Source: a virus
Direction: 5' to 3' (one strand)
DNA: 64,000 nucleotides
Virus record (IMG/VR): IMGVR_UViG_3300022745_000029
Span: 7,118 to 71,117 of that record
Position 1 is the first letter of the stretch; every line of letters begins with the position of its first letter. Shown piece after piece: positions 1 through 64,000 of this stretch. A program made the translations under genes and the position numbers. The notes under the pieces are model-generated. The model made no database searches. It was given only the letters and a program-made list of their open reading frames with translations, and had not been told where the DNA came from.

Positions 1-157
1 CCTCACCACCCAGCCAGTGGGGGTCGTCGACGTAGTAGGGCCCCTGCTCGCGGTCCATGCGCCGCGTCTGACTGAACTTGAAGAGGAAGTCAACTTCCTC
101 CGCGCTGAGGGGTGGGCTCACGGTGAACGCGCCCTCGAACTCTGTTGTGTACCCCAT
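1..157 (-). CDS. hypothetical phage protein (partial, runs off window start)
   Basis: Manual translation MGYTTEFEGAFTVSPPLSAEEVDFLFKFSQTRRMDR..., open to the window edge; preceded by GGAGTTCAAC-ATG start element. Confidence 0.7.
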   Translation of the reverse strand, partial: MGYTTEFEGAFTVSPPLSAEEVDFLFKFSQTRRMDREQGPYYVDDPHWLGGE

Positions 158-192
158 GTTGAACTCCAGGTTGTGCGCCAAAGCGGCGCGGG

Positions 193-411
193 TTAAGAAA
201 CAGTGACAGGTGCTTTCGTCTCGATCCACACTCTCGCCCCACATGCAAGTGGGGCGTCCGGGCTGTGGACGATCTCGCAGGGCCCCTGGATGAAGGCGCG
301 ATGCGCCCTGCGGTTGCCCTTGTAGGTCTTGACCGTCAGCGGCGGCTCGTTCGTGCCGTTGACGCGGTTGGCCTTGATGACGTGCTGGTTGACGTGGATG
401 ATGGTTTTCAT
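193..411 (-). CDS. conserved small phage protein
   Basis: 72 aa ORF (IHVNQHVIKAN...LACGARVWIET) of a type familiar from phage genomes; coupled to upstream gene by ATGA overlap. Confidence 0.75.
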   Translation of the reverse strand: MKTIIHVNQHVIKANRVNGTNEPPLTVKTYKGNRRAHRAFIQGPCEIVHSPDAPLACGARVWIETKAPVTVS

Positions 412-572
412 GCCTGGCGCTCCTGGGCGGCGCTGGTGAAGTGCTGCTCGGCAGCGGCGTCACGCTGGCGCTGGTTGTAGTCGTCGGCCCAGCGGTCGAC
501 CTGGTCGTTGACGTTGTCGGGGTCGTAGCCTTCCTCACGGAGGCGCTGCCGGATGGCGGCTTCATTGCTCAT
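408..572 (-). CDS. hypothetical protein (54 aa)
   Basis: Manual translation MSNEAAIRQRLREEGYDPDNV...QA*; start element upstream, ATGA overlap downstream. Confidence 0.7.
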   Translation of the reverse strand: MSNEAAIRQRLREEGYDPDNVNDQVDRWADDYNQRQRDAAAEQHFTSAAQERQA

Positions 573-605
573 GGTTGGACTCCAAGGTTGTGCCTTTCGG
601 CGGGG

Positions 606-797
606 TTAGGCTGGCCGGTTACGGTCGACCCACGCGAGCACCTCTCGTACAGTCTTGTGCGACCAGTCGGGATACTCGAAGTTGGGGATGAGCGAGTTGA
701 TCGCGTCGGCGAACATCTCGTCATCGTCGTAGAGGTCGGAGGTCTTCTCGCTGGGCATGAAGCGCTGCAGGTACTTGTAGGCGCGGTAGGGGCTCAT
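606..797 (-). CDS. hypothetical protein
   Basis: MSPYRAYKYLQRF... with AAGGAG RBS; 3' part of the 606..1052 ORF. Confidence 0.65.
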   Translation of the reverse strand: MSPYRAYKYLQRFMPSEKTSDLYDDDEMFADAINSLIPNFEYPDWSHKTVREVLAWVDRNRPA

Positions 798-1003
798 GTG
801 GACTCCTTGAGTTGGACTGCGGGTTGCCAAGGGTTGCGGGGAGAAAACCCGTGCATTCTCAGCATGTCTGGAACGCTCGGGCTGCTGCAGAACGGAGGGG
901 TATCCGGGCGCCCGCCCATCGTTCCACCGACCAGCTTGTGGCCGGTGGCGTCGTCGTGCAGGTTGTAGACGTGAAAGCGGGTGTTGTTGGTTTTTTCGGT
1001 CAT
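794..1003 (-). CDS. hypothetical protein
   Basis: 69 aa ORF with ATGA overlaps at both ends. Confidence 0.5.
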   Translation of the reverse strand: MTEKTNNTRFHVYNLHDDATGHKLVGGTMGGRPDTPPFCSSPSVPDMLRMHGFSPRNPWQPAVQLKEST

Positions 1004-1326
1004 GACAGCAGCTCCTCCGGAACGTCAACTTCTTCCCCGAGTTCGGAGACAACGTAGCAGCGCATGGCTGCTATCAGGGGTGTGGGGCCGTACCGCACGT
1101 GGTCGTCGCACTTCGCCGCCCACATGTCGAGCGCTGGCTGGTAGTACGTTTCTATCTTTTCCCGCTCAATGATCGGCCAGGCCAGCGCCGGGTCGGCGGA
1201 GTACGCGTATTCCCCCGCAAGGCTCAGGACAAAATCGTCGATGTCCTCGGACACCTCCTCCTCTAGCCTTGCCACCAGCCAGTCCAGCACGACGCCGGTG
1301 GCTTCGGATACTTTGATTTTGGTCAT
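1000..1326 (-). CDS. DUF2591/NinX-like phage protein
   Basis: Motifs LDWLVA, YSADPALAWPIIEREKI, GPTPLIAAMRCYV..ELGEEVDVPEEL typical of the family. Confidence 0.75.
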   Translation of the reverse strand: MTKIKVSEATGVVLDWLVARLEEEVSEDIDDFVLSLAGEYAYSADPALAWPIIEREKIETYYQPALDMWAAKCDDHVRYGPTPLIAAMRCYVVSELGEEVDVPEELLS

Positions 1327-1562
1327 TCAATGCCCCTTGTGTATTCGGTGTATGGGTTGCAGCCGTCGAGTTCTGCCTCCTCGTCGTATAGGCGCCCCCA
1401 GACCCAATCCCAGTAACCTTGGCGGGTGTACCCGTCCGCAACTTGGCACCGCCACTCCGCCGACGTGTACGCAGGGTGTTCGTCACCCACACTGGTCGGA
1501 TCGTATTTGGCCTGTAACTCGGCTGCGGAGAGCCGGAAGTCGCCTATGTTCCACTGCGTCAT
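1323..1562 (-). CDS. hypothetical protein
   Basis: ORF overlapping neighbours by start/stop; EHPAY..W...V..G.TR.GYWDWV motif. Confidence 0.7.
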   Translation of the reverse strand: MTQWNIGDFRLSAAELQAKYDPTSVGDEHPAYTSAEWRCQVADGYTRQGYWDWVWGRLYDEEAELDGCNPYTEYTRGIE

Positions 1563-1738
1563 CAAGTTCTCCTCATGAGTTCCAACGTACGGACCCGACG
1601 CAGCTCAAGCTGGCAGTCGGTGTGGTACTGGAACAGGTTGGTGTAGTAGGCGGCGGGGTTGCCCGCCCGGTCTTTCTTGGCGCGCTCCGCTGCAGAGGGC
1701 ACGAGCACAATCTCGCGGTTGCAGTGTTTGCACTTCAT
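1562..1738 (-). CDS. small CxxC (zinc-binding) protein
   Basis: MKCKHC...HTDC; GGAG RBS upstream; 3' half of the 1562..1897 ORF. Confidence 0.65.
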   Translation of the reverse strand: MKCKHCNREIVLVPSAAERAKKDRAGNPAAYYTNLFQYHTDCQLELRRVRTLELMRRT

Positions 1739-1893
1739 GACTCGAACTCCAGAGTTATGGGTGTGTCGCTGCGTGCGATGACGTTGACGTAGATGGGCAG
1801 TCGATCGAGCGGGTCTGCCGACATGCTCAAGGAGTTCTTGCCAGTCGTAGTTGAAGGCTTCGTTGTCTGCGCTGTAACAGTATTCGACTGCCA

Positions 1894-2319
1894 TCACGCA
1901 CCTCCGTTCTTGGCGCGGAGGACGGCTTCAACAGCGTCTATCTGTGAGTCAAAAAGTCCGTGGTTAGCCCACAACACCGTTCTCTCCGCATCCGTCAACT
2001 CCACCCACCGCGCTGGCTTGGCATACCCGGCATCCACCACAGTGCGCCCGCGCTCTGCGGCACATGGCGGACATATAAGACAGCATTTGGTCGCTGTTCC
2101 TGCGGCACCGCCTTTCAGTGGGTAGTCTTCAATAATCGGGGTGCCAAGTGAACAGGGCTGACGCCACTCAGGCCAACACCTGTTAGGGTGCATGTCCAGC
2201 CACATTGCAGAGTGACACGGTTCTATCCAGTGATATTCCCAGCGCCCACCAAACCAGCGGCGATACCACTGAAAACGGCTAAGGGCGTGCTTAAAAAAGA
2301 AGCTCCGAAAGATGTTCAT
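1894..2319 (-). CDS. hypothetical mosaic accessory protein
   Basis: Start at GTGATG after GGCGGTG; C-terminus WVELTDAE...AVEAVLRAKN typical of shuffled phage accessory genes. Confidence 0.6.
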   Translation of the reverse strand: MNIFRSFFFKHALSRFQWYRRWFGGRWEYHWIEPCHSAMWLDMHPNRCWPEWRQPCSLGTPIIEDYPLKGGAAGTATKCCLICPPCAAERGRTVVDAGYAKPARWVELTDAERTVLWANHGLFDSQIDAVEAVLRAKNGGA

Positions 2320-3254
2320 CACGCACCGCCTTTCTTCGCCTCTGCCTCTGCTGCGATTCGCAAATTTTCCCAAAGCTTCCAAGTTTGAGAGCCAATTGCG
2401 TAGCTGTGCAGTCCACAGCTGACTGCGTGTTCTTCATTGCTAAGAAGCGCCTCTACCGCCTCCAGCAGCCGCGCATTCACCGGCTCTGGCTGTGCTGGCG
2501 TAGCGTCGTCAAGCAGCGCCTCGAATTGCTGATTGAGTCGCCTGAGCAGTGGCAGCGCTGCATCGTTCAAAAGTGCCAGCGCCTGATCCCTTGAAAAAGT
2601 GGGACGCTTGTCGGGCTGTGCTGGCGTGTGCGCGTCGTACCCCTTGCAATGCCCAGCGTAAAAGATGCGCCTGTTGACCGCGCTATCAAGCTGCGGACGT
2701 GCTTCAAAGTATTTGTCCGAGGCGGCATTGAAATGGCCCTCGCGTACTGCTAGATACTGCTCATGCGTAGGCTGTGCTGGCGCTACGGAAAAAATAAGGC
2801 CACGCGCCCACTTTGCACCCTCAATGTAGGCATGTATCTCGGTCGCCCACCATGTTGGATTAGCTGCCTTGGCATGCCTTTCAATTTCAGCGTCTGTTGA
2901 TAAGGAAGGTACGCCCGGCGCTGCCGTGCGCTCACCACGGTTGAAAAGCATCATGGCGAAATTGCCAACATCAACCGGGTCGCCCTTGGGGATGTGGGCG
3001 ACAAGCATGGATTGGAGGCGCTCCGTGGGGCAATCAACCTTGTCATCCCAACCGCAGTAGCCCTTTGCCCGTTGTGCAGCCATCTTGGCTTTCATGGCCT
3101 CTGCAAAAGCATCCACAGCGGCATCGTCGGGGTGTTGTGCTGGCGCTGCTGTGAGCGCTTCCAGTGCGTCGGCGGCTTCAAGCAAAAGTAAATGATCGGC
3201 GCTGGTGCCGTCGCCCAGACGCAGCCGTGCAATCAGGTCTTTGTGGTTAGTCAT
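2319..3254 (-). CDS. multi-module accessory protein (Ead/Ea22-like mosaic)
   Basis: MTNHKDLIARLR start; HPDDAAVDAFAEAMKAKM..GW..GDPVDVGNFAMML module; PAQP linkers. Confidence 0.7.
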   Translation of the reverse strand: MTNHKDLIARLRLGDGTSADHLLLLEAADALEALTAAPAQHPDDAAVDAFAEAMKAKMAAQRAKGYCGWDDKVDCPTERLQSMLVAHIPKGDPVDVGNFAMMLFNRGERTAAPGVPSLSTDAEIERHAKAANPTWWATEIHAYIEGAKWARGLIFSVAPAQPTHEQYLAVREGHFNAASDKYFEARPQLDSAVNRRIFYAGHCKGYDAHTPAQPDKRPTFSRDQALALLNDAALPLLRRLNQQFEALLDDATPAQPEPVNARLLEAVEALLSNEEHAVSCGLHSYAIGSQTWKLWENLRIAAEAEAKKGGA

Positions 3255-3450
3255 CAAGCATCTCCGAAGTAAACACGCCTTGCCAGTAAGCGGCACCCAT
3301 TGTTTCCACATGCGCCGCGTTGAGAACATCGTTGATTTTTTCTAGGCATCCTCGCAGTTTTATCGTCGGGCCATTCCTGCCATGCAAAGACTCAATGTCT
3401 TTCAGAGCGATTTCAGCCGAAACGATCAACGGTAGTTTTGGTGAAGTCAT
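3247..3450 (-). CDS. hypothetical protein
   Basis: MTSPKLPLIV... with AGGA RBS, overlaps next start. Confidence 0.55.
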   Translation of the reverse strand: MTSPKLPLIVSAEIALKDIESLHGRNGPTIKLRGCLEKINDVLNAAHVETMGAAYWQGVFTSEMLDD

Positions 3451-3571
3451 ATCAGTTCCTAAAACAAGCCACAATAAAAAGCAGGCACAGCACCGCCAGC
3501 CCGATGCCGAATACAAGCCCGAATGCGCATCCGAAAAGCGCGCAGCCGCGCTATCAGGTCTTTGAGGTCAG

Positions 3572-3751
3572 TCATTCAATCTCCTCCAAGAGAAAAACGG
3601 CAAACCAATCCTGCGCGTCCGAGAGTGTTTCTCGCTTTCGAGCAATGGTGTCCTCGCGGCCCCCAAACCCCAAACTGCGCTCCGCTTCTGCAATACGGTC
3701 TTGATGCTCTTTAATGCGTTCCATTGCCCTGAGAAGTTGCCCGTATGTCAT
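3572..3751 (-). CDS. hypothetical protein (59 aa)
   Basis: Manual translation MTYGQLLRAMERIKEHQDRIAEAE...EIE*; ATGA overlaps at both ends. Confidence 0.55.
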   Translation of the reverse strand: MTYGQLLRAMERIKEHQDRIAEAERSLGFGGREDTIARKRETLSDAQDWFAVFLLEEIE

Positions 3752-4209
3752 GCTTGTCCTTTCAGTGCGGCCTCGATGGCGCGGGCGAACTCGTAGTCGC
3801 CACCTGCACGACCTGTGTTGTATCGCTGCGCAATTTGCTCAATTTGCGCATCCGTCAGGCTTGCGGCTGGGTGGGTGTAGAGCTTGACTCTTGTGTTCTT
3901 TCCGTTAAGAAAATCTCCGGGGTTATTTCCCGAGTAAAGCAACACTTCCCGACACCAGTGTTTCCCGTTTTCCGCCGGCAAGAGATGATTTTTGTGCACT
4001 TCCGCCACCGGCTCCCCCTCCGCCAGCACCGATGCGCGGCCTGCGTCGTAGGCTGTGCGCATTGCCTTGCGTGTGTTTTCTGGCGAAATCGTTGCGCAAT
4101 GTGGCTCGTAGTTTTCTGACAGACTTCTGTACTCTGAGCCTTGAGGGCCGTTTATCAGAGCCGTTGGGGACGCTTCCGGCAGCGGCAGCTTGTCTGCTGG
4201 GTGTGTCAT
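3748..4209 (-). CDS. hypothetical mosaic accessory protein
   Basis: MTHPADKLPLP..., EPVA..., KLYTHPAASLTDAQI...FARAIEAAL module; GGAGG RBS. Confidence 0.65.
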   Translation of the reverse strand: MTHPADKLPLPEASPTALINGPQGSEYRSLSENYEPHCATISPENTRKAMRTAYDAGRASVLAEGEPVAEVHKNHLLPAENGKHWCREVLLYSGNNPGDFLNGKNTRVKLYTHPAASLTDAQIEQIAQRYNTGRAGGDYEFARAIEAALKGQA

Positions 4210-4373
4210 TTCGCCCTCCAATCCACCGAGGGCCGCGAGCGGTGCAGAACCCACTTGTGGCCAAGGTTGCGCACGGCTTTGACCCAGGCGCGCTGGTTGC
4301 GACGATTGACCTCGCGCGGAACGAGGTCGGAACAGAAGTGGCGGCGCACGCGGCGCAGGAGTGTGGTGTTCAT
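4206..4373 (-). CDS. conserved small basic phage protein (55 aa)
   Basis: Manual translation MNTTLLRRVRRHF...NRRNQRAWVKAVRNLGHKWVL; GGAGG RBS; ATGA overlaps. Confidence 0.7.
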   Translation of the reverse strand: MNTTLLRRVRRHFCSDLVPREVNRRNQRAWVKAVRNLGHKWVLHRSRPSVDWRAK

Positions 4374-5551
4374 GCTGGCACCTCCGGCACGGTCAGGCCG
4401 ACCTCCACACGAATGTCCACACGGATGGCGTCGATCTCTTCCTTCTCGCTGGCGCGGTCACGCGCCAGGCACTTGAGCACCTCGATGACCTGGTCGGCGC
4501 GGTTGGCGCCGGGGATGCTCTCCGGGCGCCACGGCGTGTTCTCGCCGATCCAATCGAGCACGCGGTCGAGGCCGTCGGGGGCCTTGTCAATCACGCTGTC
4601 GCCCTCGGTGAGCTGGACAGTGACTGCCTCGTTTTCGGCGCACGGCGCGTCGCCGATCTCCTCAATCGCGTCGTAAGGAGACTCGTGCCACTTGTGGGGA
4701 GAGTCTGTGCCGTCCGCACGCAGGGAGTGAGCACCGGTGTAGTCGCCCAAGCCCCGGGTCCAGTACACGTGCTCAGGGTAGGACAGGTTGGCCCCCATCT
4801 TTAAGCACTCAACCGTCTGCCCGTTGCGCAGGCGGTAGGCCTTGCCGACCTGCATGCGCAGGGGCTTGGGTGCCGGGGTTGGGGCGGCTTCGCTGTCTGT
4901 GGCGTTGTCGCTGACGCTGACGTTGTCGGGGTCCTCCTTCTGCAGACGCTCGACGAGGTCAAACGGGTGGTCAACGCCCTCCGCCGCCCAGCGGCCTGAC
5001 GCGGTAATGTACCGCCGAACGCCCCCCGACGCCCTGAAGGCGTAGGGTCCGATTTCGTCCTCATCGAACTCCACACACTCGACAACGGCGCCGTCACGGC
5101 GGCGGTAGATGCCGCCGACTTCCATGATGAAGGCGGGTGAGGTTTCCGCCACAGGCTCCTCCGGCTTGGCCACGACCTCCTGCAGGATGCTGTGGCCATT
5201 CGTGTGGCTGTACCCATAGCAACAAACACCACTCGCCGTGTACCAGAAGCCGTTGGACAGGAGAAAGTCGCCGTAACCGTCTGGCCCGTCCGGCGCCGTC
5301 ACCACGTCGCCGACGAACGTCATGTAGGTGCCGCCCTCGCGCAGGGTCAGGACTTCATGTACGAGGCTCGGGCCGTTCAGCGGGCCGGTGTCCCCGTGAC
5401 AGACACCGTGGTCGTCATAGGTGTACCTGCCCCCCGCCCACGTGTGGTCTCCAGAGCGCGAGTCACTCGACGTGTGCGGCTTGACCTGCACTTGGTCACC
5501 GTCGCGGGAAAGGTAGGTCGCGCCTTCGCGCAATTGCAGTTTGCTGCTCAT
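4370..5551 (-). CDS. protein with four tandem repeats of an uncharacterised domain
   Basis: Repeats begin LQLREGATYLSRDG / LTLREGGTYMTFVG / IMEVGGIYRRRDG / LRMQVGKAYRLRNG; start element at 5549-5587. Confidence 0.75.
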   Translation of the reverse strand: MSSKLQLREGATYLSRDGDQVQVKPHTSSDSRSGDHTWAGGRYTYDDHGVCHGDTGPLNGPSLVHEVLTLREGGTYMTFVGDVVTAPDGPDGYGDFLLSNGFWYTASGVCCYGYSHTNGHSILQEVVAKPEEPVAETSPAFIMEVGGIYRRRDGAVVECVEFDEDEIGPYAFRASGGVRRYITASGRWAAEGVDHPFDLVERLQKEDPDNVSVSDNATDSEAAPTPAPKPLRMQVGKAYRLRNGQTVECLKMGANLSYPEHVYWTRGLGDYTGAHSLRADGTDSPHKWHESPYDAIEEIGDAPCAENEAVTVQLTEGDSVIDKAPDGLDRVLDWIGENTPWRPESIPGANRADQVIEVLKCLARDRASEKEEIDAIRVDIRVEVGLTVPEVPA

Positions 5552-5692
5552 AAAGTTGGACTCCAAGGTTGCGGCCCAAGGTGGGCCAAATGCCGGTGTG
5601 TCACCAGCGAGGCGAATCTTCACACGAAGATATTACAAATTGGCGACTCTTAAACGGAATTAAGGACTTTTAAGGTTTCTTACTGCAGGTGT

Positions 5693-5935
5693 TCAGGCTG
5701 TACTCAGCTTGTCATGGCAAGCGCCCCACGTGTGGGTGTCCCCGTGCCTGACAAGCGTGGAGCCGTCCGCGAACTCCATGCGGGTCAGACACTCCGCCGT
5801 CTGACCCAGCGTGTCGTTCAGGTCTTCGTACTCCACTGCCTTGGCGTAGAACGAGGCCCCGATGACCCTGGCCATCTGCTCGGTCAAACTCGCTGCGCCG
5901 TTGATGCGATCTGCGTGAACTTGTGCTGTGCTCAC
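5693..5935 (-). CDS. hypothetical protein
   Basis: 80 aa ORF with GAGGGG RBS; FADGSTL motif. Confidence 0.6.
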   Translation of the reverse strand: MSTAQVHADRINGAASLTEQMARVIGASFYAKAVEYEDLNDTLGQTAECLTRMEFADGSTLVRHGDTHTWGACHDKLSTA

Positions 5936-5938
5936 GGC

Positions 5939-6100
5939 TCAGTACCCCTCGAACATGCCAAGCGTGATGAAGTGCGCGAATTCGCGCCCCAAGTCGTAGG
6001 CCTCGATCAAGCCGTAATCGAAATAGGCCCGCGTGTAGTCGCTGCGGAATTCAGCGAAACCGGTCAGGAAGGCGCAGATGCGCTGGATTTCGTAGAACAT
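5939..6100 (-). CDS. conserved small phage protein (53 aa)
   Basis: Manual translation MFYEIQRICAFLTGFAEFRSDYT...EAYDLGREFAH; AAGGAG RBS. Confidence 0.7.
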   Translation of the reverse strand: MFYEIQRICAFLTGFAEFRSDYTRAYFDYGLIEAYDLGREFAHFITLGMFEGY

Positions 6101-6163
6101 GTCAAGTCTCCTTACAGGTTGTAGGTCTTGCGGAATTGCTCGATGGTTTTCGCCTCGGCCATG

Positions 6164-6457
6164 TCAGGGCTCCACGCCGCCAAGCCTGGCGGCGCGCGCC
6201 TTCAGCTCGCACAGCTCTTCGTCGAGCCTGGCGATGACGCGGCAGGCATCGGAAAGCTCATCTTCGAGGCTACCCACACACCCCAGAAGGTTCAGCACCA
6301 CAAGGGTGAGCACCGGCGCCAGTTCGCCTGGGTGAAGGTGGAGCCCTTCCAGGTACGGCCGCACCTCCTCCATCGACCCCGTCCGTAGGGTGTCAGGGTC
6401 CGCGAACCCGAATTCCGTCCACCCGCTGAACCACTCCACTGGCGGATACGCGCTCAC
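6164..6457 (-). CDS. hypothetical protein
   Basis: 97 aa ORF, GTGA overlap with upstream gene, coiled-coil C-terminus. Confidence 0.6.
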   Translation of the reverse strand: MSAYPPVEWFSGWTEFGFADPDTLRTGSMEEVRPYLEGLHLHPGELAPVLTLVVLNLLGCVGSLEDELSDACRVIARLDEELCELKARAARLGGVEP

Positions 6458-6942
6458 TTCACACCGCCTTCCGCGCCACAGTCCATCGCGTCGTCATCCC
6501 ACTCGCTGGCCAACTTCTTGATCGTGCTGTCGTAGCCCGAGGCGAACGCCTCCAGCACGGGCAGGAGGAAGTCGCCGGCGTGCTTGATCGACAGCTCGGC
6601 GATCAGGGCCTTGGCGGTGATGCCGTAGCGGCGGTACAGGCTCGGGACGATGGCGGCAAATGGGGCGTACTCGCCGCGCAGCTCGCGCAGGTCGGGGTCG
6701 ATGACTTCGAGGTGGGCGCGGACGGGCGTCCTGCCGTTCTGGCCAGGCTGCCCCAGTTCCAGATCGAGCTCGACGATGTTCCCATTGGCCATGCGGAATT
6801 CGAGTTCGACGACGCGCCGGGGCTTGATCTGTGCGGCGGAGTTGAAGAGCTCAAGGATTGAGAAGTGCGCGGTGGTCTCCACCGGCGTTGACGTTGTCGG
6901 GGCGCGCACAGAGACGAGCACACCGTGCAAGGGTGATTCCAT
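6454..6942 (-). CDS. hypothetical protein
   Basis: MESPLHGV... directly after start element 6940-6979. Confidence 0.7.
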   Translation of the reverse strand: MESPLHGVLVSVRAPTTSTPVETTAHFSILELFNSAAQIKPRRVVELEFRMANGNIVELDLELGQPGQNGRTPVRAHLEVIDPDLRELRGEYAPFAAIVPSLYRRYGITAKALIAELSIKHAGDFLLPVLEAFASGYDSTIKKLASEWDDDAMDCGAEGGVK

Positions 6943-6979
6943 GTTGGACTCCAAAGTTGTGGGGCAAGGTGCCCCGGGG

Positions 6980-7459
6980 TTACTTCTGCGTGCAGAGGGC
7001 GATCGCGAGGGTGAAGAGGCAGGCGCGATCGTCCGGGCGCCCCAGGCAGCCCCAGTGCTCAAGCGCCGCGCCCTTCGTCATGGCGACCCGGCGCCCCGCG
7101 TAGAACCGCCCCGCGTTCGACATCCACAGCCCGTAGTATTCACGGGCAATGAGGGTGCCGGCCACGCCGAAGGCGTGGGTGAGCTTGGGCACCTCCGCTC
7201 GGGGGTTGAGCACCAGGGAGCCCCCCACCTTGGCGAGGCTTGGCAGGTTCGCCTTTGCCTGGATAACGCAGCGGGCGCCTACCTCGGTGAGCAGAGGGGC
7301 GTCGAACTTATTGAAGATGAAAAGGTCGCCGCCGACTTTGACGAGGTTGGGCATGCTCGCCGAGACCACCATATCCAGGGTCCCCCGGACTTCAGTCAGC
7401 CCGGCGGCGTACTTGCGGTTTTTCTTGGTGACGATGAGGTCACCCTCGTGAATGGTCAT
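6980..7459 (-). CDS. leucine-rich beta-solenoid repeat protein
   Basis: Repeats LTEVRGTL / PNLVKVGGDL / PLLTEVGAR / PSLAKVGGSL; start element upstream. Confidence 0.7.
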   Translation of the reverse strand: MTIHEGDLIVTKKNRKYAAGLTEVRGTLDMVVSASMPNLVKVGGDLFIFNKFDAPLLTEVGARCVIQAKANLPSLAKVGGSLVLNPRAEVPKLTHAFGVAGTLIAREYYGLWMSNAGRFYAGRRVAMTKGAALEHWGCLGRPDDRACLFTLAIALCTQK

Positions 7460-7673
7460 GTTGGACTCCAAAGTGGTGGGCAAGGTGCAGCAAAGCGCTG
7501 CGGAAGTGGCTCAAGTGAGCCGGGAACGGGAGTGTAGACGTTGTCGGGGCGGTGCCGTTGACGTTGTCGGGGCAAGCTCGAAAGTGCATAAAAGCCTTGC
7601 GGGACAAGCACTTACAGAATTGGGCACCCCTAGACCTACGTTTTACAGGGGAAACGAGGTAAGTGCCCTTTTC

Positions 7674-7712
7674 TTTCAAAAGTCATTTCACATTATGAAA
7701 TCACTTTTGAAA
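7674..7712. promoter_or_regulatory. AT-rich 17-bp inverted repeat with core TTTCACATTATGAAA (second core copy at 8295-8309)
   Basis: TTTCAAAAGTCATTTCA-CATTA-TGAAATCACTTTTGAAA, one mismatch. Confidence 0.6.
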
Positions 7713-7954
7713 AAATACCTGAATCATTAAAAAAAAAACAGTCTTCATTTTTGAACCCTCTAAATCTTCAAGCACTTGTCAGGCAACAGAAATTTGGCAC
7801 TTGACTAAAAAGGGTCGAGTACTACAAATTTCCAAGGGGTACTACTTTTTTGAGCAAGATTCTTGCTTTACAATCGTCATAAATAGTGCTCACTCACTTT
7901 AAAAATGATAGCAAAACACCGTTTCGGCAAGAATCGTGCCAGCTTGAGTAGGGC

Positions 7955-8122
7955 CTAAGTACCAATCTTCTCCAGGAAGCCCATGACAACGGCGCCGACG
8001 AGGCTCAGGCCGGCCACTTCGCCAAGCAGTCGAGCTTCTTGCTCGGTGCCAAATACCGCCGCCACCAGGCAGACAGCAGCTTGTACACCGAGGAAGCTGG
8101 TGAAGATGTAGGGCTTGAGCAT
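7955..8122 (-). CDS. small membrane protein
   Basis: MLKPYIFTSFLGVQAAVCLVAAVFG...; two hydrophobic segments; GGAGTTCAATC-ATG. Confidence 0.55.
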   Translation of the reverse strand: MLKPYIFTSFLGVQAAVCLVAAVFGTEQEARLLGEVAGLSLVGAVVMGFLEKIGT

Positions 8123-8753
8123 GATTGAACTCCGAAAATGGGCACAAAGCCTTGCACAGCTTGCCCGTTTAGCTATCAAAACGATAGCGGAATTGGTTTG
8201 GAAACGCGGCGGGGCGCTATTCATCAACGGAATAGCGGTGCCAGACCTGGGCCCGTTGTCCCCGACAACGTCAAATGCAGAGCAAATGTCAACATTCCAC
8301 ATTATGAAAAGTTGGACTCCAAAGATGTCTGACGCAAGCGGACAGGCCTTGACCCAGGCCCCGACAACGTCAATGTCCGGGCACACTGGGCACGTTGGAC
8401 TCCAAAGAGAGCTGACGCAAGCGGCCAGCCCCAGGCCCCGACAACGTCAAAGCGCCCGTAATTGCTGCGTTTTCAGCTATCGTTTCGATAGCAACATCAA
8501 CGAGCAGTGGGCAATGACGTTGTCGGGGCCCCTGCCAGTGGCAGTGGCAGTGACGTTGTCGGGGCGTCAGCCCACCGCCTCGAAATGGCGCTTGATCCCA
8601 CAGGCCCCGTCCCACGGGTTTGCCGCCCGGTAGGGCACAGGAGGGTTACCGCCTTGACTGCGGCGCCCAGTGCCCCCGACAACGGCACGGACCAGGGGTT
8701 TGCGCATGGTGCCGGCGGGTACTCGAACTACGACGCCGCTCGGGGTTTTACGT

Positions 8754-9002
8754 TTACGCATAGGTCCGCATCCAATTCGATTTGGAAGTGCGCCCGTCAT
8801 CGGACGGAATCGAGGCTACGTAAGGACTGGCGTCGTAGACCTGGCGGCCTTGCGGCCCGCGCACAATTCCCCGGCAGCGGTCGGCTGCGTCGGTCGCCCG
8901 CAACAGGCTCTTGTATTCGCGGCCATACCGAGTCAGAACCAGACCGCCGCAAGGTTCGCCGTACCCGTCGTTGACGGGTGTTGCCCTGTAGACTTGGTAC
9001 AT
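8754..9002 (-). CDS. hypothetical protein
   Basis: 82 aa ORF, tightly packed behind 9006..9209. Confidence 0.55.
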   Translation of the reverse strand: MYQVYRATPVNDGYGEPCGGLVLTRYGREYKSLLRATDAADRCRGIVRGPQGRQVYDASPYVASIPSDDGRTSKSNWMRTYA

Positions 9003-9005
9003 GGT

Positions 9006-9209
9006 TCAGCCCCCGATAAAGGCGTGGCTCAGGTCGCTGAACCAGTAGTTGCCGCGGTCGGGCGTTTTGTCGATGGTCCGCGAAACTTCGGCGTGCAGCG
9101 CGGTGCGGAACGCCCGGTGATACGGCTCCAGCACAGGGGCGATATCGACTACACCCAGCGGCTCAGCCAGACGCGAATCGGGGATGGGCATGTAAAGCGC
9201 ATGCTTCAT
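9006..9209 (-). CDS. hypothetical protein
   Basis: MKHALYMP... directly after start element 9207-9244. Confidence 0.65.
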   Translation of the reverse strand: MKHALYMPIPDSRLAEPLGVVDIAPVLEPYHRAFRTALHAEVSRTIDKTPDRGNYWFSDLSHAFIGG

Positions 9210-9244
9210 GTTGGACTCCAAAGGGATGCCCCAAGGTGGGCGGG

Positions 9245-9535
9245 TTACAGGTCAGCTGGTCTGACCATTAGGGAAGGCACCCACTCGTACACCGATTCGA
9301 AACCGAATCGAGCGTAGAGTCGGCGCAGTCTTTCGTGGTCGCCGGACTCGGCGACCGCGATAAGCCCGATTCGAACGTGGCCACAGTCGCGGACCAGGTC
9401 CGCTAGGGCTTGGCTCGCTTGCCCCGGGCCGTAGGAGCGCAGCGAGGTGACAACGACCCCGCCAACGCCTACCAGGTCGGCCAGGTCACTGACATCGTCG
9501 TCAGTAACGATGCGGGTTGCCAGTAGGGCTTTCAT
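9245..9535 (-). CDS. minimal GNAT-fold acetyltransferase
   Basis: GPGQASQAL...IGLIA...LRRLYARFGFE pattern of GNAT motifs A/B in 96 aa. Confidence 0.6.
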   Translation of the reverse strand: MKALLATRIVTDDDVSDLADLVGVGGVVVTSLRSYGPGQASQALADLVRDCGHVRIGLIAVAESGDHERLRRLYARFGFESVYEWVPSLMVRPADL

Positions 9536-9539
9536 GCTG

Positions 9540-10545
9540 GAATTCGAATCAAATCGGTTGCAACATACAACTCATGGAAACGGTCCGTCGGAAAAGTCGG
9601 GCATCAGAACCATGGTTCCTCCTGCAATGACTGGGGCTCTGACCATCAGAGCCCCCGTTATTGCACCCCCGACAACGTCAGAGCATTTCTGCACGACCGC
9701 TGGTCGTTGACGTTGTCGGGGTGCTCAGGTTTTAAACCTCTGCGGAAAGCTCCGCAGACAGGCCGGCCGTGCCGGGATTGCATAGAACGCGCCCTATGCG
9801 AGGGCGTTGGTAATTACGGTTGCCGGCCGGTTTTTGTCTACAGCTTTTGACGCCGCCTATCCTCAACGGGTGTACCTATCCCGGTCATGGCCGGTTCACA
9901 CGGGCGCCGCAGGTTGGCCCAGGGTTCAAGCCTAGGACTTACGTTTACGGCGCACGGCGTTGGATACTAGACACGCCACCCTTGTTTCTTTCGAGCGAGG
10001 GCGCTGCTACGGGTTGTCTCCCGTAGGTTTCCCGTCTTTCAGGGGACCCCCGGCTCCCGCGTTTATGGGGCAATGCTATCGCGCGCTGCTGAGCTGATCG
10101 TTCCCCGTCAACGAACTTGTCCACGCCACTGACCTGTCAATCTGCGTTGTTCAGGCGTAGCATGGGGTTCGCTGACGTTGTCGGGGCCGGGCTTTGCGGT
10201 CGGACATTGGTTCAGGCGAAATTAGAGGGATGCGACAACGGGTAGCCCATGGCGGGCCCACAGTAGTTGTCGTTGTCGGGTTTTTATGGGACGGCGCACA
10301 CCTTACCCGGCGAACCCGTCACGGGTTGCCACGATGAAAATGGGCTAAGCCGACTGCGGCAATTGACCAGGCAAAGCTCCGCCTTACTTGCGAACCCGTG
10401 GGTTGCAAGTGAAAGCGGAAAGAACCTAGGCCAGTCCGTGCAACCCGCTAGGGGTTGCGCGTCGGGTTAGTGGGCGATGCCACTAGATAGAGCACGGTGG
10501 ATGCTCTATCTGGTGGCATCCGCTTTTGTGCGGATGCTGCAGAGG
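9540..10545 (+). ncRNA. candidate ~1 kb structured non-coding RNA or ssDNA structure
   Basis: No convincing ORF; more than ten consecutive hairpins; G-T pairs form on the + strand. Confidence 0.35.
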
Positions 10546-10546
10546 G

Positions 10547-11155
10547 TTAAACAGTTTCGAGGGTCAGCTCCGTGCTGGTGGACTTCCGCTCCGCGCTGGT
10601 GGACTCCAGCTCCGCGTGGGCGGACTCCAGCTCCGCGTGGGCGGACTCCAGCTCCGTGCTGGTGGACTTCCGCTCCGCGCTGGTGGACTCCAGCTCCGCG
10701 TGGGCGGACTCCAGCTCCGTGCTGGTGGACTCCAGCTCCGTGCTGGTGGACTTCCGCTCCGCGCGGGCGGACTCATAGGCCAACCATTGGGCAATGGTCC
10801 GCCCCAGTGCGAGACGCTTGCCCTTGGCTGTTGTCCACAATTGGCCAACGTGCTGGAGCATGGCCATGGTAGTGGCCTTATCGGGGCTTTGGTTATCGGG
10901 AATGAAGTAACCGAAAGCCGTCAAGGCTTTGATATCTCCTTTTGTCAGGCTTGCGCGCACATCAGCCAGAAATGGGCGGAATTGCCCATTAGTCAGGGCT
11001 CGAAGATCTGCGCTCATGGCACCGGCCATGCGGGCTGCTTTGGGCGCGAAGGCTTGCGCCGTATGGCTATGGGCAATGAGGGTTTTACCTGCTTTGTTTG
11101 CCCACGTGATAGCGGCATGTTCAGCAGGTGCGTTGGTAGTGATCAGATTTTGCAT
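10547..11155 (-). CDS. first gene of early arm; protein with C-terminal heptad-repeat coiled coil
   Basis: 202 aa; TAGGAAAA RBS; ESTSTEL/ESAHAEL/ESTSAER repeats. Confidence 0.7.
   Translation of the reverse strand: MQNLITTNAPAEHAAITWANKAGKTLIAHSHTAQAFAPKAARMAGAMSADLRALTNGQFRPFLADVRASLTKGDIKALTAFGYFIPDNQSPDKATTMAMLQHVGQLWTTAKGKRLALGRTIAQWLAYESARAERKSTSTELESTSTELESAHAELESTSAERKSTSTELESAHAELESAHAELESTSAERKSTSTELTLETV
10565..10774. repeat. tandem repeat, 10 x 21 bp (VNTR)
   Basis: Units cagctccgtgctggtggactt / ccgctccgcgctggtggactc / cagctccgcgtgggcggactc in order ABCCABCA'AB'. Confidence 0.95.
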
Positions 11156-11388
11156 GGTGAAATTTTCCTAATGATTGCCCATGTTACTGCCATGCACCAA
11201 AATGGTGCACAGTATGCGCGCGCCCAGGGCGCTCGCAGTGTGGAGGATGAGGATCAGTAACATGAGCGATAGTGTGCCACAGCTATAATAACCAAGTAAA
11301 CCATAGGGATATAACTCCATGACGTATAGGGTTTTTATGGCGCGGGATGGCCGAGGCCCGTCCCAGCTCCCTTTTTAGCGGCGGAAAT

Positions 11389-11417
11389 TTTTCAAAACTT
11401 TTTAGTCGTGCTATACT
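11389..11417 (+). promoter_or_regulatory. sigma70 extended -10 promoter, probably leaderless transcript
   Basis: TGcTATACT at 11409-11417, 6 nt before ATG 11424; no Shine-Dalgarno. Confidence 0.55.
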
Positions 11418-11423
11418 ACTGCC

Positions 11424-11897
11424 ATGAAAAAAGACATTCTGAAAGCCGCCGTAGAGCAAGTCATATCCGGCGCCAAGTCTTCGTACCAAGCCAGCAAGGA
11501 CACGGGGATACCCCCGGCGACCCTATCCCGAGCTGTGCGGCTCCACCCCGACTACGAAAAGGCCAAGGCTGACGGCCGGCTGAGGTCGATGCGCTCCGAT
11601 CTGGTACCGCTGGACCCCGTAAAACTGCGTCAAATGCCGGAGTTGCAGGCCATCGTGGCGGAGTCCCTGAGCTACAACGAGGCTGCCCGGCGGTTCGGGA
11701 GCGAGGCCTCCAAGTGGCGCCGGTACACGATGGTCGCCTACCCCGACTACGCCAAGGCCCGCGAGAAGCCCAAGCGCCAGGACCCCGCCCAACAGGCCCT
11801 TGAAGACCGCCTGCGCGCCCTGGAAGAGGAGCTCCTTGCCCTCAAAATTCGCTCCGAAGAGGCCAAAAAAGCCCAAAATTCGAGCGAAAATCAGTGA
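11424..11897 (+). CDS. tandem helix-turn-helix DNA-binding protein (candidate repressor)
   Basis: HTH1 SSYQASKDTGIPPATLSRAV (Psq-like), HTH2 LSYNEAARRFGSEASKWRRY, C-terminal coiled coil. Confidence 0.7.
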   Translation: MKKDILKAAVEQVISGAKSSYQASKDTGIPPATLSRAVRLHPDYEKAKADGRLRSMRSDLVPLDPVKLRQMPELQAIVAESLSYNEAARRFGSEASKWRRYTMVAYPDYAKAREKPKRQDPAQQALEDRLRALEEELLALKIRSEEAKKAQNSSENQ

Positions 11898-11931
11898 AAT
11901 TGACCCAAAAAGCGCAAAACTTCCGTGGATA

Positions 11932-11960
11932 TTGACCAAAACGGCTGAAAAGCCGAGTAT
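11932..11960 (+). promoter_or_regulatory. late-promoter motif copy 1
   Basis: TTGACC-N17-GAGTAT before HNH gene. Confidence 0.55.
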
Positions 11961-12005
11961 TCGGGGCAGAACAACTAGAGCCGCACCAATCGGCCGTCTG
12001 TCTCG

Positions 12006-12572
12006 ATGGGAGAGCCAACACGGGTGTGCCGCGGCTGCGGCGCTGCCCGGCCGATGACCCAATTCAGGGTCAGTGGCCAGCGGATCCGCACGGAATGCAA
12101 GGCCTGTGAGAGTGCTAGGCGCAAGCGACGGTACGAGCTGCGCTTGAAGGCCGACCCCGAGGCCATCAAGAGGGGCTGGAACCGCGCAGCCAAGCGGTAC
12201 AAGGCCCGCCACCCCGAGCGGCGCAGGGAAATCTCCCGCCGGCACTACCGCAAGCTGGTGTCGACCGACGAGGGCCGCGCCAAGGTGAACTCCCGGGCCG
12301 CGCCCGGCCGGCGCAACAAGACCCCGTGGTGCACCTGGCCCGAGATCTGGGCCATCTACCGGGAGGCCAAGCGCTTGACCAAGGAGACGGGGCGCAAACA
12401 CGTGGTCGACCATTACGTGCCTGTAACCCACCCGCTTGTGGCAGGCTTGCATACGCCCGCCAATCTCCGTGTCATCCCCGAAGACGAGAACCTCTCGAAG
12501 TCGAACAAAATTCCCGCCGAACTTGCCCACCTCTTCTGGGACCTGCCCGAACACCTGACCTACCCGGGTTGA
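12006..12572 (+). CDS. HNH endonuclease
   Basis: CxxC...CxxC N-terminus; VDHYVPV...GLHTPANLRVI...N.SKSNK. Confidence 0.85.
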   Translation: MGEPTRVCRGCGAARPMTQFRVSGQRIRTECKACESARRKRRYELRLKADPEAIKRGWNRAAKRYKARHPERRREISRRHYRKLVSTDEGRAKVNSRAAPGRRNKTPWCTWPEIWAIYREAKRLTKETGRKHVVDHYVPVTHPLVAGLHTPANLRVIPEDENLSKSNKIPAELAHLFWDLPEHLTYPG

Positions 12573-12598
12573 CTTTTAGCCCCCGCCAGGCTGAGTTT
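12569..12598 (+). promoter_or_regulatory. late-promoter motif copy 2
   Basis: CCGGG-TTGACT-N18-GAGTTT. Confidence 0.6.
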
Positions 12599-12608
12599 CC
12601 CAGAGGCC

Positions 12609-13067
12609 ATGAGCCTCGTCCCACCCGCAACCCCGCCCTCAATCCCCTCAGAACTGCCCCGCCGCGCCCTGGGGTCGAACCGCCCCACGCCCACCGCCGA
12701 GAACATCGTCCTCGAAGGGATGGCCGTGGCCGACCTCCTGAGCCTGCGCGCGCGGGTGGACGCTCTGCTGCCGGCCAGGGCGCTGAAAGATCTCGACATA
12801 GAGAGCGAGCTTGTCCTCCAGCTTGCCGCCGCCCAGCAGCTGCAGAACGAGGTGCTGCAAAGCGACGAGGTGCCCGCCAACCAACAAGCCCAGGTGCTCA
12901 ACTCTGTCAGCTCTGTGATCGGCCAGATCGTGAAGATGCAGCAGGACCTGTACACCACCGAACGCCTGAAAAAGGTGGAGCGCGTGCTGATCGACGTGCT
13001 GCAGACCCTGCCCCAGGAGACGGTGGCGGAGTTCATGAACGCGTACGAGACCGCCCTCTCGCGTTGA
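12609..13067 (+). CDS. putative terminase small subunit
   Basis: Helical 152 aa protein upstream of TerL; assignment by position only. Confidence 0.45.
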   Translation: MSLVPPATPPSIPSELPRRALGSNRPTPTAENIVLEGMAVADLLSLRARVDALLPARALKDLDIESELVLQLAAAQQLQNEVLQSDEVPANQQAQVLNSVSSVIGQIVKMQQDLYTTERLKKVERVLIDVLQTLPQETVAEFMNAYETALSR

Positions 13068-13092
13068 CAACCTTCATGAGTTTGCTGAGTAT
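13064..13092 (+). promoter_or_regulatory. late-promoter motif copy 3
   Basis: TTGACA-N17-GAGTAT upstream of terL. Confidence 0.55.
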
Positions 13093-13228
13093 GGTCCCAG
13101 CCCTTGGCAGGGTATACGGAATCAACCCCGGTCGGACGTCTGCGCTTATTCCGGCGTCTGCCAACGCGATCAACGATCGTGAGACGTCCGACCAGGGTTG
13201 TGTATCGGAGAAGATCGTGCAAAACGAC

Positions 13229-13363
13229 CCCGCCAACCTACGCGTGGTGCCTGCTCGCCTCAATCAGGCCAAGCTCAACAAGATTCCCGACTTCGTCCTC
13301 CACGAGATGTGGGGCATCCCCGAGAAGCACGTCTTCAGGGAGGCCGAGTGGACAACGCACTGA
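13229..13363 (+). pseudogene. HNH endonuclease remnant (C-terminus only)
   Basis: PANLRVVPARLNQAKLNKIPDFVLHEMWGIPEKH parallels the C-terminus of 12006..12572 but lacks the DH motif. Confidence 0.65.
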
Positions 13364-15033
13364 CCCAGCACCTGGGGCGTCTGCGTACGACCCTGCTGAA
13401 CCGCACGACCCGCGCGGACCTGCTTGAGTTCGTCTGCAAGAACACCTACCTGAACGGCAAGCCGTTCAGCACCAAGGGGCACGAGTACCAAGAGCGGATT
13501 TTATCCGACGTATCACAAGAAATTGTCATTGTCAAGCCCAGCCAAATTGGACTGAGTGAGCTGAGCCTGAGGATAGCCCTGGGACTTGTGAACATGATCC
13601 CCAACTTCAGTCTCATTTACACGCTGCCCACTGCAACGATGGCCAGCCTGTACACAAAGACGCGGCTGGATCCGATCATCAATGGGTCCCCGGTGCTGCG
13701 GGAAGCGGTGAGGGGCGAGCTCGACAGCTCTGAGGCCAAGCAGCTTGGCCCAAACAACTTCCTCTACGTGCGCGGCGCGGCCGTGGGCAACAGCGCCATT
13801 GGCTACCCGGCGGACTGCGTCATCAACGACGAAGTGGATTTCTCAGACCCCAACATCCTTGAAATGCTGGGGTCGCGGATGACTCACAGCCCGTACAGGT
13901 GGGGCATCAAGTTGTCGACCCCTACGACGGAAGGGGGGCCGATCGATGCGGCGTTTCAGGAGTCCCGGCAGCACTACAACATGGTGCGTTGCGAGCACTG
14001 CAACCACGTGTTCTTCCCGAACTACTGGGACCACGTGAAGATCCCTGGGTACACCGGGGAATTGCGGGACATCACGAAGGAGACCCTCACGCGTATCCGC
14101 TACCAGGAGGCGGCGCTGCGTTGCCCGCACTGCGACAAGGTGCCAAGCCTGCTGCCCGCGCACCGGGAGTGGGTCATCAGCAACCCCAACAAGGCGTACA
14201 TTGCAGCGGGCTACAAACTTACGCCGTTTGATGCGCCTACCTTCATTTCGACGCCCAGCCTGGTTGCGGTGTCTACGAAGTATCAGCGCCTTTCGCAGTT
14301 CAAGAACTTCCACTTGGGTGAGACCGCGTCGGACGCGGAAAGCGGTGTGCAACCAGAGGACATAGACCGGGCTGCCCTGACACTGGAAAAGTCCCCGTTC
14401 ACGTCTCACGTCATCGGCATCGACTTGGGCCTCACCTGCCACTTCATCGTGGCCGGCATGACGCCCACGGGCGGCATGGTGGTGGTGCATATGGAGCGGG
14501 TGCCGCTGGCCAGGTTCCGGGAGCGCTACGCCCAGCTCGCGCAGGAGTACCGGGCGTCCATCAAGGTGTCGGACCTGCAGCCCTACACGGACCTGATCCT
14601 GTCCATGTCGGACGTGGACGCCAACCTGTACGGGGCCACCTACGTCACGCGCCAGGGCATGGACGTGTACACCGTGCACCAGCGCGACGCGGATGTGAAC
14701 AACGCGCTGGCCGGCGTGCGCCAGGTGAGCATTGCCCGCAACCAGCTGTTCGACCGCCTGCTCGCAGACCTGCGCGGGGGCAGCCTGCAGCTCCGCAAGA
14801 CGGCCGACTGGGACATCCTCAAGGCGCACGCCTGCGACATGAAGCGCGCGAGCGCAACGCTCCGCAACGGCGAGTTCACCTCCATGTGGCAGAAGTCGGC
14901 CAAGGGCCATGACCACTATTGGCACGCTGTGGCGTACGCCTGGGTGGCCAACCAGATGCGGGGTCTCACGGTAGGCGCCTTCATGGTCGGCCTGCCTGCC
15001 ATCAGCAAGTTCACGGTCAGGCACCGGGGTTGA
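13348..15033 (+). CDS. terL: terminase large subunit (lambda gpA-like)
   Basis: IVKPSQIGLSE Walker A, VINDEVD Walker B, LSTPT, CEHC/CPHC zinc finger, GIDLG nuclease, DHYWHA; GTG start after GGGAGG. Confidence 0.9.
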   Translation: MDNALTQHLGRLRTTLLNRTTRADLLEFVCKNTYLNGKPFSTKGHEYQERILSDVSQEIVIVKPSQIGLSELSLRIALGLVNMIPNFSLIYTLPTATMASLYTKTRLDPIINGSPVLREAVRGELDSSEAKQLGPNNFLYVRGAAVGNSAIGYPADCVINDEVDFSDPNILEMLGSRMTHSPYRWGIKLSTPTTEGGPIDAAFQESRQHYNMVRCEHCNHVFFPNYWDHVKIPGYTGELRDITKETLTRIRYQEAALRCPHCDKVPSLLPAHREWVISNPNKAYIAAGYKLTPFDAPTFISTPSLVAVSTKYQRLSQFKNFHLGETASDAESGVQPEDIDRAALTLEKSPFTSHVIGIDLGLTCHFIVAGMTPTGGMVVVHMERVPLARFRERYAQLAQEYRASIKVSDLQPYTDLILSMSDVDANLYGATYVTRQGMDVYTVHQRDADVNNALAGVRQVSIARNQLFDRLLADLRGGSLQLRKTADWDILKAHACDMKRASATLRNGEFTSMWQKSAKGHDHYWHAVAYAWVANQMRGLTVGAFMVGLPAISKFTVRHRG

Positions 15034-15059
15034 CTTTTCTCCAGCCACGACCCGAGTCT
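15030..15059 (+). promoter_or_regulatory. late-promoter motif copy 4
   Basis: CCGGGG-TTGACT-N18-GAGTCT, 6 nt before portal ATG. Confidence 0.6.
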
Positions 15060-15065
15060 GGCCGG

Positions 15066-16592
15066 ATGAAGAACCCTTTCAAGGCCCTGCTGAGCATGTT
15101 TTCTGGCTCGCCCGAGAAATCGGCGGGCAGCGCCCTTGCACCCATTGTGGACCCGAAGGTCAAGGGCGGGATGCAGACGCAGCCGTCGTACAGCAAGCGC
15201 ACGGCCACCACCACGGGAGACCAGCGCCTGGCGGCGACCGACCGGCGTACGGCCAACCTGGACATCACCACGCTGCGCAACGGGATCTCGACCAAGTCGA
15301 CGATTCACGACCTCGCGGCCGTCAGCCCCGACCTGAGCGCGTCCGTCTGGGCGTATGTGCGCCTGGTGGTCACGCGCAACTTCACCGCAGTGGCGCGCAA
15401 CCAGGATGGCACGGCCAACCCGGAGGCGACAGCGGCGCTGCAGCAGCTGATCGCGCGGTTCAACCGCATGACGGATTACACCGACGGCTTCAGTGGAATG
15501 AGCTCACTGCACTCGGCGGCGGAAGTTTTGGTCAAAGAGCTTCGCCTGTACGGTGCGTGCGCCATGGAGCTTGTGCTTGACAAGGCGCGCATGCCCAACC
15601 GGTTTGCGCCCATCTCGACCACGCAGATTTTCTATTTCGACGACGGCACCGGCTACACGTACCCAGTGCAGCGGATCAACGGGCAAGACATCAACCTGGA
15701 CATTCCCACGTTCTTCGTGGAGGTGCTCGACCAGGACCTGCTGACGGCCTACTCAGACTCCCCCATGGAGGCGGCCCTGCAGGCGGTCATCTCGGACGCG
15801 GAGTTCACCAACGACGTACGGCGCGTCATCAAGCGTGCGCTGCACCCGCGCCTTGACGTCAAGATCGACTACGAGAAGTACCGTGCGACCGTGCCCATGG
15901 AGGTACAGGTTGACCAGGACGCGGCTCGCGCTCATTACGAGACGTTCGTGGCAGGTATCCAGGACACGGTCAACAACCTCGAGCCAAGTGACGCGCTTGT
16001 GCATATCTCAGCCATTGAGGTGGACTACCTCAATAACGGCAATGTCACCCTCAATAAGGAATACGACACCCTTCAGAGCTTCATCAACGCCAAGGTGGCC
16101 ACGGGCACCAAGGCGCCCCCGGCGGTGCTTGGCCACGGGGCCGGCAGCCAGAACATCGCGTCCACCGAGACCATGCTGTTCCTGCGCTACTGCGAGGGCG
16201 TGCAGAACAAGATCAACTCGATGTTCTCGCGCGCCTTCACCTTGGGCGTGCGCCTCATGGGCTACGACGTCTACGTCGACTTCGAGTTCGACCGCATCGA
16301 CTTGCGGCCGGACGCCGAACTCGAGGCTTTCCGCTCGATGAAGCAGTCACGCATCCTGGAGCAGCTGTCCTACGGCTTCATCAGCGACGAGGAAGCGTCC
16401 ATCCAGATGACAGGGCGCTTGCCCCCGGCGGGCGCGCCGAAGCTGAGCGGAACCATGTTCCTGCTGAACAAGCCCGCGGCGCCCAACGCCCAGCCCTACA
16501 GCAATACCTCGCAGGGCAACGGCGGCCCGCAGGACCAGAAGACCAACACACCAGAGCAGCCCAAGGGCGCTCCCATCCAGAGGGTCAAATGA
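15066..16592 (+). CDS. portal protein
   Basis: About 508 aa gene between TerL and head protease; synteny. Confidence 0.8.
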   Translation: MKNPFKALLSMFSGSPEKSAGSALAPIVDPKVKGGMQTQPSYSKRTATTTGDQRLAATDRRTANLDITTLRNGISTKSTIHDLAAVSPDLSASVWAYVRLVVTRNFTAVARNQDGTANPEATAALQQLIARFNRMTDYTDGFSGMSSLHSAAEVLVKELRLYGACAMELVLDKARMPNRFAPISTTQIFYFDDGTGYTYPVQRINGQDINLDIPTFFVEVLDQDLLTAYSDSPMEAALQAVISDAEFTNDVRRVIKRALHPRLDVKIDYEKYRATVPMEVQVDQDAARAHYETFVAGIQDTVNNLEPSDALVHISAIEVDYLNNGNVTLNKEYDTLQSFINAKVATGTKAPPAVLGHGAGSQNIASTETMLFLRYCEGVQNKINSMFSRAFTLGVRLMGYDVYVDFEFDRIDLRPDAELEAFRSMKQSRILEQLSYGFISDEEASIQMTGRLPPAGAPKLSGTMFLLNKPAAPNAQPYSNTSQGNGGPQDQKTNTPEQPKGAPIQRVK

Positions 16593-18040
16593 ACTTCGCA
16601 GAATTTCTCGACATTCGCTACTGGGCGGGGACGGAAGAGTCCCTGGCCAGCTACCTGATTTCGGTCAAGGAGCTGATCAAGACGGGTGGCGGCATCGTCA
16701 CCGGCGGGCAGGGCGCAGCCTCCGTCCCCGGTGAAGAGGACGTGCCGCGCCTGTTCAGCCAGGTGGGCAACGTCGGAGTCATCCGCATCGCCGGCAGCCT
16801 GACCAACTCCGACAGCCCGTACCTCAAGTACTACGGGATGAGTGGGTACCAAGAGATCCGCGCAGCGCTGGTGTATGCCGCAAACAACGCGGACATCGGC
16901 GCGATCGTGCTCGACATCAACTCGGGTGGCGGTGCAGTGGCCGGTGTGTCGGACACGGCGGACTTGATTTCGGCCATCGACAGCAAGGTCAAACCCATCC
17001 ACGCATTCTCTGACGGCGGGATGATGTCCGCGGCCTACTGGCTTGGCGTCAGCGCGCGCGACGTCACGCTCGGGCGCGTGGCAGAGGCGGGCTCCATCGG
17101 TGTGCTCACCGTGCACATGGAGCAGTCCAAGATGCTGCAGGACCTGGGAGTCACGCCCACGGTCATTCGCTCGGGCAAGTACAAGGCGCTGGGCAATCCG
17201 TACGAGCCCTTGAGCGCCACGGCCACTGCGGAAATTCAGAACCAGGTTGACACGCTTGCCGGCATGTTCACGCAGCACGTGGCGGATTCATTGGGCCAAA
17301 CCTACCAGGCGGTGGACACCAAGATGGGCCAGGGCCGTGTGTTCATCGGCCAGGCGGCAGTCGACATCGGCCTTGCCCAGAAGGTCTCCTCCTTCGACAC
17401 GCTCATCAGCAAAGTACAGGGTGGGATTGACAAGCAGAAAGAGCCACCCAAGTATGGTGCCAACCTTACAAAAGGACAACCTGTGAAGACCGCACTCACC
17501 GAACAACAGATCGCTGCACTGGCCCTCGCCGGCACTGCAGGAACGGTCGCTGAAGGCGCCGCACCTGGCGCTACTGCTGAAGGCGCGCCTGCTGGCGAAC
17601 CCGCAGCTGCAACGCCCGCACCTGTCGCCGAAGACAAGCCCGCAGCTGCAGCACCCGCTGCCCCGGCCGCCAACGAGCTGGTCACCTACCTGCAGGGCCA
17701 ACTGGCCGCTGAGCAGGCCAAGGGCGTCCAGGCCAGCATCGAGATCCGCGACCTGAAGGCTGCGTCGGAGTTGATGACTGCCTCCCACACCAGCATGCGC
17801 GAGATCGTGGAAGGCTCGGTAGCCAGCCTACGCGTGGCCCTCGGCCAGAGCGCATCCAGCTTTGCCGGCGTGCCCGACATGACCCTGCTTGCCGAGCACG
17901 GCCGCTTGATGGCTGACTTCAAGGCCAAATTCAAGGCCGGCGGCGTGGCATCCACGGCTGCCGCCGATACCGAGGACAAGAAGACCCCGGTGCAAGAAGA
18001 CCCCAACCGTGCGCGCCGCCTGGCTGCCACGAGCGCGTAA
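16589..18040 (+). CDS. head maturation protease, S49/SppA family, with C-terminal scaffold
   Basis: IVLDINSGGGAVAG, SAAYWL, GSIGV, SGKYKALGNP, A..GLA motifs. Confidence 0.9.
   Translation: MNFAEFLDIRYWAGTEESLASYLISVKELIKTGGGIVTGGQGAASVPGEEDVPRLFSQVGNVGVIRIAGSLTNSDSPYLKYYGMSGYQEIRAALVYAANNADIGAIVLDINSGGGAVAGVSDTADLISAIDSKVKPIHAFSDGGMMSAAYWLGVSARDVTLGRVAEAGSIGVLTVHMEQSKMLQDLGVTPTVIRSGKYKALGNPYEPLSATATAEIQNQVDTLAGMFTQHVADSLGQTYQAVDTKMGQGRVFIGQAAVDIGLAQKVSSFDTLISKVQGGIDKQKEPPKYGANLTKGQPVKTALTEQQIAALALAGTAGTVAEGAAPGATAEGAPAGEPAAATPAPVAEDKPAAAAPAAPAANELVTYLQGQLAAEQAKGVQASIEIRDLKAASELMTASHTSMREIVEGSVASLRVALGQSASSFAGVPDMTLLAEHGRLMADFKAKFKAGGVASTAAADTEDKKTPVQEDPNRARRLAATSA
17427..17455 (+). promoter_or_regulatory. 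late-promoter motif copy 5 (internal to protease gene)
   Basis: TTGACA-N17-AAGTAT just upstream of in-frame AAAGGA..GTG. Confidence 0.55.
17483..18040 (+). CDS. nested scaffolding protein (lambda Nu3-like internal start)
   Basis: In-frame GTG at 17483 with AAAGGA RBS; Ala/Pro linker plus coiled coil. Confidence 0.6.
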   Translation: MKTALTEQQIAALALAGTAGTVAEGAAPGATAEGAPAGEPAAATPAPVAEDKPAAAAPAAPAANELVTYLQGQLAAEQAKGVQASIEIRDLKAASELMTASHTSMREIVEGSVASLRVALGQSASSFAGVPDMTLLAEHGRLMADFKAKFKAGGVASTAAADTEDKKTPVQEDPNRARRLAATSA

Positions 18041-18062
18041 CCAAAACAAGGAGTAGTCAGTC

Positions 18063-18629
18063 ATGGCCAAATTTCAGATGGGGATCTCCCTCAACACCGA
18101 CGAGAACATCACCGCCCGCCTTGCGGACGGCACCGGCTCGGCCAATCAGTTCGACAAGACCGAGAACAACAAGCTCGTCAAGATGGTGGGCGACAGCCGC
18201 TACGGCCTGTGCGCCGCCGGCGACCCCATCGAAGGCCAGGTCTACGTGGCCAACGACATCGCTCCCGCCGACGGTTTCAACCTCGGCTCTGTGATGCCCC
18301 ACGACGACGGCGCCCGCATCGCTGTCACCCTTGATGGCCTGCAGGCCACGCCCGGCGTCGGCACCGTCGCTGTCGGCGACTACGTGGTGTGCGGCACGGT
18401 GGTGGCGCGCGGCACGTCGCTCAGCGGTGCCAACCCCAAGGTGTGCAAGGCCACCAACCAGCCCGGCGCTGCGGTGACCGCCGCCGACAACCTGGTGGCC
18501 ACGGTCAACGCCGCGATCGCCAAGATGATCGACCAGGCCAAGGTTGCCCAGTTCGGCTGGCGCGTCGTGTCCATCCTGAACGGCGGCACCGGCGCACCTG
18601 GCGACACCGCAGTCATCGAGGCCGTGTAA
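18063..18629 (+). CDS. head decoration/cement protein
   Basis: Beta-rich 188 aa gene between scaffold and capsid; strong AAGGAG RBS. Confidence 0.7.
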   Translation: MAKFQMGISLNTDENITARLADGTGSANQFDKTENNKLVKMVGDSRYGLCAAGDPIEGQVYVANDIAPADGFNLGSVMPHDDGARIAVTLDGLQATPGVGTVAVGDYVVCGTVVARGTSLSGANPKVCKATNQPGAAVTAADNLVATVNAAIAKMIDQAKVAQFGWRVVSILNGGTGAPGDTAVIEAV

Positions 18630-18669
18630 GCACGGGCTCCCAGAACAACAAGAACAAAAGGAGCTTTCC

Positions 18670-19866
18670 GTGACCAAACCTCTCGTTTATATCGACGCTC
18701 AGGGCAACCCGCAGGCTGCTGACCTGACGATCGAAATGTACCGTGACGCCTCAGCTTCCGGTGTCAGCCTGCGCCAGCATCTGGCCACGGTGTACCCCAC
18801 CAACGACACCAAGTACGGCAGCGCTTACGCCCAGTTTCTGGAGCAGTGCGGCATCTTCGTGAAGGCCGACAAGGACCTGGGCCTGCGCCCCTCGTCCATG
18901 GACACCGTCCTGAACCCGAGCAAGGACGCCGCGTCTGCCATCACCAAGGACGGCATCCCCGCCTCCCGTATCCTGTTCCCGGCCGTCTTCCTGGAAGTGA
19001 TCGAGAGCAAGCTGCAGGTGGACTACGCCACCAACCCCAACGCGCTGAACTCCATGATCGCTGTCACCGACAGCATCCAGGGTGACCGCTGGGAGCGCCC
19101 GGTGATCGACTACACCTTGGTAGAAGGTGCCCGCGCCAAGCCCGTGAGCCAGCTGGCCGTGCCCGACGTGATGATGACCATCACCGCGTCCGACAAGGGC
19201 ATGCGCATCCCGAGCTGGGCGATCGGCATGGAGATTTCCGAGCAGGCCCTGCGCTCCACGACCATCGACCTGGTGGGTCTGGCTGTGGCTCGCCAAGCGG
19301 CTGTGGAAGGCAACGAGCGCGCCAACAACTACATCCTGTCGCTGCTCAATGGTGACGCGGACCTTGGCATGGTGGCCCTGAGCACCCTGTCGGGCAAGGT
19401 GACCAAGGCTTCGTCCTACGACAGCACGATCGTTGCTGCCGGCGCGCTGACCCAGAAGGCCTGGATGAGCTGGATCGGCAACCCCCAGCGTGCCAACAAG
19501 CGCGTGATCACCCATATCGTGACCGACTTGGCCACGGCGCTGGCGATCGAGAACCGCTCCGGCAAGCCTGTGGTGACCACGGACAACCCGACCAGCTCGC
19601 GCATCGATACCCTGATGCAGATCATCAACCCGACCTGGACCGAGAACGTCAAGATCTTCTTGTCGAACGACCCCAACTGGCCGGCCAACACGATCATGGG
19701 CCTGGATTCGCGTTACGCCATCCACCGCGTCAACTCACTGACCGCCCAGTACAGCGCCGTCGAGCAGTTTGTGCTCAAGCGCTCCACCGCCATGCGCTTC
19801 GACCGCGGTGAGCTGCTGTACCGCCTGTTCGACGACGCGTTCGACGTGCTGACGCTGATCCCGTAA
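18670..19866 (+). CDS. major capsid protein
   Basis: 398 aa, strongly biased codons, position after decoration gene, AAGGAG RBS. Confidence 0.85.
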   Translation: MTKPLVYIDAQGNPQAADLTIEMYRDASASGVSLRQHLATVYPTNDTKYGSAYAQFLEQCGIFVKADKDLGLRPSSMDTVLNPSKDAASAITKDGIPASRILFPAVFLEVIESKLQVDYATNPNALNSMIAVTDSIQGDRWERPVIDYTLVEGARAKPVSQLAVPDVMMTITASDKGMRIPSWAIGMEISEQALRSTTIDLVGLAVARQAAVEGNERANNYILSLLNGDADLGMVALSTLSGKVTKASSYDSTIVAAGALTQKAWMSWIGNPQRANKRVITHIVTDLATALAIENRSGKPVVTTDNPTSSRIDTLMQIINPTWTENVKIFLSNDPNWPANTIMGLDSRYAIHRVNSLTAQYSAVEQFVLKRSTAMRFDRGELLYRLFDDAFDVLTLIP

Positions 19867-19936
19867 TCAACGCCGGCACCTGCCAGGGGCGAGTCTGCAG
19901 AACTGCGGGCCGCCCCATTTTTCTAGGGCCCCCACC

Positions 19937-20158
19937 ATGAGCAACAAACCCACCCTGACCCTCAACCCACCGGCGCCACCCGCGTCAACGCCTCTCGCGC
20001 CGGCCGCCCCCAAAAAGGGCCTGGTGAGCACGAAGACCGGCCGGCTTGTCCACCTCTTCACCAACGTGCACTTCACGACCGAGCAGAAACTTCACGAAAT
20101 CGACGCGTTCGTGCAGGCACAAGTGGACGCGGGCAAGCTCGTCGTTCAAGACCTCTGA
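19937..20158 (+). CDS. hypothetical virion-associated protein
   Basis: 73 aa ORF after capsid. Confidence 0.65.
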   Translation: MSNKPTLTLNPPAPPASTPLAPAAPKKGLVSTKTGRLVHLFTNVHFTTEQKLHEIDAFVQAQVDAGKLVVQDL

Positions 20159-20179
20159 TCCTAGTGGGGGACCTTCCGC

Positions 20180-20683
20180 ATGGCACTGACGAATTACTGC
20201 GAGTTTGACGAGGTTCGGGCCGCCCTGGGCGTGAACGACCTTGAGCTGAGCGACGCAGTCCTGAGCCTGCCGGTCTACGAGATCGGACTGATCCGGGAGC
20301 TGACGAAGATCTCGTCGTCCTTGCCTGCGGCTTTTTCCTCCATCAACGACAAGGACGAGGCATCGCGTACGTCGGCAGAAGAAGACCTTCTGTCGGCGAC
20401 GCACCTGTTCTGCGTGTACGCCGTAGCCCGCCAGGCGGGCGTGCCGCTGCCCATGATGGCGCCCAAGGACATCGGGGACGGCAAGGCCACCCTGTCCCGC
20501 TTCTCGGGTGAGCCATTCACCGCAGTGCTGTCGGGCATCGACGCCGCGTACAACGCCGCCAAGACCGACCTGCGGGCGTCCCTGGACGCCTACGGCACCA
20601 CCATCACCGCCACCAAGGCTACGGTGCCGATCACCGGGTTCGCCCGCGCGCAGCGCGTCACTGACCCTGTCACGGGGGCCTGA
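20180..20683 (+). CDS. head-tail adaptor protein
   Basis: NYCEFDEVRAALGV N-terminus; synteny. Confidence 0.65.
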   Translation: MALTNYCEFDEVRAALGVNDLELSDAVLSLPVYEIGLIRELTKISSSLPAAFSSINDKDEASRTSAEEDLLSATHLFCVYAVARQAGVPLPMMAPKDIGDGKATLSRFSGEPFTAVLSGIDAAYNAAKTDLRASLDAYGTTITATKATVPITGFARAQRVTDPVTGA

Positions 20684-21513
20684 TGCGCCTGGTCGACGCC
20701 GCCAGCTACTTCGACCGCACGCCAGTGTACGAGGCGGACGGCAGCACGCCCCTGTTCAAGGGGCAGCTGGACGACTACGACGACAGCAAACGCGACTCGG
20801 GCGCCGCGTACCGCCGCATCCTGTCGGTGCGCCCGGGCACAGCCATGCCGGCCACGCGCGCCGTCCGCATGTTCGACCTCACGTGGCTGGTCGGCGCCAA
20901 AGAGACCGACGGCCTTGACCAGGCCCACCGCGACAAGTACGTGCTGCAGCGCGCCGGCGTCAAGCTGACGGTCAACCGCTTGCCAGACTTCGTGTCCGGG
21001 GCGGTCGGCCAGACCAAGTGGGCGGACCCGGAGTGGCTCAAAGACAGCCACGAACTTGCCACCTCGTCCAAGGTGCCGCAGATATTCAGCGTGTTCCTGC
21101 CTCTGGGCACCGACGTGCGCGTGTACGACGTGCTGTGGTACGCCGGCGCCGCGTTCCTCACCATGGCCGTGCGCGACCTGCCGTCGGGCTTCCGCGCTGC
21201 GGAGTGCCTGGAGCTTGACCAGACCGTGCCGGCCATAGCCTCCATCACGCGCCGCACGTACGACCCAGTGGCCGGCAGCTTCACCAGCGCCGCCTCGGTG
21301 GACACACCTTGCCTGCGCGTGCGCTGGCAGAGCCTGTACCTGTACAGCTCACAGTCTGACACCAAGTACCAGGAAGGCGACACCAGCCTCGTGGTCGGCC
21401 CGTCGGTGCCTGTCAGCACGGCCGACAACGTCCTGTTTGACGGCGTCACCTGGCAGGTGCTGGACGTCGACTCGCTCGGCGGCGCCAACGTCATCCACGC
21501 GAGGCTGCTGTGA
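20683..21513 (+). CDS. head closure/neck protein
   Basis: Synteny; beta-rich C-terminus (D.V.FDGVTWQV). Confidence 0.55.
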   Translation: MRLVDAASYFDRTPVYEADGSTPLFKGQLDDYDDSKRDSGAAYRRILSVRPGTAMPATRAVRMFDLTWLVGAKETDGLDQAHRDKYVLQRAGVKLTVNRLPDFVSGAVGQTKWADPEWLKDSHELATSSKVPQIFSVFLPLGTDVRVYDVLWYAGAAFLTMAVRDLPSGFRAAECLELDQTVPAIASITRRTYDPVAGSFTSAASVDTPCLRVRWQSLYLYSSQSDTKYQEGDTSLVVGPSVPVSTADNVLFDGVTWQVLDVDSLGGANVIHARLL

Positions 21514-22076
21514 ACGTCTCCAGCGCCGACCTGGGTCGGTTCTTCACGGGATACAACGCCGTGGTGCGCCGCACGAAAGATTGGGCGCACACCATGCCTG
21601 AGTACCGCCAGTTCGTGTGGGGGGTGTTCTGCCGCATCCTCGGAGAAACCCCGCAGTGGAGTGGCAAGGCCGTGGCCAACTGGAATCTGTCGGTAGGCGG
21701 CCCGGACCTCGACTGGGACCCGAACGTGGGCGACAAGGTGGACATCTGGGGCTCGGCCCACCAGCGCGGAGACGCCAAGTGGATCGAGTACGCCAAGGCT
21801 CGCAACCTGCCGCGCATCCGCGAGATCAACAGCAAGAACCACCGGGTCTGGATCACCAACATGGTCGAAGGTGACGACGACCATGGCAAGTCCAGTACCA
21901 ACTACATACTGAGCCTGCAGTCCGACGACTACTGGGACAAAAAGCTGCGCTGGCAGAACAAGCCGTATGAGACGGCGGACGAGAGCATCCTGTTCATTCA
22001 GGCGCAGCAGTCCGCCAACCCGCGCAACCTGCGCGCCTTCTACAAGAGCTTCGACGCTCTGCTGCCCGGCACATGA
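21510..22076 (+). CDS. neck/tail completion protein
   Basis: TPQWSGKAVANW..S motif typical of HK97 gp10-like neck proteins. Confidence 0.6.
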   Translation: MNVSSADLGRFFTGYNAVVRRTKDWAHTMPEYRQFVWGVFCRILGETPQWSGKAVANWNLSVGGPDLDWDPNVGDKVDIWGSAHQRGDAKWIEYAKARNLPRIREINSKNHRVWITNMVEGDDDHGKSSTNYILSLQSDDYWDKKLRWQNKPYETADESILFIQAQQSANPRNLRAFYKSFDALLPGT

Positions 22077-22480
22077 CCCCCACCCAATTCCAGGCCGCCA
22101 TCAACGCCAACCTCGTCGACTGGCAGGCCACCAACTTTCCGGCCCTGCCCGTCGTCTTCGAGGACGGGCCGGCGCCGGCGCAGGACAGTATTGGCCCCAT
22201 CTGGCTGGACGCCACGTTCCGCTGGTTCGGGTCCCAGTCCACGTCGGTGGGCATCACGGCCGGCGGGCGCTACACCGGTGCGGTGAGCCTGATGGTCTAT
22301 TACCGCCCGGGCGAGGGCACCGCCCAACGCGAAGCCGTGCTTGAGAGCCTGAAGCGTCTGTTCAAGCACCGCCGCATCGGCGGCGCCACCCTGGGCTTCC
22401 CGCAGCGTGCCACGCCGACTGAGGCACTCGGCTGGCGCAAGGCCGGCTTGCTCGTGCCCTTCAACCTAGACGAGGTCTGA
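22073..22480 (+). CDS. tail terminator protein
   Basis: Directly before tail tube; PGEGT motif; size. Confidence 0.65.
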   Translation: MTPTQFQAAINANLVDWQATNFPALPVVFEDGPAPAQDSIGPIWLDATFRWFGSQSTSVGITAGGRYTGAVSLMVYYRPGEGTAQREAVLESLKRLFKHRRIGGATLGFPQRATPTEALGWRKAGLLVPFNLDEV

Positions 22481-22490
22481 CACCCCGGGG

Positions 22491-22520
22491 TTGACTTTCT
22501 CCGACCCATTTGCTGAGTCT
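22491..22520 (+). promoter_or_regulatory. late-promoter motif copy 6
   Basis: CCGGGG-TTGACT-N18-GAGTCT before tail tube gene. Confidence 0.6.
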
Positions 22521-22556
22521 GCTCTGAACTCTCGGCAAATCTAACGGAGATTCTCA

Positions 22557-23789
22557 ATGCCCACCAATGCCTCCAGCTCGTTCGAGCAGCTACGCTACAT
22601 CCCGGAAGCCACCTACGGTGTGATTCCCGGCGCTGGCAACGCTGTGAACCTGCGCATGACCGACCCGACGCTGAAGGCGGCCATTCCCACGGTGGAGTCG
22701 CAGGAAGTGCGCCCCGACCGCCTGTCGACCGGCTTGGTCCGCGTGGACCAGAACATCACCGGCGGCTTCAACTTCGAGCTGTCCGGCAAGGAGTACGACC
22801 CCTTCTTCGAGGGCTTGCTGGGCCAGTCGTTCGCCCACTATGGCACCTCGGGCGTGGGCACCACGTTCGCCATGTCCACCACGTCCAGCACCATCACGGC
22901 GGCTGTGGCCCCCACGACCACCTCGGCCTTCACCAACCTGACCGCGGGCAGCTGGTTCAAGGTCATCCCACCGGCTGGCGCGAGCCAGGCCGTCAAGGAC
23001 TATTTCGCTGACACGTGGTTCAAGGTGCACGCCTCCACGCCGGTGACCACCACCGTCATCACCCTGGACGCCAGCACCCCGATCGCCGCCCCTGGCCTGA
23101 TCTCCAGCACCGCCGGCTACGCCATCAGCCAGTCCGTCATCCAGAACGGCAGCACGGTCAAGTCCTTCGCCATGGAGCTGGCCTACACCGACGTGGTGCA
23201 GTTCCTCACCTACACCGGCTTGCGTGTGAACTCGATGGACCTGGCGATCGACGTCGGCTCCCTCATCACCGGCAGCTTCGACTTCCTGGGCGCCGGCCAC
23301 AGCGCGCAGGGCGTGACCCTGCTGCCCGGCACCCCGGTGGCCAGCCAGACGCTGGACCCGATGAACGCGGTCACCGACGTCGGCTCCATCTACGAGAACG
23401 GCTCCAGCCTGCTTGCCAGCACCAGCTTCATCAAGTCGGTCAAGCTGAACGTGTCCAACAACCTGCGCGGCCAGAAGGCGGTGGGCGTGTTCGGCAACGC
23501 CGGCGTGGGCGTGGGTGAACTCATGCTCACCGGCACCATGGAGGTCTACTTCCAGGACGCCACCTACTACAACAAGTGGCTCAAGGGCACCAACACCAGC
23601 TTGTCCATCGGCGTCGCCGACGGCCTAGGCAACGGCTACCTGGTCGACTTCGACAAGGTCACCTTCAAAGACGGCGCCCTGAACGGCGGCAAGCGCAACG
23701 AGGACGTGATCCTTGCCCTGCCGTTCCAGGCCTTCTACAACCCGACGACCGGCCGCGGTATCCGCATCACGCGCGGCGTCTCGTCGTAA
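22557..23789 (+). CDS. major tail tube protein
   Basis: LRYIPEATYG..P, ESQEVR.DR, GGFNFEL, TGTMEVYF motifs of siphovirus tail tubes. Confidence 0.85.
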   Translation: MPTNASSSFEQLRYIPEATYGVIPGAGNAVNLRMTDPTLKAAIPTVESQEVRPDRLSTGLVRVDQNITGGFNFELSGKEYDPFFEGLLGQSFAHYGTSGVGTTFAMSTTSSTITAAVAPTTTSAFTNLTAGSWFKVIPPAGASQAVKDYFADTWFKVHASTPVTTTVITLDASTPIAAPGLISSTAGYAISQSVIQNGSTVKSFAMELAYTDVVQFLTYTGLRVNSMDLAIDVGSLITGSFDFLGAGHSAQGVTLLPGTPVASQTLDPMNAVTDVGSIYENGSSLLASTSFIKSVKLNVSNNLRGQKAVGVFGNAGVGVGELMLTGTMEVYFQDATYYNKWLKGTNTSLSIGVADGLGNGYLVDFDKVTFKDGALNGGKRNEDVILALPFQAFYNPTTGRGIRITRGVSS

Positions 23790-23823
23790 TGAATCTGGCG
23801 GGCCAAGACCCGCCTGATGCGAT

Positions 23824-23845
23824 GCCCGCCGCGAGCGGGCGTTTT
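23824..23845 (+). terminator. Rho-independent terminator
   Basis: GCCCGC-CGCGA-GCGGGC-GTTTT after tail tube gene. Confidence 0.55.
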
Positions 23846-23869
23846 CCAACCCACTAGAAGAAAAACAAC

Positions 23870-24271
23870 ATGGACATTTTTGCAACCTACGCGACCGACG
23901 AAAAGGCCGAGGTCGAAGGCCGCTGGCTGCCCCTGGGCGACGCCGAGTTTCTGGTCGCACGTGCCGGCAACCACAAGTACAACGCCGCCGTGAAGGCCGC
24001 GTTTGAGGCCAACAAGCTCACGCTTGACGCCGGCGGCGCAGCGGCCGAGGCCCGTGCCAACGAGATCTTTGCCGACGTCATGGCCAACACCATCCTGCTG
24101 GGCTGGAAGGGCGTGATGCGCGCCGGCAAGCCCTGGGACTACAGCTACACCGCCGCTCGCGCCGCCCTGGGCCTGAAGGAGTTCCGCCTGCGCATCTCCG
24201 CGCTGGCCGACAACTACGAAAACTTCCTGGTCAAGGAAGAGGAAGCCCAGGGAAACGTCTCGCAGGGATAG
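23870..24271 (+). CDS. tail assembly chaperone (gpG-like)
   Basis: Between tube and tape measure; ends with slippery G GGA AAC at 24250-24256. Confidence 0.8.
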   Translation: MDIFATYATDEKAEVEGRWLPLGDAEFLVARAGNHKYNAAVKAAFEANKLTLDAGGAAAEARANEIFADVMANTILLGWKGVMRAGKPWDYSYTAARAALGLKEFRLRISALADNYENFLVKEEEAQGNVSQG

Positions 24272-24606
24272 TCCAGTGGGGGGCCAAGTGGGGCCCCCAC
24301 TTGGCATCCCTGAGGGCTGCTGCAGCCAAGGGCGGGGCGGCCGGCGAGAGGTTCCGCCACATCCTTGCCAGCGCGCCGCGCGCGAAGCCCGAGGACGAGG
24401 AGTACCTCAACGCCTACAACGAGCTTGACGACGGCCGCTGCATGGGGGCCGTTGCCCCCAACCCAATCCCCACCTCAGAGATCGTTCTGTACTGCGTGGG
24501 GGTGGGGGTTGCTTCTCCAGACGCGCGGGCCAAGTATCTCCGCTTGATCCGTCGGATGGACCGCGCCTACCTGGCGCACTGGGCAGAGAACAACAAGAAG
24601 AAATAG
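24256..24606 (+). CDS. tail assembly chaperone gpGT C-terminal part, reached by -1 frameshift
   Basis: -1 frame open from the slippery site to 24606; no good own RBS/ATG. Confidence 0.75.
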   Translation, partial: RLAGIVQWGAKWGPHLASLRAAAAKGGAAGERFRHILASAPRAKPEDEEYLNAYNELDDGRCMGAVAPNPIPTSEIVLYCVGVGVASPDARAKYLRLIRRMDRAYLAHWAENNKKK

Positions 24607-24612
24607 CGGCCT

Positions 24613-27600
24613 GTGGAAAACCTCAATCTTAACCTGAGCGGGGAGCAGTTCACCAAAGCGGCGGAGATGATCATCTCCTCGCTGGTGGAGCTGCAGGGCG
24701 CCATCCAGAAGTTCGCCACGGCGCCGGCCGACCGCCTCAAGCAAGAGGTCGGGGCCCTCAACACAGCCATCCAGACCTCGCTGACCACGTCGCAGCAGGA
24801 GATCAACAAGGTCCAGGCCACTGTCCGCAAGGCGGGGGCTGCCGCAGCAGAGGAGGCTGCCCGCACAGGCAAGGCCACCGGCAAGGCGTTTTCCGACCAG
24901 CTGCAAGGGGAGATTGCCAAGATCCGCCTGACGGTGCCCGGAGTAGTGCTCCCGGGCGGCATCAAGGCCTCCATCGGGGCCAGCGGGCTTGGCGCCGGCC
25001 CGGAGCTTCTGAACACGCGTGCCCGCCTGATCTCGGCCGGCGCGGCGGACCCGGAGCTGGACAAGCTGGCAAAGGCATCCGCTGCGGCGATCAAGGCCGC
25101 CACGGTGCCCGGCTACCTACCGGCTGGCCCCGCTTGGTGGGACAAGGTAATCGCAGAGCAGCAGGCCGCCCAGGCAAAGCTCGACGCGGCCTATCAGAAA
25201 TCGATTGTCAAGCTCGAGAAAAACACGGCTCAGGCGGTCAAGGCCGCCACGGTGCCCGGCTACCTACCGGCTGGCCCCGCTTGGTGGGAGAAAACCCTCG
25301 CGGAGCAGGAGGCCCAGAAGACGGCAGCCAGTACCGCCCTGATCCGGCGGCAGGTCGCCGTGGCCTCCGCGTCACCTGTCGGACCCTTTAGCGTGTCGGA
25401 GGGAGCTAGCCTCGGCAAGGTTTACGGGGCCCTTGAGGAAAGGACCAACTCGCTGGCCGGGGCGAGCGGCTTGCTTTCCAGCCGCTCGCGGGAGGTTCAC
25501 TCGGCCCTGCGGGGGGTAGCAGCCGCAGCTGACCAGCTGTTCCTGACCTACGGGGCGATCATCCCGCTGACAACGACGTTCTTCGCGGCCAGCGCGGTCC
25601 GTCAGTCGTTCGCCGCGTTCAAGGACATTGAGTACCAGCTCAAGTTCGTGCAGGCTCTGTCTGGGGATGTGGGGAAGTCTTTCGACGACACTTTCCAGCG
25701 CCTCAACGGCATCGCGTCCCAAGCCGGCGTGGCCCCGGTGGAAGCTGCCAAAGGCCTGCGCATGCTCGCGCAGAGCGGCCTGTCCACGAATGAGGCCCTG
25801 TCGGCGCTGCCGGCAATCCTGACCACCGCCACGGTGGGTGAGCTCGGGTTCGCTGACGCGGCCCAGGCCATGACCGGCGCCGTCTACGCGTTCAACTTGA
25901 GCCTGAATGAGCTGGGCCGGGTGGGCGACATCTTTGCCAAAGCCGGCGCAGTGTCGAACACCAGCGTCTCGCAAATTGCGGAGTCGATGAAACAGGCCTC
26001 CACGGTGGCCGGCGAATTCCGGGTCAGCATTGAAGACACGGCCACCGCCCTGGTGGCGCTGGCGAAGCGGAACATCACCGGGTCTGCGGCAGGTACGGCT
26101 TGGCGCAACCTGCTGACCGAGCTTGCCTCGCCGAAGGGTGACGCGAAGCGGGTGGCTCAGCAGCTGGGTATCAACCTGTTCGACCCGATCAAGGGAACGA
26201 TGGACGACTTCTTTGGGAAGTTCATCCCAACCCTGCGGGAGAAGATCAAGGTATTCGACCCCCGTAGCCAGGCGTATATCTTCAGTACGCTGGCCAACGA
26301 GCGGGGGGCCAAGGCGCTGTCCGCTCTCATGGGCCTAGACGACGCCGCCCTGGCGGAGGTCAAGAGCCAGCTCAGCAAGGCTGAGGGGTTTGCCGCGCAG
26401 GCCAAACTACGGCTTGCCGACTCGGTCCAAGGGGACCTTGACAAGCTGAAGGCCTCCTTCACCAGCAGCCTGGCCTCGGCCGGCCAGGAGGGCGAGGGCG
26501 GCCTGCGCTCAGCTCTGCAATCGCTGCGGGAGACTGTAGAGTCGAAGGGCTTTCAGACGGCACTCAGCAGCACGGTGCAGCTCCTCGGGGCCCTCGCGCA
26601 GGCGGTCGGCACCCTAGCCACGGTGCTCACCAACCCAGCGGTGCAGCTTGCAGCGCTGGGTGTGACCCTCGTGTCTTTGCGTATGGCTGCGGCCGGCGCC
26701 GGCACAGGCCTACTGGCTCTTGGGGGCGCGATGGGGGCAGTCTCCCGCGCCTTCGTCGGCGTGGCTGTCGTTACCGGTGTCGTGGAGGCTTTCTCGGCCC
26801 TTTACTCCCTGCTGTCGAACCCCAGCCCCGCAGCCCGGGCGCTTAAGTCCACCGAGGACATGATCGCCAAGCAGGAGGAGTTCAACAATACCCTGCGCGA
26901 GCAGATCCGCCTGCAGAAGATCGCCAAGGGCGAGGACGGCGGCAACAACGCCGACCTGCAGGAAGCCCTGCGCAAGCAGGAGGCTCTTCGGGTCGAGTAC
27001 GAGAACAAGAGCAAGGAGGCGTTTGCGCGCCCGAAGGCCGTGCCGCTGGGCAAGGGGGCTGTGGTGGACCCGTTTGCCGTAGACGTGCAGCTTGCGCTGT
27101 CCGCGTACCAGGCGCAGGCCCGGCTGGTGGAGACGCTGCGGTCCAAGCAGAACGAAATGAAGGAGCTGCTTCGGGACCAGTACAAGGGTGCCAAGGTCGG
27201 GACCGATCTGCCCTCCGGAACAGCTAGTTTTGGGCTCAACGACGTCAACGGCGCCCGCGCCGCGTACCGCGACACGCAGTCCGAGATCAACAACATCTTC
27301 AAGCGGTACAAGAACCTTGCCGACGCTGAGGATGAGGCGTCTCGCCTGGCAGATGCGCAGCTGAAGGCCCGGTACGACCGGCGCGTCATCACACTTGACC
27401 AGTTTGAGGCCGCGCGCGACAAGCTGCAGAGCCAGCACCTGCTCACGCGCAAGGGCCTTCTCATCGAGGAGAAAGCGGAACTCGACACCAAACTTGAGCA
27501 GCTCAAGGATGAGGCCAAGCTGCTCAACGCTGCGGCCAACTACAAGGCCAAAGGCCCGGGCGGCACCAATACCGAAGTGTCGACCCGCGAAGTTCAGGCC

Positions 27601-28644
27601 CGCCAGGAGGCGGTGAAGGAGCGCCTTGCCGCGATCACCAACGAGATCACGAAGCTGCAGAACACGCAGGAGCTGAACGACGCAGCCACCCTGACGCGCC
27701 TGCTGCAGCACTCGGTGACTGCGGCAGAAGCCGCCCAGCGCCAGATCGAGGCGAACAAACAGGAGCTTGAGCTCATCAAACAGCAGGCCGACGAGCGCGC
27801 GAAGCTCAACGGCCTGACCGAGCGCGACCAGGCCGGCATGCTTGCCCGCATGAAGGTGGAGACCGCCAACCTCAAGGAGCAGCGCAACCTCACTGCCGAG
27901 ATCGAGCGCCTCAAGGGTATCAAGCTCTCGGACCCCGGGCGCTCTGCCGAGCTGCAGGAAGCGATCGCCGCGCGCGAGAAAGACCTGAAGGCGCTGAAGG
28001 ACTCCGGGGAAGAAACCGTCAAGACCTCGGTCGACGCCGCCCTCAAGAACTTCGACAGCGCGAAGCTGAAGTCGGCTGCCGACACCATCAGCGGCTCCAT
28101 TGCGGACGCCATCATCGACGGCACCGGGCAGGGCGCCAAGAGCATGGGCCAGATCCTTGAGCAGGAGCTGCTGAAGAAGCCCCTGCGCATGGCGCTTGCC
28201 AACCTGTTCAACCCCATCAGCAGCCAGATCGCCGGTGTGGGCATCGGCCTGGGCGACAGCCTGCTGCGCGGCTTCGGCGTCAACAGCGCGCTCAGCAGCG
28301 CCGGCGCATTCGCGGTCGACCCGATGGGCGCCGCCGTCGGATCCGTCTTGAGCGGCTTCCGCGCCAGCGGCGGCTCCACGCTGCCCGGCAACTGGTACAT
28401 GGCCGGCGAGAACGGCAAGGAGCTCATCAACTTCCCCACGTCCGGCCGCGTCTACAGTGCCGGCGACACCGCCAACATGATTGGCGGCCAGATCTCAGGG
28501 GGCGTCAACGTCACGCTGGCGCCCAACATCAGTATCGACAGCCGCACCGACCGCGCGGAGGTGGCCGCCGCCATCTCGCAAAGCATGCAGGCGACGCAGC
28601 GCCAGATGTACGAGCAGCTGCGTGAAGTAGGAGTGCTCCGGTAA
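24613..28644 (+). CDS. tail tape measure protein
   Basis: 1343 aa Ala-rich helical protein; TP901-type core (G.AAGTAWRN); RASGG...GENGKEL C-terminus. Confidence 0.92.
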   Translation: MENLNLNLSGEQFTKAAEMIISSLVELQGAIQKFATAPADRLKQEVGALNTAIQTSLTTSQQEINKVQATVRKAGAAAAEEAARTGKATGKAFSDQLQGEIAKIRLTVPGVVLPGGIKASIGASGLGAGPELLNTRARLISAGAADPELDKLAKASAAAIKAATVPGYLPAGPAWWDKVIAEQQAAQAKLDAAYQKSIVKLEKNTAQAVKAATVPGYLPAGPAWWEKTLAEQEAQKTAASTALIRRQVAVASASPVGPFSVSEGASLGKVYGALEERTNSLAGASGLLSSRSREVHSALRGVAAAADQLFLTYGAIIPLTTTFFAASAVRQSFAAFKDIEYQLKFVQALSGDVGKSFDDTFQRLNGIASQAGVAPVEAAKGLRMLAQSGLSTNEALSALPAILTTATVGELGFADAAQAMTGAVYAFNLSLNELGRVGDIFAKAGAVSNTSVSQIAESMKQASTVAGEFRVSIEDTATALVALAKRNITGSAAGTAWRNLLTELASPKGDAKRVAQQLGINLFDPIKGTMDDFFGKFIPTLREKIKVFDPRSQAYIFSTLANERGAKALSALMGLDDAALAEVKSQLSKAEGFAAQAKLRLADSVQGDLDKLKASFTSSLASAGQEGEGGLRSALQSLRETVESKGFQTALSSTVQLLGALAQAVGTLATVLTNPAVQLAALGVTLVSLRMAAAGAGTGLLALGGAMGAVSRAFVGVAVVTGVVEAFSALYSLLSNPSPAARALKSTEDMIAKQEEFNNTLREQIRLQKIAKGEDGGNNADLQEALRKQEALRVEYENKSKEAFARPKAVPLGKGAVVDPFAVDVQLALSAYQAQARLVETLRSKQNEMKELLRDQYKGAKVGTDLPSGTASFGLNDVNGARAAYRDTQSEINNIFKRYKNLADAEDEASRLADAQLKARYDRRVITLDQFEAARDKLQSQHLLTRKGLLIEEKAELDTKLEQLKDEAKLLNAAANYKAKGPGGTNTEVSTREVQARQEAVKERLAAITNEITKLQNTQELNDAATLTRLLQHSVTAAEAAQRQIEANKQELELIKQQADERAKLNGLTERDQAGMLARMKVETANLKEQRNLTAEIERLKGIKLSDPGRSAELQEAIAAREKDLKALKDSGEETVKTSVDAALKNFDSAKLKSAADTISGSIADAIIDGTGQGAKSMGQILEQELLKKPLRMALANLFNPISSQIAGVGIGLGDSLLRGFGVNSALSSAGAFAVDPMGAAVGSVLSGFRASGGSTLPGNWYMAGENGKELINFPTSGRVYSAGDTANMIGGQISGGVNVTLAPNISIDSRTDRAEVAAAISQSMQATQRQMYEQLREVGVLR
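25091..25289 (+). repeat. 52-bp perfect direct repeat in tape measure gene
   Basis: 25091-25142 identical to 25238-25289 (KAATVPGYLPAGPAWW twice). Confidence 0.9.
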
Positions 28645-29264
28645 TGGCCGTCATCCAACTCCCCAGCACCCTGAAGCTGAAGAGCCTGGTCGTCGGCCAG
28701 CGCCGGCACGACCTTGACTTCAGCAACCCGGAGTCCGGCAACGGCTCCGTGCGCCCGCTTGGGCCCCCACAGTGGACGTACAGCTTCACCAGCGACGACC
28801 AGATGGACCTGCTGCAGGCCTCCGAATGGGAAGCCCTGCAGATGCAGATGCGCGGGCGCATCAACCGCCTTGAGGCCTGGGACGTGGGCAAGCCTGCGCC
28901 GCTGGGCACCATGCGCGGGACGATGACGCTCAACGGCGCGCACGCCGCCGGCGCCGTCACGCTGAACATCAGCGCCGCAGGGCAGGGCAGCAAGACCTTG
29001 CTGCAGGGTGACTGGCTGCGCGTGGCCTCGGGCCTGGGCACCAGCCAGCTGGTCAAGGTGCTGGGGGCCGCCACCGCCGACGTCAGCGGCAACATCGCCG
29101 TCACCGTCGAGCCCCCGCTGCGCCTTGCCTTCACCAGCGGCACCGCCGTTTCGTGGGACAAGCCCACCGCTTTCTACCAGCTCGAGTCCGCCGATGCCAG
29201 CTGGAAGTACGAGCGCGCCATCCAGGGCAGTTTCAGCCTGACCCTCGTCGAGAAGTGGTACTGA
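28644..29264 (+). CDS. distal tail protein
   Basis: Follows tape measure; V.PPLR motif. Confidence 0.7.
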   Translation: MAVIQLPSTLKLKSLVVGQRRHDLDFSNPESGNGSVRPLGPPQWTYSFTSDDQMDLLQASEWEALQMQMRGRINRLEAWDVGKPAPLGTMRGTMTLNGAHAAGAVTLNISAAGQGSKTLLQGDWLRVASGLGTSQLVKVLGAATADVSGNIAVTVEPPLRLAFTSGTAVSWDKPTAFYQLESADASWKYERAIQGSFSLTLVEKWY

Positions 29265-29265
29265 C

Positions 29266-29862
29266 ATGCTGAACCTTGGCACCAGCGTCAACAGCCAGAT
29301 CGCCACCAAAGTCATTGGTGGCGTCTGGCTCGTCGAGATGTTCTTCGCGTCAGGCACGCAGCGCCTGACCAACTGGCCCCTGTCCCTCACCTACGGGGCG
29401 AACACCTACACCGGCCTGGGCACTGTGGGGTCCGTGGGCAACCTCACCGAGAGCGAGGCTAATACCGACAAGCGCACCACGCTCACCCTGAGCCCGGTCC
29501 GTACCGAGCTGCTTGCCCTGGCGCTGGGCAACGTCGAGGGCTACCGCGGCAAACCCGTCAACATCTACCTGTGGGCTATCGGCGACAACTACCAGCCGGT
29601 GGGCAACCCCCTGTTGCGTTTCTTCGGCGTTATGGACCAGGTGTCGGTCAAACGGAACGCCGGGCAGAGTGGTGAGGTCACCGGCAGCATCGAAATGACG
29701 TGCCTACCCGGCGGCGCCGACTCTACCCGCAAGGGCTCCACGCTGCGCATGAACAACGCCCAGCACCAGTCCCGCCACCCCGGCGAGCGCGGGTTCGAGT
29801 ACGTCAACGACCTGCTGGCCAATGAGCAGGTCTGGCTCTCCAAGAACTTCCAGGCGGCCTGA
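29266..29862 (+). CDS. minor tail protein
   Basis: Y.GLG..GS, F.G.MD, Q..HPGERGFEYV motifs. Confidence 0.75.
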   Translation: MLNLGTSVNSQIATKVIGGVWLVEMFFASGTQRLTNWPLSLTYGANTYTGLGTVGSVGNLTESEANTDKRTTLTLSPVRTELLALALGNVEGYRGKPVNIYLWAIGDNYQPVGNPLLRFFGVMDQVSVKRNAGQSGEVTGSIEMTCLPGGADSTRKGSTLRMNNAQHQSRHPGERGFEYVNDLLANEQVWLSKNFQAA

Positions 29863-29863
29863 C

Positions 29864-30259
29864 ATGCACAGCTCCGTACACGCGCGCCTGGACGCACTGG
29901 TCGCCGCCCAGCTGAAAAAGCCCTTCGACTGGAACGGCAACAACTGCTGCACGTTCGCCGCCGACTGGGTGCTGGCCATCACCGGCGTCGACCACATGGC
30001 CGAGTACCGCGACATCAAAACTGCCCTGCAGGCGGCGCGCGCCCTGCGCAAGCTCGGCGGCCTGGCGTCGGCGGCCTCCGTCATCGGGCCGGAAGTGCTG
30101 CCAGGTATGGCCCGCTACGGCGACATCACCCTCGTCGCCGGCGAGAAGGGCCGGGCTTCCCTTGCTCCCTGTATCGGGCCTAGTGTGGTGGCGCCCAGTG
30201 CCACAGGCCTTGTTTGCATGCCGCTGGAGTGGGCAACCAAAGCCTGGAGGGTGCAGTGA
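29864..30259 (+). CDS. NlpC/P60-like tail protein
   Basis: KPFDWNGNNCCTFAADWV.AITGVD, A.YGD. Confidence 0.75.
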   Translation: MHSSVHARLDALVAAQLKKPFDWNGNNCCTFAADWVLAITGVDHMAEYRDIKTALQAARALRKLGGLASAASVIGPEVLPGMARYGDITLVAGEKGRASLAPCIGPSVVAPSATGLVCMPLEWATKAWRVQ

Positions 30260-33200
30260 TTTTGCGGATCGTGGTGGCCATGCTGCTCGCGCTGGGCGCG
30301 GGCTCGGCGCTGGCCGCTGATCCTGCATCGATCGTGGCCTTTACCTTGTTCGACATGGGGGCGAGCTCCACGTTCGCGCTATGGGTGGCCGGGAATCTCG
30401 GGACGCTTGCCACTATCGGCCTGGTCGGCTTCCAGATGTACGGCAACGCCGCCGCCAAGCGCAAAGCTGCGGACGCCGCTGCCTCGCAGGCCGAGGCCAA
30501 CCGCATCGCCTACAACGCCGGCCTGCAGGACCGCACCGCTATGGTGCTGAGTTCCGAGGCGCCATTCGTCACGATCTACGGGGAAGCCCGTGTGGGCGGC
30601 GCCGTCGTGGCCATGTTCACCAGCGACAAGCTGGACTCCGGCCCTTCGAGCATCTTTCGCGCCGGCAGCGCCGACAAGACGCGCGACGCGCTGCGCCACC
30701 TGGTGATCGTGGTGGCCGCTCACGAGGTCACCGGTATCGACGAAATCTACATCGACGGCGACGCCTTCGGCCCGTTGGACAGCAACGGCTACGTCACTGG
30801 CGGCGCGTTCTTTGCCGCCGAGCCTGTGCAGCGCACCGCCAGCGTGGCGTTCGACGGCTCCGGCCACGCCACGCTGCCCGAGTCATCCATCGGCTTGGTC
30901 AGCGTGCAGGCTATCCAGTCCGGAGAGTACGGCGACTACGCGGCGACCGTGCCAGGCGCCACCGTCTCCGGCACCACCGTGACGGTGCCCTTGCAGTACG
31001 CAGGCCTCACCGGCACCGTCGTCTACAACATCCAGGGTGGCCACCCCACCGTGCGCGTCAGTAAGCACTTGGGCACCGTCGGTGACACCGCCGACGCCTA
31101 CCTCATGTCGGCCGTGCCCGACAAGTGGACGTCCCAGCACCTGCTCAGCGGGTTCGCCTACGTGGTGATCACGCTGGACCTGAACAACCAGCGCTTTCAG
31201 TCCGGCTTGCCCAAGTTCAGCTTCCAGACACGTGGCAAGAAGGTGTACGACTACCGCACCAGCACCACCGCCTACAGCACCAACCCTGCTCTGTGCACGG
31301 CCGACTTCCTGAACTCCGAAATGTGGTCGGCCAACACCCGCGTGTCGGTCATTGCTGCGGACGCCATGTCCGCCGCCAGCGATGCCGACACCCACGGCTA
31401 CACCTGCAACGGATCCTTCACCAGCAACGACGCCCCGAAGGCGGTGCTGGAGGCGCTGGTGCAGTCCATGGCTGGGTTCGCGTTCGTGGCCGGGGGGTGG
31501 CGCATCCTTGCCGGGTCGTGGCAGACACCGGTGCTGGCCCTGGACGGCTCCAACATCGAAGGCCTGATCGAGATCTCGCAGGTCGGCGCCAGCCGCAGTG
31601 ACATCTTCAACGGCGTGCGCGGCACCTACCTCCCGTACAACACCGCCGTGGTGACGGACTTCACCCCGTACCGCAACGCCACGTACTCGACCGCGGACGG
31701 TGGTGACCTTTGGTCTGACATGACGTTCACCTGGACCAACACCAACCAGGGCTGCCAGAACCTCGCGCGCGTGTTCACTGAGCGCATGCGCAACGGCTTG
31801 ACCGTCACCGTGCCGGCCGGCATGGAGGCTTGGGGCGTGCAGCCCGGCGACCGCGTGTGGCTGACCAGCGCCGAGTTCGGCTGGGCGTCGAAGACCTTCC
31901 GCGTGACGGATTGGTCATTCGGCTTGAACACGCCGGTCATGCTCACCCTGCAGGAGGACGTGGCCGCCACGTACGACGCCGCCGACGCCGTAGTGGTCGA
32001 CCAGTCGCCCAACACCGATCTGGTAGACCCCTTCGAGATCGCCGCGCCTGCCTTCATCACCGCCACCAGCGGCACCGCCGACCTGAAGATCGGAACTGAT
32101 GGCTCCGTGCAGTCGCGCGTGAAGCTGGTGCTGCCCCTGAGCACCAACCCCTACGTCACCAACGGCGGCACACTCGAAATCGACTACCGGCCCGACGACG
32201 GCAACCCCGCCACACCCACACAGACCCTGAGCCTGCCGGGCGACACCGCGTCCACCTACCTGACCGACGTGGTGGACGGCCAGCAGTACCTCATCCGCGC
32301 GCGGTACACGCACACCCTTGCCACCGGCCCGTGGAAGATCATCACCCACCGTGTGGTCGGAAAGACGGAGGCCCCGCCCGACGTCACCTACTTCGTGATC
32401 GACGGCGACCGCCTGAGCTGGACGGGTGTAGCCGCCCTGGACCTGGCCGGCTACGAGATCCGGTTCAACTACGGCAGCAACACCTGGTGGGACGGCGCTG
32501 CGCCCCTGCACACGGGCGTCATCACCGACAACCCGTACACCATGACGAGCCGGCCCGTGGGCCCTGTAACCCTGCTCATCAAGGCCGTCGACACCAGCGG
32601 AAACTACTCGGCCCACGCGGCAACGATTCTGACGGACCTGGGCATCCCCACTGTCAGCAACCTGTATTTGTCCTGGCCGCAGGCCACCACCTTCCCGGGC
32701 ACCATCGTCAACGGCGCCGTGTCCGGCGGCACGTTGGCGGCCGACGCTACCGACCGCTTTTACGGCCCCGACGCGGAGCCGTTCTACGGCACCGATAGCA
32801 CAGCCGTTTTCTACGACGCCAGCACGTACAAGGACATGTCCTACACATGGGGCGTTACCCCCACGGCGTCTGGCACGCTGCTGCTGGACTACGCGGTGGC
32901 CGCGAGCAACTACACCATCGAGTACCAGCGCGACAGCCAGGCCGTGTTCTACGGCACCGGCACCGATCCGTTCTACGGCACATCGACCGACCCGTTTTAC
33001 GGCACCCCCACGGACTGGACCACATGGCCCGGCTCCCTTGAAATCGGCCGGCCCGAGCAGATCAGCTTCCGTATCTCCACGGTCGGCGGCACCACCCGGG
33101 GCGTCATCACCACGGCCACCACCAAGCTGGACGTCCCCGACGTCACCGAGAGCCTGAACGACGTCGTCATCAGCGCGGCGGGCACCCGCCTGCCCATCAC

Positions 33201-33375
33201 GAAGACCTACCGCGCCATCGAGAACGTGAAGCTCACCGCGCAGAATGACGGCAATGGCGGCGTGGCCGTCCGCATCGAGGACAAGAACGCCGCACTCGGG
33301 CCGCTCGTGAAGGTTTTCAACGCCGCGGGCACCGCGGTCAACGGCTTGCTGGACGCCGAGATCCAGGGTTACTAA
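30256..33375 (+). CDS. tail tip / central fibre protein (gpJ-like)
   Basis: IYGEARVGG, GKKVYDYR, YSTNPALC, QPGDRV motifs; FN3-like segments. Confidence 0.88.
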   Translation: MILRIVVAMLLALGAGSALAADPASIVAFTLFDMGASSTFALWVAGNLGTLATIGLVGFQMYGNAAAKRKAADAAASQAEANRIAYNAGLQDRTAMVLSSEAPFVTIYGEARVGGAVVAMFTSDKLDSGPSSIFRAGSADKTRDALRHLVIVVAAHEVTGIDEIYIDGDAFGPLDSNGYVTGGAFFAAEPVQRTASVAFDGSGHATLPESSIGLVSVQAIQSGEYGDYAATVPGATVSGTTVTVPLQYAGLTGTVVYNIQGGHPTVRVSKHLGTVGDTADAYLMSAVPDKWTSQHLLSGFAYVVITLDLNNQRFQSGLPKFSFQTRGKKVYDYRTSTTAYSTNPALCTADFLNSEMWSANTRVSVIAADAMSAASDADTHGYTCNGSFTSNDAPKAVLEALVQSMAGFAFVAGGWRILAGSWQTPVLALDGSNIEGLIEISQVGASRSDIFNGVRGTYLPYNTAVVTDFTPYRNATYSTADGGDLWSDMTFTWTNTNQGCQNLARVFTERMRNGLTVTVPAGMEAWGVQPGDRVWLTSAEFGWASKTFRVTDWSFGLNTPVMLTLQEDVAATYDAADAVVVDQSPNTDLVDPFEIAAPAFITATSGTADLKIGTDGSVQSRVKLVLPLSTNPYVTNGGTLEIDYRPDDGNPATPTQTLSLPGDTASTYLTDVVDGQQYLIRARYTHTLATGPWKIITHRVVGKTEAPPDVTYFVIDGDRLSWTGVAALDLAGYEIRFNYGSNTWWDGAAPLHTGVITDNPYTMTSRPVGPVTLLIKAVDTSGNYSAHAATILTDLGIPTVSNLYLSWPQATTFPGTIVNGAVSGGTLAADATDRFYGPDAEPFYGTDSTAVFYDASTYKDMSYTWGVTPTASGTLLLDYAVAASNYTIEYQRDSQAVFYGTGTDPFYGTSTDPFYGTPTDWTTWPGSLEIGRPEQISFRISTVGGTTRGVITTATTKLDVPDVTESLNDVVISAAGTRLPITKTYRAIENVKLTAQNDGNGGVAVRIEDKNAALGPLVKVFNAAGTAVNGLLDAEIQGY

Positions 33376-33396
33376 CCACAAGAAGAAAGACCCACT

Positions 33397-33852
33397 ATGG
33401 CTGCACCATTGCCCACCCGCACGGACATATCCGGCACACCCAGCAACGCCACAGCGAAGGCTGCCTTGACCGCAATCTACGACTTTCTCGCTGAAAAGTT
33501 CGTGAATGCGGCCAACGGCACGCTGAAGCTCTTGCTCGGGGCGTACACACCATCAGCGACACCGGCGTTCAGTGCCACGCCGACGTTCGACGCCAGCACG
33601 ACCAACGTGTTCGAGCCGGCGCCGCTCACCGCCAACGTCACCAGCATGACGATCAGCAACCCCAACGGCGGCCAGACCATCAACATCCGCTTCGAACAGG
33701 ACAGCACGGGCGGGCGCACCGTGGCACTGCCGTCGGGCGCCAAAGTGTCTGGGGGCGTCAACACCACGGCGTCCAGCGTGACCGTGCTCACCATGACCTA
33801 CTCGGCGCGCGCCTCGCGCTGGGAGGGGGCCTGGGTTGGAGTACCCGCATGA
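33397..33852 (+). CDS. tail fibre-associated protein
   Basis: QDSTGGRTVA motif typical of fibre adaptors. Confidence 0.65.
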   Translation: MAAPLPTRTDISGTPSNATAKAALTAIYDFLAEKFVNAANGTLKLLLGAYTPSATPAFSATPTFDASTTNVFEPAPLTANVTSMTISNPNGGQTINIRFEQDSTGGRTVALPSGAKVSGGVNTTASSVTVLTMTYSARASRWEGAWVGVPA

Positions 33853-34871
33853 GCTTCGGTGCACGCCTTGCCCGGCAGCCTTCGTTGTTCCGCAACTTCC
33901 TTGGCACCAGCCCGGACGCCAAGAACTGGACCTACGCCGGCAGTGTTCCGTCCCCGCGTCCGCAGGCCATCGCCAGCAATGGCAATGTGCTGGTGGCGGT
34001 CACGGGGCAGTACCTGTCACGTGGCCTAAATAACGTAGACAACCCCTATGCGCATGTCAGTAACGACAACGGGCAGACTTGGGCCTCTGTCGTGACGAGC
34101 GCTTACAGCCCCTATGACGTTGTATGGACTGGCTCAAAGTTCGTGGCCATCGGGGAGTCGGACGCAACCACTCACGCGGTAGCCACAAGCCCGGACGGCC
34201 GCAACTGGGCCGCAGTAACAAGCCTCGGCCTCAACTCGCCCTGGGCGATGTGCAGCCTCGCCGTGGGCCCGGACGGAGCCCTGTGGGCCTGTGGCGGAGA
34301 CACCGGCGTTACTGCCGCCGGTGCGGGCACCCAATGGTTTACCAAAAGCACGGACGGGGGCAGCACATGGTCTTCCCCGATTAACAACCCGGTGGGGGGC
34401 AGCATCACGGGGGCGGCCGGGCAGCTTGTGGTGGGGGCGGGCAAGGTTGTTGCGACGGTGTTCACCTACCTCGGCAGCACCGCGTATGTCCTCACGGCGC
34501 CGTCGAATGCCGCCGCTGCTTACGGCAACTTCACCGCAGTTGCGCTCCCCACTGCGACGTACCCCTCGGCGGGCGTCATCTACTCCGCAAGGCTTGGTCT
34601 TTTTATTGTGGTGGGTGGCTCCAGCGGCAGCCAGGCGGCCACCATCTGGACCAGCCCGGACGGGGTGACATGGACCAACCGGCTGAATGTGTCCGGAACC
34701 GGGTACGGAAAGCTGCTCGGGGTTGCTGAGGGGCCTGGGGGGCTCCTGGCGGTGCCCGGCAATATGTCAGCGTACCCCTTCTACAGCGCCGACGGCATCA
34801 CCTGGACGGCGGTCACATCCTCCGCGCCCTCGGGCACCAACAGCACCGGCTTCATTCTGGGGGCACCATGA
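33849..34871 (+). CDS. beta-propeller receptor-binding protein
   Basis: Asp-box repeats SNDNGQTW, SPDGRNW, STDGGSTW, SPDGVTW, SADGITW. Confidence 0.75.
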   Translation: MSFGARLARQPSLFRNFLGTSPDAKNWTYAGSVPSPRPQAIASNGNVLVAVTGQYLSRGLNNVDNPYAHVSNDNGQTWASVVTSAYSPYDVVWTGSKFVAIGESDATTHAVATSPDGRNWAAVTSLGLNSPWAMCSLAVGPDGALWACGGDTGVTAAGAGTQWFTKSTDGGSTWSSPINNPVGGSITGAAGQLVVGAGKVVATVFTYLGSTAYVLTAPSNAAAAYGNFTAVALPTATYPSAGVIYSARLGLFIVVGGSSGSQAATIWTSPDGVTWTNRLNVSGTGYGKLLGVAEGPGGLLAVPGNMSAYPFYSADGITWTAVTSSAPSGTNSTGFILGAP

Positions 34872-35200
34872 TCCTTTCCCTTCCGTTCCGCCCATTCGGC
34901 TTCGCGGCTTTCACCTGCTGGCCTTTCGTTTTTGTCCACAAAGACAGCCTGAACGACAGCCCTCTGCTGGCCCACGAGGGCGTGCACTACGCCGAGCAGC
35001 GCCGCGTGCTGACGCTGCCATGGCTGCTGGCCTACCTGCTGTGGGCTCCGTTCCGCCTGCGCGCGGAGGTACGGGCGTACGCGCTGCAGATCAAACTGGG
35101 GGGCCTCTCGCCGGAGCAGGCAGCCCAGCTTCTGCTGCGCTACCGCTGTGGGGTCACGTATGACGAGGTGCTTGGCCTGGTGCAGGCGGCTGCCGGCTGA
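34868..35200 (+). CDS. HExxH metallopeptidase-like protein
   Basis: LLAHEGVHYAEQ...EVRAY. Confidence 0.65.
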   Translation: MILSLPFRPFGFAAFTCWPFVFVHKDSLNDSPLLAHEGVHYAEQRRVLTLPWLLAYLLWAPFRLRAEVRAYALQIKLGGLSPEQAAQLLLRYRCGVTYDEVLGLVQAAAG

Positions 35201-35212
35201 CAACACCCGGGG

Positions 35213-35242
35213 TTTACTTTCCCGGAGTCAGACCCCGAGTAT
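35213..35242 (+). promoter_or_regulatory. late-promoter motif copy 7 (lysis operon)
   Basis: CCGGGG-TTTACT-N18-GAGTAT. Confidence 0.6.
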
Positions 35243-35269
35243 TCCCTGAACTTATTCAGGGACCACCCC

Positions 35270-35620
35270 GTGCCGCCCGACAACGTCATCAACGCCGACC
35301 CGAGCATCACCAAGCTGGTGGCCGCCGTCATGGGGTCCTTCATCTCCCTCAAGTTCATGAAGGGCACCTGGTACGAGCGCCTGATGCTGTTCGTTGGCGG
35401 GGCGTTCCTCAGCTACAACGCCACGTCCCCGCTGGCGCACTGGCTCAACTTCCAGGAAGGCGAGGGCCTGATCGGGTTCTCCGTAGGCCTGCTGGGCATG
35501 GCGCTTGCCGAGAAGTTGTACGAGGCCGTGCAGGCTACGGACGCGAAGCAGGTCTCCAAGGACCTCTGGTCTGCAGTGAAGAAGCGTATCGGGGTCGACT
35601 CAGATGCAAACGGTCAATGA
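35270..35620 (+). CDS. putative holin
   Basis: Three hydrophobic segments, charged C-terminus, heads lysis cluster. Confidence 0.65.
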   Translation: MPPDNVINADPSITKLVAAVMGSFISLKFMKGTWYERLMLFVGGAFLSYNATSPLAHWLNFQEGEGLIGFSVGLLGMALAEKLYEAVQATDAKQVSKDLWSAVKKRIGVDSDANGQ

Positions 35621-35858
35621 GGTCTGCTATCTGTTGAGCCTGGCAGCCCTTGCAGGCTGCGCGGCGCTTGGCATCTTCAGCAAACATTACCCGGACACGC
35701 TGGTGCAGCGCGCCGGCATGGTTCTGGTGGCCTTCGCCGGCCCCATCTCGGCGCTCCAGCTGGTGGCGGAGCGCCCGTCCTACAACTCCATCGGGCTCAC
35801 ATTGGGCGGCTGCGCCGTCTACGCCGTGGGAACCCTCATCAAAAGGTGGCGTGAATGA
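35604..35858 (+). CDS. membrane protein of lysis cluster
   Basis: Three hydrophobic segments in 84 aa. Confidence 0.6.
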   Translation: MQTVNEVCYLLSLAALAGCAALGIFSKHYPDTLVQRAGMVLVAFAGPISALQLVAERPSYNSIGLTLGGCAVYAVGTLIKRWRE

Positions 35859-36325
35859 TTTTCTCCGCACTGTTCTCCTTCCTCGGCGGCAGCGTCTTCC
35901 GCATGATCTGGGGGGAAGTGTCGTCCTGGGTCAACAAGAGCCAGGACCACGCCCACGAAGTCGAGCGCATGAAGCTGCAGGGCGACCTGGACGCGCAGAC
36001 GCACGCCCGCACGCTGGAGAACCTGCGCCTGGCCAAAGAGCTGGAAGTCAAGCAGATCGAGGTCCAGAAGGACGCTGACCTCCAGCGGGCGGAGGCCGAC
36101 GCCTTCGCCAACGCCATGAAGGAAGCCTTCAAGCCCACCGGCATCACCTGGGTGGACGCGTGGAACGGCAGCATCCGTCCGGCCGCCGCCACGATCGCCC
36201 TGGCCCTGTGGATTATGGCCCTTGTGAGCAGCGGCTTCACCACCAGCGACTGGGACCGCGAGCTCGTGGGCGTGATCCTTGGCTTCTACTTCGCCGACCG
36301 CGCGCTCGGAAAGCGCAACAAATGA
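35855..36325 (+). CDS. holin-like membrane protein
   Basis: WVDAWNGSIRP, ILGFYFADRAL.K motifs typical of 3TM phage holins. Confidence 0.65.
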   Translation: MIFSALFSFLGGSVFRMIWGEVSSWVNKSQDHAHEVERMKLQGDLDAQTHARTLENLRLAKELEVKQIEVQKDADLQRAEADAFANAMKEAFKPTGITWVDAWNGSIRPAAATIALALWIMALVSSGFTTSDWDRELVGVILGFYFADRALGKRNK

Positions 36326-36741
36326 AAGACCTGGAGGAGCTGTTCAGGCTCATCCGGCTCTTCGAGGGGTGCCGCCTTGTACCTTACCTGTGCCCTGCTG
36401 GTGTCTGGACTTGCGGTTGGGGCAGCACTGGCCCTGACGTGGTTCCCGGGCAACCGTGGAGCCAGGCCTACGCCGACCAGCGCCTCAGCTCCGACGCCCT
36501 GAAGTTCGCGCGCGGCACGCTGGCCCTGTGCCCGCGCCTGTCAGGCACGGCGCTGTGCGCTATCGCAGACTTTGCCTACAACCTTGGGCTCGGCCGCCTG
36601 AAGGCCTCCACCTTGCGCATCCGCCTCAACCAGGGCGACATGGCCGGCGCCGCTACGGAACTGCGCAAGTGGGTCATGGGGGGTGGCCGGCGCCTGCCCG
36701 GGCTGGTCAAGCGGCGCGAGGCTGAGGCTGCCCTGCTGTAG
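36322..36741 (+). CDS. endolysin, GH24 lysozyme
   Basis: FEGCRLVPYLCPAGVWTCGWGST, FAYNLG, LPGLVKRREAE. Confidence 0.92.
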   Translation: MKDLEELFRLIRLFEGCRLVPYLCPAGVWTCGWGSTGPDVVPGQPWSQAYADQRLSSDALKFARGTLALCPRLSGTALCAIADFAYNLGLGRLKASTLRIRLNQGDMAGAATELRKWVMGGGRRLPGLVKRREAEAALL

Positions 36742-36746
36742 GGGGA

Positions 36747-36776
36747 TTTACTTCCGGACTCTGCTGGCCCAAGTAT
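36747..36776 (+). promoter_or_regulatory. late-promoter motif copy 8
   Basis: GGGGA-TTTACT-N18-AAGTAT before second fibre module. Confidence 0.55.
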
Positions 36777-36795
36777 CGGGCACCGGAGCAGCACC

Positions 36796-37137
36796 ATGAC
36801 CCCCGGCGTACACAACATCACCGTCAAACGCAACACGCAGCGCACGCTGCCGCTTGCCTACAAGGACGCCACCGGCGCCCTCGTGAACCTGACGGGATAC
36901 TCCGCGCGCATGGCCGTGCGCCTGCGTCCGGACCCGAAGACTACCGCAGCGCTGGATCTCAGCACTGCCAACGGCAAGATTGCCTTGGGCGGTACTCCGA
37001 GCAACATCGTGGTGAGTATCGACGCCACCGGGGTTGCCCACGGCGAGTACCACTACGACCTGATCCTGACGGACAGTCTGGGCAAACCCGGATCGCTGCT
37101 CACAGGTCTCTTCACCGTCGAGGCCTCCACGGTATGA
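36796..37137 (+). CDS. BppU-like/fibre adaptor protein
   Basis: NLTGYSARMAVR, YDL.L, LL.G.F.V...V motifs. Confidence 0.7.
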   Translation: MTPGVHNITVKRNTQRTLPLAYKDATGALVNLTGYSARMAVRLRPDPKTTAALDLSTANGKIALGGTPSNIVVSIDATGVAHGEYHYDLILTDSLGKPGSLLTGLFTVEASTV

Positions 37138-37634
37138 CCGAGGTCGTGGTCACCGAAGTCGTCAACACCGTCGTCGTCGACGGTGAGGCCACCGTTGCCG
37201 TCATCGTCGAGCAGGCGGTATCCATCGTCGACGTTGCACAGCAGGGCCCCGCGGGCGCCCAGGGTATTCAGGGCCCCGCGGGCGCGTCCAACGCGACGTA
37301 CACAGCGGGCGGCAGCGTCTCCGGCCATCAGGCGGTAACGCTCGACAGCACCAGCACCCTCATTTACGCCGACGCCGCCACCCCCGCGCACGCCTGGGCC
37401 GTGCTCGGAGTGAGCCTCAACGCGGCAGCGTCAGGCGGTGCCGTGGAGGTCGCCCGCTCCGGGCCGGTGGACCACTCGGGCTGGGCGTTCACGCCGGGCT
37501 CCCCGGTGTTCCTGGGCCTTGCCGGGGCCCTAGTCCAGGCCGTACCGCTGACCGCAGCTTTCGTGAAGGTGATGGGCGTTGCCGTATCCCCGACCCGGGT
37601 TGTGCTTGACCCCCAGCCCGCCATTTATCTGTAA
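37134..37634 (+). CDS. virion decoration/fibre protein with short collagen-like segment
   Basis: QGPAGAQGIQGPAG; W.FTPGSPVFL..G.L. Confidence 0.65.
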   Translation: MTEVVVTEVVNTVVVDGEATVAVIVEQAVSIVDVAQQGPAGAQGIQGPAGASNATYTAGGSVSGHQAVTLDSTSTLIYADAATPAHAWAVLGVSLNAAASGGAVEVARSGPVDHSGWAFTPGSPVFLGLAGALVQAVPLTAAFVKVMGVAVSPTRVVLDPQPAIYL

Positions 37635-37646
37635 AGGAGACCCTCC

Positions 37647-38249
37647 ATGGGAACCGCATCGACCAAGAAAATCATCAAGAATGTATCTGGGGCTCTGACC
37701 GAAGAGGCTGCGCTGACCACGTCTGCGGGCGCCGGTGACGCTGACCGCATCCCCGCCCTGAACGCCAGCGGCGTGCTGGACCCTAGCATTCTGAATGCTA
37801 CGGCGACGTCCGCCGGCTCCGGGGACGCCTCGAAGATCCCCAAGCTGGACGGGGCCGGGCGGCTTGACTCGAGCATGATGCCTGTCGGCGTAGGCGCAGA
37901 CACCGCCACCATCGTCACGTCGGAGGCCTTGTCTGCCGGCGACTACGTGAATATCTGGAACAACTCTGGCGCCAAGGCCCGCAAGGCGGACGCCACGGTG
38001 GCGGGCAAGCACGCGATGGGGTTTGTTCTGTCGGCCTACGCCTCCGGGGCCTCCGCCTCCGTGTACTTCGAGGGCACCAATACGGGCGTTGCCGGGCAGA
38101 CGCCCGGCGACGTGTTCCTGTCCACCACGGCGGGGCAGGGTGCGTCGGCGGCTCCGACAGGGTCCGGCAACGTCGTGCAGCCCATCGGGGTGGCTGTGTC
38201 TGCCACAGCTGTCAACTTCCAGTACAACCGCCCGATCACTCTGGCGTAA
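37647..38249 (+). CDS. virion decoration/fibre protein
   Basis: Internal repeat TSAG.GDA..IP.L...G.LD.S; EALSAGD.V, TPG..FLS..G, Q.IGVA motifs. Confidence 0.7.
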   Translation: MGTASTKKIIKNVSGALTEEAALTTSAGAGDADRIPALNASGVLDPSILNATATSAGSGDASKIPKLDGAGRLDSSMMPVGVGADTATIVTSEALSAGDYVNIWNNSGAKARKADATVAGKHAMGFVLSAYASGASASVYFEGTNTGVAGQTPGDVFLSTTAGQGASAAPTGSGNVVQPIGVAVSATAVNFQYNRPITLA

Positions 38250-38252
38250 ACC

Positions 38253-39314
38253 GTGGCAGCGCGCAACCCTCTCGTCGTCATCTCCGGGCTGATTCAGGAG
38301 CTCCCTACGGGAGACACGGTCAACGGGGCCGGCTCCGGCGGCTCGGGGTACGGGGCACCCGTGTGGGGGCTCGGCAACTCGGGGACCCTGGGGTCGAGCC
38401 ACAACGGCAAGTTGCTGATGTTCGACCAGAGCCGTCTGAACCTATACCTCAACGGGGACTGGAGCGTTCAAACCAGCACACTGGCGGTAACCCTCGGCAG
38501 CGCGGCGACGCTGGGGTCGGGGTGGTGGTGCGACCTTGTAGTGGACGGCAGCAACCCTCTGGCCGTGACCGCCAGCGGCACTGACAAGATTGACCCAGTC
38601 TGGGCGCAGAATAATGCAGACAACCCATCAGCGCCAGCCATGTGGACTAACGGGGTGTCCAGCGGCTCAGTAGTCCCCCGCATGATTGTCCGGGTCGTCT
38701 GCGACGGCGCAAGGTTCTTCACCTTCAAGCGCAGTGGCAGCACCCACCTTGCCGTCCTGACCAGCGGCACGTCATGGGTCACCCCGCTCGGGGTGCGTAC
38801 CGGGATAGTGGAGCTGCAGGGAGGTGGTGGCAGCGGTGGCAAGTCGAACTCCGTCAGCCTGAACGGCGGGGGCGGCGCAGCGGGTGCTTATGTGAAATCC
38901 ACCATCTCGCTTACCCCGGGGGCCGCCGTCACTTACGCGGTTGGCGCCGGCGGAGCTGCCCAGACGGTGGCGAACACCGGAGGAAACGCCGGCGGCGCAA
39001 CCTCGATGACTGGCGTCAATGTTGCCAACGGCGGAGCCGGTGGCGGCACATCTTGGACTATTCAGCCCGTGGGCGCCTCAGCTCCGGCGACGACTTCCAG
39101 CCTCTTGGGGGTTTCCGGTGGGCCAGCGTATGCAGGCACATCAACCACCAACAGCTTCGGTGGCACGTCGCAGTACGGCCGCGGCTCTTTCCGGGCGGGC
39201 ACCACCACTGCTGCAGCCGCTTCAGGGTACGGATCCGGCGGGGTAGGCGCTATTTCAACCGCGGGTACAGACAGCACTGCGGGCATGCCGGGCGTCATTG
39301 TGATCACGTACTGA
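38253..39314 (+). CDS. glycine-rich tail fibre protein
   Basis: W.TP.GV....VELQGGGGSGG, GGAAGAY, VGAGG, GVIVITY. Confidence 0.75.
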   Translation: MAARNPLVVISGLIQELPTGDTVNGAGSGGSGYGAPVWGLGNSGTLGSSHNGKLLMFDQSRLNLYLNGDWSVQTSTLAVTLGSAATLGSGWWCDLVVDGSNPLAVTASGTDKIDPVWAQNNADNPSAPAMWTNGVSSGSVVPRMIVRVVCDGARFFTFKRSGSTHLAVLTSGTSWVTPLGVRTGIVELQGGGGSGGKSNSVSLNGGGGAAGAYVKSTISLTPGAAVTYAVGAGGAAQTVANTGGNAGGATSMTGVNVANGGAGGGTSWTIQPVGASAPATTSSLLGVSGGPAYAGTSTTNSFGGTSQYGRGSFRAGTTTAAAASGYGSGGVGAISTAGTDSTAGMPGVIVITY

Positions 39315-39321
39315 GGCGCAC

Positions 39322-39738
39322 ATGCAGCACATTGTCATAGACGGCGTTGTAGTCAATACCATCATGGCCACCCCAGAAGAAGCGGTGGTGGCGTTCCCTG
39401 ATGCCACTATCCTGGACGCGGGGCAGGGCGGTGCCATAGGCTGGCTATGGGACGGCCAACAGTTAGCCGCGCCCCCTGCGCCGCAGGAGGCGCTCGAAGT
39501 GCCCGAAGTGGTCACCAGGTTCCAGGCGCTCGCCGCTCTGGATTCCGTGGGCCTATTGGACGCCGTTGAAGCGTACATGGCAGGGGCAGACACCCCAAAG
39601 ATTCAGAAGTTGGCCTGGGCCAATGCGGTGGAGTTCCGGCGGAACTCGCCGACAGTGTCGGCGTTGTCCGCCCGGCTGGGACTCACGAATGAGCAGGTGG
39701 ACACCCTGTTCGTGAAGGCTGCCGGGTTGGAAGCCTGA
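39322..39738 (+). CDS. tail fibre assembly-type protein
   Basis: VIDGVVVNTI, IGW.WDG, VTRFQ..AL...GLL, W....F.R..P, QVD.LF..A. Confidence 0.7.
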   Translation: MQHIVIDGVVVNTIMATPEEAVVAFPDATILDAGQGGAIGWLWDGQQLAAPPAPQEALEVPEVVTRFQALAALDSVGLLDAVEAYMAGADTPKIQKLAWANAVEFRRNSPTVSALSARLGLTNEQVDTLFVKAAGLEA

Positions 39739-39739
39739 T

Positions 39740-40198
39740 ATGCCCATCGAGGTCGTAGAAGTCGATGGAAAGCTGGAAGTCTGGACGGCCGCCATCGAAT
39801 ACCTGCAGCGCCAGGTGTTGCCTGGAGACGCGCCGCTGACCAGCCGCACGGGCTGGTGGTGGCTTGCCTTCGACGGCGAGACGCCCGTGGCCTTCGCCGG
39901 CCTGCTGGCGGCCAGCACCACACCAGGCACCGCCTACCTTGCCCGGGCCGGCGTACTGCGCAGCCACCGGGGCAAGGGCTTGCAGTTGCGCCTGATCCGT
40001 GCGCGCGAGCGCCGCGCGCGGCAGCTGGGCTTCAGCCGCATGGTGACAGACACCTACTCCAACCCCGCCAGCGCCAACAGCTTGATACGCGCCGGCTACA
40101 AGATGTTCACCCCCAATTACCGTTGGGGGTTCGAGGGCGCCTGCTACTGGCAGAAGACCCTGATCAAACCTGTGAAAGAAGCCTGTGACCCTGCTTGA
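39740..40198 (+). CDS. GNAT family acetyltransferase
   Basis: AGVLRSHRGKGLQLRLI (motif A), NPASANSLIRAGY (motif B). Confidence 0.85.
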   Translation: MPIEVVEVDGKLEVWTAAIEYLQRQVLPGDAPLTSRTGWWWLAFDGETPVAFAGLLAASTTPGTAYLARAGVLRSHRGKGLQLRLIRARERRARQLGFSRMVTDTYSNPASANSLIRAGYKMFTPNYRWGFEGACYWQKTLIKPVKEACDPA

Positions 40199-40367
40199 CC
40201 TGCTGAAAGAAAACGGCCGCATCGAACTGAGCCTGCTGAACCTGGGTGAGGGCGACAAAGACGTCGGCCTCGTGCGCGTGCACCGGGGCGGCGAAGAAAC
40301 CGTCGTCACTGTGGAAGACGTTCGCTTCGCCACCGGTGGCGCTATTACGCTGGTGCATGCGGTGTAG
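40185..40367 (+). CDS. hypothetical protein
   Basis: 60 aa ORF ending the late arm. Confidence 0.55.
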   Translation: MTLLDLLKENGRIELSLLNLGEGDKDVGLVRVHRGGEETVVTVEDVRFATGGAITLVHAV

Positions 40368-40995
40368 TGCCCGCGTCGGACGGGGCAGGGTGACGCGGCA
40401 GGTTGGGGCGCTTCCTCGGCTGGCGGCTCAGGCAGGTGCGGAACAGTTCAAGTGCTGCAGCCTCGTCGGCGTCCACGAGCTTCTTCGCCATCTTGTACGC
40501 CCCTGACGCCTCTTCCAGGGAGTCGTAGTTGCCAAGGCTGATCGTCTTGTTCTGCACCCGGATCTGCGCGTAGGGGTAGCCGCCGCGCGCGTGCATGTAG
40601 GCCCCACGCAAACCTGTCTTGTTGCACTTGTAGGGTGCGCTGCCGTTGCGGATGTTCTCGCCCTGCGCCACGTCCCTCAGGTTCTCCCAGCGGTTGTTCA
40701 GCTTGTCCCGGTCAATGTGGTCGATCTGACCCTTCGGCCATTCGCCGGTGGTGATCAGCCAGATCACCCGGTGTGCGGAGTACGCACGCCCGTTCAGCGC
40801 GACCCGCAGGTATCCGAACCGGTCCACCGTGCCCGCCTCCCGGCGCCGGCCGCCAGCTAGGCGCCGGTACAGCACACCTGACGTGCGGTCGTACTCAAAC
40901 GCCTCCCGCGCCTGGGCGGCAGTCATGTCTGAGTTGTAGTGCTTCCGCTGGTTTTCGGAAACAAGGCTCTGGCTGTTCTCGTTGTTATTGCTCAT
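40345..40995 (-). CDS. HNH endonuclease with AP2-like DNA-binding domain
   Basis: AHRVIW, IDHIDRDKLNNRWENLR, AQIRVQNKTISLGNYDSLEEA..AY. Confidence 0.88.
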   Translation of the reverse strand: MSNNNENSQSLVSENQRKHYNSDMTAAQAREAFEYDRTSGVLYRRLAGGRRREAGTVDRFGYLRVALNGRAYSAHRVIWLITTGEWPKGQIDHIDRDKLNNRWENLRDVAQGENIRNGSAPYKCNKTGLRGAYMHARGGYPYAQIRVQNKTISLGNYDSLEEASGAYKMAKKLVDADEAAALELFRTCLSRQPRKRPNLPRHPAPSDAGTTPHAPA

Positions 40996-41044
40996 AAAGG
41001 CCTTTTTGGTAGCGCCGAAAGTAGCGCGTCACCATACTAGGCAA

Positions 41045-41157
41045 TAAGCTATTGAAAGTAAACAGGAATGTGGGTCGTCAATCCGTTTTGCAAATCCGTG
41101 TAGGTCGGTTCGACTCCGGCCCGCGCCTCCAAAATCCCCAACAAAATCAACAACTTA
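41045..41157. other. attP: core = 3' half of tRNA-Cys(GCA) at 41088-41131, flanked by IHF sites
   Basis: TTGCAAATCCGTGTAGGTCGGTTCGACTCCGGCCCGCGCCTCCA (anticodon loop to CCA, no 5' half); AATCAACAACTTA at 41145-41157 fits WATCAANNNNTTR; near-match on - strand at 41045-41057. Confidence 0.85.
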
Positions 41158-41283
41158 GGTTCTGACGTTGTCGGGGCCGAAGCCCTGAGGGGCCTCGTTT
41201 GGCCCTCGTTTGGGCCTCAAAAGGTGTTGAATCAGTAGCATGCTACCGTTGCAACGGACCAGAAAGTCCGTGTATGCTGGTGC

Positions 41284-42426
41284 ATGGCCACCAATATCCA
41301 ACCCCGAGGCAGTCGATTTCAGCTGCGGGTGATCCACCCCCTGCTGCCCAAACCGCACTTTGCCACCTTCGAGTCCGAGCCAGAGGCGCGCGGCTACCGC
41401 GACCAGCTGATGGCGCTGCTGCAGCGCGGGGAGGTGCCGGCCAACCTGCTTGAGCCGGCGGCGCCTGACGGCAGTCCGCTGCTCACGAGCGTGGTGGACG
41501 ACTACAAGCGGCTGTCCACGCCCAGCCCGTCTGACCTTGACATGCTGCACCTGGTGCACGCCGACGTGGAGCGCCTGGGCATGCGGCAGCTGGACTACGA
41601 GTGGGCCGAGAAGTACGTGCGACGCCTGAAAGTGGAGCAGAACCTGTCCCCGGGCTCCGTCAGAAAGCGCGTGGGCGTGCTGGCGCGCGCGGTCGACTGG
41701 TGGATCCGGCGCAACCACAAGCAGGGCACGGCGGCGGCTACCAACCCGCTACGCCTGCTGCCCAAGGGCTACAGCGTCTACACGGCGGCCGAGGCGGCGG
41801 CCGTGGCTAAGAAGGGCGGCAAAGTTAAAAAGGACCGGGAGGTGGACCGCCGCCTGCTGCCCGAGGAAGAGGCCCGCGTGCGCGAGGCGCTGGCCGGCGT
41901 CAAGCGGCCCGACCGCGAGCGCGCTCTGGGCACCGACAAGTTCTTCATCAAGCTGTTCGAGCTGATCCTGGGCACCGGTATCCGCCTGAAGGAGGCCTAC
42001 ACCCTGCGCGCCGACCAGGTGGACCTTGCCAAGGGCGTGCTGCGGCTGTCCGGCTCCAAGGGCTGGCGGGGTGCGTCCAAGCCCCGCGTGGTGCCGCTGA
42101 CCCCGGCGCTGCGCAGGGAGCTGAAGGACTTGCCAGAAGGGCTGGTGTTCCCGTACTGGGACGGGACGAAAGAAGGGGAGAAGAAGGCGACGTCGAAGCT
42201 GTCCGTCCGCTTCGGGACGTTGTTCGACTACGCGCAGGTCCCAGACATCACGGAACACGTGCTGCGCCACGAGGCGACATGCCGGTGGTTCGAGATGCGG
42301 GATGCGAAAGGGCGGTGGACGTTCTCGGAGATCGAGATCTGTCGAATCATGGGGTGGTCCTCCACCCGGATGGCGCTTCGATACGCCTCTCTCCGGGGGG
42401 AGGACCTGTCGTCACGACTGGGGTGA
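41284..42426 (+). CDS. int: tyrosine integrase
   Basis: GIRLKE (R), HVLRHE (HxxR), MGWSS (W), RYA (Y); next to attP; TTGCAA-N18-TATGCT promoter 5 nt before ATG. Confidence 0.92.
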   Translation: MATNIQPRGSRFQLRVIHPLLPKPHFATFESEPEARGYRDQLMALLQRGEVPANLLEPAAPDGSPLLTSVVDDYKRLSTPSPSDLDMLHLVHADVERLGMRQLDYEWAEKYVRRLKVEQNLSPGSVRKRVGVLARAVDWWIRRNHKQGTAAATNPLRLLPKGYSVYTAAEAAAVAKKGGKVKKDREVDRRLLPEEEARVREALAGVKRPDRERALGTDKFFIKLFELILGTGIRLKEAYTLRADQVDLAKGVLRLSGSKGWRGASKPRVVPLTPALRRELKDLPEGLVFPYWDGTKEGEKKATSKLSVRFGTLFDYAQVPDITEHVLRHEATCRWFEMRDAKGRWTFSEIEICRIMGWSSTRMALRYASLRGEDLSSRLG

Positions 42427-42717
42427 GACCTTGACCGTGCGGGTGAAGTCCGCACGCCGCGGCATCGGGGCTCGTCCGAGGGAGCCCATGAAGCGGAAGT
42501 GCCCCGCCGTGACTTCCTGGCTGCGCCCTTCCTCCGGGCTAGGCTTCAAATTTGCCAGCGCCTGCTCTTCGAGCACCTTCATCAGGGCCGCGTACGGCAC
42601 CCTCGGCGACCGGCCGTACCGCACGGACGGCAACTTGCCCGCCCTCACGGCGTCGGCCACCGTATCCTCGGAGCAGTCCAGCAGCTCCGCCACCTGCGCA
42701 AGGTTGAGCACGCTCAT
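42412..42717 (-). CDS. excisionase-like HTH protein
   Basis: LNLAQVAELLDCSEDTV...GKLPSVRYGRSPRVP; convergent with int. Confidence 0.75.
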   Translation of the reverse strand: MSVLNLAQVAELLDCSEDTVADAVRAGKLPSVRYGRSPRVPYAALMKVLEEQALANLKPSPEEGRSQEVTAGHFRFMGSLGRAPMPRRADFTRTVKVSPQS

Positions 42718-42941
42718 TTCAGCAGGCCCTCCTCACGCATTGCCCGCCGCACGTCACCGCGGAAGTTGGTGATGGCTCGCTGGTCGCTGGCGGTCAGCGC
42801 TGCGATGAACGCGCGCTGCACGCTGCGCCCGAAGTCGACCACCACCTTGAGGTGGTTGCCGCCGGTTTGGGTGATGCCCACGACCTTGAGGCCCTCGGCC
42901 TCAACAACGCGGGCCAAGTCGCGCTTGGCCCGCAATGTCAT
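42714..42941 (-). CDS. HicA-like protein
   Basis: TGGNHLKV...TASDQRAITNFRGDVRR pattern. Confidence 0.55.
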   Translation of the reverse strand: MTLRAKRDLARVVEAEGLKVVGITQTGGNHLKVVVDFGRSVQRAFIAALTASDQRAITNFRGDVRRAMREEGLLK

Positions 42942-43228
42942 GTCGCTGCTCCGGCGGTGAACTGCACGTCGCCCACGGGTGTGCTGCTCGACGACCTGGA
43001 CGCCTTCAGGTGCCGGCGGTAGGCTTTGAGCTGTTTCTTGAACTGGCGGATGCCAATCAGCTTCACAGCGGCGCGGCGCTGACGCGCACCATGGCTGGCT
43101 CCGGCGCTCGTCAGCGTGCCCTTCAGCACCAGGCGGTTGTGCGCGCGGGAGAGTTTGCGGCGGTACTGGTATTCGTCGCGGGTTTCGCCTTCAAGGCGTT
43201 GGGGAACGTGGAGTGTTTCTTTTTTCAT
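42938..43228 (-). CDS. basic hypothetical protein
   Basis: PQRLEGETRDEYQYRRK motif; GIRQFKKQ. Confidence 0.6.
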   Translation of the reverse strand: MKKETLHVPQRLEGETRDEYQYRRKLSRAHNRLVLKGTLTSAGASHGARQRRAAVKLIGIRQFKKQLKAYRRHLKASRSSSSTPVGDVQFTAGAAT

Positions 43229-43280
43229 TTTTGTTCTCGTTTCACTCGGGGGAAAGGGCGGGCCCGGAGGCCCGCCAACG

Positions 43281-43388
43281 TCACTGACGGTGCTTCTGGA
43301 CGAAGACACCAACCTTGTAGCCAATGAGCCCGCTGACAGCGCACAGGGTGGCCACGCCCAGCGCCAGCAGGGTGTTGATGGTGCTCAT
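43281..43388 (-). CDS. small membrane peptide (35 aa)
   Basis: Manual translation MSTINTLLALGVATLCAVSGLIGYKVGVFVQKHRQ*; ATGA overlap. Confidence 0.5.
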   Translation of the reverse strand: MSTINTLLALGVATLCAVSGLIGYKVGVFVQKHRQ

Positions 43389-43795
43389 TTGGCGATGCGC
43401 GGGATCGGGAACGGCACCACGGCCGTGGGCTGGCAGTGGCCGTCCTGCGAGGCGAAAGGCTTGGCCTTGAACTCGGCGTCAGCTAGGCAGCCTGTGGCGG
43501 CCGACACGGTGCTGCACTTGAGCGCAACCCACTGCTTGCTGTCCGGCGAGAACAGCTTGAGCGTGGCCCAGCCGTCGCCCTGCGGGCAGTCGGGCATCTG
43601 GCTGGAGTCTCCGTTGGAGACGGCCTGCCAGTCCCGCACCGGCGGGTTTTCGGCGCGGTAGCGCTGGGCGTTGAACAGCGCGTTGTCGCGCGCAGTGGAC
43701 TTGGCCTCCTCCAGGGTGGCGAAGGACACGTCCTGCTTGCAGCCAGCGAGGGCGGCAGCGGCGATGACGGCAAGGGTGATGAGGGTCTTTTTCAT
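43385..43795 (-). CDS. lipoprotein, Cys-rich
   Basis: MKKTLITLAVIAAAALAG-C lipobox; GAGG RBS. Confidence 0.8.
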   Translation of the reverse strand: MKKTLITLAVIAAAALAGCKQDVSFATLEEAKSTARDNALFNAQRYRAENPPVRDWQAVSNGDSSQMPDCPQGDGWATLKLFSPDSKQWVALKCSTVSAATGCLADAEFKAKPFASQDGHCQPTAVVPFPIPRIAK

Positions 43796-43823
43796 TGTTG
43801 TTATTTCCTCTGGCCGGGATGGA

Positions 43824-43857
43824 ACCCCGCAGGCTGGCCAGGCCTGTGGGGTGTTTT
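43824..43857 (+). terminator. terminator-like hairpin
   Basis: ACCCCGCAGGC-TGGCCAG-GCCTGTGGGGT-GTTTT. Confidence 0.4.
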
Positions 43858-43863
43858 GATGTC

Positions 43864-44346
43864 TTACCCCGCCAGCTCCTGCTTGGTAAGCCGGCGGTCG
43901 GCGAATGCTTTGTTAATCCAGTGGGCCCTTGGGGTCTGCTCGTTGTACTCGGGCGTCAGGGCGTGCACCAGTGCTGCCTCTAACTCGCCCTGTGCATCCG
44001 GACTGTTTACCCGGATGCACAGGGCATGGCTGTACAGTTTGTCCCTGTGCTCCCCAAGGCGCCTGGTGATGTTGCTGGTCCTCCCTACGTACACTACTGT
44101 CTCGCCCCGCAGCAGCAGGTACACCCCGGGGTAGGGGCCCGGGAGTCCCAGCCCTGTAATCACCATGCCCAGTAGCCTCCCCAACTCCCGGGGCATCTCC
44201 GCCTCCACCCAGTCAAGGGCCTCGTATATTTCCCGTTCCCGGAGGGCTATGTCAGCCTGCCTCACGGCAATCCGGCCCTCCTGGATGTCAAGGTCTCGGC
44301 CCCTCTCCACCAGCTCGGCCTGCGTTGGCGCCTTGGTCTTTGCCAC
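43864..44346 (-). CDS. GIY-YIG nuclease family protein
   Basis: GVYLL...VYVGRTSNITRRLGEH...E...PEYN. Confidence 0.8.
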   Translation of the reverse strand: MAKTKAPTQAELVERGRDLDIQEGRIAVRQADIALREREIYEALDWVEAEMPRELGRLLGMVITGLGLPGPYPGVYLLLRGETVVYVGRTSNITRRLGEHRDKLYSHALCIRVNSPDAQGELEAALVHALTPEYNEQTPRAHWINKAFADRRLTKQELAG

Positions 44347-44347
44347 C

Positions 44348-46477
44348 TCACCCCCCGATCGTCACAAGGTTGTCGGCCACGGTCTCGCTCAGGTCCTCAT
44401 GGGTGATGAGGACGAGCTGCTGGAACCCGCAGCTCGACAGGAAGCCCAACATGTCGCTGGTGCGCGAGTCGGAGCACGCAGCGGCCGGCTCGTCCAGCAG
44501 CAGGAAGTTCGCCTGCGGCAGGAAGGTCTTGACCAGCGCTACTCGGATGGCAAGGCCCAGCAGGTCCAACGCACTGCCCGACAACGTCGTCGCACTGTGC
44601 CCGTTGACCTTGAAGCCGTCAGTGTCCTTGGTCACCTCAGACTCTTCGCCGCGCAGCTCCGTGAGGTAGCTGCTGACGGTGGACAGCACCAGGTTCCACA
44701 GGCGGTCGGCGATCAGAGGGCGGGCCGCGCGAACCTTGCGCAGCAGGGCGTTGTTGAACGTGAGCGTCTTCAACTCCTCGCGCCGCTGGTCCAGCACCTT
44801 GCGGGCGGACTCCAGCTGCGCCGCCGCTGCGGCGTAATCGCCCTCGACCTTGTCGATCTGGCGGGTCAGCTGGTGCACGGTGTCCCGGGCGGTGTCCAGC
44901 GCGCCGCGCGCCAGACCCAGGCGCTCTTTCTCCACGCTGACGCGCTCCTGCTGGATCGTCAGGTCGCCGGGGTCCCCCACCTCTTCCAGATGGAGTTCCG
45001 CCTGCTGCAGATCATGCTGAGCGGAGCTCAGCGCCGCCAGCGCCGCCGCGCGCGCCGCCTGGTTGGCGTCGTAATCCCGGCGGGCCTGCTGCAGGGCGCG
45101 GATCTGGTCCTGCAGACCGGCCACGTTCTCGGCCTCTGCCTCTGGGTTCGGTCCCACCCATTTCAGGTACAGCGGCACCTCGTCCTTGGCGATCTGCACA
45201 AGATCAGGGTGCGCAGCTACCATTTTGATAGCGGGCTGGCTGTCAGCGATGGATTTTTCGAGGCTGCCAAGGAGCGCCCGCTCGCTCGAAATGGTTTCCA
45301 TGTCCTCGGCAATCGAGGCGTTCAAGGCGTCGATCTTTGCCAGGGTTTCGGCGTTGCGCGTGGCCACCTCGGGCACGTCGCTGAAGTCTTTGCCGCAGAA
45401 CGTGCACGAGCCATGGTGCAGAGCCTGCTCGTGCAGCTTGACAGTGCCCCGATCGGTGGCGAGTTTGACCGTCAGGACCTGAATCGACTGCTTCAGTTCC
45501 TTCACCCGCGTTTCCGCCTCCTGCAGCGTTGTCAGGGGACTCATCGCTATGGTGGGGGTCAGCAGCCACCCGACCTTGGCGTAGACCGCGCGCACCGCCT
45601 CGACGCCCTTGGCGGCTTCGATGCGCTGGCGCAGGCCGTCGCACTGCTCCTCGACGTTGCCGGGGTCGGCAAGCACCGGCAGGCCGTCCAGCTTGGCCTT
45701 GGCTGCGTCGTAGCGGCGCTCTGCTGCAGCCTGGGCGTCGTTGGCCGCGCGCCACTCAGCCTGTGCCACCTTGGCCGACGACAGGCTGACTTGGGCAGCC
45801 TCCAGCGTTGTCTGGAGCTCCCCCACAGCGCGCAGGCGGGCGTCCACGTCCAGCCGTGCGCCGGAAAGCTGCTGCAGGATCTCCGCCGTGTCCGGCTTCT
45901 CGATGCCTTCGAGCGACTCGACCGTCGCTTCGGCCGCCTTGATGGCCATCTCTGCACTGGCGGTGGAGCCAAGCGTCAGCTCCTCGGACATGCGCTCCAG
46001 CAGCTGGTCCAGCACCTCGAACTCGGCAAGGCGCTCGATCAAGGCGGTGGTCGCCTTGGTGCCCTCTTCCAGGGCCCCGCGGATCTCGCCCTGGTTGGCG
46101 ATGGGCAGGCGGGAGACCATGGCGGCGTCCATGCCCAGCAGGCGCGACAGGAAGTTGGTGACTTCGTTCTGGCCGGTGACCTTGCCGCCGTCGTAGTTCA
46201 CCTCGGCGCCGCGCGGGGAGCGCGTCACCGTGTACACGACATGGTCGACGACCAGGTCCAGCTCGACCTTGAGCGTCTTGACGTCCTCGCCCCAGGTGAC
46301 CAGCTCTTCGAGCGGGTCCTTGAGGGTCTTCACGCCGCTCAGGGCGTAGGCGATGGCTCGCAGCAGGGTGCTCTTGCCCTGCTCGTTCCCCCCTCGCAAT
46401 GCCGTGAAGCCGCCGGAGAGGGTGACTTCGAGCGCGCGGTGGCGCTGGAAGTTCGTGAGTTTGATGCGATTAAGCAT
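44348..46477 (-). CDS. sbcC: SbcC/Rad50-like ATPase
   Basis: NFQRH, GGNEQGKST Walker A, coiled coils, CTFC hook, LSG signature, LLLDEP, ITH. Confidence 0.9.
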   Translation of the reverse strand: MLNRIKLTNFQRHRALEVTLSGGFTALRGGNEQGKSTLLRAIAYALSGVKTLKDPLEELVTWGEDVKTLKVELDLVVDHVVYTVTRSPRGAEVNYDGGKVTGQNEVTNFLSRLLGMDAAMVSRLPIANQGEIRGALEEGTKATTALIERLAEFEVLDQLLERMSEELTLGSTASAEMAIKAAEATVESLEGIEKPDTAEILQQLSGARLDVDARLRAVGELQTTLEAAQVSLSSAKVAQAEWRAANDAQAAAERRYDAAKAKLDGLPVLADPGNVEEQCDGLRQRIEAAKGVEAVRAVYAKVGWLLTPTIAMSPLTTLQEAETRVKELKQSIQVLTVKLATDRGTVKLHEQALHHGSCTFCGKDFSDVPEVATRNAETLAKIDALNASIAEDMETISSERALLGSLEKSIADSQPAIKMVAAHPDLVQIAKDEVPLYLKWVGPNPEAEAENVAGLQDQIRALQQARRDYDANQAARAAALAALSSAQHDLQQAELHLEEVGDPGDLTIQQERVSVEKERLGLARGALDTARDTVHQLTRQIDKVEGDYAAAAAQLESARKVLDQRREELKTLTFNNALLRKVRAARPLIADRLWNLVLSTVSSYLTELRGEESEVTKDTDGFKVNGHSATTLSGSALDLLGLAIRVALVKTFLPQANFLLLDEPAAACSDSRTSDMLGFLSSCGFQQLVLITHEDLSETVADNLVTIGG

Positions 46478-47351
46478 AGGCCTCTTTCAATGTCGGGTAC
46501 AGGTCACGCAGTGCCTGCGAATCCTCGAAAAGTTCGCGGAACTGCAGCCACCCACGGAAGTTGCGGCTGGGGGTGTAGTTCGTGATCAGTGGCGTGGCCT
46601 GGTGCTCGATGGGGCTCGCGTGCAGGGGTTCGCTCCCCACCAGACGCATGAACAGGTCAAGGTCCTTCTGGATGCTCGGGTTCTCGCCGTCGTGGGTGAG
46701 GTAGGACACCCGAGCACAGCGCGCGGCGCTGCAGGCGATCAGCACCCAGGCGGGCACTTTGGCGGCCTGCGAGTCGATGCGCTCCTGCAGGCTCACGTAG
46801 GGTAGGTGCCACGCGAAGATGTCGTCAAGTTCCCCGGTGCGCAGGCTCGGCGTGGACGCATCCATGGCTTTACGCATTGCCTTAGCCAGCAGCTGGAACT
46901 CGGGCAATGCTGCGCTGTGGTCGCGCAGGGCGAAGAAGCCGTCCCACTCGGTGGCAGTGACGATGGTCCGCATCCACTGGAACGGCTCGAGCAGGCGGTT
47001 CGGAATAGACTTGTGAACCCCCAAGCTCATCAGGGCCTCGGCGAAGTAAGCCGCGTGCCCCGCCGCCCGCTGCCAGACCAGGCGGGCTTCCTCCCGCTTA
47101 CTCGACCCGAGTTCCTCGCCCCCCTGCATCCCCGGCTGGTTTGTAGGCCACCGGCAGGGCTCTGCGGGGTTTTCCTCGACCTGGGCCAGCATCTTGCGCA
47201 CCGGGATGGCCCGGGAAGACGCTGAGTTCCTTGACAGCACCCTGTGGGTCAGCAGCTCACCATGAAAGTACCTGTGATACTGGAGCTCCAGAGTCACAAC
47301 ACGGGCCCCGGCGGGGGACACCGAATCTTCTATTACGTTGGCTGAAATCAT
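46470..47351 (-). CDS. thyX: flavin-dependent thymidylate synthase
   Basis: ELLTHRVLSRNSASSRAIP, HKSIPNRLLEPF, SAARCARVSY, HASPIEHQA. Confidence 0.9.
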   Translation of the reverse strand: MISANVIEDSVSPAGARVVTLELQYHRYFHGELLTHRVLSRNSASSRAIPVRKMLAQVEENPAEPCRWPTNQPGMQGGEELGSSKREEARLVWQRAAGHAAYFAEALMSLGVHKSIPNRLLEPFQWMRTIVTATEWDGFFALRDHSAALPEFQLLAKAMRKAMDASTPSLRTGELDDIFAWHLPYVSLQERIDSQAAKVPAWVLIACSAARCARVSYLTHDGENPSIQKDLDLFMRLVGSEPLHASPIEHQATPLITNYTPSRNFRGWLQFRELFEDSQALRDLYPTLKEAYA

Positions 47352-47596
47352 TTCATACTCCTGGCATATCGGGCCACGACCAGCAGCCCTTCGTTTTGTT
47401 TTCCCTCAGCGGGAGGATTCGCAGGTTCCCCTCCCAGTGAAGGCCGCAAACTAGGTGGACCCTGCCGGGCCCGAGGCCCTTTAAGGGCACTATGTGATCC
47501 ACACTCATGGTGGTGCCTGTACGCAGGCTGATCGGCGTGCCCGTTTTTGCAGTCCTTCCCCGTAAAAACGAAATTTGCACGCTTCGCCCGGGTCAC
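47348..47596 (-). pseudogene. degraded HNH endonuclease
   Basis: VDHIVPLKG...VCGLHWEGNLRILPLRENKTKG in one frame, FTGKDCKNGH N-terminal motif in another; middle missing. Confidence 0.7.
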
Positions 47597-48681
47597 TGCT
47601 TCTCTCCTACGAGGCCTTGGATGACCTTCTGTTCTTCGGGGTTGAGAAATTCCATGAGCAGGCCGATGACGTCGACCTTGCGGATGTCTTCGACGGTGTC
47701 TGCCAGACCGTCCATGCCTTCGGCGGACTCGACCTTGACGGCATTGGTCACGACGAAGGAGCGGCTGCGCTGGCGGAATTTGGAAATCGCCTTGACGACG
47801 TTGGCGGACTCGGACAGGCCGGCGTCGCCGATGACACGGATGAACCCGCGGCCGTCTTCGGTCACGTCGTCCAGCTCACGCCAGTCGACCTCGGCGAACC
47901 ACCCGTCGCCTTCGTCGTCGGGCGTCCAGGTCGGGATCAAGCTCGGCTCTTCGTCGCTCAGGAGCAGCGCGTACTTCTTGCCGTCGGCCTGCCCGTCGCC
48001 GTGGGCAAGGCAGTCGCTCACCGAGGTGGGGAACTGGTTGCCGACGATCAGCACCCGCCCACCCAGCGCGCGGCGCCCTTGGTGCTCGTGGCCCAGCACC
48101 ATCGTGATGTCGCGGTCACGGAAGCCCTTGGCGACTTCACGGGTCAGTTCGAGTGAGTGGTCTTGCTGGCCAGCGAATGGGTTCGAAAAATTACAGTGCA
48201 GCAGCAAATACTTGGTGCCGTCGGGCACCCGGCCCAGCTCATGCTCGAAGATTTCCTGGTTGGGCATGTGGGGGATAACGTAGACCCCGCCGTCCAGCGC
48301 CGTCGGCTTCGACACAAGCCGGAACCGCGCATGCTTCATCTCCAGCAGTGCGCCGATGAAGGCCACGGTGCCCAGCTTGGTGCTGTCCTTGCTCAGGTCA
48401 TGGTTACCCAGAGCCCAGACAACGTCAATGTGGGGGAACTCGGTCATGAACTCGTCAGTGATCGAGTAGATCGCCAGCGCCTGACTCAGCGCAATGCTGT
48501 AGGTGTCGGCCAAGTCGCCGTTGAAGATGATGCGCTGGGCGCCGTTTTCAGGCGCCAGGCGCAGCAGGCGGCGGTGCTGCTGCAGGGCGTATTCCCGCAG
48601 GTCGGCGGCGCTGGCCAGCGTGGTGCCGCCGGTGCGCTCCACGCCGAGGTGGTGGTCATTCAGTACGAGGGTTGGGGTCAT
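47593..48681 (-). CDS. sbcD: SbcD/Mre11-like metallophosphoesterase nuclease
   Basis: DHHLG, GDLAD, GNHD, LGHEH motifs; near SbcC. Confidence 0.88.
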   Translation of the reverse strand: MTPTLVLNDHHLGVERTGGTTLASAADLREYALQQHRRLLRLAPENGAQRIIFNGDLADTYSIALSQALAIYSITDEFMTEFPHIDVVWALGNHDLSKDSTKLGTVAFIGALLEMKHARFRLVSKPTALDGGVYVIPHMPNQEIFEHELGRVPDGTKYLLLHCNFSNPFAGQQDHSLELTREVAKGFRDRDITMVLGHEHQGRRALGGRVLIVGNQFPTSVSDCLAHGDGQADGKKYALLLSDEEPSLIPTWTPDDEGDGWFAEVDWRELDDVTEDGRGFIRVIGDAGLSESANVVKAISKFRQRSRSFVVTNAVKVESAEGMDGLADTVEDIRKVDVIGLLMEFLNPEEQKVIQGLVGEKQ

Positions 48682-48964
48682 CTTTGGTCTCTTCGTTGGT
48701 ACGGGCCCAGGCGCCGCCGCGGGGCGGGTCGCTGACGGGCTGCAGGGCCTCAGCGCGGTGGCGCTTGGCGGTGGCGCTCAGCTCGGCACGCCGAGCGACG
48801 CGGTCGGCTTCTGCGGCTTGCTCGAGTAGAGAGCGCGGCTTCTGGCGGGTGCTGTGGCACTGGGCGCACTGGTTGTTGTGGCCCATGCGACCGGGTACAA
48901 GCACCTTGCGGAAGCCTTCGGCGGGCTTGTGCCGGCGACAGTAGTGGCAATACTTCTGGGGCAT
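48656..48964 (-). CDS. zinc-finger hypothetical protein
   Basis: CHYC...CAQC. Confidence 0.6.
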   Translation of the reverse strand: MPQKYCHYCRRHKPAEGFRKVLVPGRMGHNNQCAQCHSTRQKPRSLLEQAAEADRVARRAELSATAKRHRAEALQPVSDPPRGGAWARTNEETKDDPNPRTE

Positions 48965-48965
48965 G

Positions 48966-49445
48966 TCAGCACCCGAACGCGGGCAGGGCGGCGGCGAGGG
49001 CGTCCCGGGGGGCCTCGTAGAGAGGCTCCTGCGACAGGTTCCATGAACCCTTGTCTCCTGTACGGCTGAGGTACACAGGCGTCACGACACGCCAGCGGCC
49101 CAGGGTGGAGTGGTAAACCAGCACCGCGCAGAGCCCACCCGCGTTCGCCCGCTTGCGCAGAGCTGGCAGCTGAGGGACCTTGTCGCGGACAAGGCGGTAT
49201 TCGTGCTCCGTTTCCTTCACCTCGACGAGGCCGTAGTAGCGCTCGTACGAGGGGTTCAGCAGGGCGTAGTACTCGAAGTCGGCGGCCGCGGCCTTGATCG
49301 TGCGGCCGGCTGCCTTCGTGTCCACCAGGCGGTTGAACTCCCGGTGCACAGGGTCTTCGGCGACCCACGCCTCCAGCACCTTCTGGACGGCCTTTTCGGC
49401 GTCCTTCCCCCTGTCAGCGAACTTGTTGCTCTTCTTGAACGGCAT
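48966..49445 (-). CDS. RecU-like Holliday junction resolvase
   Basis: RGKDAE, ADFE, VEVKET PD-(D/E)XK pattern. Confidence 0.7.
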   Translation of the reverse strand: MPFKKSNKFADRGKDAEKAVQKVLEAWVAEDPVHREFNRLVDTKAAGRTIKAAAADFEYYALLNPSYERYYGLVEVKETEHEYRLVRDKVPQLPALRKRANAGGLCAVLVYHSTLGRWRVVTPVYLSRTGDKGSWNLSQEPLYEAPRDALAAALPAFGC

Positions 49446-49692
49446 AAAAGTCTTTCTGCTTTTTTGGCCTGAATGGTTTGCGTTCGAAGGCCCCGGCCAG
49501 CGCATTGCTGTGGACCTTCCCCTTGGAGCACCCGCATCCACGGGTGTGCCCCGACTTGAGGTGGCCCTCGCGGACCCACTTCACCGTGCCGCATTCGCAG
49601 CGGCATTTCCACTTCGACAGCTTCGGGATGTACTCGCGCTCAATGAGCGTGAGTTTTCCAAGAACCTGCCCGGGGGCAAGTTCCTGGCTCAT
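49414..49692 (-). pseudogene. N-terminal fragment of homing endonuclease
   Basis: GKLTLIE...WKCRCECG...LKSGHTRGCGC domain with no nuclease domain following. Confidence 0.65.
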
Positions 49693-52600
49693 GCGAGTGC
49701 CTCCTCGATGGCTGCGCTGATCTTCTCGGCGTCGAAGAAGTCGCCGCACTCGATCTGCTCCCCGAAGTTGCGGCCCAGCGAGATGCTGGACACGATCGGG
49801 ATGCGCATGCCGCCGTAGGGCTGCACCATGCACTCGTGCGCCTGGCGCATCACCTCCAGCGCGTCGTCGCGGTGGACCGAGAACACGACTTCGTCGTGGA
49901 TCGGGAAGTAGAAGCGGGCGTTGTACTTGCCGGAGAACAGCCCAAGCCGCCACATGGAGGCCAGCGCCAGCTTGGTCTGCTCGCCGCCGGAGCCCTGAAT
50001 CTTGAAGTTCGGACCCTGGCGGCCGGCCTTCGCGGCTTCCCACTTGTCGTCGGAGGACAAGGCTGCCTGCAGGTGGCGCCGCGCACCCATGAGGGTGGTG
50101 GCGTAGCCGCACGCCTCGACCTCGGCGCGAACCTTCTCCTTCCACGGCGTGATGCGCGGGAAGGCGACTTCCTTCGCGTCCAGGAACGCCTGCGCCACTT
50201 CCTCCTCGACGCGCATCGTCGAGGCGATCTTCGGCGCCATGGCGTCGTACTGGCTGGCGAAGTTCACCGTCTTGGCGTCGTCGCGCAGGGCCTTGGCCTT
50301 GGCCTTGACCGCCTTGTCGCTGGACTCACGCATCTGCTGGAACTCGTCGTACCCGACGGGGTGCCCCCAGATGTGAATGGCAGCGGCCACGGCCGTCAAG
50401 CTGTGGGCGTCCTTCAGGTCCTCGCCGACGTAACACGCGGTCAGGTTCTCGTCGCCGGACTGCTCCGCCATGAGGCGCAGCTCCTGCCCCGAGAAGTCCA
50501 TGGAGACCACGACAGCGTCCTTGCAGTGGGGCAGGACAACCTGGCGGAACTCCACACCCTCGCCGCGCTTGGGCATCTGCTGCGCGTTGGGGGCGCTGGA
50601 GCTGTAGCGCCGGGTCACCGCCTCCGACTGGTTCAAGGCGGGGTGGATCAGGCCGTCGCGCCAGTGCGGGAACACCTTGTAGGTCGAGTAGAACAAGCTG
50701 CGGCGGGTGTTCACCGTCTTGATGGTCTGGAAGGCCTTGAGGACAGCCTTCTTCTCGTCGTCGAGGTGCGTGTCCCGAGCCAGCGAGTTCTCCACTGCGT
50801 CGTCATCGGTGGAGGCCTTGCTGATCCACAGCGCGCGGTCTTCGTCGGTGACGTCGACCTGCTTGCCGTCCTTTAGCGCGCGCAGCTTCTTCCACGCTAC
50901 CCGGTAGGCCGGGTCCTCGCGCTGGGCGGCGGTGAGCTTGTTGAACAGACGCGGCTGAATCCCGATCACGTTGTAGAACAGGTTCTGCATCTGCTTCGGA
51001 GAGCCGAAGTTGATCTTGGGCTCGCCGGTGAAGCGTTCCCGCACGTAGTCGTTCAGGGCCTTCGTGTCGTTGGTCTGCAGGATGTGCAGGAGCAGCGGCT
51101 GGCGCCCATTCAGGTAGGTCTCGACGTCCTGCAGCACCGCGTCGATCTTGCGCTTGCGGGTGCTGAAGCCCTCGTCGTCGTCCACCAGGATGGCCAGGGC
51201 CGTCTTGATGGCAGAGGCGTCGATCGTGTCGAAGGTGGGGCAGCTGGTGCCTTCCCACCCGTTCTTGACGAGGAAGGCGCGCAGCGTGGCCCAGGCCTCG
51301 CTGTAGCGCTTCTCGTCCTTCTGCTCCATCTCGCGGACCTTCTGCTGCGAGATCTTCACGCCCTGCACGTAGGCAAGGGAGGTGAGATACTCGGGCAGGG
51401 TCTCGACCTCGAGGTACACGTGCCACGTGCGCTCGATCTCCATGACCAGCTGGTAGTAGGTGTGCAGGGAGAACGTGCAGATCGTGTCGTCGGCGCCGTA
51501 GTCGAACACCTCGCTCGCGGTCAGCTCGTTCATGCGGTACTGGCGGCGCTCCCAGGGCTCGGTCACGGCGCGCTCCAGCAGCTTTCCGTTGCCCATGCTC
51601 ACCGTGACCCCGCCGGTCTCGTCGTTCACCGTGCGGACCTCGACCTGCTCATACACAGCGGGCTTCACCTCAGCGTCCCAGGTCTTGGTGACCCGACCGC
51701 CGGTGAGCGAGCCCACCGGGCCATCGCGGGAGGTGGTCTCCTCGTAGGTCTGCTGCTCGTAGCCCAGATGCAGCTTGCTGCGCTGCTTCAGGCCCTTGGG
51801 CAGGTTCTCGTCCACGTACGACGCGCCGATCTTGGTGTCGATCGCGTTGGGCAGGAAGCCGTGCCAGCCGTTGTCCTTCCACTTGTCGCCCCACGTGCGG
51901 TAGAGCACGGAGAACTCGAAGGAGCGGTTCTGCACCAGGACGGTGACGTTGTCGGGGATCAGCTCCACCATCGCGCGGCACTGGTCCACGCTGATGTTGG
52001 CCACGTCGGACTCTTCCTTGTGGTCCACAGTCATGTAGACCGTGTGCTGGCCGTTGTCGCCGAAGGTCAGGCCCATGCCGGTCAGTTCATGCCCGAGCAC
52101 GTCCACCTCGAAGCTGCCCTTGTCCTTCACGGCGTTGATGCCGGCGATCCACTCTTCGGAGGCTTCGGTGTCTGAGGTTTCAATGTCCAGCGCCACGTAG
52201 GGCGAGTCCTTCAGGGCGTCGCTCACGCGGCTGAAGGCCCGCTCGTAGTTGCCGGCGTGGACAAGGGTCTTGGTGCCGTAGAAGCGGCGCAGGTCGTCCA
52301 CCCGCAGCACCGGCGAGAGCTCGTCCCACTGCTTGACCATGCCCGGGGTGACCTCCAGCGGGCGGCTCACCGTGTTGACGTCGTCGGTGTGCAGGCTGGC
52401 CACGCGCCAGGACGTCGTGACCATGCCCTTGTTATCGATCAGAAACTGCAGCGACTTCATGTCCGCCACGTCTTCACGCAGGCGGTCGAGCTGGCCGTTG
52501 ACGATCAGGTCTTCCAGGGCCTGCAGGCCGTCCACGCCCCACTTCGAGACGAGCTCGACGAACTTGGCATCACCGAAGCCCTTGGCGCCGGGGATCTTGT

Positions 52601-53189
52601 CGGAGGTGTCGCCGACGGTGGCCTTGTACAGGGTGATGAACTTGTGCGGGAACGGGCCGTAGGGGTTCTTGTTGAGGGTGCCGTCGCTCCACGTGGGGGA
52701 GCCAGACTTCCACACGTCGGTGTTCTCGTCCACCAGCACGCACAGGTCGCCGTCGCCGGTGACCACGGTGTTGCGGGAGTAGCGCAGGTTCTTGCACAGG
52801 TAGCCGATCACGTCGTCGGCTTCCATGCCGCTTTGCGTGACGATGGTGGCGCCCAGGTCGCGCAGCATCTGGGTGAGCTGCTCGCGGGCCTTGTTCAGCT
52901 CCTCGCTGACCTCGGGCGCCTTGTCACGGCCGACCTTGTACTGGGGCAGCAGGGCCTGGCGGCGTAGCTTGGCGTTCTTGCCGTCCCACACGATGAGGGT
53001 GTCGCGGGGCGCCACCTTGAACATGCGCAGCAGCTCGACGTACTTCTCGAAGAAGCCGTCCACGCCGTACTGGGCGGAGTTGACCTGCACTTCTCTGCCG
53101 TCGACAACGATCACACGGCCTTCATCATGGTCAACCCCGCGCAGGATGGCGGGGTTGAGGATGGAATTTGCATCAAGGATGAGTCTCAT
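49689..53189 (-). CDS. polA: family A DNA polymerase with 5'-3' and 3'-5' exonuclease domains
   Basis: EADDVIG, GDGDL, GDTSDKIPG (5' exo); ALDIET (3' exo); DFSGQELR, R..AKTVNF...Y, IHDE (motifs A/B/C). Confidence 0.93.
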   Translation of the reverse strand: MRLILDANSILNPAILRGVDHDEGRVIVVDGREVQVNSAQYGVDGFFEKYVELLRMFKVAPRDTLIVWDGKNAKLRRQALLPQYKVGRDKAPEVSEELNKAREQLTQMLRDLGATIVTQSGMEADDVIGYLCKNLRYSRNTVVTGDGDLCVLVDENTDVWKSGSPTWSDGTLNKNPYGPFPHKFITLYKATVGDTSDKIPGAKGFGDAKFVELVSKWGVDGLQALEDLIVNGQLDRLREDVADMKSLQFLIDNKGMVTTSWRVASLHTDDVNTVSRPLEVTPGMVKQWDELSPVLRVDDLRRFYGTKTLVHAGNYERAFSRVSDALKDSPYVALDIETSDTEASEEWIAGINAVKDKGSFEVDVLGHELTGMGLTFGDNGQHTVYMTVDHKEESDVANISVDQCRAMVELIPDNVTVLVQNRSFEFSVLYRTWGDKWKDNGWHGFLPNAIDTKIGASYVDENLPKGLKQRSKLHLGYEQQTYEETTSRDGPVGSLTGGRVTKTWDAEVKPAVYEQVEVRTVNDETGGVTVSMGNGKLLERAVTEPWERRQYRMNELTASEVFDYGADDTICTFSLHTYYQLVMEIERTWHVYLEVETLPEYLTSLAYVQGVKISQQKVREMEQKDEKRYSEAWATLRAFLVKNGWEGTSCPTFDTIDASAIKTALAILVDDDEGFSTRKRKIDAVLQDVETYLNGRQPLLLHILQTNDTKALNDYVRERFTGEPKINFGSPKQMQNLFYNVIGIQPRLFNKLTAAQREDPAYRVAWKKLRALKDGKQVDVTDEDRALWISKASTDDDAVENSLARDTHLDDEKKAVLKAFQTIKTVNTRRSLFYSTYKVFPHWRDGLIHPALNQSEAVTRRYSSSAPNAQQMPKRGEGVEFRQVVLPHCKDAVVVSMDFSGQELRLMAEQSGDENLTACYVGEDLKDAHSLTAVAAAIHIWGHPVGYDEFQQMRESSDKAVKAKAKALRDDAKTVNFASQYDAMAPKIASTMRVEEEVAQAFLDAKEVAFPRITPWKEKVRAEVEACGYATTLMGARRHLQAALSSDDKWEAAKAGRQGPNFKIQGSGGEQTKLALASMWRLGLFSGKYNARFYFPIHDEVVFSVHRDDALEVMRQAHECMVQPYGGMRIPIVSSISLGRNFGEQIECGDFFDAEKISAAIEEALA

Positions 53190-53551
53190 TCTTCGTCTTC
53201 TTTTTCTTCTTGGAACTCGGACGCGGGGCGCCCGTTGATGTAGGCGTTGGAGGCCACGGACACGGGCAGCACCCGGGGGTCCAGCCAAGCGGGGTAGAGG
53301 CCTTCAGCGGGCACCTCGACCACCACGTGGGAGGTGAGCTGGTAGGTGAGGGCGGCACCAGACTTGAGCTTGGTGACCACACCGGAGCGCTGGCGCTCGG
53401 TCAGCCAGCCATACACGTAGGAGGCGCTGAGGCCCCGGGCCTGGGCCATGGCCACGAGCCCGCCGCGCGTCTTGGGGTTGCGCAGCAGGACCATGAGGAC
53501 GCGGTTGGCGTCCCGCAGACGCTGCGCCTTGGATTCATGCTTGGTCTTCAT
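53186..53551 (-). CDS. putative winged-helix DNA-binding protein
   Basis: Basic helical N-terminus then beta hairpin; ATGA overlaps. Confidence 0.5.
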   Translation of the reverse strand: MKTKHESKAQRLRDANRVLMVLLRNPKTRGGLVAMAQARGLSASYVYGWLTERQRSGVVTKLKSGAALTYQLTSHVVVEVPAEGLYPAWLDPRVLPVSVASNAYINGRPASEFQEEKEDEE

Positions 53552-53814
53552 CCGATCCTCCAACGCTTGCGCTGCAGCTCAAGGTCTTGCTGGCAGGGCA
53601 CGCACCGGACCTTGCCCAAGGCAAGGCGCCCAGGCAGCAGGCCTTCCTCACACTCGACGCAGGCGGTGGTGGGCCAGCTGCCGTCGGCACGCTGGACCTG
53701 CTCGGCCCGCGCGGCCTGCTGTACGCAGGACACGGCGGCGTCGGTCAGGGTCTGGGCCAATGTGCTGGCCTGGTCCAGAATGTCCGCCTCGCGGACGCCA
53801 GCTTCGCGGCTCAC
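53548..53814 (-). CDS. TraR/DksA C4 zinc-finger protein
   Basis: ADILDQAS (DxxDxA), CVEC...RL....RCVPCQ; GTG start overlapping upstream stop. Confidence 0.8.
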   Translation of the reverse strand: MSREAGVREADILDQASTLAQTLTDAAVSCVQQAARAEQVQRADGSWPTTACVECEEGLLPGRLALGKVRCVPCQQDLELQRKRWRIG

Positions 53815-54287
53815 TTTTCCTCCGCCTGTGTGTTGAGGGCCGTGTGGTGGACCGGCTGCTTGTCGGCGTGACGGGTGAGGATCCCGTCGGCCAGCCCGTT
53901 CAGCCACGCCCGCCGCTCTGCCAGATTCGTCACCTTGGGCGGGCGGTCGTCCACCCAGTTGCCCCGGATCATGGAGTCGCGCAGGACCATGAGGCCGACG
54001 ATGGCCTTGGTGATGTGAGACAGGCCGCTGTCGGCGTCGATGTCCTCACCCTCCCACCAGTCGGCAAGGTGCCGCCCCACCACAGCGTCGAAGTAGACGC
54101 TGGCACGCACACCGGAGACGCGGTAGTTGTGCCGGCCGTACTTGGCGGCGCCCTCCAACATGGCCACGCCGCACTCGTTGACGACCGCAATGGGCAGGCA
54201 GGAGTACCCGGCCTTGCGGGTGCCTATCGCGTCCTTGGGGTTGGTGTCCTTAACCGGCTGAGGCGGCGCTTTCGGAGGTGTGTTCAT
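53811..54287 (-). CDS. DUF5664 dATP/dGTP diphosphohydrolase-domain protein
   Basis: NPKDAIG.RK, GAAKYGRHNYR, RHL..WWEGEDIDADSGLSH. Confidence 0.85.
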   Translation of the reverse strand: MNTPPKAPPQPVKDTNPKDAIGTRKAGYSCLPIAVVNECGVAMLEGAAKYGRHNYRVSGVRASVYFDAVVGRHLADWWEGEDIDADSGLSHITKAIVGLMVLRDSMIRGNWVDDRPPKVTNLAERRAWLNGLADGILTRHADKQPVHHTALNTQAEEK

Positions 54288-54516
54288 TGGCTTCTTTCTT
54301 GTTGTTCTTGTGGAGCCAGTTGAAGAACCTGCGCACAACGTAACCCCGAGCGATCGAGATGACGGTGAACAGGAGCGTGATCGTGAGGTTCTCGGCGAAG
54401 TTGGTCTGGATGTGCCAGACCGGCTTGACGATGAACTCCCATGTGAGAAGGCTCAGGACGAAGCCCGAGCCGGTGTTGAGCAGCTGCTCGATGAGTGAGC
54501 CCAGACGTGACTGCAT
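54250..54516 (-). CDS. small membrane protein often linked to nucleotide-metabolism genes
   Basis: MQSR..SLIE...N...G, FTVISIARGY.VRR.FN. Confidence 0.75.
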   Translation of the reverse strand: MQSRLGSLIEQLLNTGSGFVLSLLTWEFIVKPVWHIQTNFAENLTITLLFTVISIARGYVVRRFFNWLHKNNKKEANEHTSESAASAG

Positions 54517-55445
54517 CAGATGACCCCCTCACGAAGGTCCTGCAGGGCGCGGGCCCAGCGTTGGCGGGTCTCCGGCTTCTTGCCCATGCGGGGGTAGCGG
54601 ATGGCGTCGCCAAGGTGCCGGCGGAATTTCATGTTGTCCAGCACGGTGGGCACCAGCATCTGGTACACGTCGTGCAGGGGGGTCTCCGAGGTCTCCTCCG
54701 CCGTGAGGTACTCGGTGGCCTCGTCCAGCCGGGCCAGGCGCTGCATGGCGCCTTCTATCTGCTGCGCCACGGACACGGTGTAGCTGCCCACGGCGCTGGC
54801 TGCCCAGGCGTAGAAGGGGTCCAGCAGGTTGCGCACCGCCCACGCCAGGGGGTTGCGCAGGCGCTGCTCGGGCTGGGTCAGGTAGGCGTCCCAGTCGTAG
54901 CGCGGTGCCGGCGCTTTCACAAGCTGCTGCCGTGCGTTGCTCCAGACGGAGTCGGTGTTGAAGGCCATCACCCAGTCAAGGGTGTCGAGCACGACGCCGC
55001 CGCTGTCGTGGACGGGGCGGCGCTCGGTGTGGTGCAGGGCCATGGCGATGAACTGGGCGGCGGTGACCTGCCACATCTGTGAGGAGCGCATGGAGCGCCC
55101 GGAGACCCGCATCCAGGCTTCGCGCTGGCCCTGCTCCATGTAGGGCAGCAGGGCGCGCTCGCCTCCGCGCTCGCCCCGCACCACACCCTCCACGAAGCAC
55201 TCGTAGAGGTGGGCCAGGATGTCGGTGTCGGCCTGCAGGTGGGGGACCGCCCACTCGTAGACGGCGCCAGCTTTGCTGGCGTCGAAGACGTTGTAGCCGG
55301 GCAGGGACACGGGGTGGTACGCTTCGGGGTTGTCTGCAGCCCACCGGGCCTCTTCCTGAACCTCCTCCAGGAGGCCCGCCCTGTGCAGGCGGGACAGGAG
55401 GAGGTTCAGGGCCCGGGAAGACGCGTCGGGGTTAGCCAGCCGCAT
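54516..55445 (-). CDS. hypothetical protein (309 aa)
   Basis: Long ORF with coding-like bias, overlapping neighbours; no family recognised. Confidence 0.7.
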   Translation of the reverse strand: MRLANPDASSRALNLLLSRLHRAGLLEEVQEEARWAADNPEAYHPVSLPGYNVFDASKAGAVYEWAVPHLQADTDILAHLYECFVEGVVRGERGGERALLPYMEQGQREAWMRVSGRSMRSSQMWQVTAAQFIAMALHHTERRPVHDSGGVVLDTLDWVMAFNTDSVWSNARQQLVKAPAPRYDWDAYLTQPEQRLRNPLAWAVRNLLDPFYAWAASAVGSYTVSVAQQIEGAMQRLARLDEATEYLTAEETSETPLHDVYQMLVPTVLDNMKFRRHLGDAIRYPRMGKKPETRQRWARALQDLREGVI

Positions 55446-56064
55446 GTTCCAGCGTCGCCCGTTCAGCCGGCAGGTCGCGGTTCAGCGCGCGCTCTGCGGA
55501 GAAGTGGATGCCGTTGTAGCGCTTGAGCAGCTTGGCCACGTTGACGCGCTGTACGTCTTTTTGCGAGGGGGCTGCGGCCCCTGCAAACTCATCGGGGAGG
55601 ATGCGGATGAGGGCAAGGTTGGCGTAGTCTACGGCCAGACGCTTCTGCCCTTCCGTGGGCTCTTTCCCGTAGCCCACCCAGCGCTTGGCCATGTCCAGCA
55701 GCTCGGTCGCTGCGAAGCGCGCGACTGCGGCGTAGCCGGCCGCGACCACGGCGTCGGGGGCCTCCAGCGCGGCCCGTGCCATACGCACGTCTTCGTTACC
55801 GGCGGGGTCGCCGACAACCTGGCGCAGGGCCTCAGCGTAAAACTGGCAGTCGCCGATTTCTTCAATCAGGTTGGTGAAGTCCGTGGCGATCTGCGCCTCG
55901 TGCACTTCAGTGGCCACGCCGAGGGCGGCATGGATGAAGTCGTCGCGCTGACTGCCAGAGGAGTTGAACAGGCTTTTCACAAAGCCCGAGTAGCCGATGG
56001 TGGAGAAAACTTCGTCGACGGTAAGGCCGACGGGCGCAGATGCGCCCTGTTGGGTATCACTCAT
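55432..56064 (-). CDS. MazG-like nucleotide pyrophosphohydrolase (duplicated domain)
   Basis: HAALGVATEVHE, EEIGDCQFY, ELLDMAKR...YGK, NVAKLLKRY. Confidence 0.8.
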   Translation of the reverse strand: MSDTQQGASAPVGLTVDEVFSTIGYSGFVKSLFNSSGSQRDDFIHAALGVATEVHEAQIATDFTNLIEEIGDCQFYAEALRQVVGDPAGNEDVRMARAALEAPDAVVAAGYAAVARFAATELLDMAKRWVGYGKEPTEGQKRLAVDYANLALIRILPDEFAGAAAPSQKDVQRVNVAKLLKRYNGIHFSAERALNRDLPAERATLEHAAG

Positions 56065-56074
56065 GTTTTTCTTC

Positions 56075-56761
56075 TTATTGGAGAGCGAGGTTGATAGTGT
56101 AGCGCATGTCTGCGTCGAGGTCTTTCATCTCGCGCAGCATCCACTTGAGGTAGCTCTTGGGCACCGAGTCAAAGGGCTCACCCTTGTGCTTGCCGAAGGG
56201 CATCATCAGGATCTGCATAGGAGCCCGGGACGCTTCAACAAGTTGGGGCAAGGTCATGCCGGTGCGCTCGCAAATGTGCTTGGCGAGGTGCATGGCAGAG
56301 TAGACATCGGCCATGGCGCGGTGAGCGCCCAATGACCGCGGGAGTCCCAGCGAGAAGATCAGAGTGCTGAGCTTGTGGTCGTCGGCGTGCGGGTAGAGCT
56401 TGCGCACCCACCGCAACGTGCAGACTTCCTCGAACCCATTGGCCACGTAGGGCCCAATGGTGTGTGTATCGAAACTCACCCGATGCCCGATCAAGGCGGC
56501 CGGCCCTTCCAGCAGGCCGCCGTAGCACGAAGGGTCGATGTCGCTAAAAAACTCCCCCAAGGTGGGGGAGTTGGCGACGTCGTCGTTGGTCAGGCCGTGC
56601 ACACCGGATGCCGACGGGGAGATCATCTTCTCGGGGTCAATGAGGCTTTGCCGCTCTGCCAAGATGTTGAAGTTTTCGTCTATCCTGGCGATGGCAACTT
56701 CCACGACCCCGCGGGTCGGGTCCGCGTCGGTGGTTTCGGTGTCGATGATGTAGTAGTGCAT
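56075..56761 (-). CDS. DnaQ/DEDDh 3'-5' exonuclease (exonuclease X-like)
   Basis: IIDTETT, GHRVSFD, AHRAMADV; C-terminal MPFGKHKG..VPKSYLKW. Confidence 0.88.
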   Translation of the reverse strand: MHYYIIDTETTDADPTRGVVEVAIARIDENFNILAERQSLIDPEKMISPSASGVHGLTNDDVANSPTLGEFFSDIDPSCYGGLLEGPAALIGHRVSFDTHTIGPYVANGFEEVCTLRWVRKLYPHADDHKLSTLIFSLGLPRSLGAHRAMADVYSAMHLAKHICERTGMTLPQLVEASRAPMQILMMPFGKHKGEPFDSVPKSYLKWMLREMKDLDADMRYTINLALQ

Positions 56762-56796
56762 ATGCGCAGCGGGAGGGCCGAAGCCCCCCGTCGTCA

Positions 56797-57630
56797 TCAG
56801 ATCTTGGCCGGCAGTTCCGACACGATCTTCAGCTTGGTCCACTCGTTGTCACCCTTCGCCGCCGCTTCCCGCAGGAAGAAGAAAGTGAAAGGATCTTCCG
56901 GCAGCTTGAACCCCGGCAGGCCCATGGACACCGCGCGGGCGGTGTCGTTCAGGCTCTGCTGGTAGCGCGAGAAGGCCGGGATGGACGACTTGGACAGCGT
57001 CACCTGGATGACCGTGCCCACGGGGCCGTCACCGGAGTCCGTGCCCAGCAGGGCGCAGGCCGTGTCGATGAACGGCCGCATGACCGCCTTCCCGAAGCCT
57101 TCGCCTTCCTTGTCGTCACGTAGGTAGTCCAGGTACTCCTGGCAGGGCTTGCCGACCCAGCTCTTCTGCTCTTCGCCGATCACCGAGTCAATGACCTTGC
57201 CGTCCTTGGAGTAGGCGACGAAGTTCTTGCTGGCCTGCGACTGCTCACCGGGCGTAATCTGGTAGCTATCGTCCCACGACATCAGGCGTACCTTGGCCCA
57301 GCGGCCCAGGCTGACCTTCTGGCCGCCGTCTTCGCCCTTGATCTCGCCGTTGTTGCCCTTGAACTGGATGTAGTTGCCGTAGCTGAAGTCGCTGGCGCCC
57401 TTCATCTCCTTGACCTCGCGCTCGAAGGCCTTGGCCTGCGCTGCGGCTTCCTGCACGCTCAGGGACGTGGCGGATGCCTTGGCGATGGCCATGGTGGCGG
57501 TGGCCGCAGCGGACTCCGGAGCAGCGGGCGCCGCAGCAGGAGCCGACGCCGGAGCTGCAGCGGGCGCTGCGGCTTCCTTGGTGGCGGTGTTGTTGTCGTT
57601 GGTGTCAGTGGTCTTTTTTCCGAGTGCCAT
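56797..57630 (-). CDS. putative single-stranded DNA-binding protein
   Basis: Position in replication module, Ala/Pro N-terminal linker, beta-rich core; function by inference. Confidence 0.45.
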   Translation of the reverse strand: MALGKKTTDTNDNNTATKEAAAPAAAPASAPAAAPAAPESAAATATMAIAKASATSLSVQEAAAQAKAFEREVKEMKGASDFSYGNYIQFKGNNGEIKGEDGGQKVSLGRWAKVRLMSWDDSYQITPGEQSQASKNFVAYSKDGKVIDSVIGEEQKSWVGKPCQEYLDYLRDDKEGEGFGKAVMRPFIDTACALLGTDSGDGPVGTVIQVTLSKSSIPAFSRYQQSLNDTARAVSMGLPGFKLPEDPFTFFFLREAAAKGDNEWTKLKIVSELPAKI

Positions 57631-57679
57631 GGTAATTTCCTTTGAAATGGCTTTGGTTTGCTTCTTTTCTCAGCGCTGC

Positions 57680-60622
57680 TCAAGCTCTTGTCTTGAACAG
57701 CTCCACTCCTTCCGCTTGCAACTTTTCAAGGTTGAGGCGGAAGACTCTCGCTTTCCCGTTTCCATCGCGTAACGGGCTATCGAAAGACAGGCGGTCCACC
57801 GTCGCAGGGAACTTCTGCATTGCGGCGGTGAACGTGTCAGCACTGGTGTACAGGGGCTGGATGCCCTTGCGCTTGCACCAGGCGTAATACTTGATGTAGC
57901 TCTCGCGCATCAGGAGCTCCAGGACACCGTCGCGGACGATGTATTCCTTGGCCTCGCGGATGGCGAATTCGCTGTCGGGGCCCTCGGTGCGGGAGATCAG
58001 CGCCATGTCGTTGAGCACCTTGGCGGGCTCGTTCATGGCGATCGAGTTGATCTCGTCATCCGAACCTTGGGTTCCGCCCAGCAGCAGCGAGTTGCGCAGC
58101 ATGGTGAAGTCTTCGGCGAAGCGCTCGCCAAAGCGCGTGGCCACGCACTGCGCCACGAAGTCCAGGCCGGCCACGGCCACCGCAAGGTTATGCACCTGGC
58201 GGTCGTGCACGCCCCGGTGGGCGGCGGCCCGGATCTGGGCGCGCAGCGGGTCCAGCGCGGCGCGCCGGCTCTCTACCGTCTCTCCGGTCACACGCTCACC
58301 GGTCTCGTCGTACGAGCCCAGCGTGGCCAGCAGGAGCAGCTTGCCCAGTTGCGGCATGAACTTGACGCCGGCCTGCGCCACCGCCCAATGCTCGCCACGC
58401 CCGGCCTTGTTGGCCTCGGTGAACGAGACCGGCAGGCACCGGTGCACGATGGCCGTCTGCATCTCCTGCGCCTCGGCGATGAACACCGTGGGTGTGGAGA
58501 AGGTGTAGGTCGTGACGTCGCGGAACGAGTTCTCGGTGCTGCCCCGGGTCATACCCCCGCTGGCGCCCTGCTGCTGGTTGTACTGCAAGCGGAACTGCGT
58601 CTGGTAGCGGTCCAGTACGTCCTTGCGCATCTCCGACGGCTTGTACTCGTCAAGGATGAGGGGGATGCTGGCACTGCCGGCCAAGGCCGCTTTCAAGGAG
58701 AAAGCAGTCGTGTTCAGGCAGTTGTAGACCAGGGGGCGCGCGGTGTTGTAGAACAGGCGCACGAATAAGCTGTTGGTCTGCGTCTTGCCCGAGCCAGCAA
58801 GGCCATTCGGGTGCAGCAGCGGGAACTCGCCGTAGGCTTCCTGGTAGAACTGCTTGTGGAAGCAGCTGGCGTACCACCCGAGCATGCTGCCAACGACGGC
58901 TGGGCTGTTGACGCGCAGCAGATGGTGCAACCACTCCTCAGCCTCTGGCGAGGCAGCAAGCGCCGCGCAGTGGTGGATGTCGCTGCCGAACATCCCCTGG
59001 GTGGCCACCTGCGAGGTGAACTTGTAGGTCACGCCCTCGCGGTTGTCTGGCGGCACCACCTCGTCGGTGGCCACCCACAGCACGTCCTTCACAATGCGGT
59101 CGATGATGGCGGGGTTCTGCACCACGTCCAGCCCTTCCTTGTGGACGGTATAGATCACACGGTTTCCTTTCTTCGCAGAGCGCGAAAGCATGAGCTGCAC
59201 GACACCCGCCTGTGTGTCGGAGCCGGAGAAGACACCGCCGAACGCGGTGCACATGGCGCTCAGGGCGCTGCGGGACGTGAAGTCGCGCATCTTCAGAGAG
59301 CGCCGCCCCATGGACTTACCGTCGGACGTGACGCCCACCTCCATGCCCAGCAGCAGCCCGTCGGTGGAGTCCATCAACAGGGACGGCTTGCTGAACCCGA
59401 TGTTGCTGATCTTGCGGGCGCCCTCTGCGGTGCGGCGGTAGATGCCAGTGCGGGTCATGAACAACCCTTCCACCAGCGAACCGTCCGCGGCCTGCGCCTC
59501 GTCAAGCAGCTCCTGCGGGAGCGCGTCTGCCTCGTCTTCGCCCTCGTCGTTGTCGGGGACGTGGCCAAGGCCTACCGACTCCGACACGCCGTCAAGGTCG
59601 CTGGTCGGGGTGTCCACGTCCAGCAGCGAGCGGATGCCGCCCCGGGAGTAGGAGTAGCAGGGGTTGTCGTGGGTGTAGTCCCACATGCGGCGCAGCTCTT
59701 CACGGCGCTTGCGGGGTGAGCCGTAGCGCGCGGAGTCGCCGGCGTGATTCTTGACCAGCCCGTCGCAGGCCTCGACCAATTGGTCGGCGGTCTTGCCCAG
59801 TGCGTTGGCCGTGATGGCCAGTTGCATGGCGACCTTCTGGAACCCGACCCCGGGCACCAGGTTCTCGCCGCGCATCACCCGCTCGACGCTGGGCGGGAAC
59901 TGGCCCTTGAACTTGGCCAACAACTGCTCGTCCTGGCTCGCCTTGGCGCGGCGCTTGAGCCCGCCCTCTGTGCGCTCCACGCCCTTCTGGAACATGGCCG
60001 CGAGGGCTGTGTTCAGCGTGGGCAGCTCGCGCATGGGTTCAGGGCGCGGCGCGGAGCACAGCTCGTTGTAGAGCTCGGGCGTCATGGCGAACGCCTCGCT
60101 CACAAGGATCGGCACCTTGAACTTGCCGTTGCTGCGCTCTACACCGGGCGTGCGCCACATGCGGCCACGGCGCCCGGTGTAGACACGCAGGTCCAGCGTG
60201 TCCACGACCATGGCGAAGGCCATCTCCTTGTAGATGTAGGGCAGGGCGGTGGTGCCCGTCTTGGATATCTTCGGGATGAAGACCGGCTGCGGGATTTCCA
60301 GGTGGAAACCCCGACCGCCGGTGGCGTACAGCCTCAGGCTCTCCAGCACCACACCCATCTCTTGCAGGTTGCGCAGGAAGAGCTGGAATTGCGGGATGGT
60401 TTGCGAGATGTCCTCGGCGTCCCAATCGAAATACAGCGGGCCGCTGTACTTCATTTTTGCGTATTCGTCCCGGTCCCAAGTGGCTTCGGGGGAGCTGTAC
60501 GCGTCCAGCACGGTCACGAAGGCCGGCTTTTGCTCCTGAATGATTTTGTCCCGGTGCTCGCCCAAGGCTTCACGCCATTGGTCTTCGCCTCCGGTAATCT
60601 GATACCAGAAGTAGGATGACAT
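57680..60622 (-). CDS. primase-helicase-like replication protein
   Basis: LYFDWD and TGGRGFHL (AEP-type primase); GLAGSGKT and LILDE (P-loop NTPase). Confidence 0.8.
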   Translation of the reverse strand: MSSYFWYQITGGEDQWREALGEHRDKIIQEQKPAFVTVLDAYSSPEATWDRDEYAKMKYSGPLYFDWDAEDISQTIPQFQLFLRNLQEMGVVLESLRLYATGGRGFHLEIPQPVFIPKISKTGTTALPYIYKEMAFAMVVDTLDLRVYTGRRGRMWRTPGVERSNGKFKVPILVSEAFAMTPELYNELCSAPRPEPMRELPTLNTALAAMFQKGVERTEGGLKRRAKASQDEQLLAKFKGQFPPSVERVMRGENLVPGVGFQKVAMQLAITANALGKTADQLVEACDGLVKNHAGDSARYGSPRKRREELRRMWDYTHDNPCYSYSRGGIRSLLDVDTPTSDLDGVSESVGLGHVPDNDEGEDEADALPQELLDEAQAADGSLVEGLFMTRTGIYRRTAEGARKISNIGFSKPSLLMDSTDGLLLGMEVGVTSDGKSMGRRSLKMRDFTSRSALSAMCTAFGGVFSGSDTQAGVVQLMLSRSAKKGNRVIYTVHKEGLDVVQNPAIIDRIVKDVLWVATDEVVPPDNREGVTYKFTSQVATQGMFGSDIHHCAALAASPEAEEWLHHLLRVNSPAVVGSMLGWYASCFHKQFYQEAYGEFPLLHPNGLAGSGKTQTNSLFVRLFYNTARPLVYNCLNTTAFSLKAALAGSASIPLILDEYKPSEMRKDVLDRYQTQFRLQYNQQQGASGGMTRGSTENSFRDVTTYTFSTPTVFIAEAQEMQTAIVHRCLPVSFTEANKAGRGEHWAVAQAGVKFMPQLGKLLLLATLGSYDETGERVTGETVESRRAALDPLRAQIRAAAHRGVHDRQVHNLAVAVAGLDFVAQCVATRFGERFAEDFTMLRNSLLLGGTQGSDDEINSIAMNEPAKVLNDMALISRTEGPDSEFAIREAKEYIVRDGVLELLMRESYIKYYAWCKRKGIQPLYTSADTFTAAMQKFPATVDRLSFDSPLRDGNGKARVFRLNLEKLQAEGVELFKTRA

Positions 60623-60765
60623 TCGAGCGCCTCAGACTGCGGGGTCAGGGCGCTCGACGCGTGCAAATTCTTTCTGGGGGGACTGTGGTGCGGGGGCCGC
60701 ACCGTTGGTGATCTTGTTCATCTCTGCCCACTTATTCTTTTTGTTATCGGGTCAGTGAAGCGGCC

Positions 60766-61284
60766 TCAGTACCTGACTTTGTCCAGGAATCCCGGGAACC
60801 GCTCCCTGAATTTATTCAGGGTCGCACAGTACGTGTGCCCCTCGATCTGCCGTAGTTCTTTGCTACGAGTTTTGATCAGCACTGCGTAATGGGGAACGAA
60901 TTGTACCCCACTCCCCGGAACCTGCTTGCCACTCCACTTCAAGGTGAAGTTCTGCGGCACGTGCAAAAACAGGTCCCGGTTGCCCCACCGGGTAGGTACG
61001 CAGCTGATGCGAACCTTTTTGCTTCCCTCGGCCACCACGACCTCGGGGCCGTTGACGCGATCGATGGTGATGTCGCCCAGGCGCAACATGGTCTGGTCGA
61101 CCGGCTGCCCGTTCTGCAGTGTGTACGCCACCAGGTAGCGGTTGGGGAAGGCCGCCTCGATGCTGAGGGCCCCGTAGGATTTGTACTCGGCACGCTCTCG
61201 TGGGAGCATCAGCCCCACCAGCGCTTCGAGGCTTTTGCCGTCGTCTAGAAATTGCCCACCCCGATCCCCGGAATCAGCCGCCAT
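60766..61284 (-). CDS. hypothetical protein
   Basis: Start after AAGGAG RBS, overlapping helicase stop. Confidence 0.65.
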   Translation of the reverse strand: MAADSGDRGGQFLDDGKSLEALVGLMLPRERAEYKSYGALSIEAAFPNRYLVAYTLQNGQPVDQTMLRLGDITIDRVNGPEVVVAEGSKKVRISCVPTRWGNRDLFLHVPQNFTLKWSGKQVPGSGVQFVPHYAVLIKTRSKELRQIEGHTYCATLNKFRERFPGFLDKVRY

Positions 61285-62689
61285 AAAGTTGCTCCTTGAG
61301 CGTTTTGAAACTCCCCTGCACCGAGCTGACGAGTGCATCGTTGCTCAGCAGGTCCCTGAATAACCCCACCTGAAGGGTTCCTTGAGCTACAGCAATGCGC
61401 ACGTTGACAGGCTCGGTCTGGCCGTCCCGGTCAAGGCGCTTGACCACCTGTTCGTAGTCTTTGGGCGCTGTTGGGCACTCAATAATGAGCATATCAGAGC
61501 AGACATGCTGGAGCCCGTCAACGCCGAAACCCCCAGACCCGGGCTGGATACCCAAAACCCGGCACGTGGGGTCTTCGATGAAACGCTGGATGTTGCGCTG
61601 GCGCTGCGCGTCCGTGGTCTCGCCGTAGATGGCCACGGCGTTGTAGGCGGCCAGGTGCTTGGTGATGGACCGGCTGGTCGGCCGAAACCAGGTCACCACC
61701 ACCAGCTTCTTCTCGCCGAGGCTGTCCAGCTCGTTTTTGATGAGGTCCCAGACGGCGCTGACCTTGTCGGGGTCATCGTCGTACTCGCCCCAGTTGCAGA
61801 CGACCTGCTGCAGCGCGGCGCGCAGGGCGCCGGCGGAAATGGCGTTGATCTCCTTGCCGTTCTCCAGCTCGACCAGGCGCTCGTCGGCAATGCGCTTGTA
61901 GAGGCGCATGTGGGCGGGGTCGAGCTCGTAGGGGATGATCTGCGGCGGCGGGTCCGCTGGCAAGTCCTTGCGCACCTGGCGCCGGAACAGGCGCGAGGTG
62001 TTGATCTTCATGTTCTCGGCCAGCAGCTCAAGGTTGACCCACTCCCGCGCGTTGCCGTAGTCGTCGTAGCCGGCGACGTGGAGCTTCTCGAAGTGGCGCT
62101 GGTTGCGGTACACGCCGGGCGCCACAAGCCGGATGTAGGCGTAGGCGTCGCCGGGCTTGGTCAAGGGCGTGCCCGTCAGCAGGATCAGCGGGCGGCCCTC
62201 GGCGAAGAGCTTGACTGCCTTGTGGTTGTCGCTCTTGATGTTCTTGATGGCGTGGGCCTCGTCGGCAATGATGCCGACGCGCTTGTGCTCGAAGAACGAG
62301 AACAGGGTGTCGAAGTCGTTCTTGAACAGCCCGTAGGACATGAGCAGGAAGTCCTGGTCCAGCGGGATGTTACGGCGCTGCTTGGGTGTGCCCTGGTAGC
62401 GAACCACGTCAAGGGGTACGCCGGTGGTCTTGTCGGAGATCGACTTGAGCCAGCGTTCCCACTGCAGCAGCAGGATCGGCGGCATCAGCACGATCCAGTG
62501 GTTGATGTCGGCCTGCAGGCTCAGCCAGAGGGCGTGGTGGGTGGAGACGGCAGTTTTGCCCGTACCTGGCTCCCAGTAGTACCCGGGCCGGTCATGGGTG
62601 GCAAGATCTTCAAATTCGTCAGATTGGTAGGGTCGCAGTGAAAACGGAAACGCGAACTGCTCCCTGACCGCTTCGTATGGCGATGTCAT
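61274..62689 (-). CDS. SNF2-family (SF2) helicase
   Basis: LRPYQ, EPGTGKT, IADEAH, LTGTP, Q...RLDRDGQ. Confidence 0.9.
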   Translation of the reverse strand: MTSPYEAVREQFAFPFSLRPYQSDEFEDLATHDRPGYYWEPGTGKTAVSTHHALWLSLQADINHWIVLMPPILLLQWERWLKSISDKTTGVPLDVVRYQGTPKQRRNIPLDQDFLLMSYGLFKNDFDTLFSFFEHKRVGIIADEAHAIKNIKSDNHKAVKLFAEGRPLILLTGTPLTKPGDAYAYIRLVAPGVYRNQRHFEKLHVAGYDDYGNAREWVNLELLAENMKINTSRLFRRQVRKDLPADPPPQIIPYELDPAHMRLYKRIADERLVELENGKEINAISAGALRAALQQVVCNWGEYDDDPDKVSAVWDLIKNELDSLGEKKLVVVTWFRPTSRSITKHLAAYNAVAIYGETTDAQRQRNIQRFIEDPTCRVLGIQPGSGGFGVDGLQHVCSDMLIIECPTAPKDYEQVVKRLDRDGQTEPVNVRIAVAQGTLQVGLFRDLLSNDALVSSVQGSFKTLKEQLYGG

Positions 62690-62716
62690 TGTTGTGCTTC
62701 GGGAGTTGGAGGAACA

Positions 62717-63154
62717 TCAGGCGCTCGGGGCGGAGAAGATGCGTGTGAGGTGCTGCAGGGCCAGCGCGGTGTTGCCGATGGGGGCGTCCAGCAGCGGATC
62801 GTTGGGCTCGGCCCAGCGGGCGCGCTGCTGGACGGTGTTCACCCACGGCAGGCCGTAGGCGGCGAACATTGGCAGGCTGCGCACCAGCCTGGGCTGCAGC
62901 ACAAACACCGCGTGGTAGAACTGCTCGGGCAGTTTGTTCAGGTGCTTGCGCAACTCGTGGTTACGCGCCGTCTCACGCACATGGGTCGTGAACTTGGGGT
63001 CCGACGCCTGAGGCGTCGCGTCGTAGTTGTGCGACACCCAGGCAAGGTTCCACGCCAGCGGGTCGTCGCGCAGGAACGGCGACTGGGCCGGCCCGACCCG
63101 AAGGTCGAGCAGGTTGCGGCTGTAGTACTCAATGGGTTGAGGGGAATATCTCAA
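62717..63154 (-). CDS. hypothetical protein
   Basis: 145 aa ORF with AAAGGA RBS and TTG start. Confidence 0.6.
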   Translation of the reverse strand: MRYSPQPIEYYSRNLLDLRVGPAQSPFLRDDPLAWNLAWVSHNYDATPQASDPKFTTHVRETARNHELRKHLNKLPEQFYHAVFVLQPRLVRSLPMFAAYGLPWVNTVQQRARWAEPNDPLLDAPIGNTALALQHLTRIFSAPSA

Positions 63155-63225
63155 TGGGTTCCTTTCTGCTCGTGGTATTACCTGACGTAGAATCTTGTTG
63201 ATATTTTTGACAACCTTCGTTGATT

Positions 63226-64000
63226 GGTGAGGGTTTCGAGAGGTTTTTACGTTAAGCTCATAGCCTATCGGAAAAATCCGGCTCTAAGACTATGGTTTTC
63301 TGCCTCAATTCTGACTGTCAAAATCACACCGCAAAGGGGTCTGATTGGTACGTAAAGACGGGCTACTACAAACCCAAGGGCAGCGGACAGCGAACCGCAC
63401 GTTACAAGTGCAAAGCATGCGGAAAGACGTTCTCGTCCAATACTCACAAACCGACGGCATACCAAAAGAAGCGGTCTATTAACCAGCGACTATTTGAACT
63501 CCTAGTTAGCGGAGTTTCGCTGCGTCGTGCAGCAGAGTTGCTTGAAGTTCAATACAACACGGTGCTGCTGCACTTTGACTATCTGTCAGAAGCTGCTAAG
63601 TTGCATCACACCAAGCTTTTGAAAACTATCGAGACCGAGTTTGTCCAAGTTGATGAGCTGGAGACGTTTATTCACGCGAGACCAAAATGCGTATCCGTCT
63701 CAATGGCGGTCAGAGTCAAGACCGGTCAGATATTGGGCTTCAACATTGCCCGTATGCCCGCTAAGGGGAAGCTTGCAGCAATCGGCGCATCTTTGTACGA
63801 CTGGACCGCAGATGAAAGGGCCGCTAAGTTTCAAGAGCTGCTTACCAGCTTTGTCGGTTGCTTGAAACCGTCAATTACCTTCAAAACAGACTCAAACACC
63901 AACTACCCAAAGTGGATTGCCGCTGTGGTGCCGCATGCCAAGCTGGAGCGCGTCAAGGGTAAGAACAAGAAACAGCCGATTGGAACGCCGAAGGAGTATG
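63226..64000 (+). mobile_element. IS1-like insertion sequence; transposase CDS 63292..>64000 (partial)
   Basis: Manual translation: zinc finger (C....C...RYKCKACGKTF), HTH (GVSLRRAAELLEV.YNTV), DDE residues (VQVDELETF, KTD); visibly lower GC; possible left end GGTGAGGG at 63226 (uncertain). Confidence 0.75.

Follow-up and report, generated by a model that had tools for sequence, protein, structure and literature searches.

A phage-specific asymmetric 14-mer in temperate phages of Variovorax-type bacteria, predicted to dock a regulator of early transcription

An asymmetric 14-mer, TGACGTTGTCGGGG, recurs along the 64,000-nucleotide stretch of viral DNA analysed here (the window), and its 11-base core, CGTTGTCGGGG, is unchanged in eight distinct related viral records that share ~50-70% protein identity. 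As a tentative explanation, which we prefer to the others considered, YGACGTTGTCGGGG would be the docking site of a conserved phage protein that damps transcription of the early arm, apart from the immunity switch. The window holds 14 exact copies, as a sequence-only reading of this DNA had reported, against 0.01 expected (none of 100 shuffles reached that number), and a fifteenth lies beyond it within the same 71,117-bp record. With up to two mismatches allowed, the count rises to 27 sites (0.79 expected), so that the near-copies, previously put at about seven, number 13 (five with one mismatch and eight with two). Comparison of 127 core sites indicated a compact candidate binding word, asymmetric and 13-14 bp long, with flanks that are not conserved.

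The core copies number 18 in G000, 30 in G001, 11 in G002, 16 in G004, 14 in G007, 15 in G008, 10 in G009 and 13 in G011; G003, with 10, is a fragment duplicating G011. Nucleotide alignments between these motif-bearing genomes cover only 8-24 kb, at 68-69% identity, and their PolA and primase proteins are 48-61% and 34-59% identical, respectively. The motif is also present in a Variovorax paradoxus prophage, and no such motif was found in PMBT3, a lytic phage of the same genome architecture. In a 6.6-Mb Variovorax genome, 16 sites were detected at up to one mismatch, six of them on the prophage contig and three close together on another (within 0.9 kb); the word is not enriched in the host genome and is phage-specific rather than a common host repeat. 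Its holders, with 10-30 copies each, form a family of temperate, uncultured phages whose hosts are Variovorax-type bacteria.

Consistent with the earlier description of a dense control region carrying both orientations, 12 of the 27 sites lie between 7536 and 10281, on both strands. They surround an AT-rich block (7640-7940, with 100-bp bins below 40-50% GC in a genome of 64% GC) that contains promoter-like hexamers, a terminator-like hairpin (7929-7917, minus strand) and a 15-bp palindrome, TTTCACATTATGAAA (7686-7700), a candidate classical operator found as an identical word in G001. Two plus-strand sites lie between this block and the start codon (7459) of the long early operon that runs leftward, one with a single mismatch (7536-7549) and, 23 nt away in the operon leader, an exact one (7559-7572); 14-mers occupy this position in G000, G001 and G004. 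To the right of the block is a triple of exact minus-strand sites, in the "wrong" direction for the leftward genes there: 8260-8273, within a hairpin-capable CGTTGTC-GGG-GACAACG and adjoined by a second copy of the palindrome (TTCCACATTATGAAA, 8295-8309), 8359-8372, in a repeat unit of ~80 nt, and 8436-8449. Then come an exact plus-strand pair at 36-nt spacing (8515-8528 and 8551-8564), a minus-strand site with one mismatch and an exact core (8674-8687), and an exact inverted pair (9667-9680, minus; 9708-9721, plus) with a 27-nt spacer, the former member of which adjoins a hairpin with 20-bp arms (9623-9665). The last two are on the plus strand, an exact site at 10173-10186, in a stretch without a called ORF (9.72-10.54 kb), and one with two mismatches, TGTCGTTGTCGGGT, at 10268-10281. 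No sigma-70-like promoter overlapping any 14-mer was found, and the control-region palindromes are present in G000 and G001 only.

Outside this cluster the copies lie mostly within ORFs, not in intergenic gaps. Five plus-strand copies inside minus-strand ORFs read CCCCGACAACG on the sense strand, in a PDN(V) or PTT(S) frame: the exact copies at 509-522 (PTTS, in an ORF ending at 565), 4918-4931 (PDNV, ORF 4370-5623), 6889-6902 (PTTS, ORF 6454-7062) and 51944-51957 (PDNV, family A DNA polymerase gene, 49689-53288), and a copy with an exact core and two prefix mismatches at 59545-59558 (PDND, primase gene). Another plus-strand copy, with one mismatch, is inside a minus-strand SNF2 helicase gene (61759-61772), and a one-mismatch minus-strand copy is inside a minus-strand SbcD-like gene (48414-48427; gene 47593-48681). 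The only good late-arm copy (35275-35288, minus strand, one mismatch) is at the start of a plus-strand ORF (35270-35620), a point previously taken for the start of a lysis operon; no Pfam match was obtained for the ORFs at 35270-36325. The exact plus-strand copy at 41163-41176, said to sit between attP and the integrase promoter, is indeed 108 nt upstream of a same-strand tyrosine integrase gene (41284-42426; Pfam Phage_integrase), and attP was not located.

The 127 core copies from the eight genomes (G000, G001, G002, G004, G007, G008, G009 and G011) are unevenly spread: clusters hold 50 of them at a density of 2.96 per kb, early arms 69 at 0.20 per kb, and late arms 8 at 0.03 per kb. Early arms thus hold 69 of the 77 dispersed copies, against 56% expected (p=1.4e-10). 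Within genes, 48%, 41% and 11% of the copies fall in the successive thirds (n=46, KS p=0.003), a 5' skew that includes orthologous repeats at an exonuclease start (five genomes) and at one primase position (three genomes), and several copies overlap the first codons of genes. This preference for the early arm and for gene 5' portions agrees with regulation of early expression from many sites.

As the sequence-only reading had argued from its uniform sense-strand reading in two frames, the word is a DNA-level signal, and it has been written into proteins. The PDN tripeptide occurs 59 times against 14.1 expected, four times over-represented, and 37 of the 59 carry the full core; of 55 sense-strand copies, 15 use non-PDN frames, where 6.4% would be expected (p=1.3e-6). 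The polarity itself carries less. Exceptions had been noted only at 43270 and 44577, and the copy at 48414-48427 is a further one. The motif strand flips between the early and late arms, the C-rich form being on the arm's sense strand in 64 of 69 early-arm copies, and over the eight genomes 71 of the 77 dispersed copies are polar; codon usage alone predicts an 8.1:1 strand bias. Because the polarity does not exceed this null, it gives no support for orientation dependence, which is a hallmark of stoperators.

What the data show directly is that the motif exists, is conserved, is unevenly distributed and is selected at the DNA level; from this we infer a bound protein, its effect on transcription and what kind of protein it is. 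In the proposed mechanism, one sequence-specific DNA-binding protein encoded by the phage family would occupy YGACGTTGTCGGGG. The roughly one dozen sites on both strands around the AT-rich promoter/terminator block heading the leftward early operon, two of them in its leader, would form an operator array. The further copies, about one per 5 kb within early genes for replication and nucleotide metabolism and mostly in their first two thirds, would serve as roadblocks at which the bound protein damps or blocks early-arm transcription in a stoperator-like manner. Immunity would be a separate layer, made of the variable CI/LexA-like tandem-HTH protein encoded at 11424 and lineage-specific operators. 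The absence of motif variation within the family makes it more likely that the binder is a conserved factor shutting off or silencing early genes than that it is a repressor of immunity specificity. No small DNA-binding protein conserved in all motif-bearing genomes was found, and the conserved proteins of no assigned function matched no DNA-binding family in Pfam or PHROGs.

The main rival, which we consider possible and less probable, is that the clustered sites are boxes for an initiator at a lytic replication origin, with the AT-rich block as unwinding element, the dispersed copies as secondary boxes, and the 980-aa primase or a primase-helicase, for example, as initiator. The sites flanking the block at 7640-7940 face it with their G-runs, and inward-facing sites bracket an AT-rich block of 300-400 bp in G000, G001 and G004; the motif is invariant alongside a conserved replication module; and G012 retains a small cluster of a one-base variant with few dispersed copies, the pattern to be predicted were the cluster the essential part. 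However, an origin predicts neither the ~7-fold higher density of dispersed copies in the early than in the late arm nor the 5' skew within genes. In G007-G009 and G011 a distance of 0.5-1.5 kb separates the AT-rich bins from the cluster, the block itself holds the operator candidate and promoter-like hexamers, no initiator was found, and G010, which has the primase (44% identity) and the other replication genes, carries just two core copies in a 56-kb fragment, both within conserved peptide motifs.

Stoperator immunity proper, in which a monomer of the 11424 protein would silence the prophage by binding the asymmetric 14-mer with one HTH per half-site, appears improbable. This protein (157 aa, 11424-11897, plus strand) has two HTH_psq-like modules in tandem and shows homology to the N-terminal portion of S24-peptidase proteins, and its relatives in G007, G008 and G009 carry the Peptidase_S24 autocleavage domain of CI/LexA-like proteins; in six of ten family records a homologue is encoded between the cluster and the packaging genes. 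The TipsytheTRex repressor is likewise reported to be a two-domain monomer on an asymmetric site (PMC9283540). The 11424 protein is probably the immunity repressor. Because its relatives have the LexA/CI-type domain, a classical repressor is present, and with palindromic operator candidates too, the earlier statement that no CI/Cro pair is visible does not hold in spirit. Binding of the 14-mer by this protein is nevertheless unlikely. No homologue was found in the motif-bearing G004, G011 and G003 (16, 13 and 10 core copies; two distinct genomes), and the family alignment has only six invariant columns, none within a recognition helix, whereas every genome has the same 11-bp core. The suggested co-variation of motif and protein among relatives is not seen, and an invariant core beside a variable or absent CI-like protein is not the behaviour expected of an immunity determinant. 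Next to the homologues in G007 and G008, the intergenic regions show, by eye, TTAGAC repeats rather than the 14-mer, and no homologue of L5 gp71 was detected (best tblastn E=1.2).

A signal for DNA ends or packaging, whether cosB-like small-terminase sites, a phage-private Chi-like end protector or strand-specific nicks sealed by the phage ligase, is still less probable. The cluster lies 1-6 kb upstream of a large terminase of the lambda gpA type that has an HNH gene next to it, the phage encodes an ATP-dependent ligase, and the strand flip between the arms would suit such a role. Yet sites occur as far as 5.6 kb away from the terminase gene and are scattered along the early arm, nicking at opposed cluster sites 27-80 nt apart would yield double-strand breaks, and, the host genome not being enriched, the motif is not a host Chi site; the sequencing runs holding this sequence consist of assembled contigs only. 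Least probable of all is an RNA-level signal, in which CCCCGACAACGUCA in early mRNAs would be the target of a phage RNA-binding protein or of small RNAs from the control region that carry the complementary word, by analogy with P4 CI RNA immunity: the sense bias of the C-rich form, the copies over first codons and the complementary word that the minus-strand cluster copies would give if transcribed leftward agree with it, but that bias matches what codon usage alone predicts, copies in the opposite orientation likewise far exceed chance (17 in ORFs against 0.075 expected), Rfam returned no RNA family within the window and the sequence flanking the word is not conserved.

Several known systems share features with the predicted early-gene regulator sites. 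DnaA boxes occur outside oriC, and P4 alpha protein has sites at ori and crr; both resemble the present sites as short asymmetric boxes on both strands by an AT-rich block with extras elsewhere, and differ in that here there are an early-arm and gene-5' bias, an AT-rich block that also holds operator-like palindromes, and no initiator found. In lambda cosB, four R sites for the small terminase gpNu1 are confined to cos; these too recur as asymmetric sites, on both strands, ahead of a gpA-type terminase operon, whereas here ~12 sites extend over 2.7 kb and further copies are dispersed. The T1-like phages Stevie, TLS and T1 carry asymmetric 22-bp repeats for which the authors drew the stoperator comparison (PMC4319613, PMC11447400). 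These repeats are likewise genome-wide in Gram-negative siphophages and oriented with transcription, but are AT-rich, mainly intergenic and from virulent phages, whereas the present word is GC-rich, mostly intragenic outside the cluster and found in temperate phages.

Cluster A mycobacteriophages provide a further close system in their stoperators and operators (L5 gp71, Bxb1 and TipsytheTRex; PMC9283540, PMC6550527). The features shared with it are an asymmetric, phage-specific word of 13-14 bp in tens of copies over a temperate siphophage genome, a strand preference relative to transcription and copies at the early control region. In contrast to Cluster A, the dispersed copies here are mostly in ORFs and nearly all in the early arm, codon usage accounts for the polarity, the core stays the same in far more divergent relatives without co-variation with a repressor, and a separate CI/LexA-like repressor is present. 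Of the stoperator-type multi-site repression first proposed, the polarity, the repressor link and the family link are weakened, and the asymmetric, phage-specific DNA-level signal concentrated at the control region is supported; the link to stoperator immunity is only one of partial resemblance.

The window contains 14 exact copies of the 14-mer TGACGTTGTCGGGG, where 0.01 are expected from 100 dinucleotide-preserving shuffles, none of which reached 14; this bears out the exact count of the sequence-only reading. A 15th exact copy is found elsewhere in the full 71,117-bp record of this virus in IMG/VR, which is linear and, by CheckV, 91% complete; the window is its bases 7118-71117. When up to two mismatches are allowed there are 27 sites in the window versus 0.79 expected; the near-copies number 13, not about 7 as first estimated. 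Twelve of the 27 sites lie, on both strands, in the control region (7536-10281). The sense-strand frames had been assigned correctly, the copies at 509, 4918, 6889 and 51944 encoding PDNV or PTTS and that at 59545 PDND. The list of sites that break the polarity, 43270 and 44577, was incomplete, since the one-mismatch copy at 48414 breaks it too. The gene downstream of 41163 was identified as a tyrosine integrase, as had been proposed, and a Pfam search of the three ORFs at 35270-36325, previously taken for the lysis operon, returned no match.

The phage has a temperate siphophage-like genome organised in two arms, described here from GC3-based, crude gene calls with approximate start codons. 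The late arm reads rightward from ~11.4 to 40.2 kb and encodes a lambda gpA-type large terminase, an S49 protease, the tail tube and the tape measure protein. The early arm, 36 kb in length, reads leftward from 7.46 kb, round the record and back to 42.4 kb, and encodes a family A DNA polymerase, a primase, an SNF2 helicase, SbcCD-like proteins, ThyX-like and MazG-like proteins, an exonuclease, an ATP-dependent ligase and a C5 methyltransferase. An ORF at 53811-54338 (-) with a dATP/dGTP diphosphohydrolase N-terminal domain (Pfam dGTP_diPhyd_N, E=8.5e-22) sits near the genes for the MazG-like pyrophosphatase (55432-56064), the ThyX-like protein (46470-47351) and the family A polymerase (49689-53288), a set reminiscent of phages that alter their DNA bases or their pool of nucleotides. 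The genome also has three nuclease genes that stand free: an HNH/EndoVII-like gene at 12006-12572 (+) adjoining the terminase genes, an HNH_3 gene at 40345-40995 (-) beside the integrase, and a gene at 43864-44346 (-) with a weak GIY-YIG match. The late arm closes, ahead of the integrase, with genes for a GNAT acetyltransferase (39740-40198, +) and a glycine-rich-domain protein (38253-39314, +), which are possible lysogenic-conversion or accessory genes. Neither Rfam RNA families nor tRNAs were detected within the window. Two sequencing runs are listed as containing the stretch, both stored as assembled contigs and one perhaps from the source sample; no RNA run is among them.

Cultured phages are distant, the best terminase and primase matches being 24-30% identical (Vibrio SHOU24 group; Pseudomonas PMBT3 and UAntarctica), and the control region had no match by megablast and blastn among 50,697 phage records. 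Variovorax paradoxus ISL-3 carries a related prophage (primase 53% identical) and a Rhodoferax metagenome-assembled genome carries a fragment of a related phage, which places the hosts in the Comamonadaceae.

Further family contigs were gathered from IMG/VR by a scan for the 14-mer, and then by primase and terminase. The 11-base core CGTTGTCGGGG is present in 18 copies in the genome of the window phage (G000) and, among the related records, in 30 (G001), 11 (G002), 10 (G003), 16 (G004), 14 (G007), 15 (G008), 10 (G009) and 13 (G011), and a reversed control word has 0 copies in every family record. G003, a 48-kb fragment duplicating G011, was left out of the pooled counts, so that eight distinct genomes remain; for G009 the first 80 kb of 86 kb were analysed, which contain all 10 of its sites. 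The core supplies the commonest 10-mer in six of the ten family genomes examined, in a family whose members share with G000 only 8-24 kb of alignable sequence at 68-69% nucleotide identity and in which PolA and portal proteins are 48-61% and 57-70% identical, respectively. In G002 (contig L131), a (GACGTT)x8 microsatellite at 2440-2499 directly abuts a copy of the 14-mer.

A Chi-type or other host repeat was ruled out as the origin of the word. The 6.6-Mb Variovorax genome contains 16 sites with at most one mismatch (reversed control word, 1), of which six are on the prophage contig, three lie within 0.9 kb of a second contig and seven are scattered singles; nine of the 16 are thus on two contigs and the chromosome is not enriched. 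The prophage stretch (L143) holds six core copies in 22.9 kb versus 0 in shuffles. Therefore, the word is private to the phage.

In other relatives the word is altered or absent. One-base variants of the core (C to T) occur only in G012, whose PolA is as close as those of the others (57% identical), and in contig L191, each with three exact copies of CGTTGTTGGGG; two of the three G012 copies fall in a five-site cluster (at most one mismatch) upstream of the terminase gene. Contig L253 carries three copies of ACGTTGTATGG, and the 56-kb provirus record L204 (terminase 46% identity) has another word: 15 copies of a perfect 14-bp palindrome, ACTAGACGTCTAGT, within 8 kb (849-7974). In the copies with flanks read, a leftward early gene follows, its ribosome-binding site ~12 nt downstream of the palindrome; this is a different intercistronic repeat system. 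Taken together, these cases indicate that specificity can drift, with copy number ranging from 3 to 30. No such motif was detected in G013, G015 and the G010 fragment: the frequent CGTCGTCGCGG of G013 was judged codon-driven, being without conserved flanks and without a cluster, and the frequent 10-mers of G010 derive from one 72-bp tandem repeat. The lytic phage PMBT3, which has the same two-arm architecture, has no comparable word, its commonest 11-mer occurring in six copies.

Alignment of the 127 core sites of the eight motif-bearing genomes gave the consensus YGACGTTGTCGGGG, with G at position -2 in 119 sites and A at position -1 in 80. The flanks show a coding periodicity of three bases and nothing else: beyond position -3 and beyond the G-run, no further conserved element keeps a constant distance from the word. 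The site is compact and asymmetric, 13-14 bp long. A phage-specific promoter of the MotA-box or phage sigma type was rejected, there being no conserved second element and a consensus scan being no richer than shuffles; the promoter consensus scan also gave no promoter overlapping any site.

Pooled over the eight genomes, with arm and cluster boundaries hand-set on strand maps, the control-region clusters hold 50 copies (2.96 per kb), the early arms 69 (0.20 per kb) and the late arms eight (0.03 per kb). The early arms thus contain 69 of the 77 dispersed copies, against 56% expected by arm length (p=1.4e-10). Dispersed copies lie mostly inside ORFs of at least 100 aa, at varied positions, and the successive gene thirds receive 48%, 41% and 11% of intragenic copies (n=46, KS p=0.003), a set containing orthologous repeats (an exonuclease start in five genomes and one primase position in three); after these were collapsed by hand the thirds hold 16, 19 and 4.

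Within the control region the sites of G000, G001 and G004 flank an AT-rich block of 300-400 bp with their G-runs inward, and in G000, G001, G002 and G004 a one-strand triple is followed by opposite-strand sites, the neighbouring genes being non-homologous. In the window, the AT-rich block spans 7640-7940 and the first early start codon is at 7459; sites 7536 and 7559 fall in the interval that separates them, and a terminator-like hairpin (7929-7917) closes the upstream leftward unit. A leader reading CTTTGGAGTCCAAC and then a start codon (ribosome-binding site plus start) is present in four copies on the minus strand (7456-7478, 8307-8329, 8390-8412 and 9206-9228). Two of these lead only into six-codon ORFs, whose stop is the TGA within the 14-mer; a similar leader occurs in G004, and G002 has its own version. 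Two long hairpins with perfect arms are found at 9623-9665 (20-nt arms) and 10476-10520 (19-nt arms, then a T-run), and three small GGGTTGC-type hairpins at 10290-10460, in a stretch without called ORFs (9.72-10.54 kb) that is a possible cos or terminator region.

The polarity of the word had been offered as evidence for a stoperator. Indeed, CCCCGACAACG is on the sense strand of the arm in 64 of 69 early and seven of eight late copies, i.e. 71 of 77 dispersed copies overall. However, in a codon-usage model of 127,571 family codons, coding compatibility favours the sense orientation over the reverse 8.1-fold for the core and 10.1-fold for the 14-mer, because in the reverse orientation the word calls for a TGA stop or for GTT or TTG, both rare codons. 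The 8.1:1 bias alone predicts 89% polarity without any selection on orientation, and 92% was observed; an orientation test free of coding constraint would need more dispersed copies that are clearly intergenic than these genomes offer. The polarity is real but does not by itself tell for or against a roadblock, and polarity with transcription, usually taken for roadblock evidence, can come from codon usage alone.

The earlier claim of a DNA-level signal is upheld. ORFs contain 55 sense and 17 reverse copies versus 0.60 and 0.075 expected, both far over chance, and 15 of the 55 sense copies use one or other of the two frames that are disfavoured, where 6.4% would be expected (p=1.3e-6). PDN as a tripeptide occurs 59 times versus 14.1 expected (4.2-fold), 51 of these being encoded by CCCGACAAC and 37 with the full core, and neighbouring tripeptides such as PEN, ADN and PDQ show no enrichment. 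Selection acts on the DNA.

Our preferred, if tentative, reading is that a predicted binder of the word regulates early expression. It is favoured by the bias to early arms and to the 5' part of genes, by the two sites in the early-operon leader, by the AT-rich block with its candidate operator and by the lack of the motif in a lytic relative. Against it are the failure to find a binder among the candidates, the lack of promoter overlap in the consensus scan and the fact that polarity is no proof of orientation dependence. The bracketing of the AT-rich block and the conserved replication module would also fit initiator-binding sites at a replication origin: repeats adjoin an AT-rich region in G000, G001, G002 and G004, and more loosely in G007-G009 and G011. 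Such origin boxes are nevertheless unlikely, since they leave the arm and gene-position biases unexplained and since the repeats are not confined to an origin, 77 of the 127 core copies being outside the clusters. The primase gene is ~20 kb from the cluster round the circle.

It is improbable that the word is the target of a true stoperator repressor encoded by the gene at 11424..11897 (+). This protein has an HTH_psq domain; members of its family, which carry two HTH modules in tandem, are present at the same place in G001, G002, G007, G008 and G009. The G007 homologue has a C-terminal Peptidase_S24 domain (Pfam, E=7e-19), across which the G008 and G009 homologues align with it, GDSM motif included, and the window's copy is without the peptidase part. 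By predicted domains, tandem HTH plus S24 is the architecture of CI/LexA, which implies that a classical repressor exists in the family, at variance with the spirit of the earlier remark that no CI/Cro pair is visible in the window. The 11424 protein is a poor candidate for binding the invariant word on three counts. Only six alignment columns are invariant in its family, and none is in a recognition helix. A profile search found no homologue in G004, G011 and G003, all of them motif-bearing (16, 13 and 10 core copies). The intergenic regions beside the G007 and G008 repressor genes, read by eye, contain TTAGAC repeats and no word. The co-variation of motif and repressor expected of an immunity system was not observed either: the core is identical in eight genomes, whereas the only repressor-like protein, that of the 11424 type, differs greatly between genomes and is missing from G004 and G011.

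Another element of the control region looks like a conventional operator. The 15-bp palindrome TTYCACAWTRTGRAA, confined to the control region, has two copies in G000 (7686-7700 and 8295-8309) and three in G001 (49892, 50214 and 50269) and is absent from the remaining family genomes, which makes it a candidate lineage-specific operator; different palindromes (TTACAA..TTGTAA) occur in the AT-rich block of G004. The tandem-HTH gene is immediately preceded by a conserved TGACGTATAG(G/C), itself followed by a T-rich stretch, in three relatives: in the window (11310-11335), in G001 (~52235) and in contig L186 (~40-60). This element shares its TGACGT start with the 14-mer.

Among the remaining proteins, ORFs within the cluster or next to it matched nothing in Pfam or PHROGs, and no homologues of them were detected in the relatives. 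The uncharacterised ORFs conserved in the family lie at 12609-13067, 48656-48964 (Cys4 zinc-ribbon-like), 48966-49541, 56797-57630, 60766-61338 and 62717-63154 of the window, and an ORF at G000:1888-2208 is a further candidate for the binder. A conserved 277-aa protein was set aside as binder, as ESM Atlas places it near Pam3_Gp34 and phiC31-gp3-like replication accessory proteins; it had no match in cultured phages. By eye, a conserved 191-aa protein is PD-(D/E)xK nuclease-like and a conserved 102-aa protein has a Cys4 pattern, and none of these three proteins had a match in Pfam.

Sites for packaging, end protection or nicking are very improbable, and an RNA-level target is the least probable explanation of all. 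The contigs of many relatives stop 2-5 kb short of the terminase gene, on its upstream side. Of the 22 relative contig ends examined, at least six begin within the tandem repeats of a gene for a repeat protein, and therefore contig ends are no evidence for cos. In the window, nine tandem 21-nt units encoding heptad-like peptide repeats occupy 10543-10815, within an ORF at 10547-11155 (-), and relatives have other tandem repeats at the matching position; contig starts within such repeats suggest assembly breaks there.

Returning to the regulation of early expression, the invariance of the word suggests, as its binder, a conserved factor for shut-off or silencing and not an immunity-specificity repressor. 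Perhaps one conserved phage protein acting on an invariant 14-bp word would constitute a second, family-wide silencing or shut-off network, independent of the CI/LexA-type switch. This protein would use an operator array together with intragenic roadblocks to control the 36-kb early arm, and selection would have written the word into early coding sequences of at least eight divergent Comamonadaceae phages, distorting their proteomes (PDN 4-fold). If found, the binder would define a new regulator-site pair and give a handle on how large temperate phages silence a 36-kb early operon.

To our knowledge, a function for genome-wide one-way DNA words has been proven only in Cluster A mycobacteriophages. 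In the literature searched, the exact core strings appear only in papers that are, by title and abstract, unrelated to phage. The Cluster A stoperators (PMC9283540, PMC6550527) are the system that the word network would work most like, and part of the original stoperator proposal stands, namely an asymmetric 13-14 bp motif in tens of copies genome-wide. Three other features fail: no gp71-type repressor is encoded, a tblastn search with L5 gp71 in 10 family genomes giving no homologue (best E 1.2); Cluster A sites are mainly in short intergenic gaps, whereas most dispersed copies here are intragenic; and the Cluster A motif co-varies with the repressor (immunity groups), whereas the core here is invariant. 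As these three defining features failed, the word is not a member of the Cluster A stoperator family. Outside actinophages, stoperator-like asymmetric repeats have been reported, without an assigned function, in the T1-like phages Stevie and TLS and in Nostoc cyanophages (PMC4319613, PMC11447400, PMC4916379), and therefore the general idea is not new. The present case differs in that the word is invariant across a whole family, that it is strong enough to reshape protein sequences, and that a cultured host with a related prophage, Variovorax paradoxus ISL-3, makes experiments possible.
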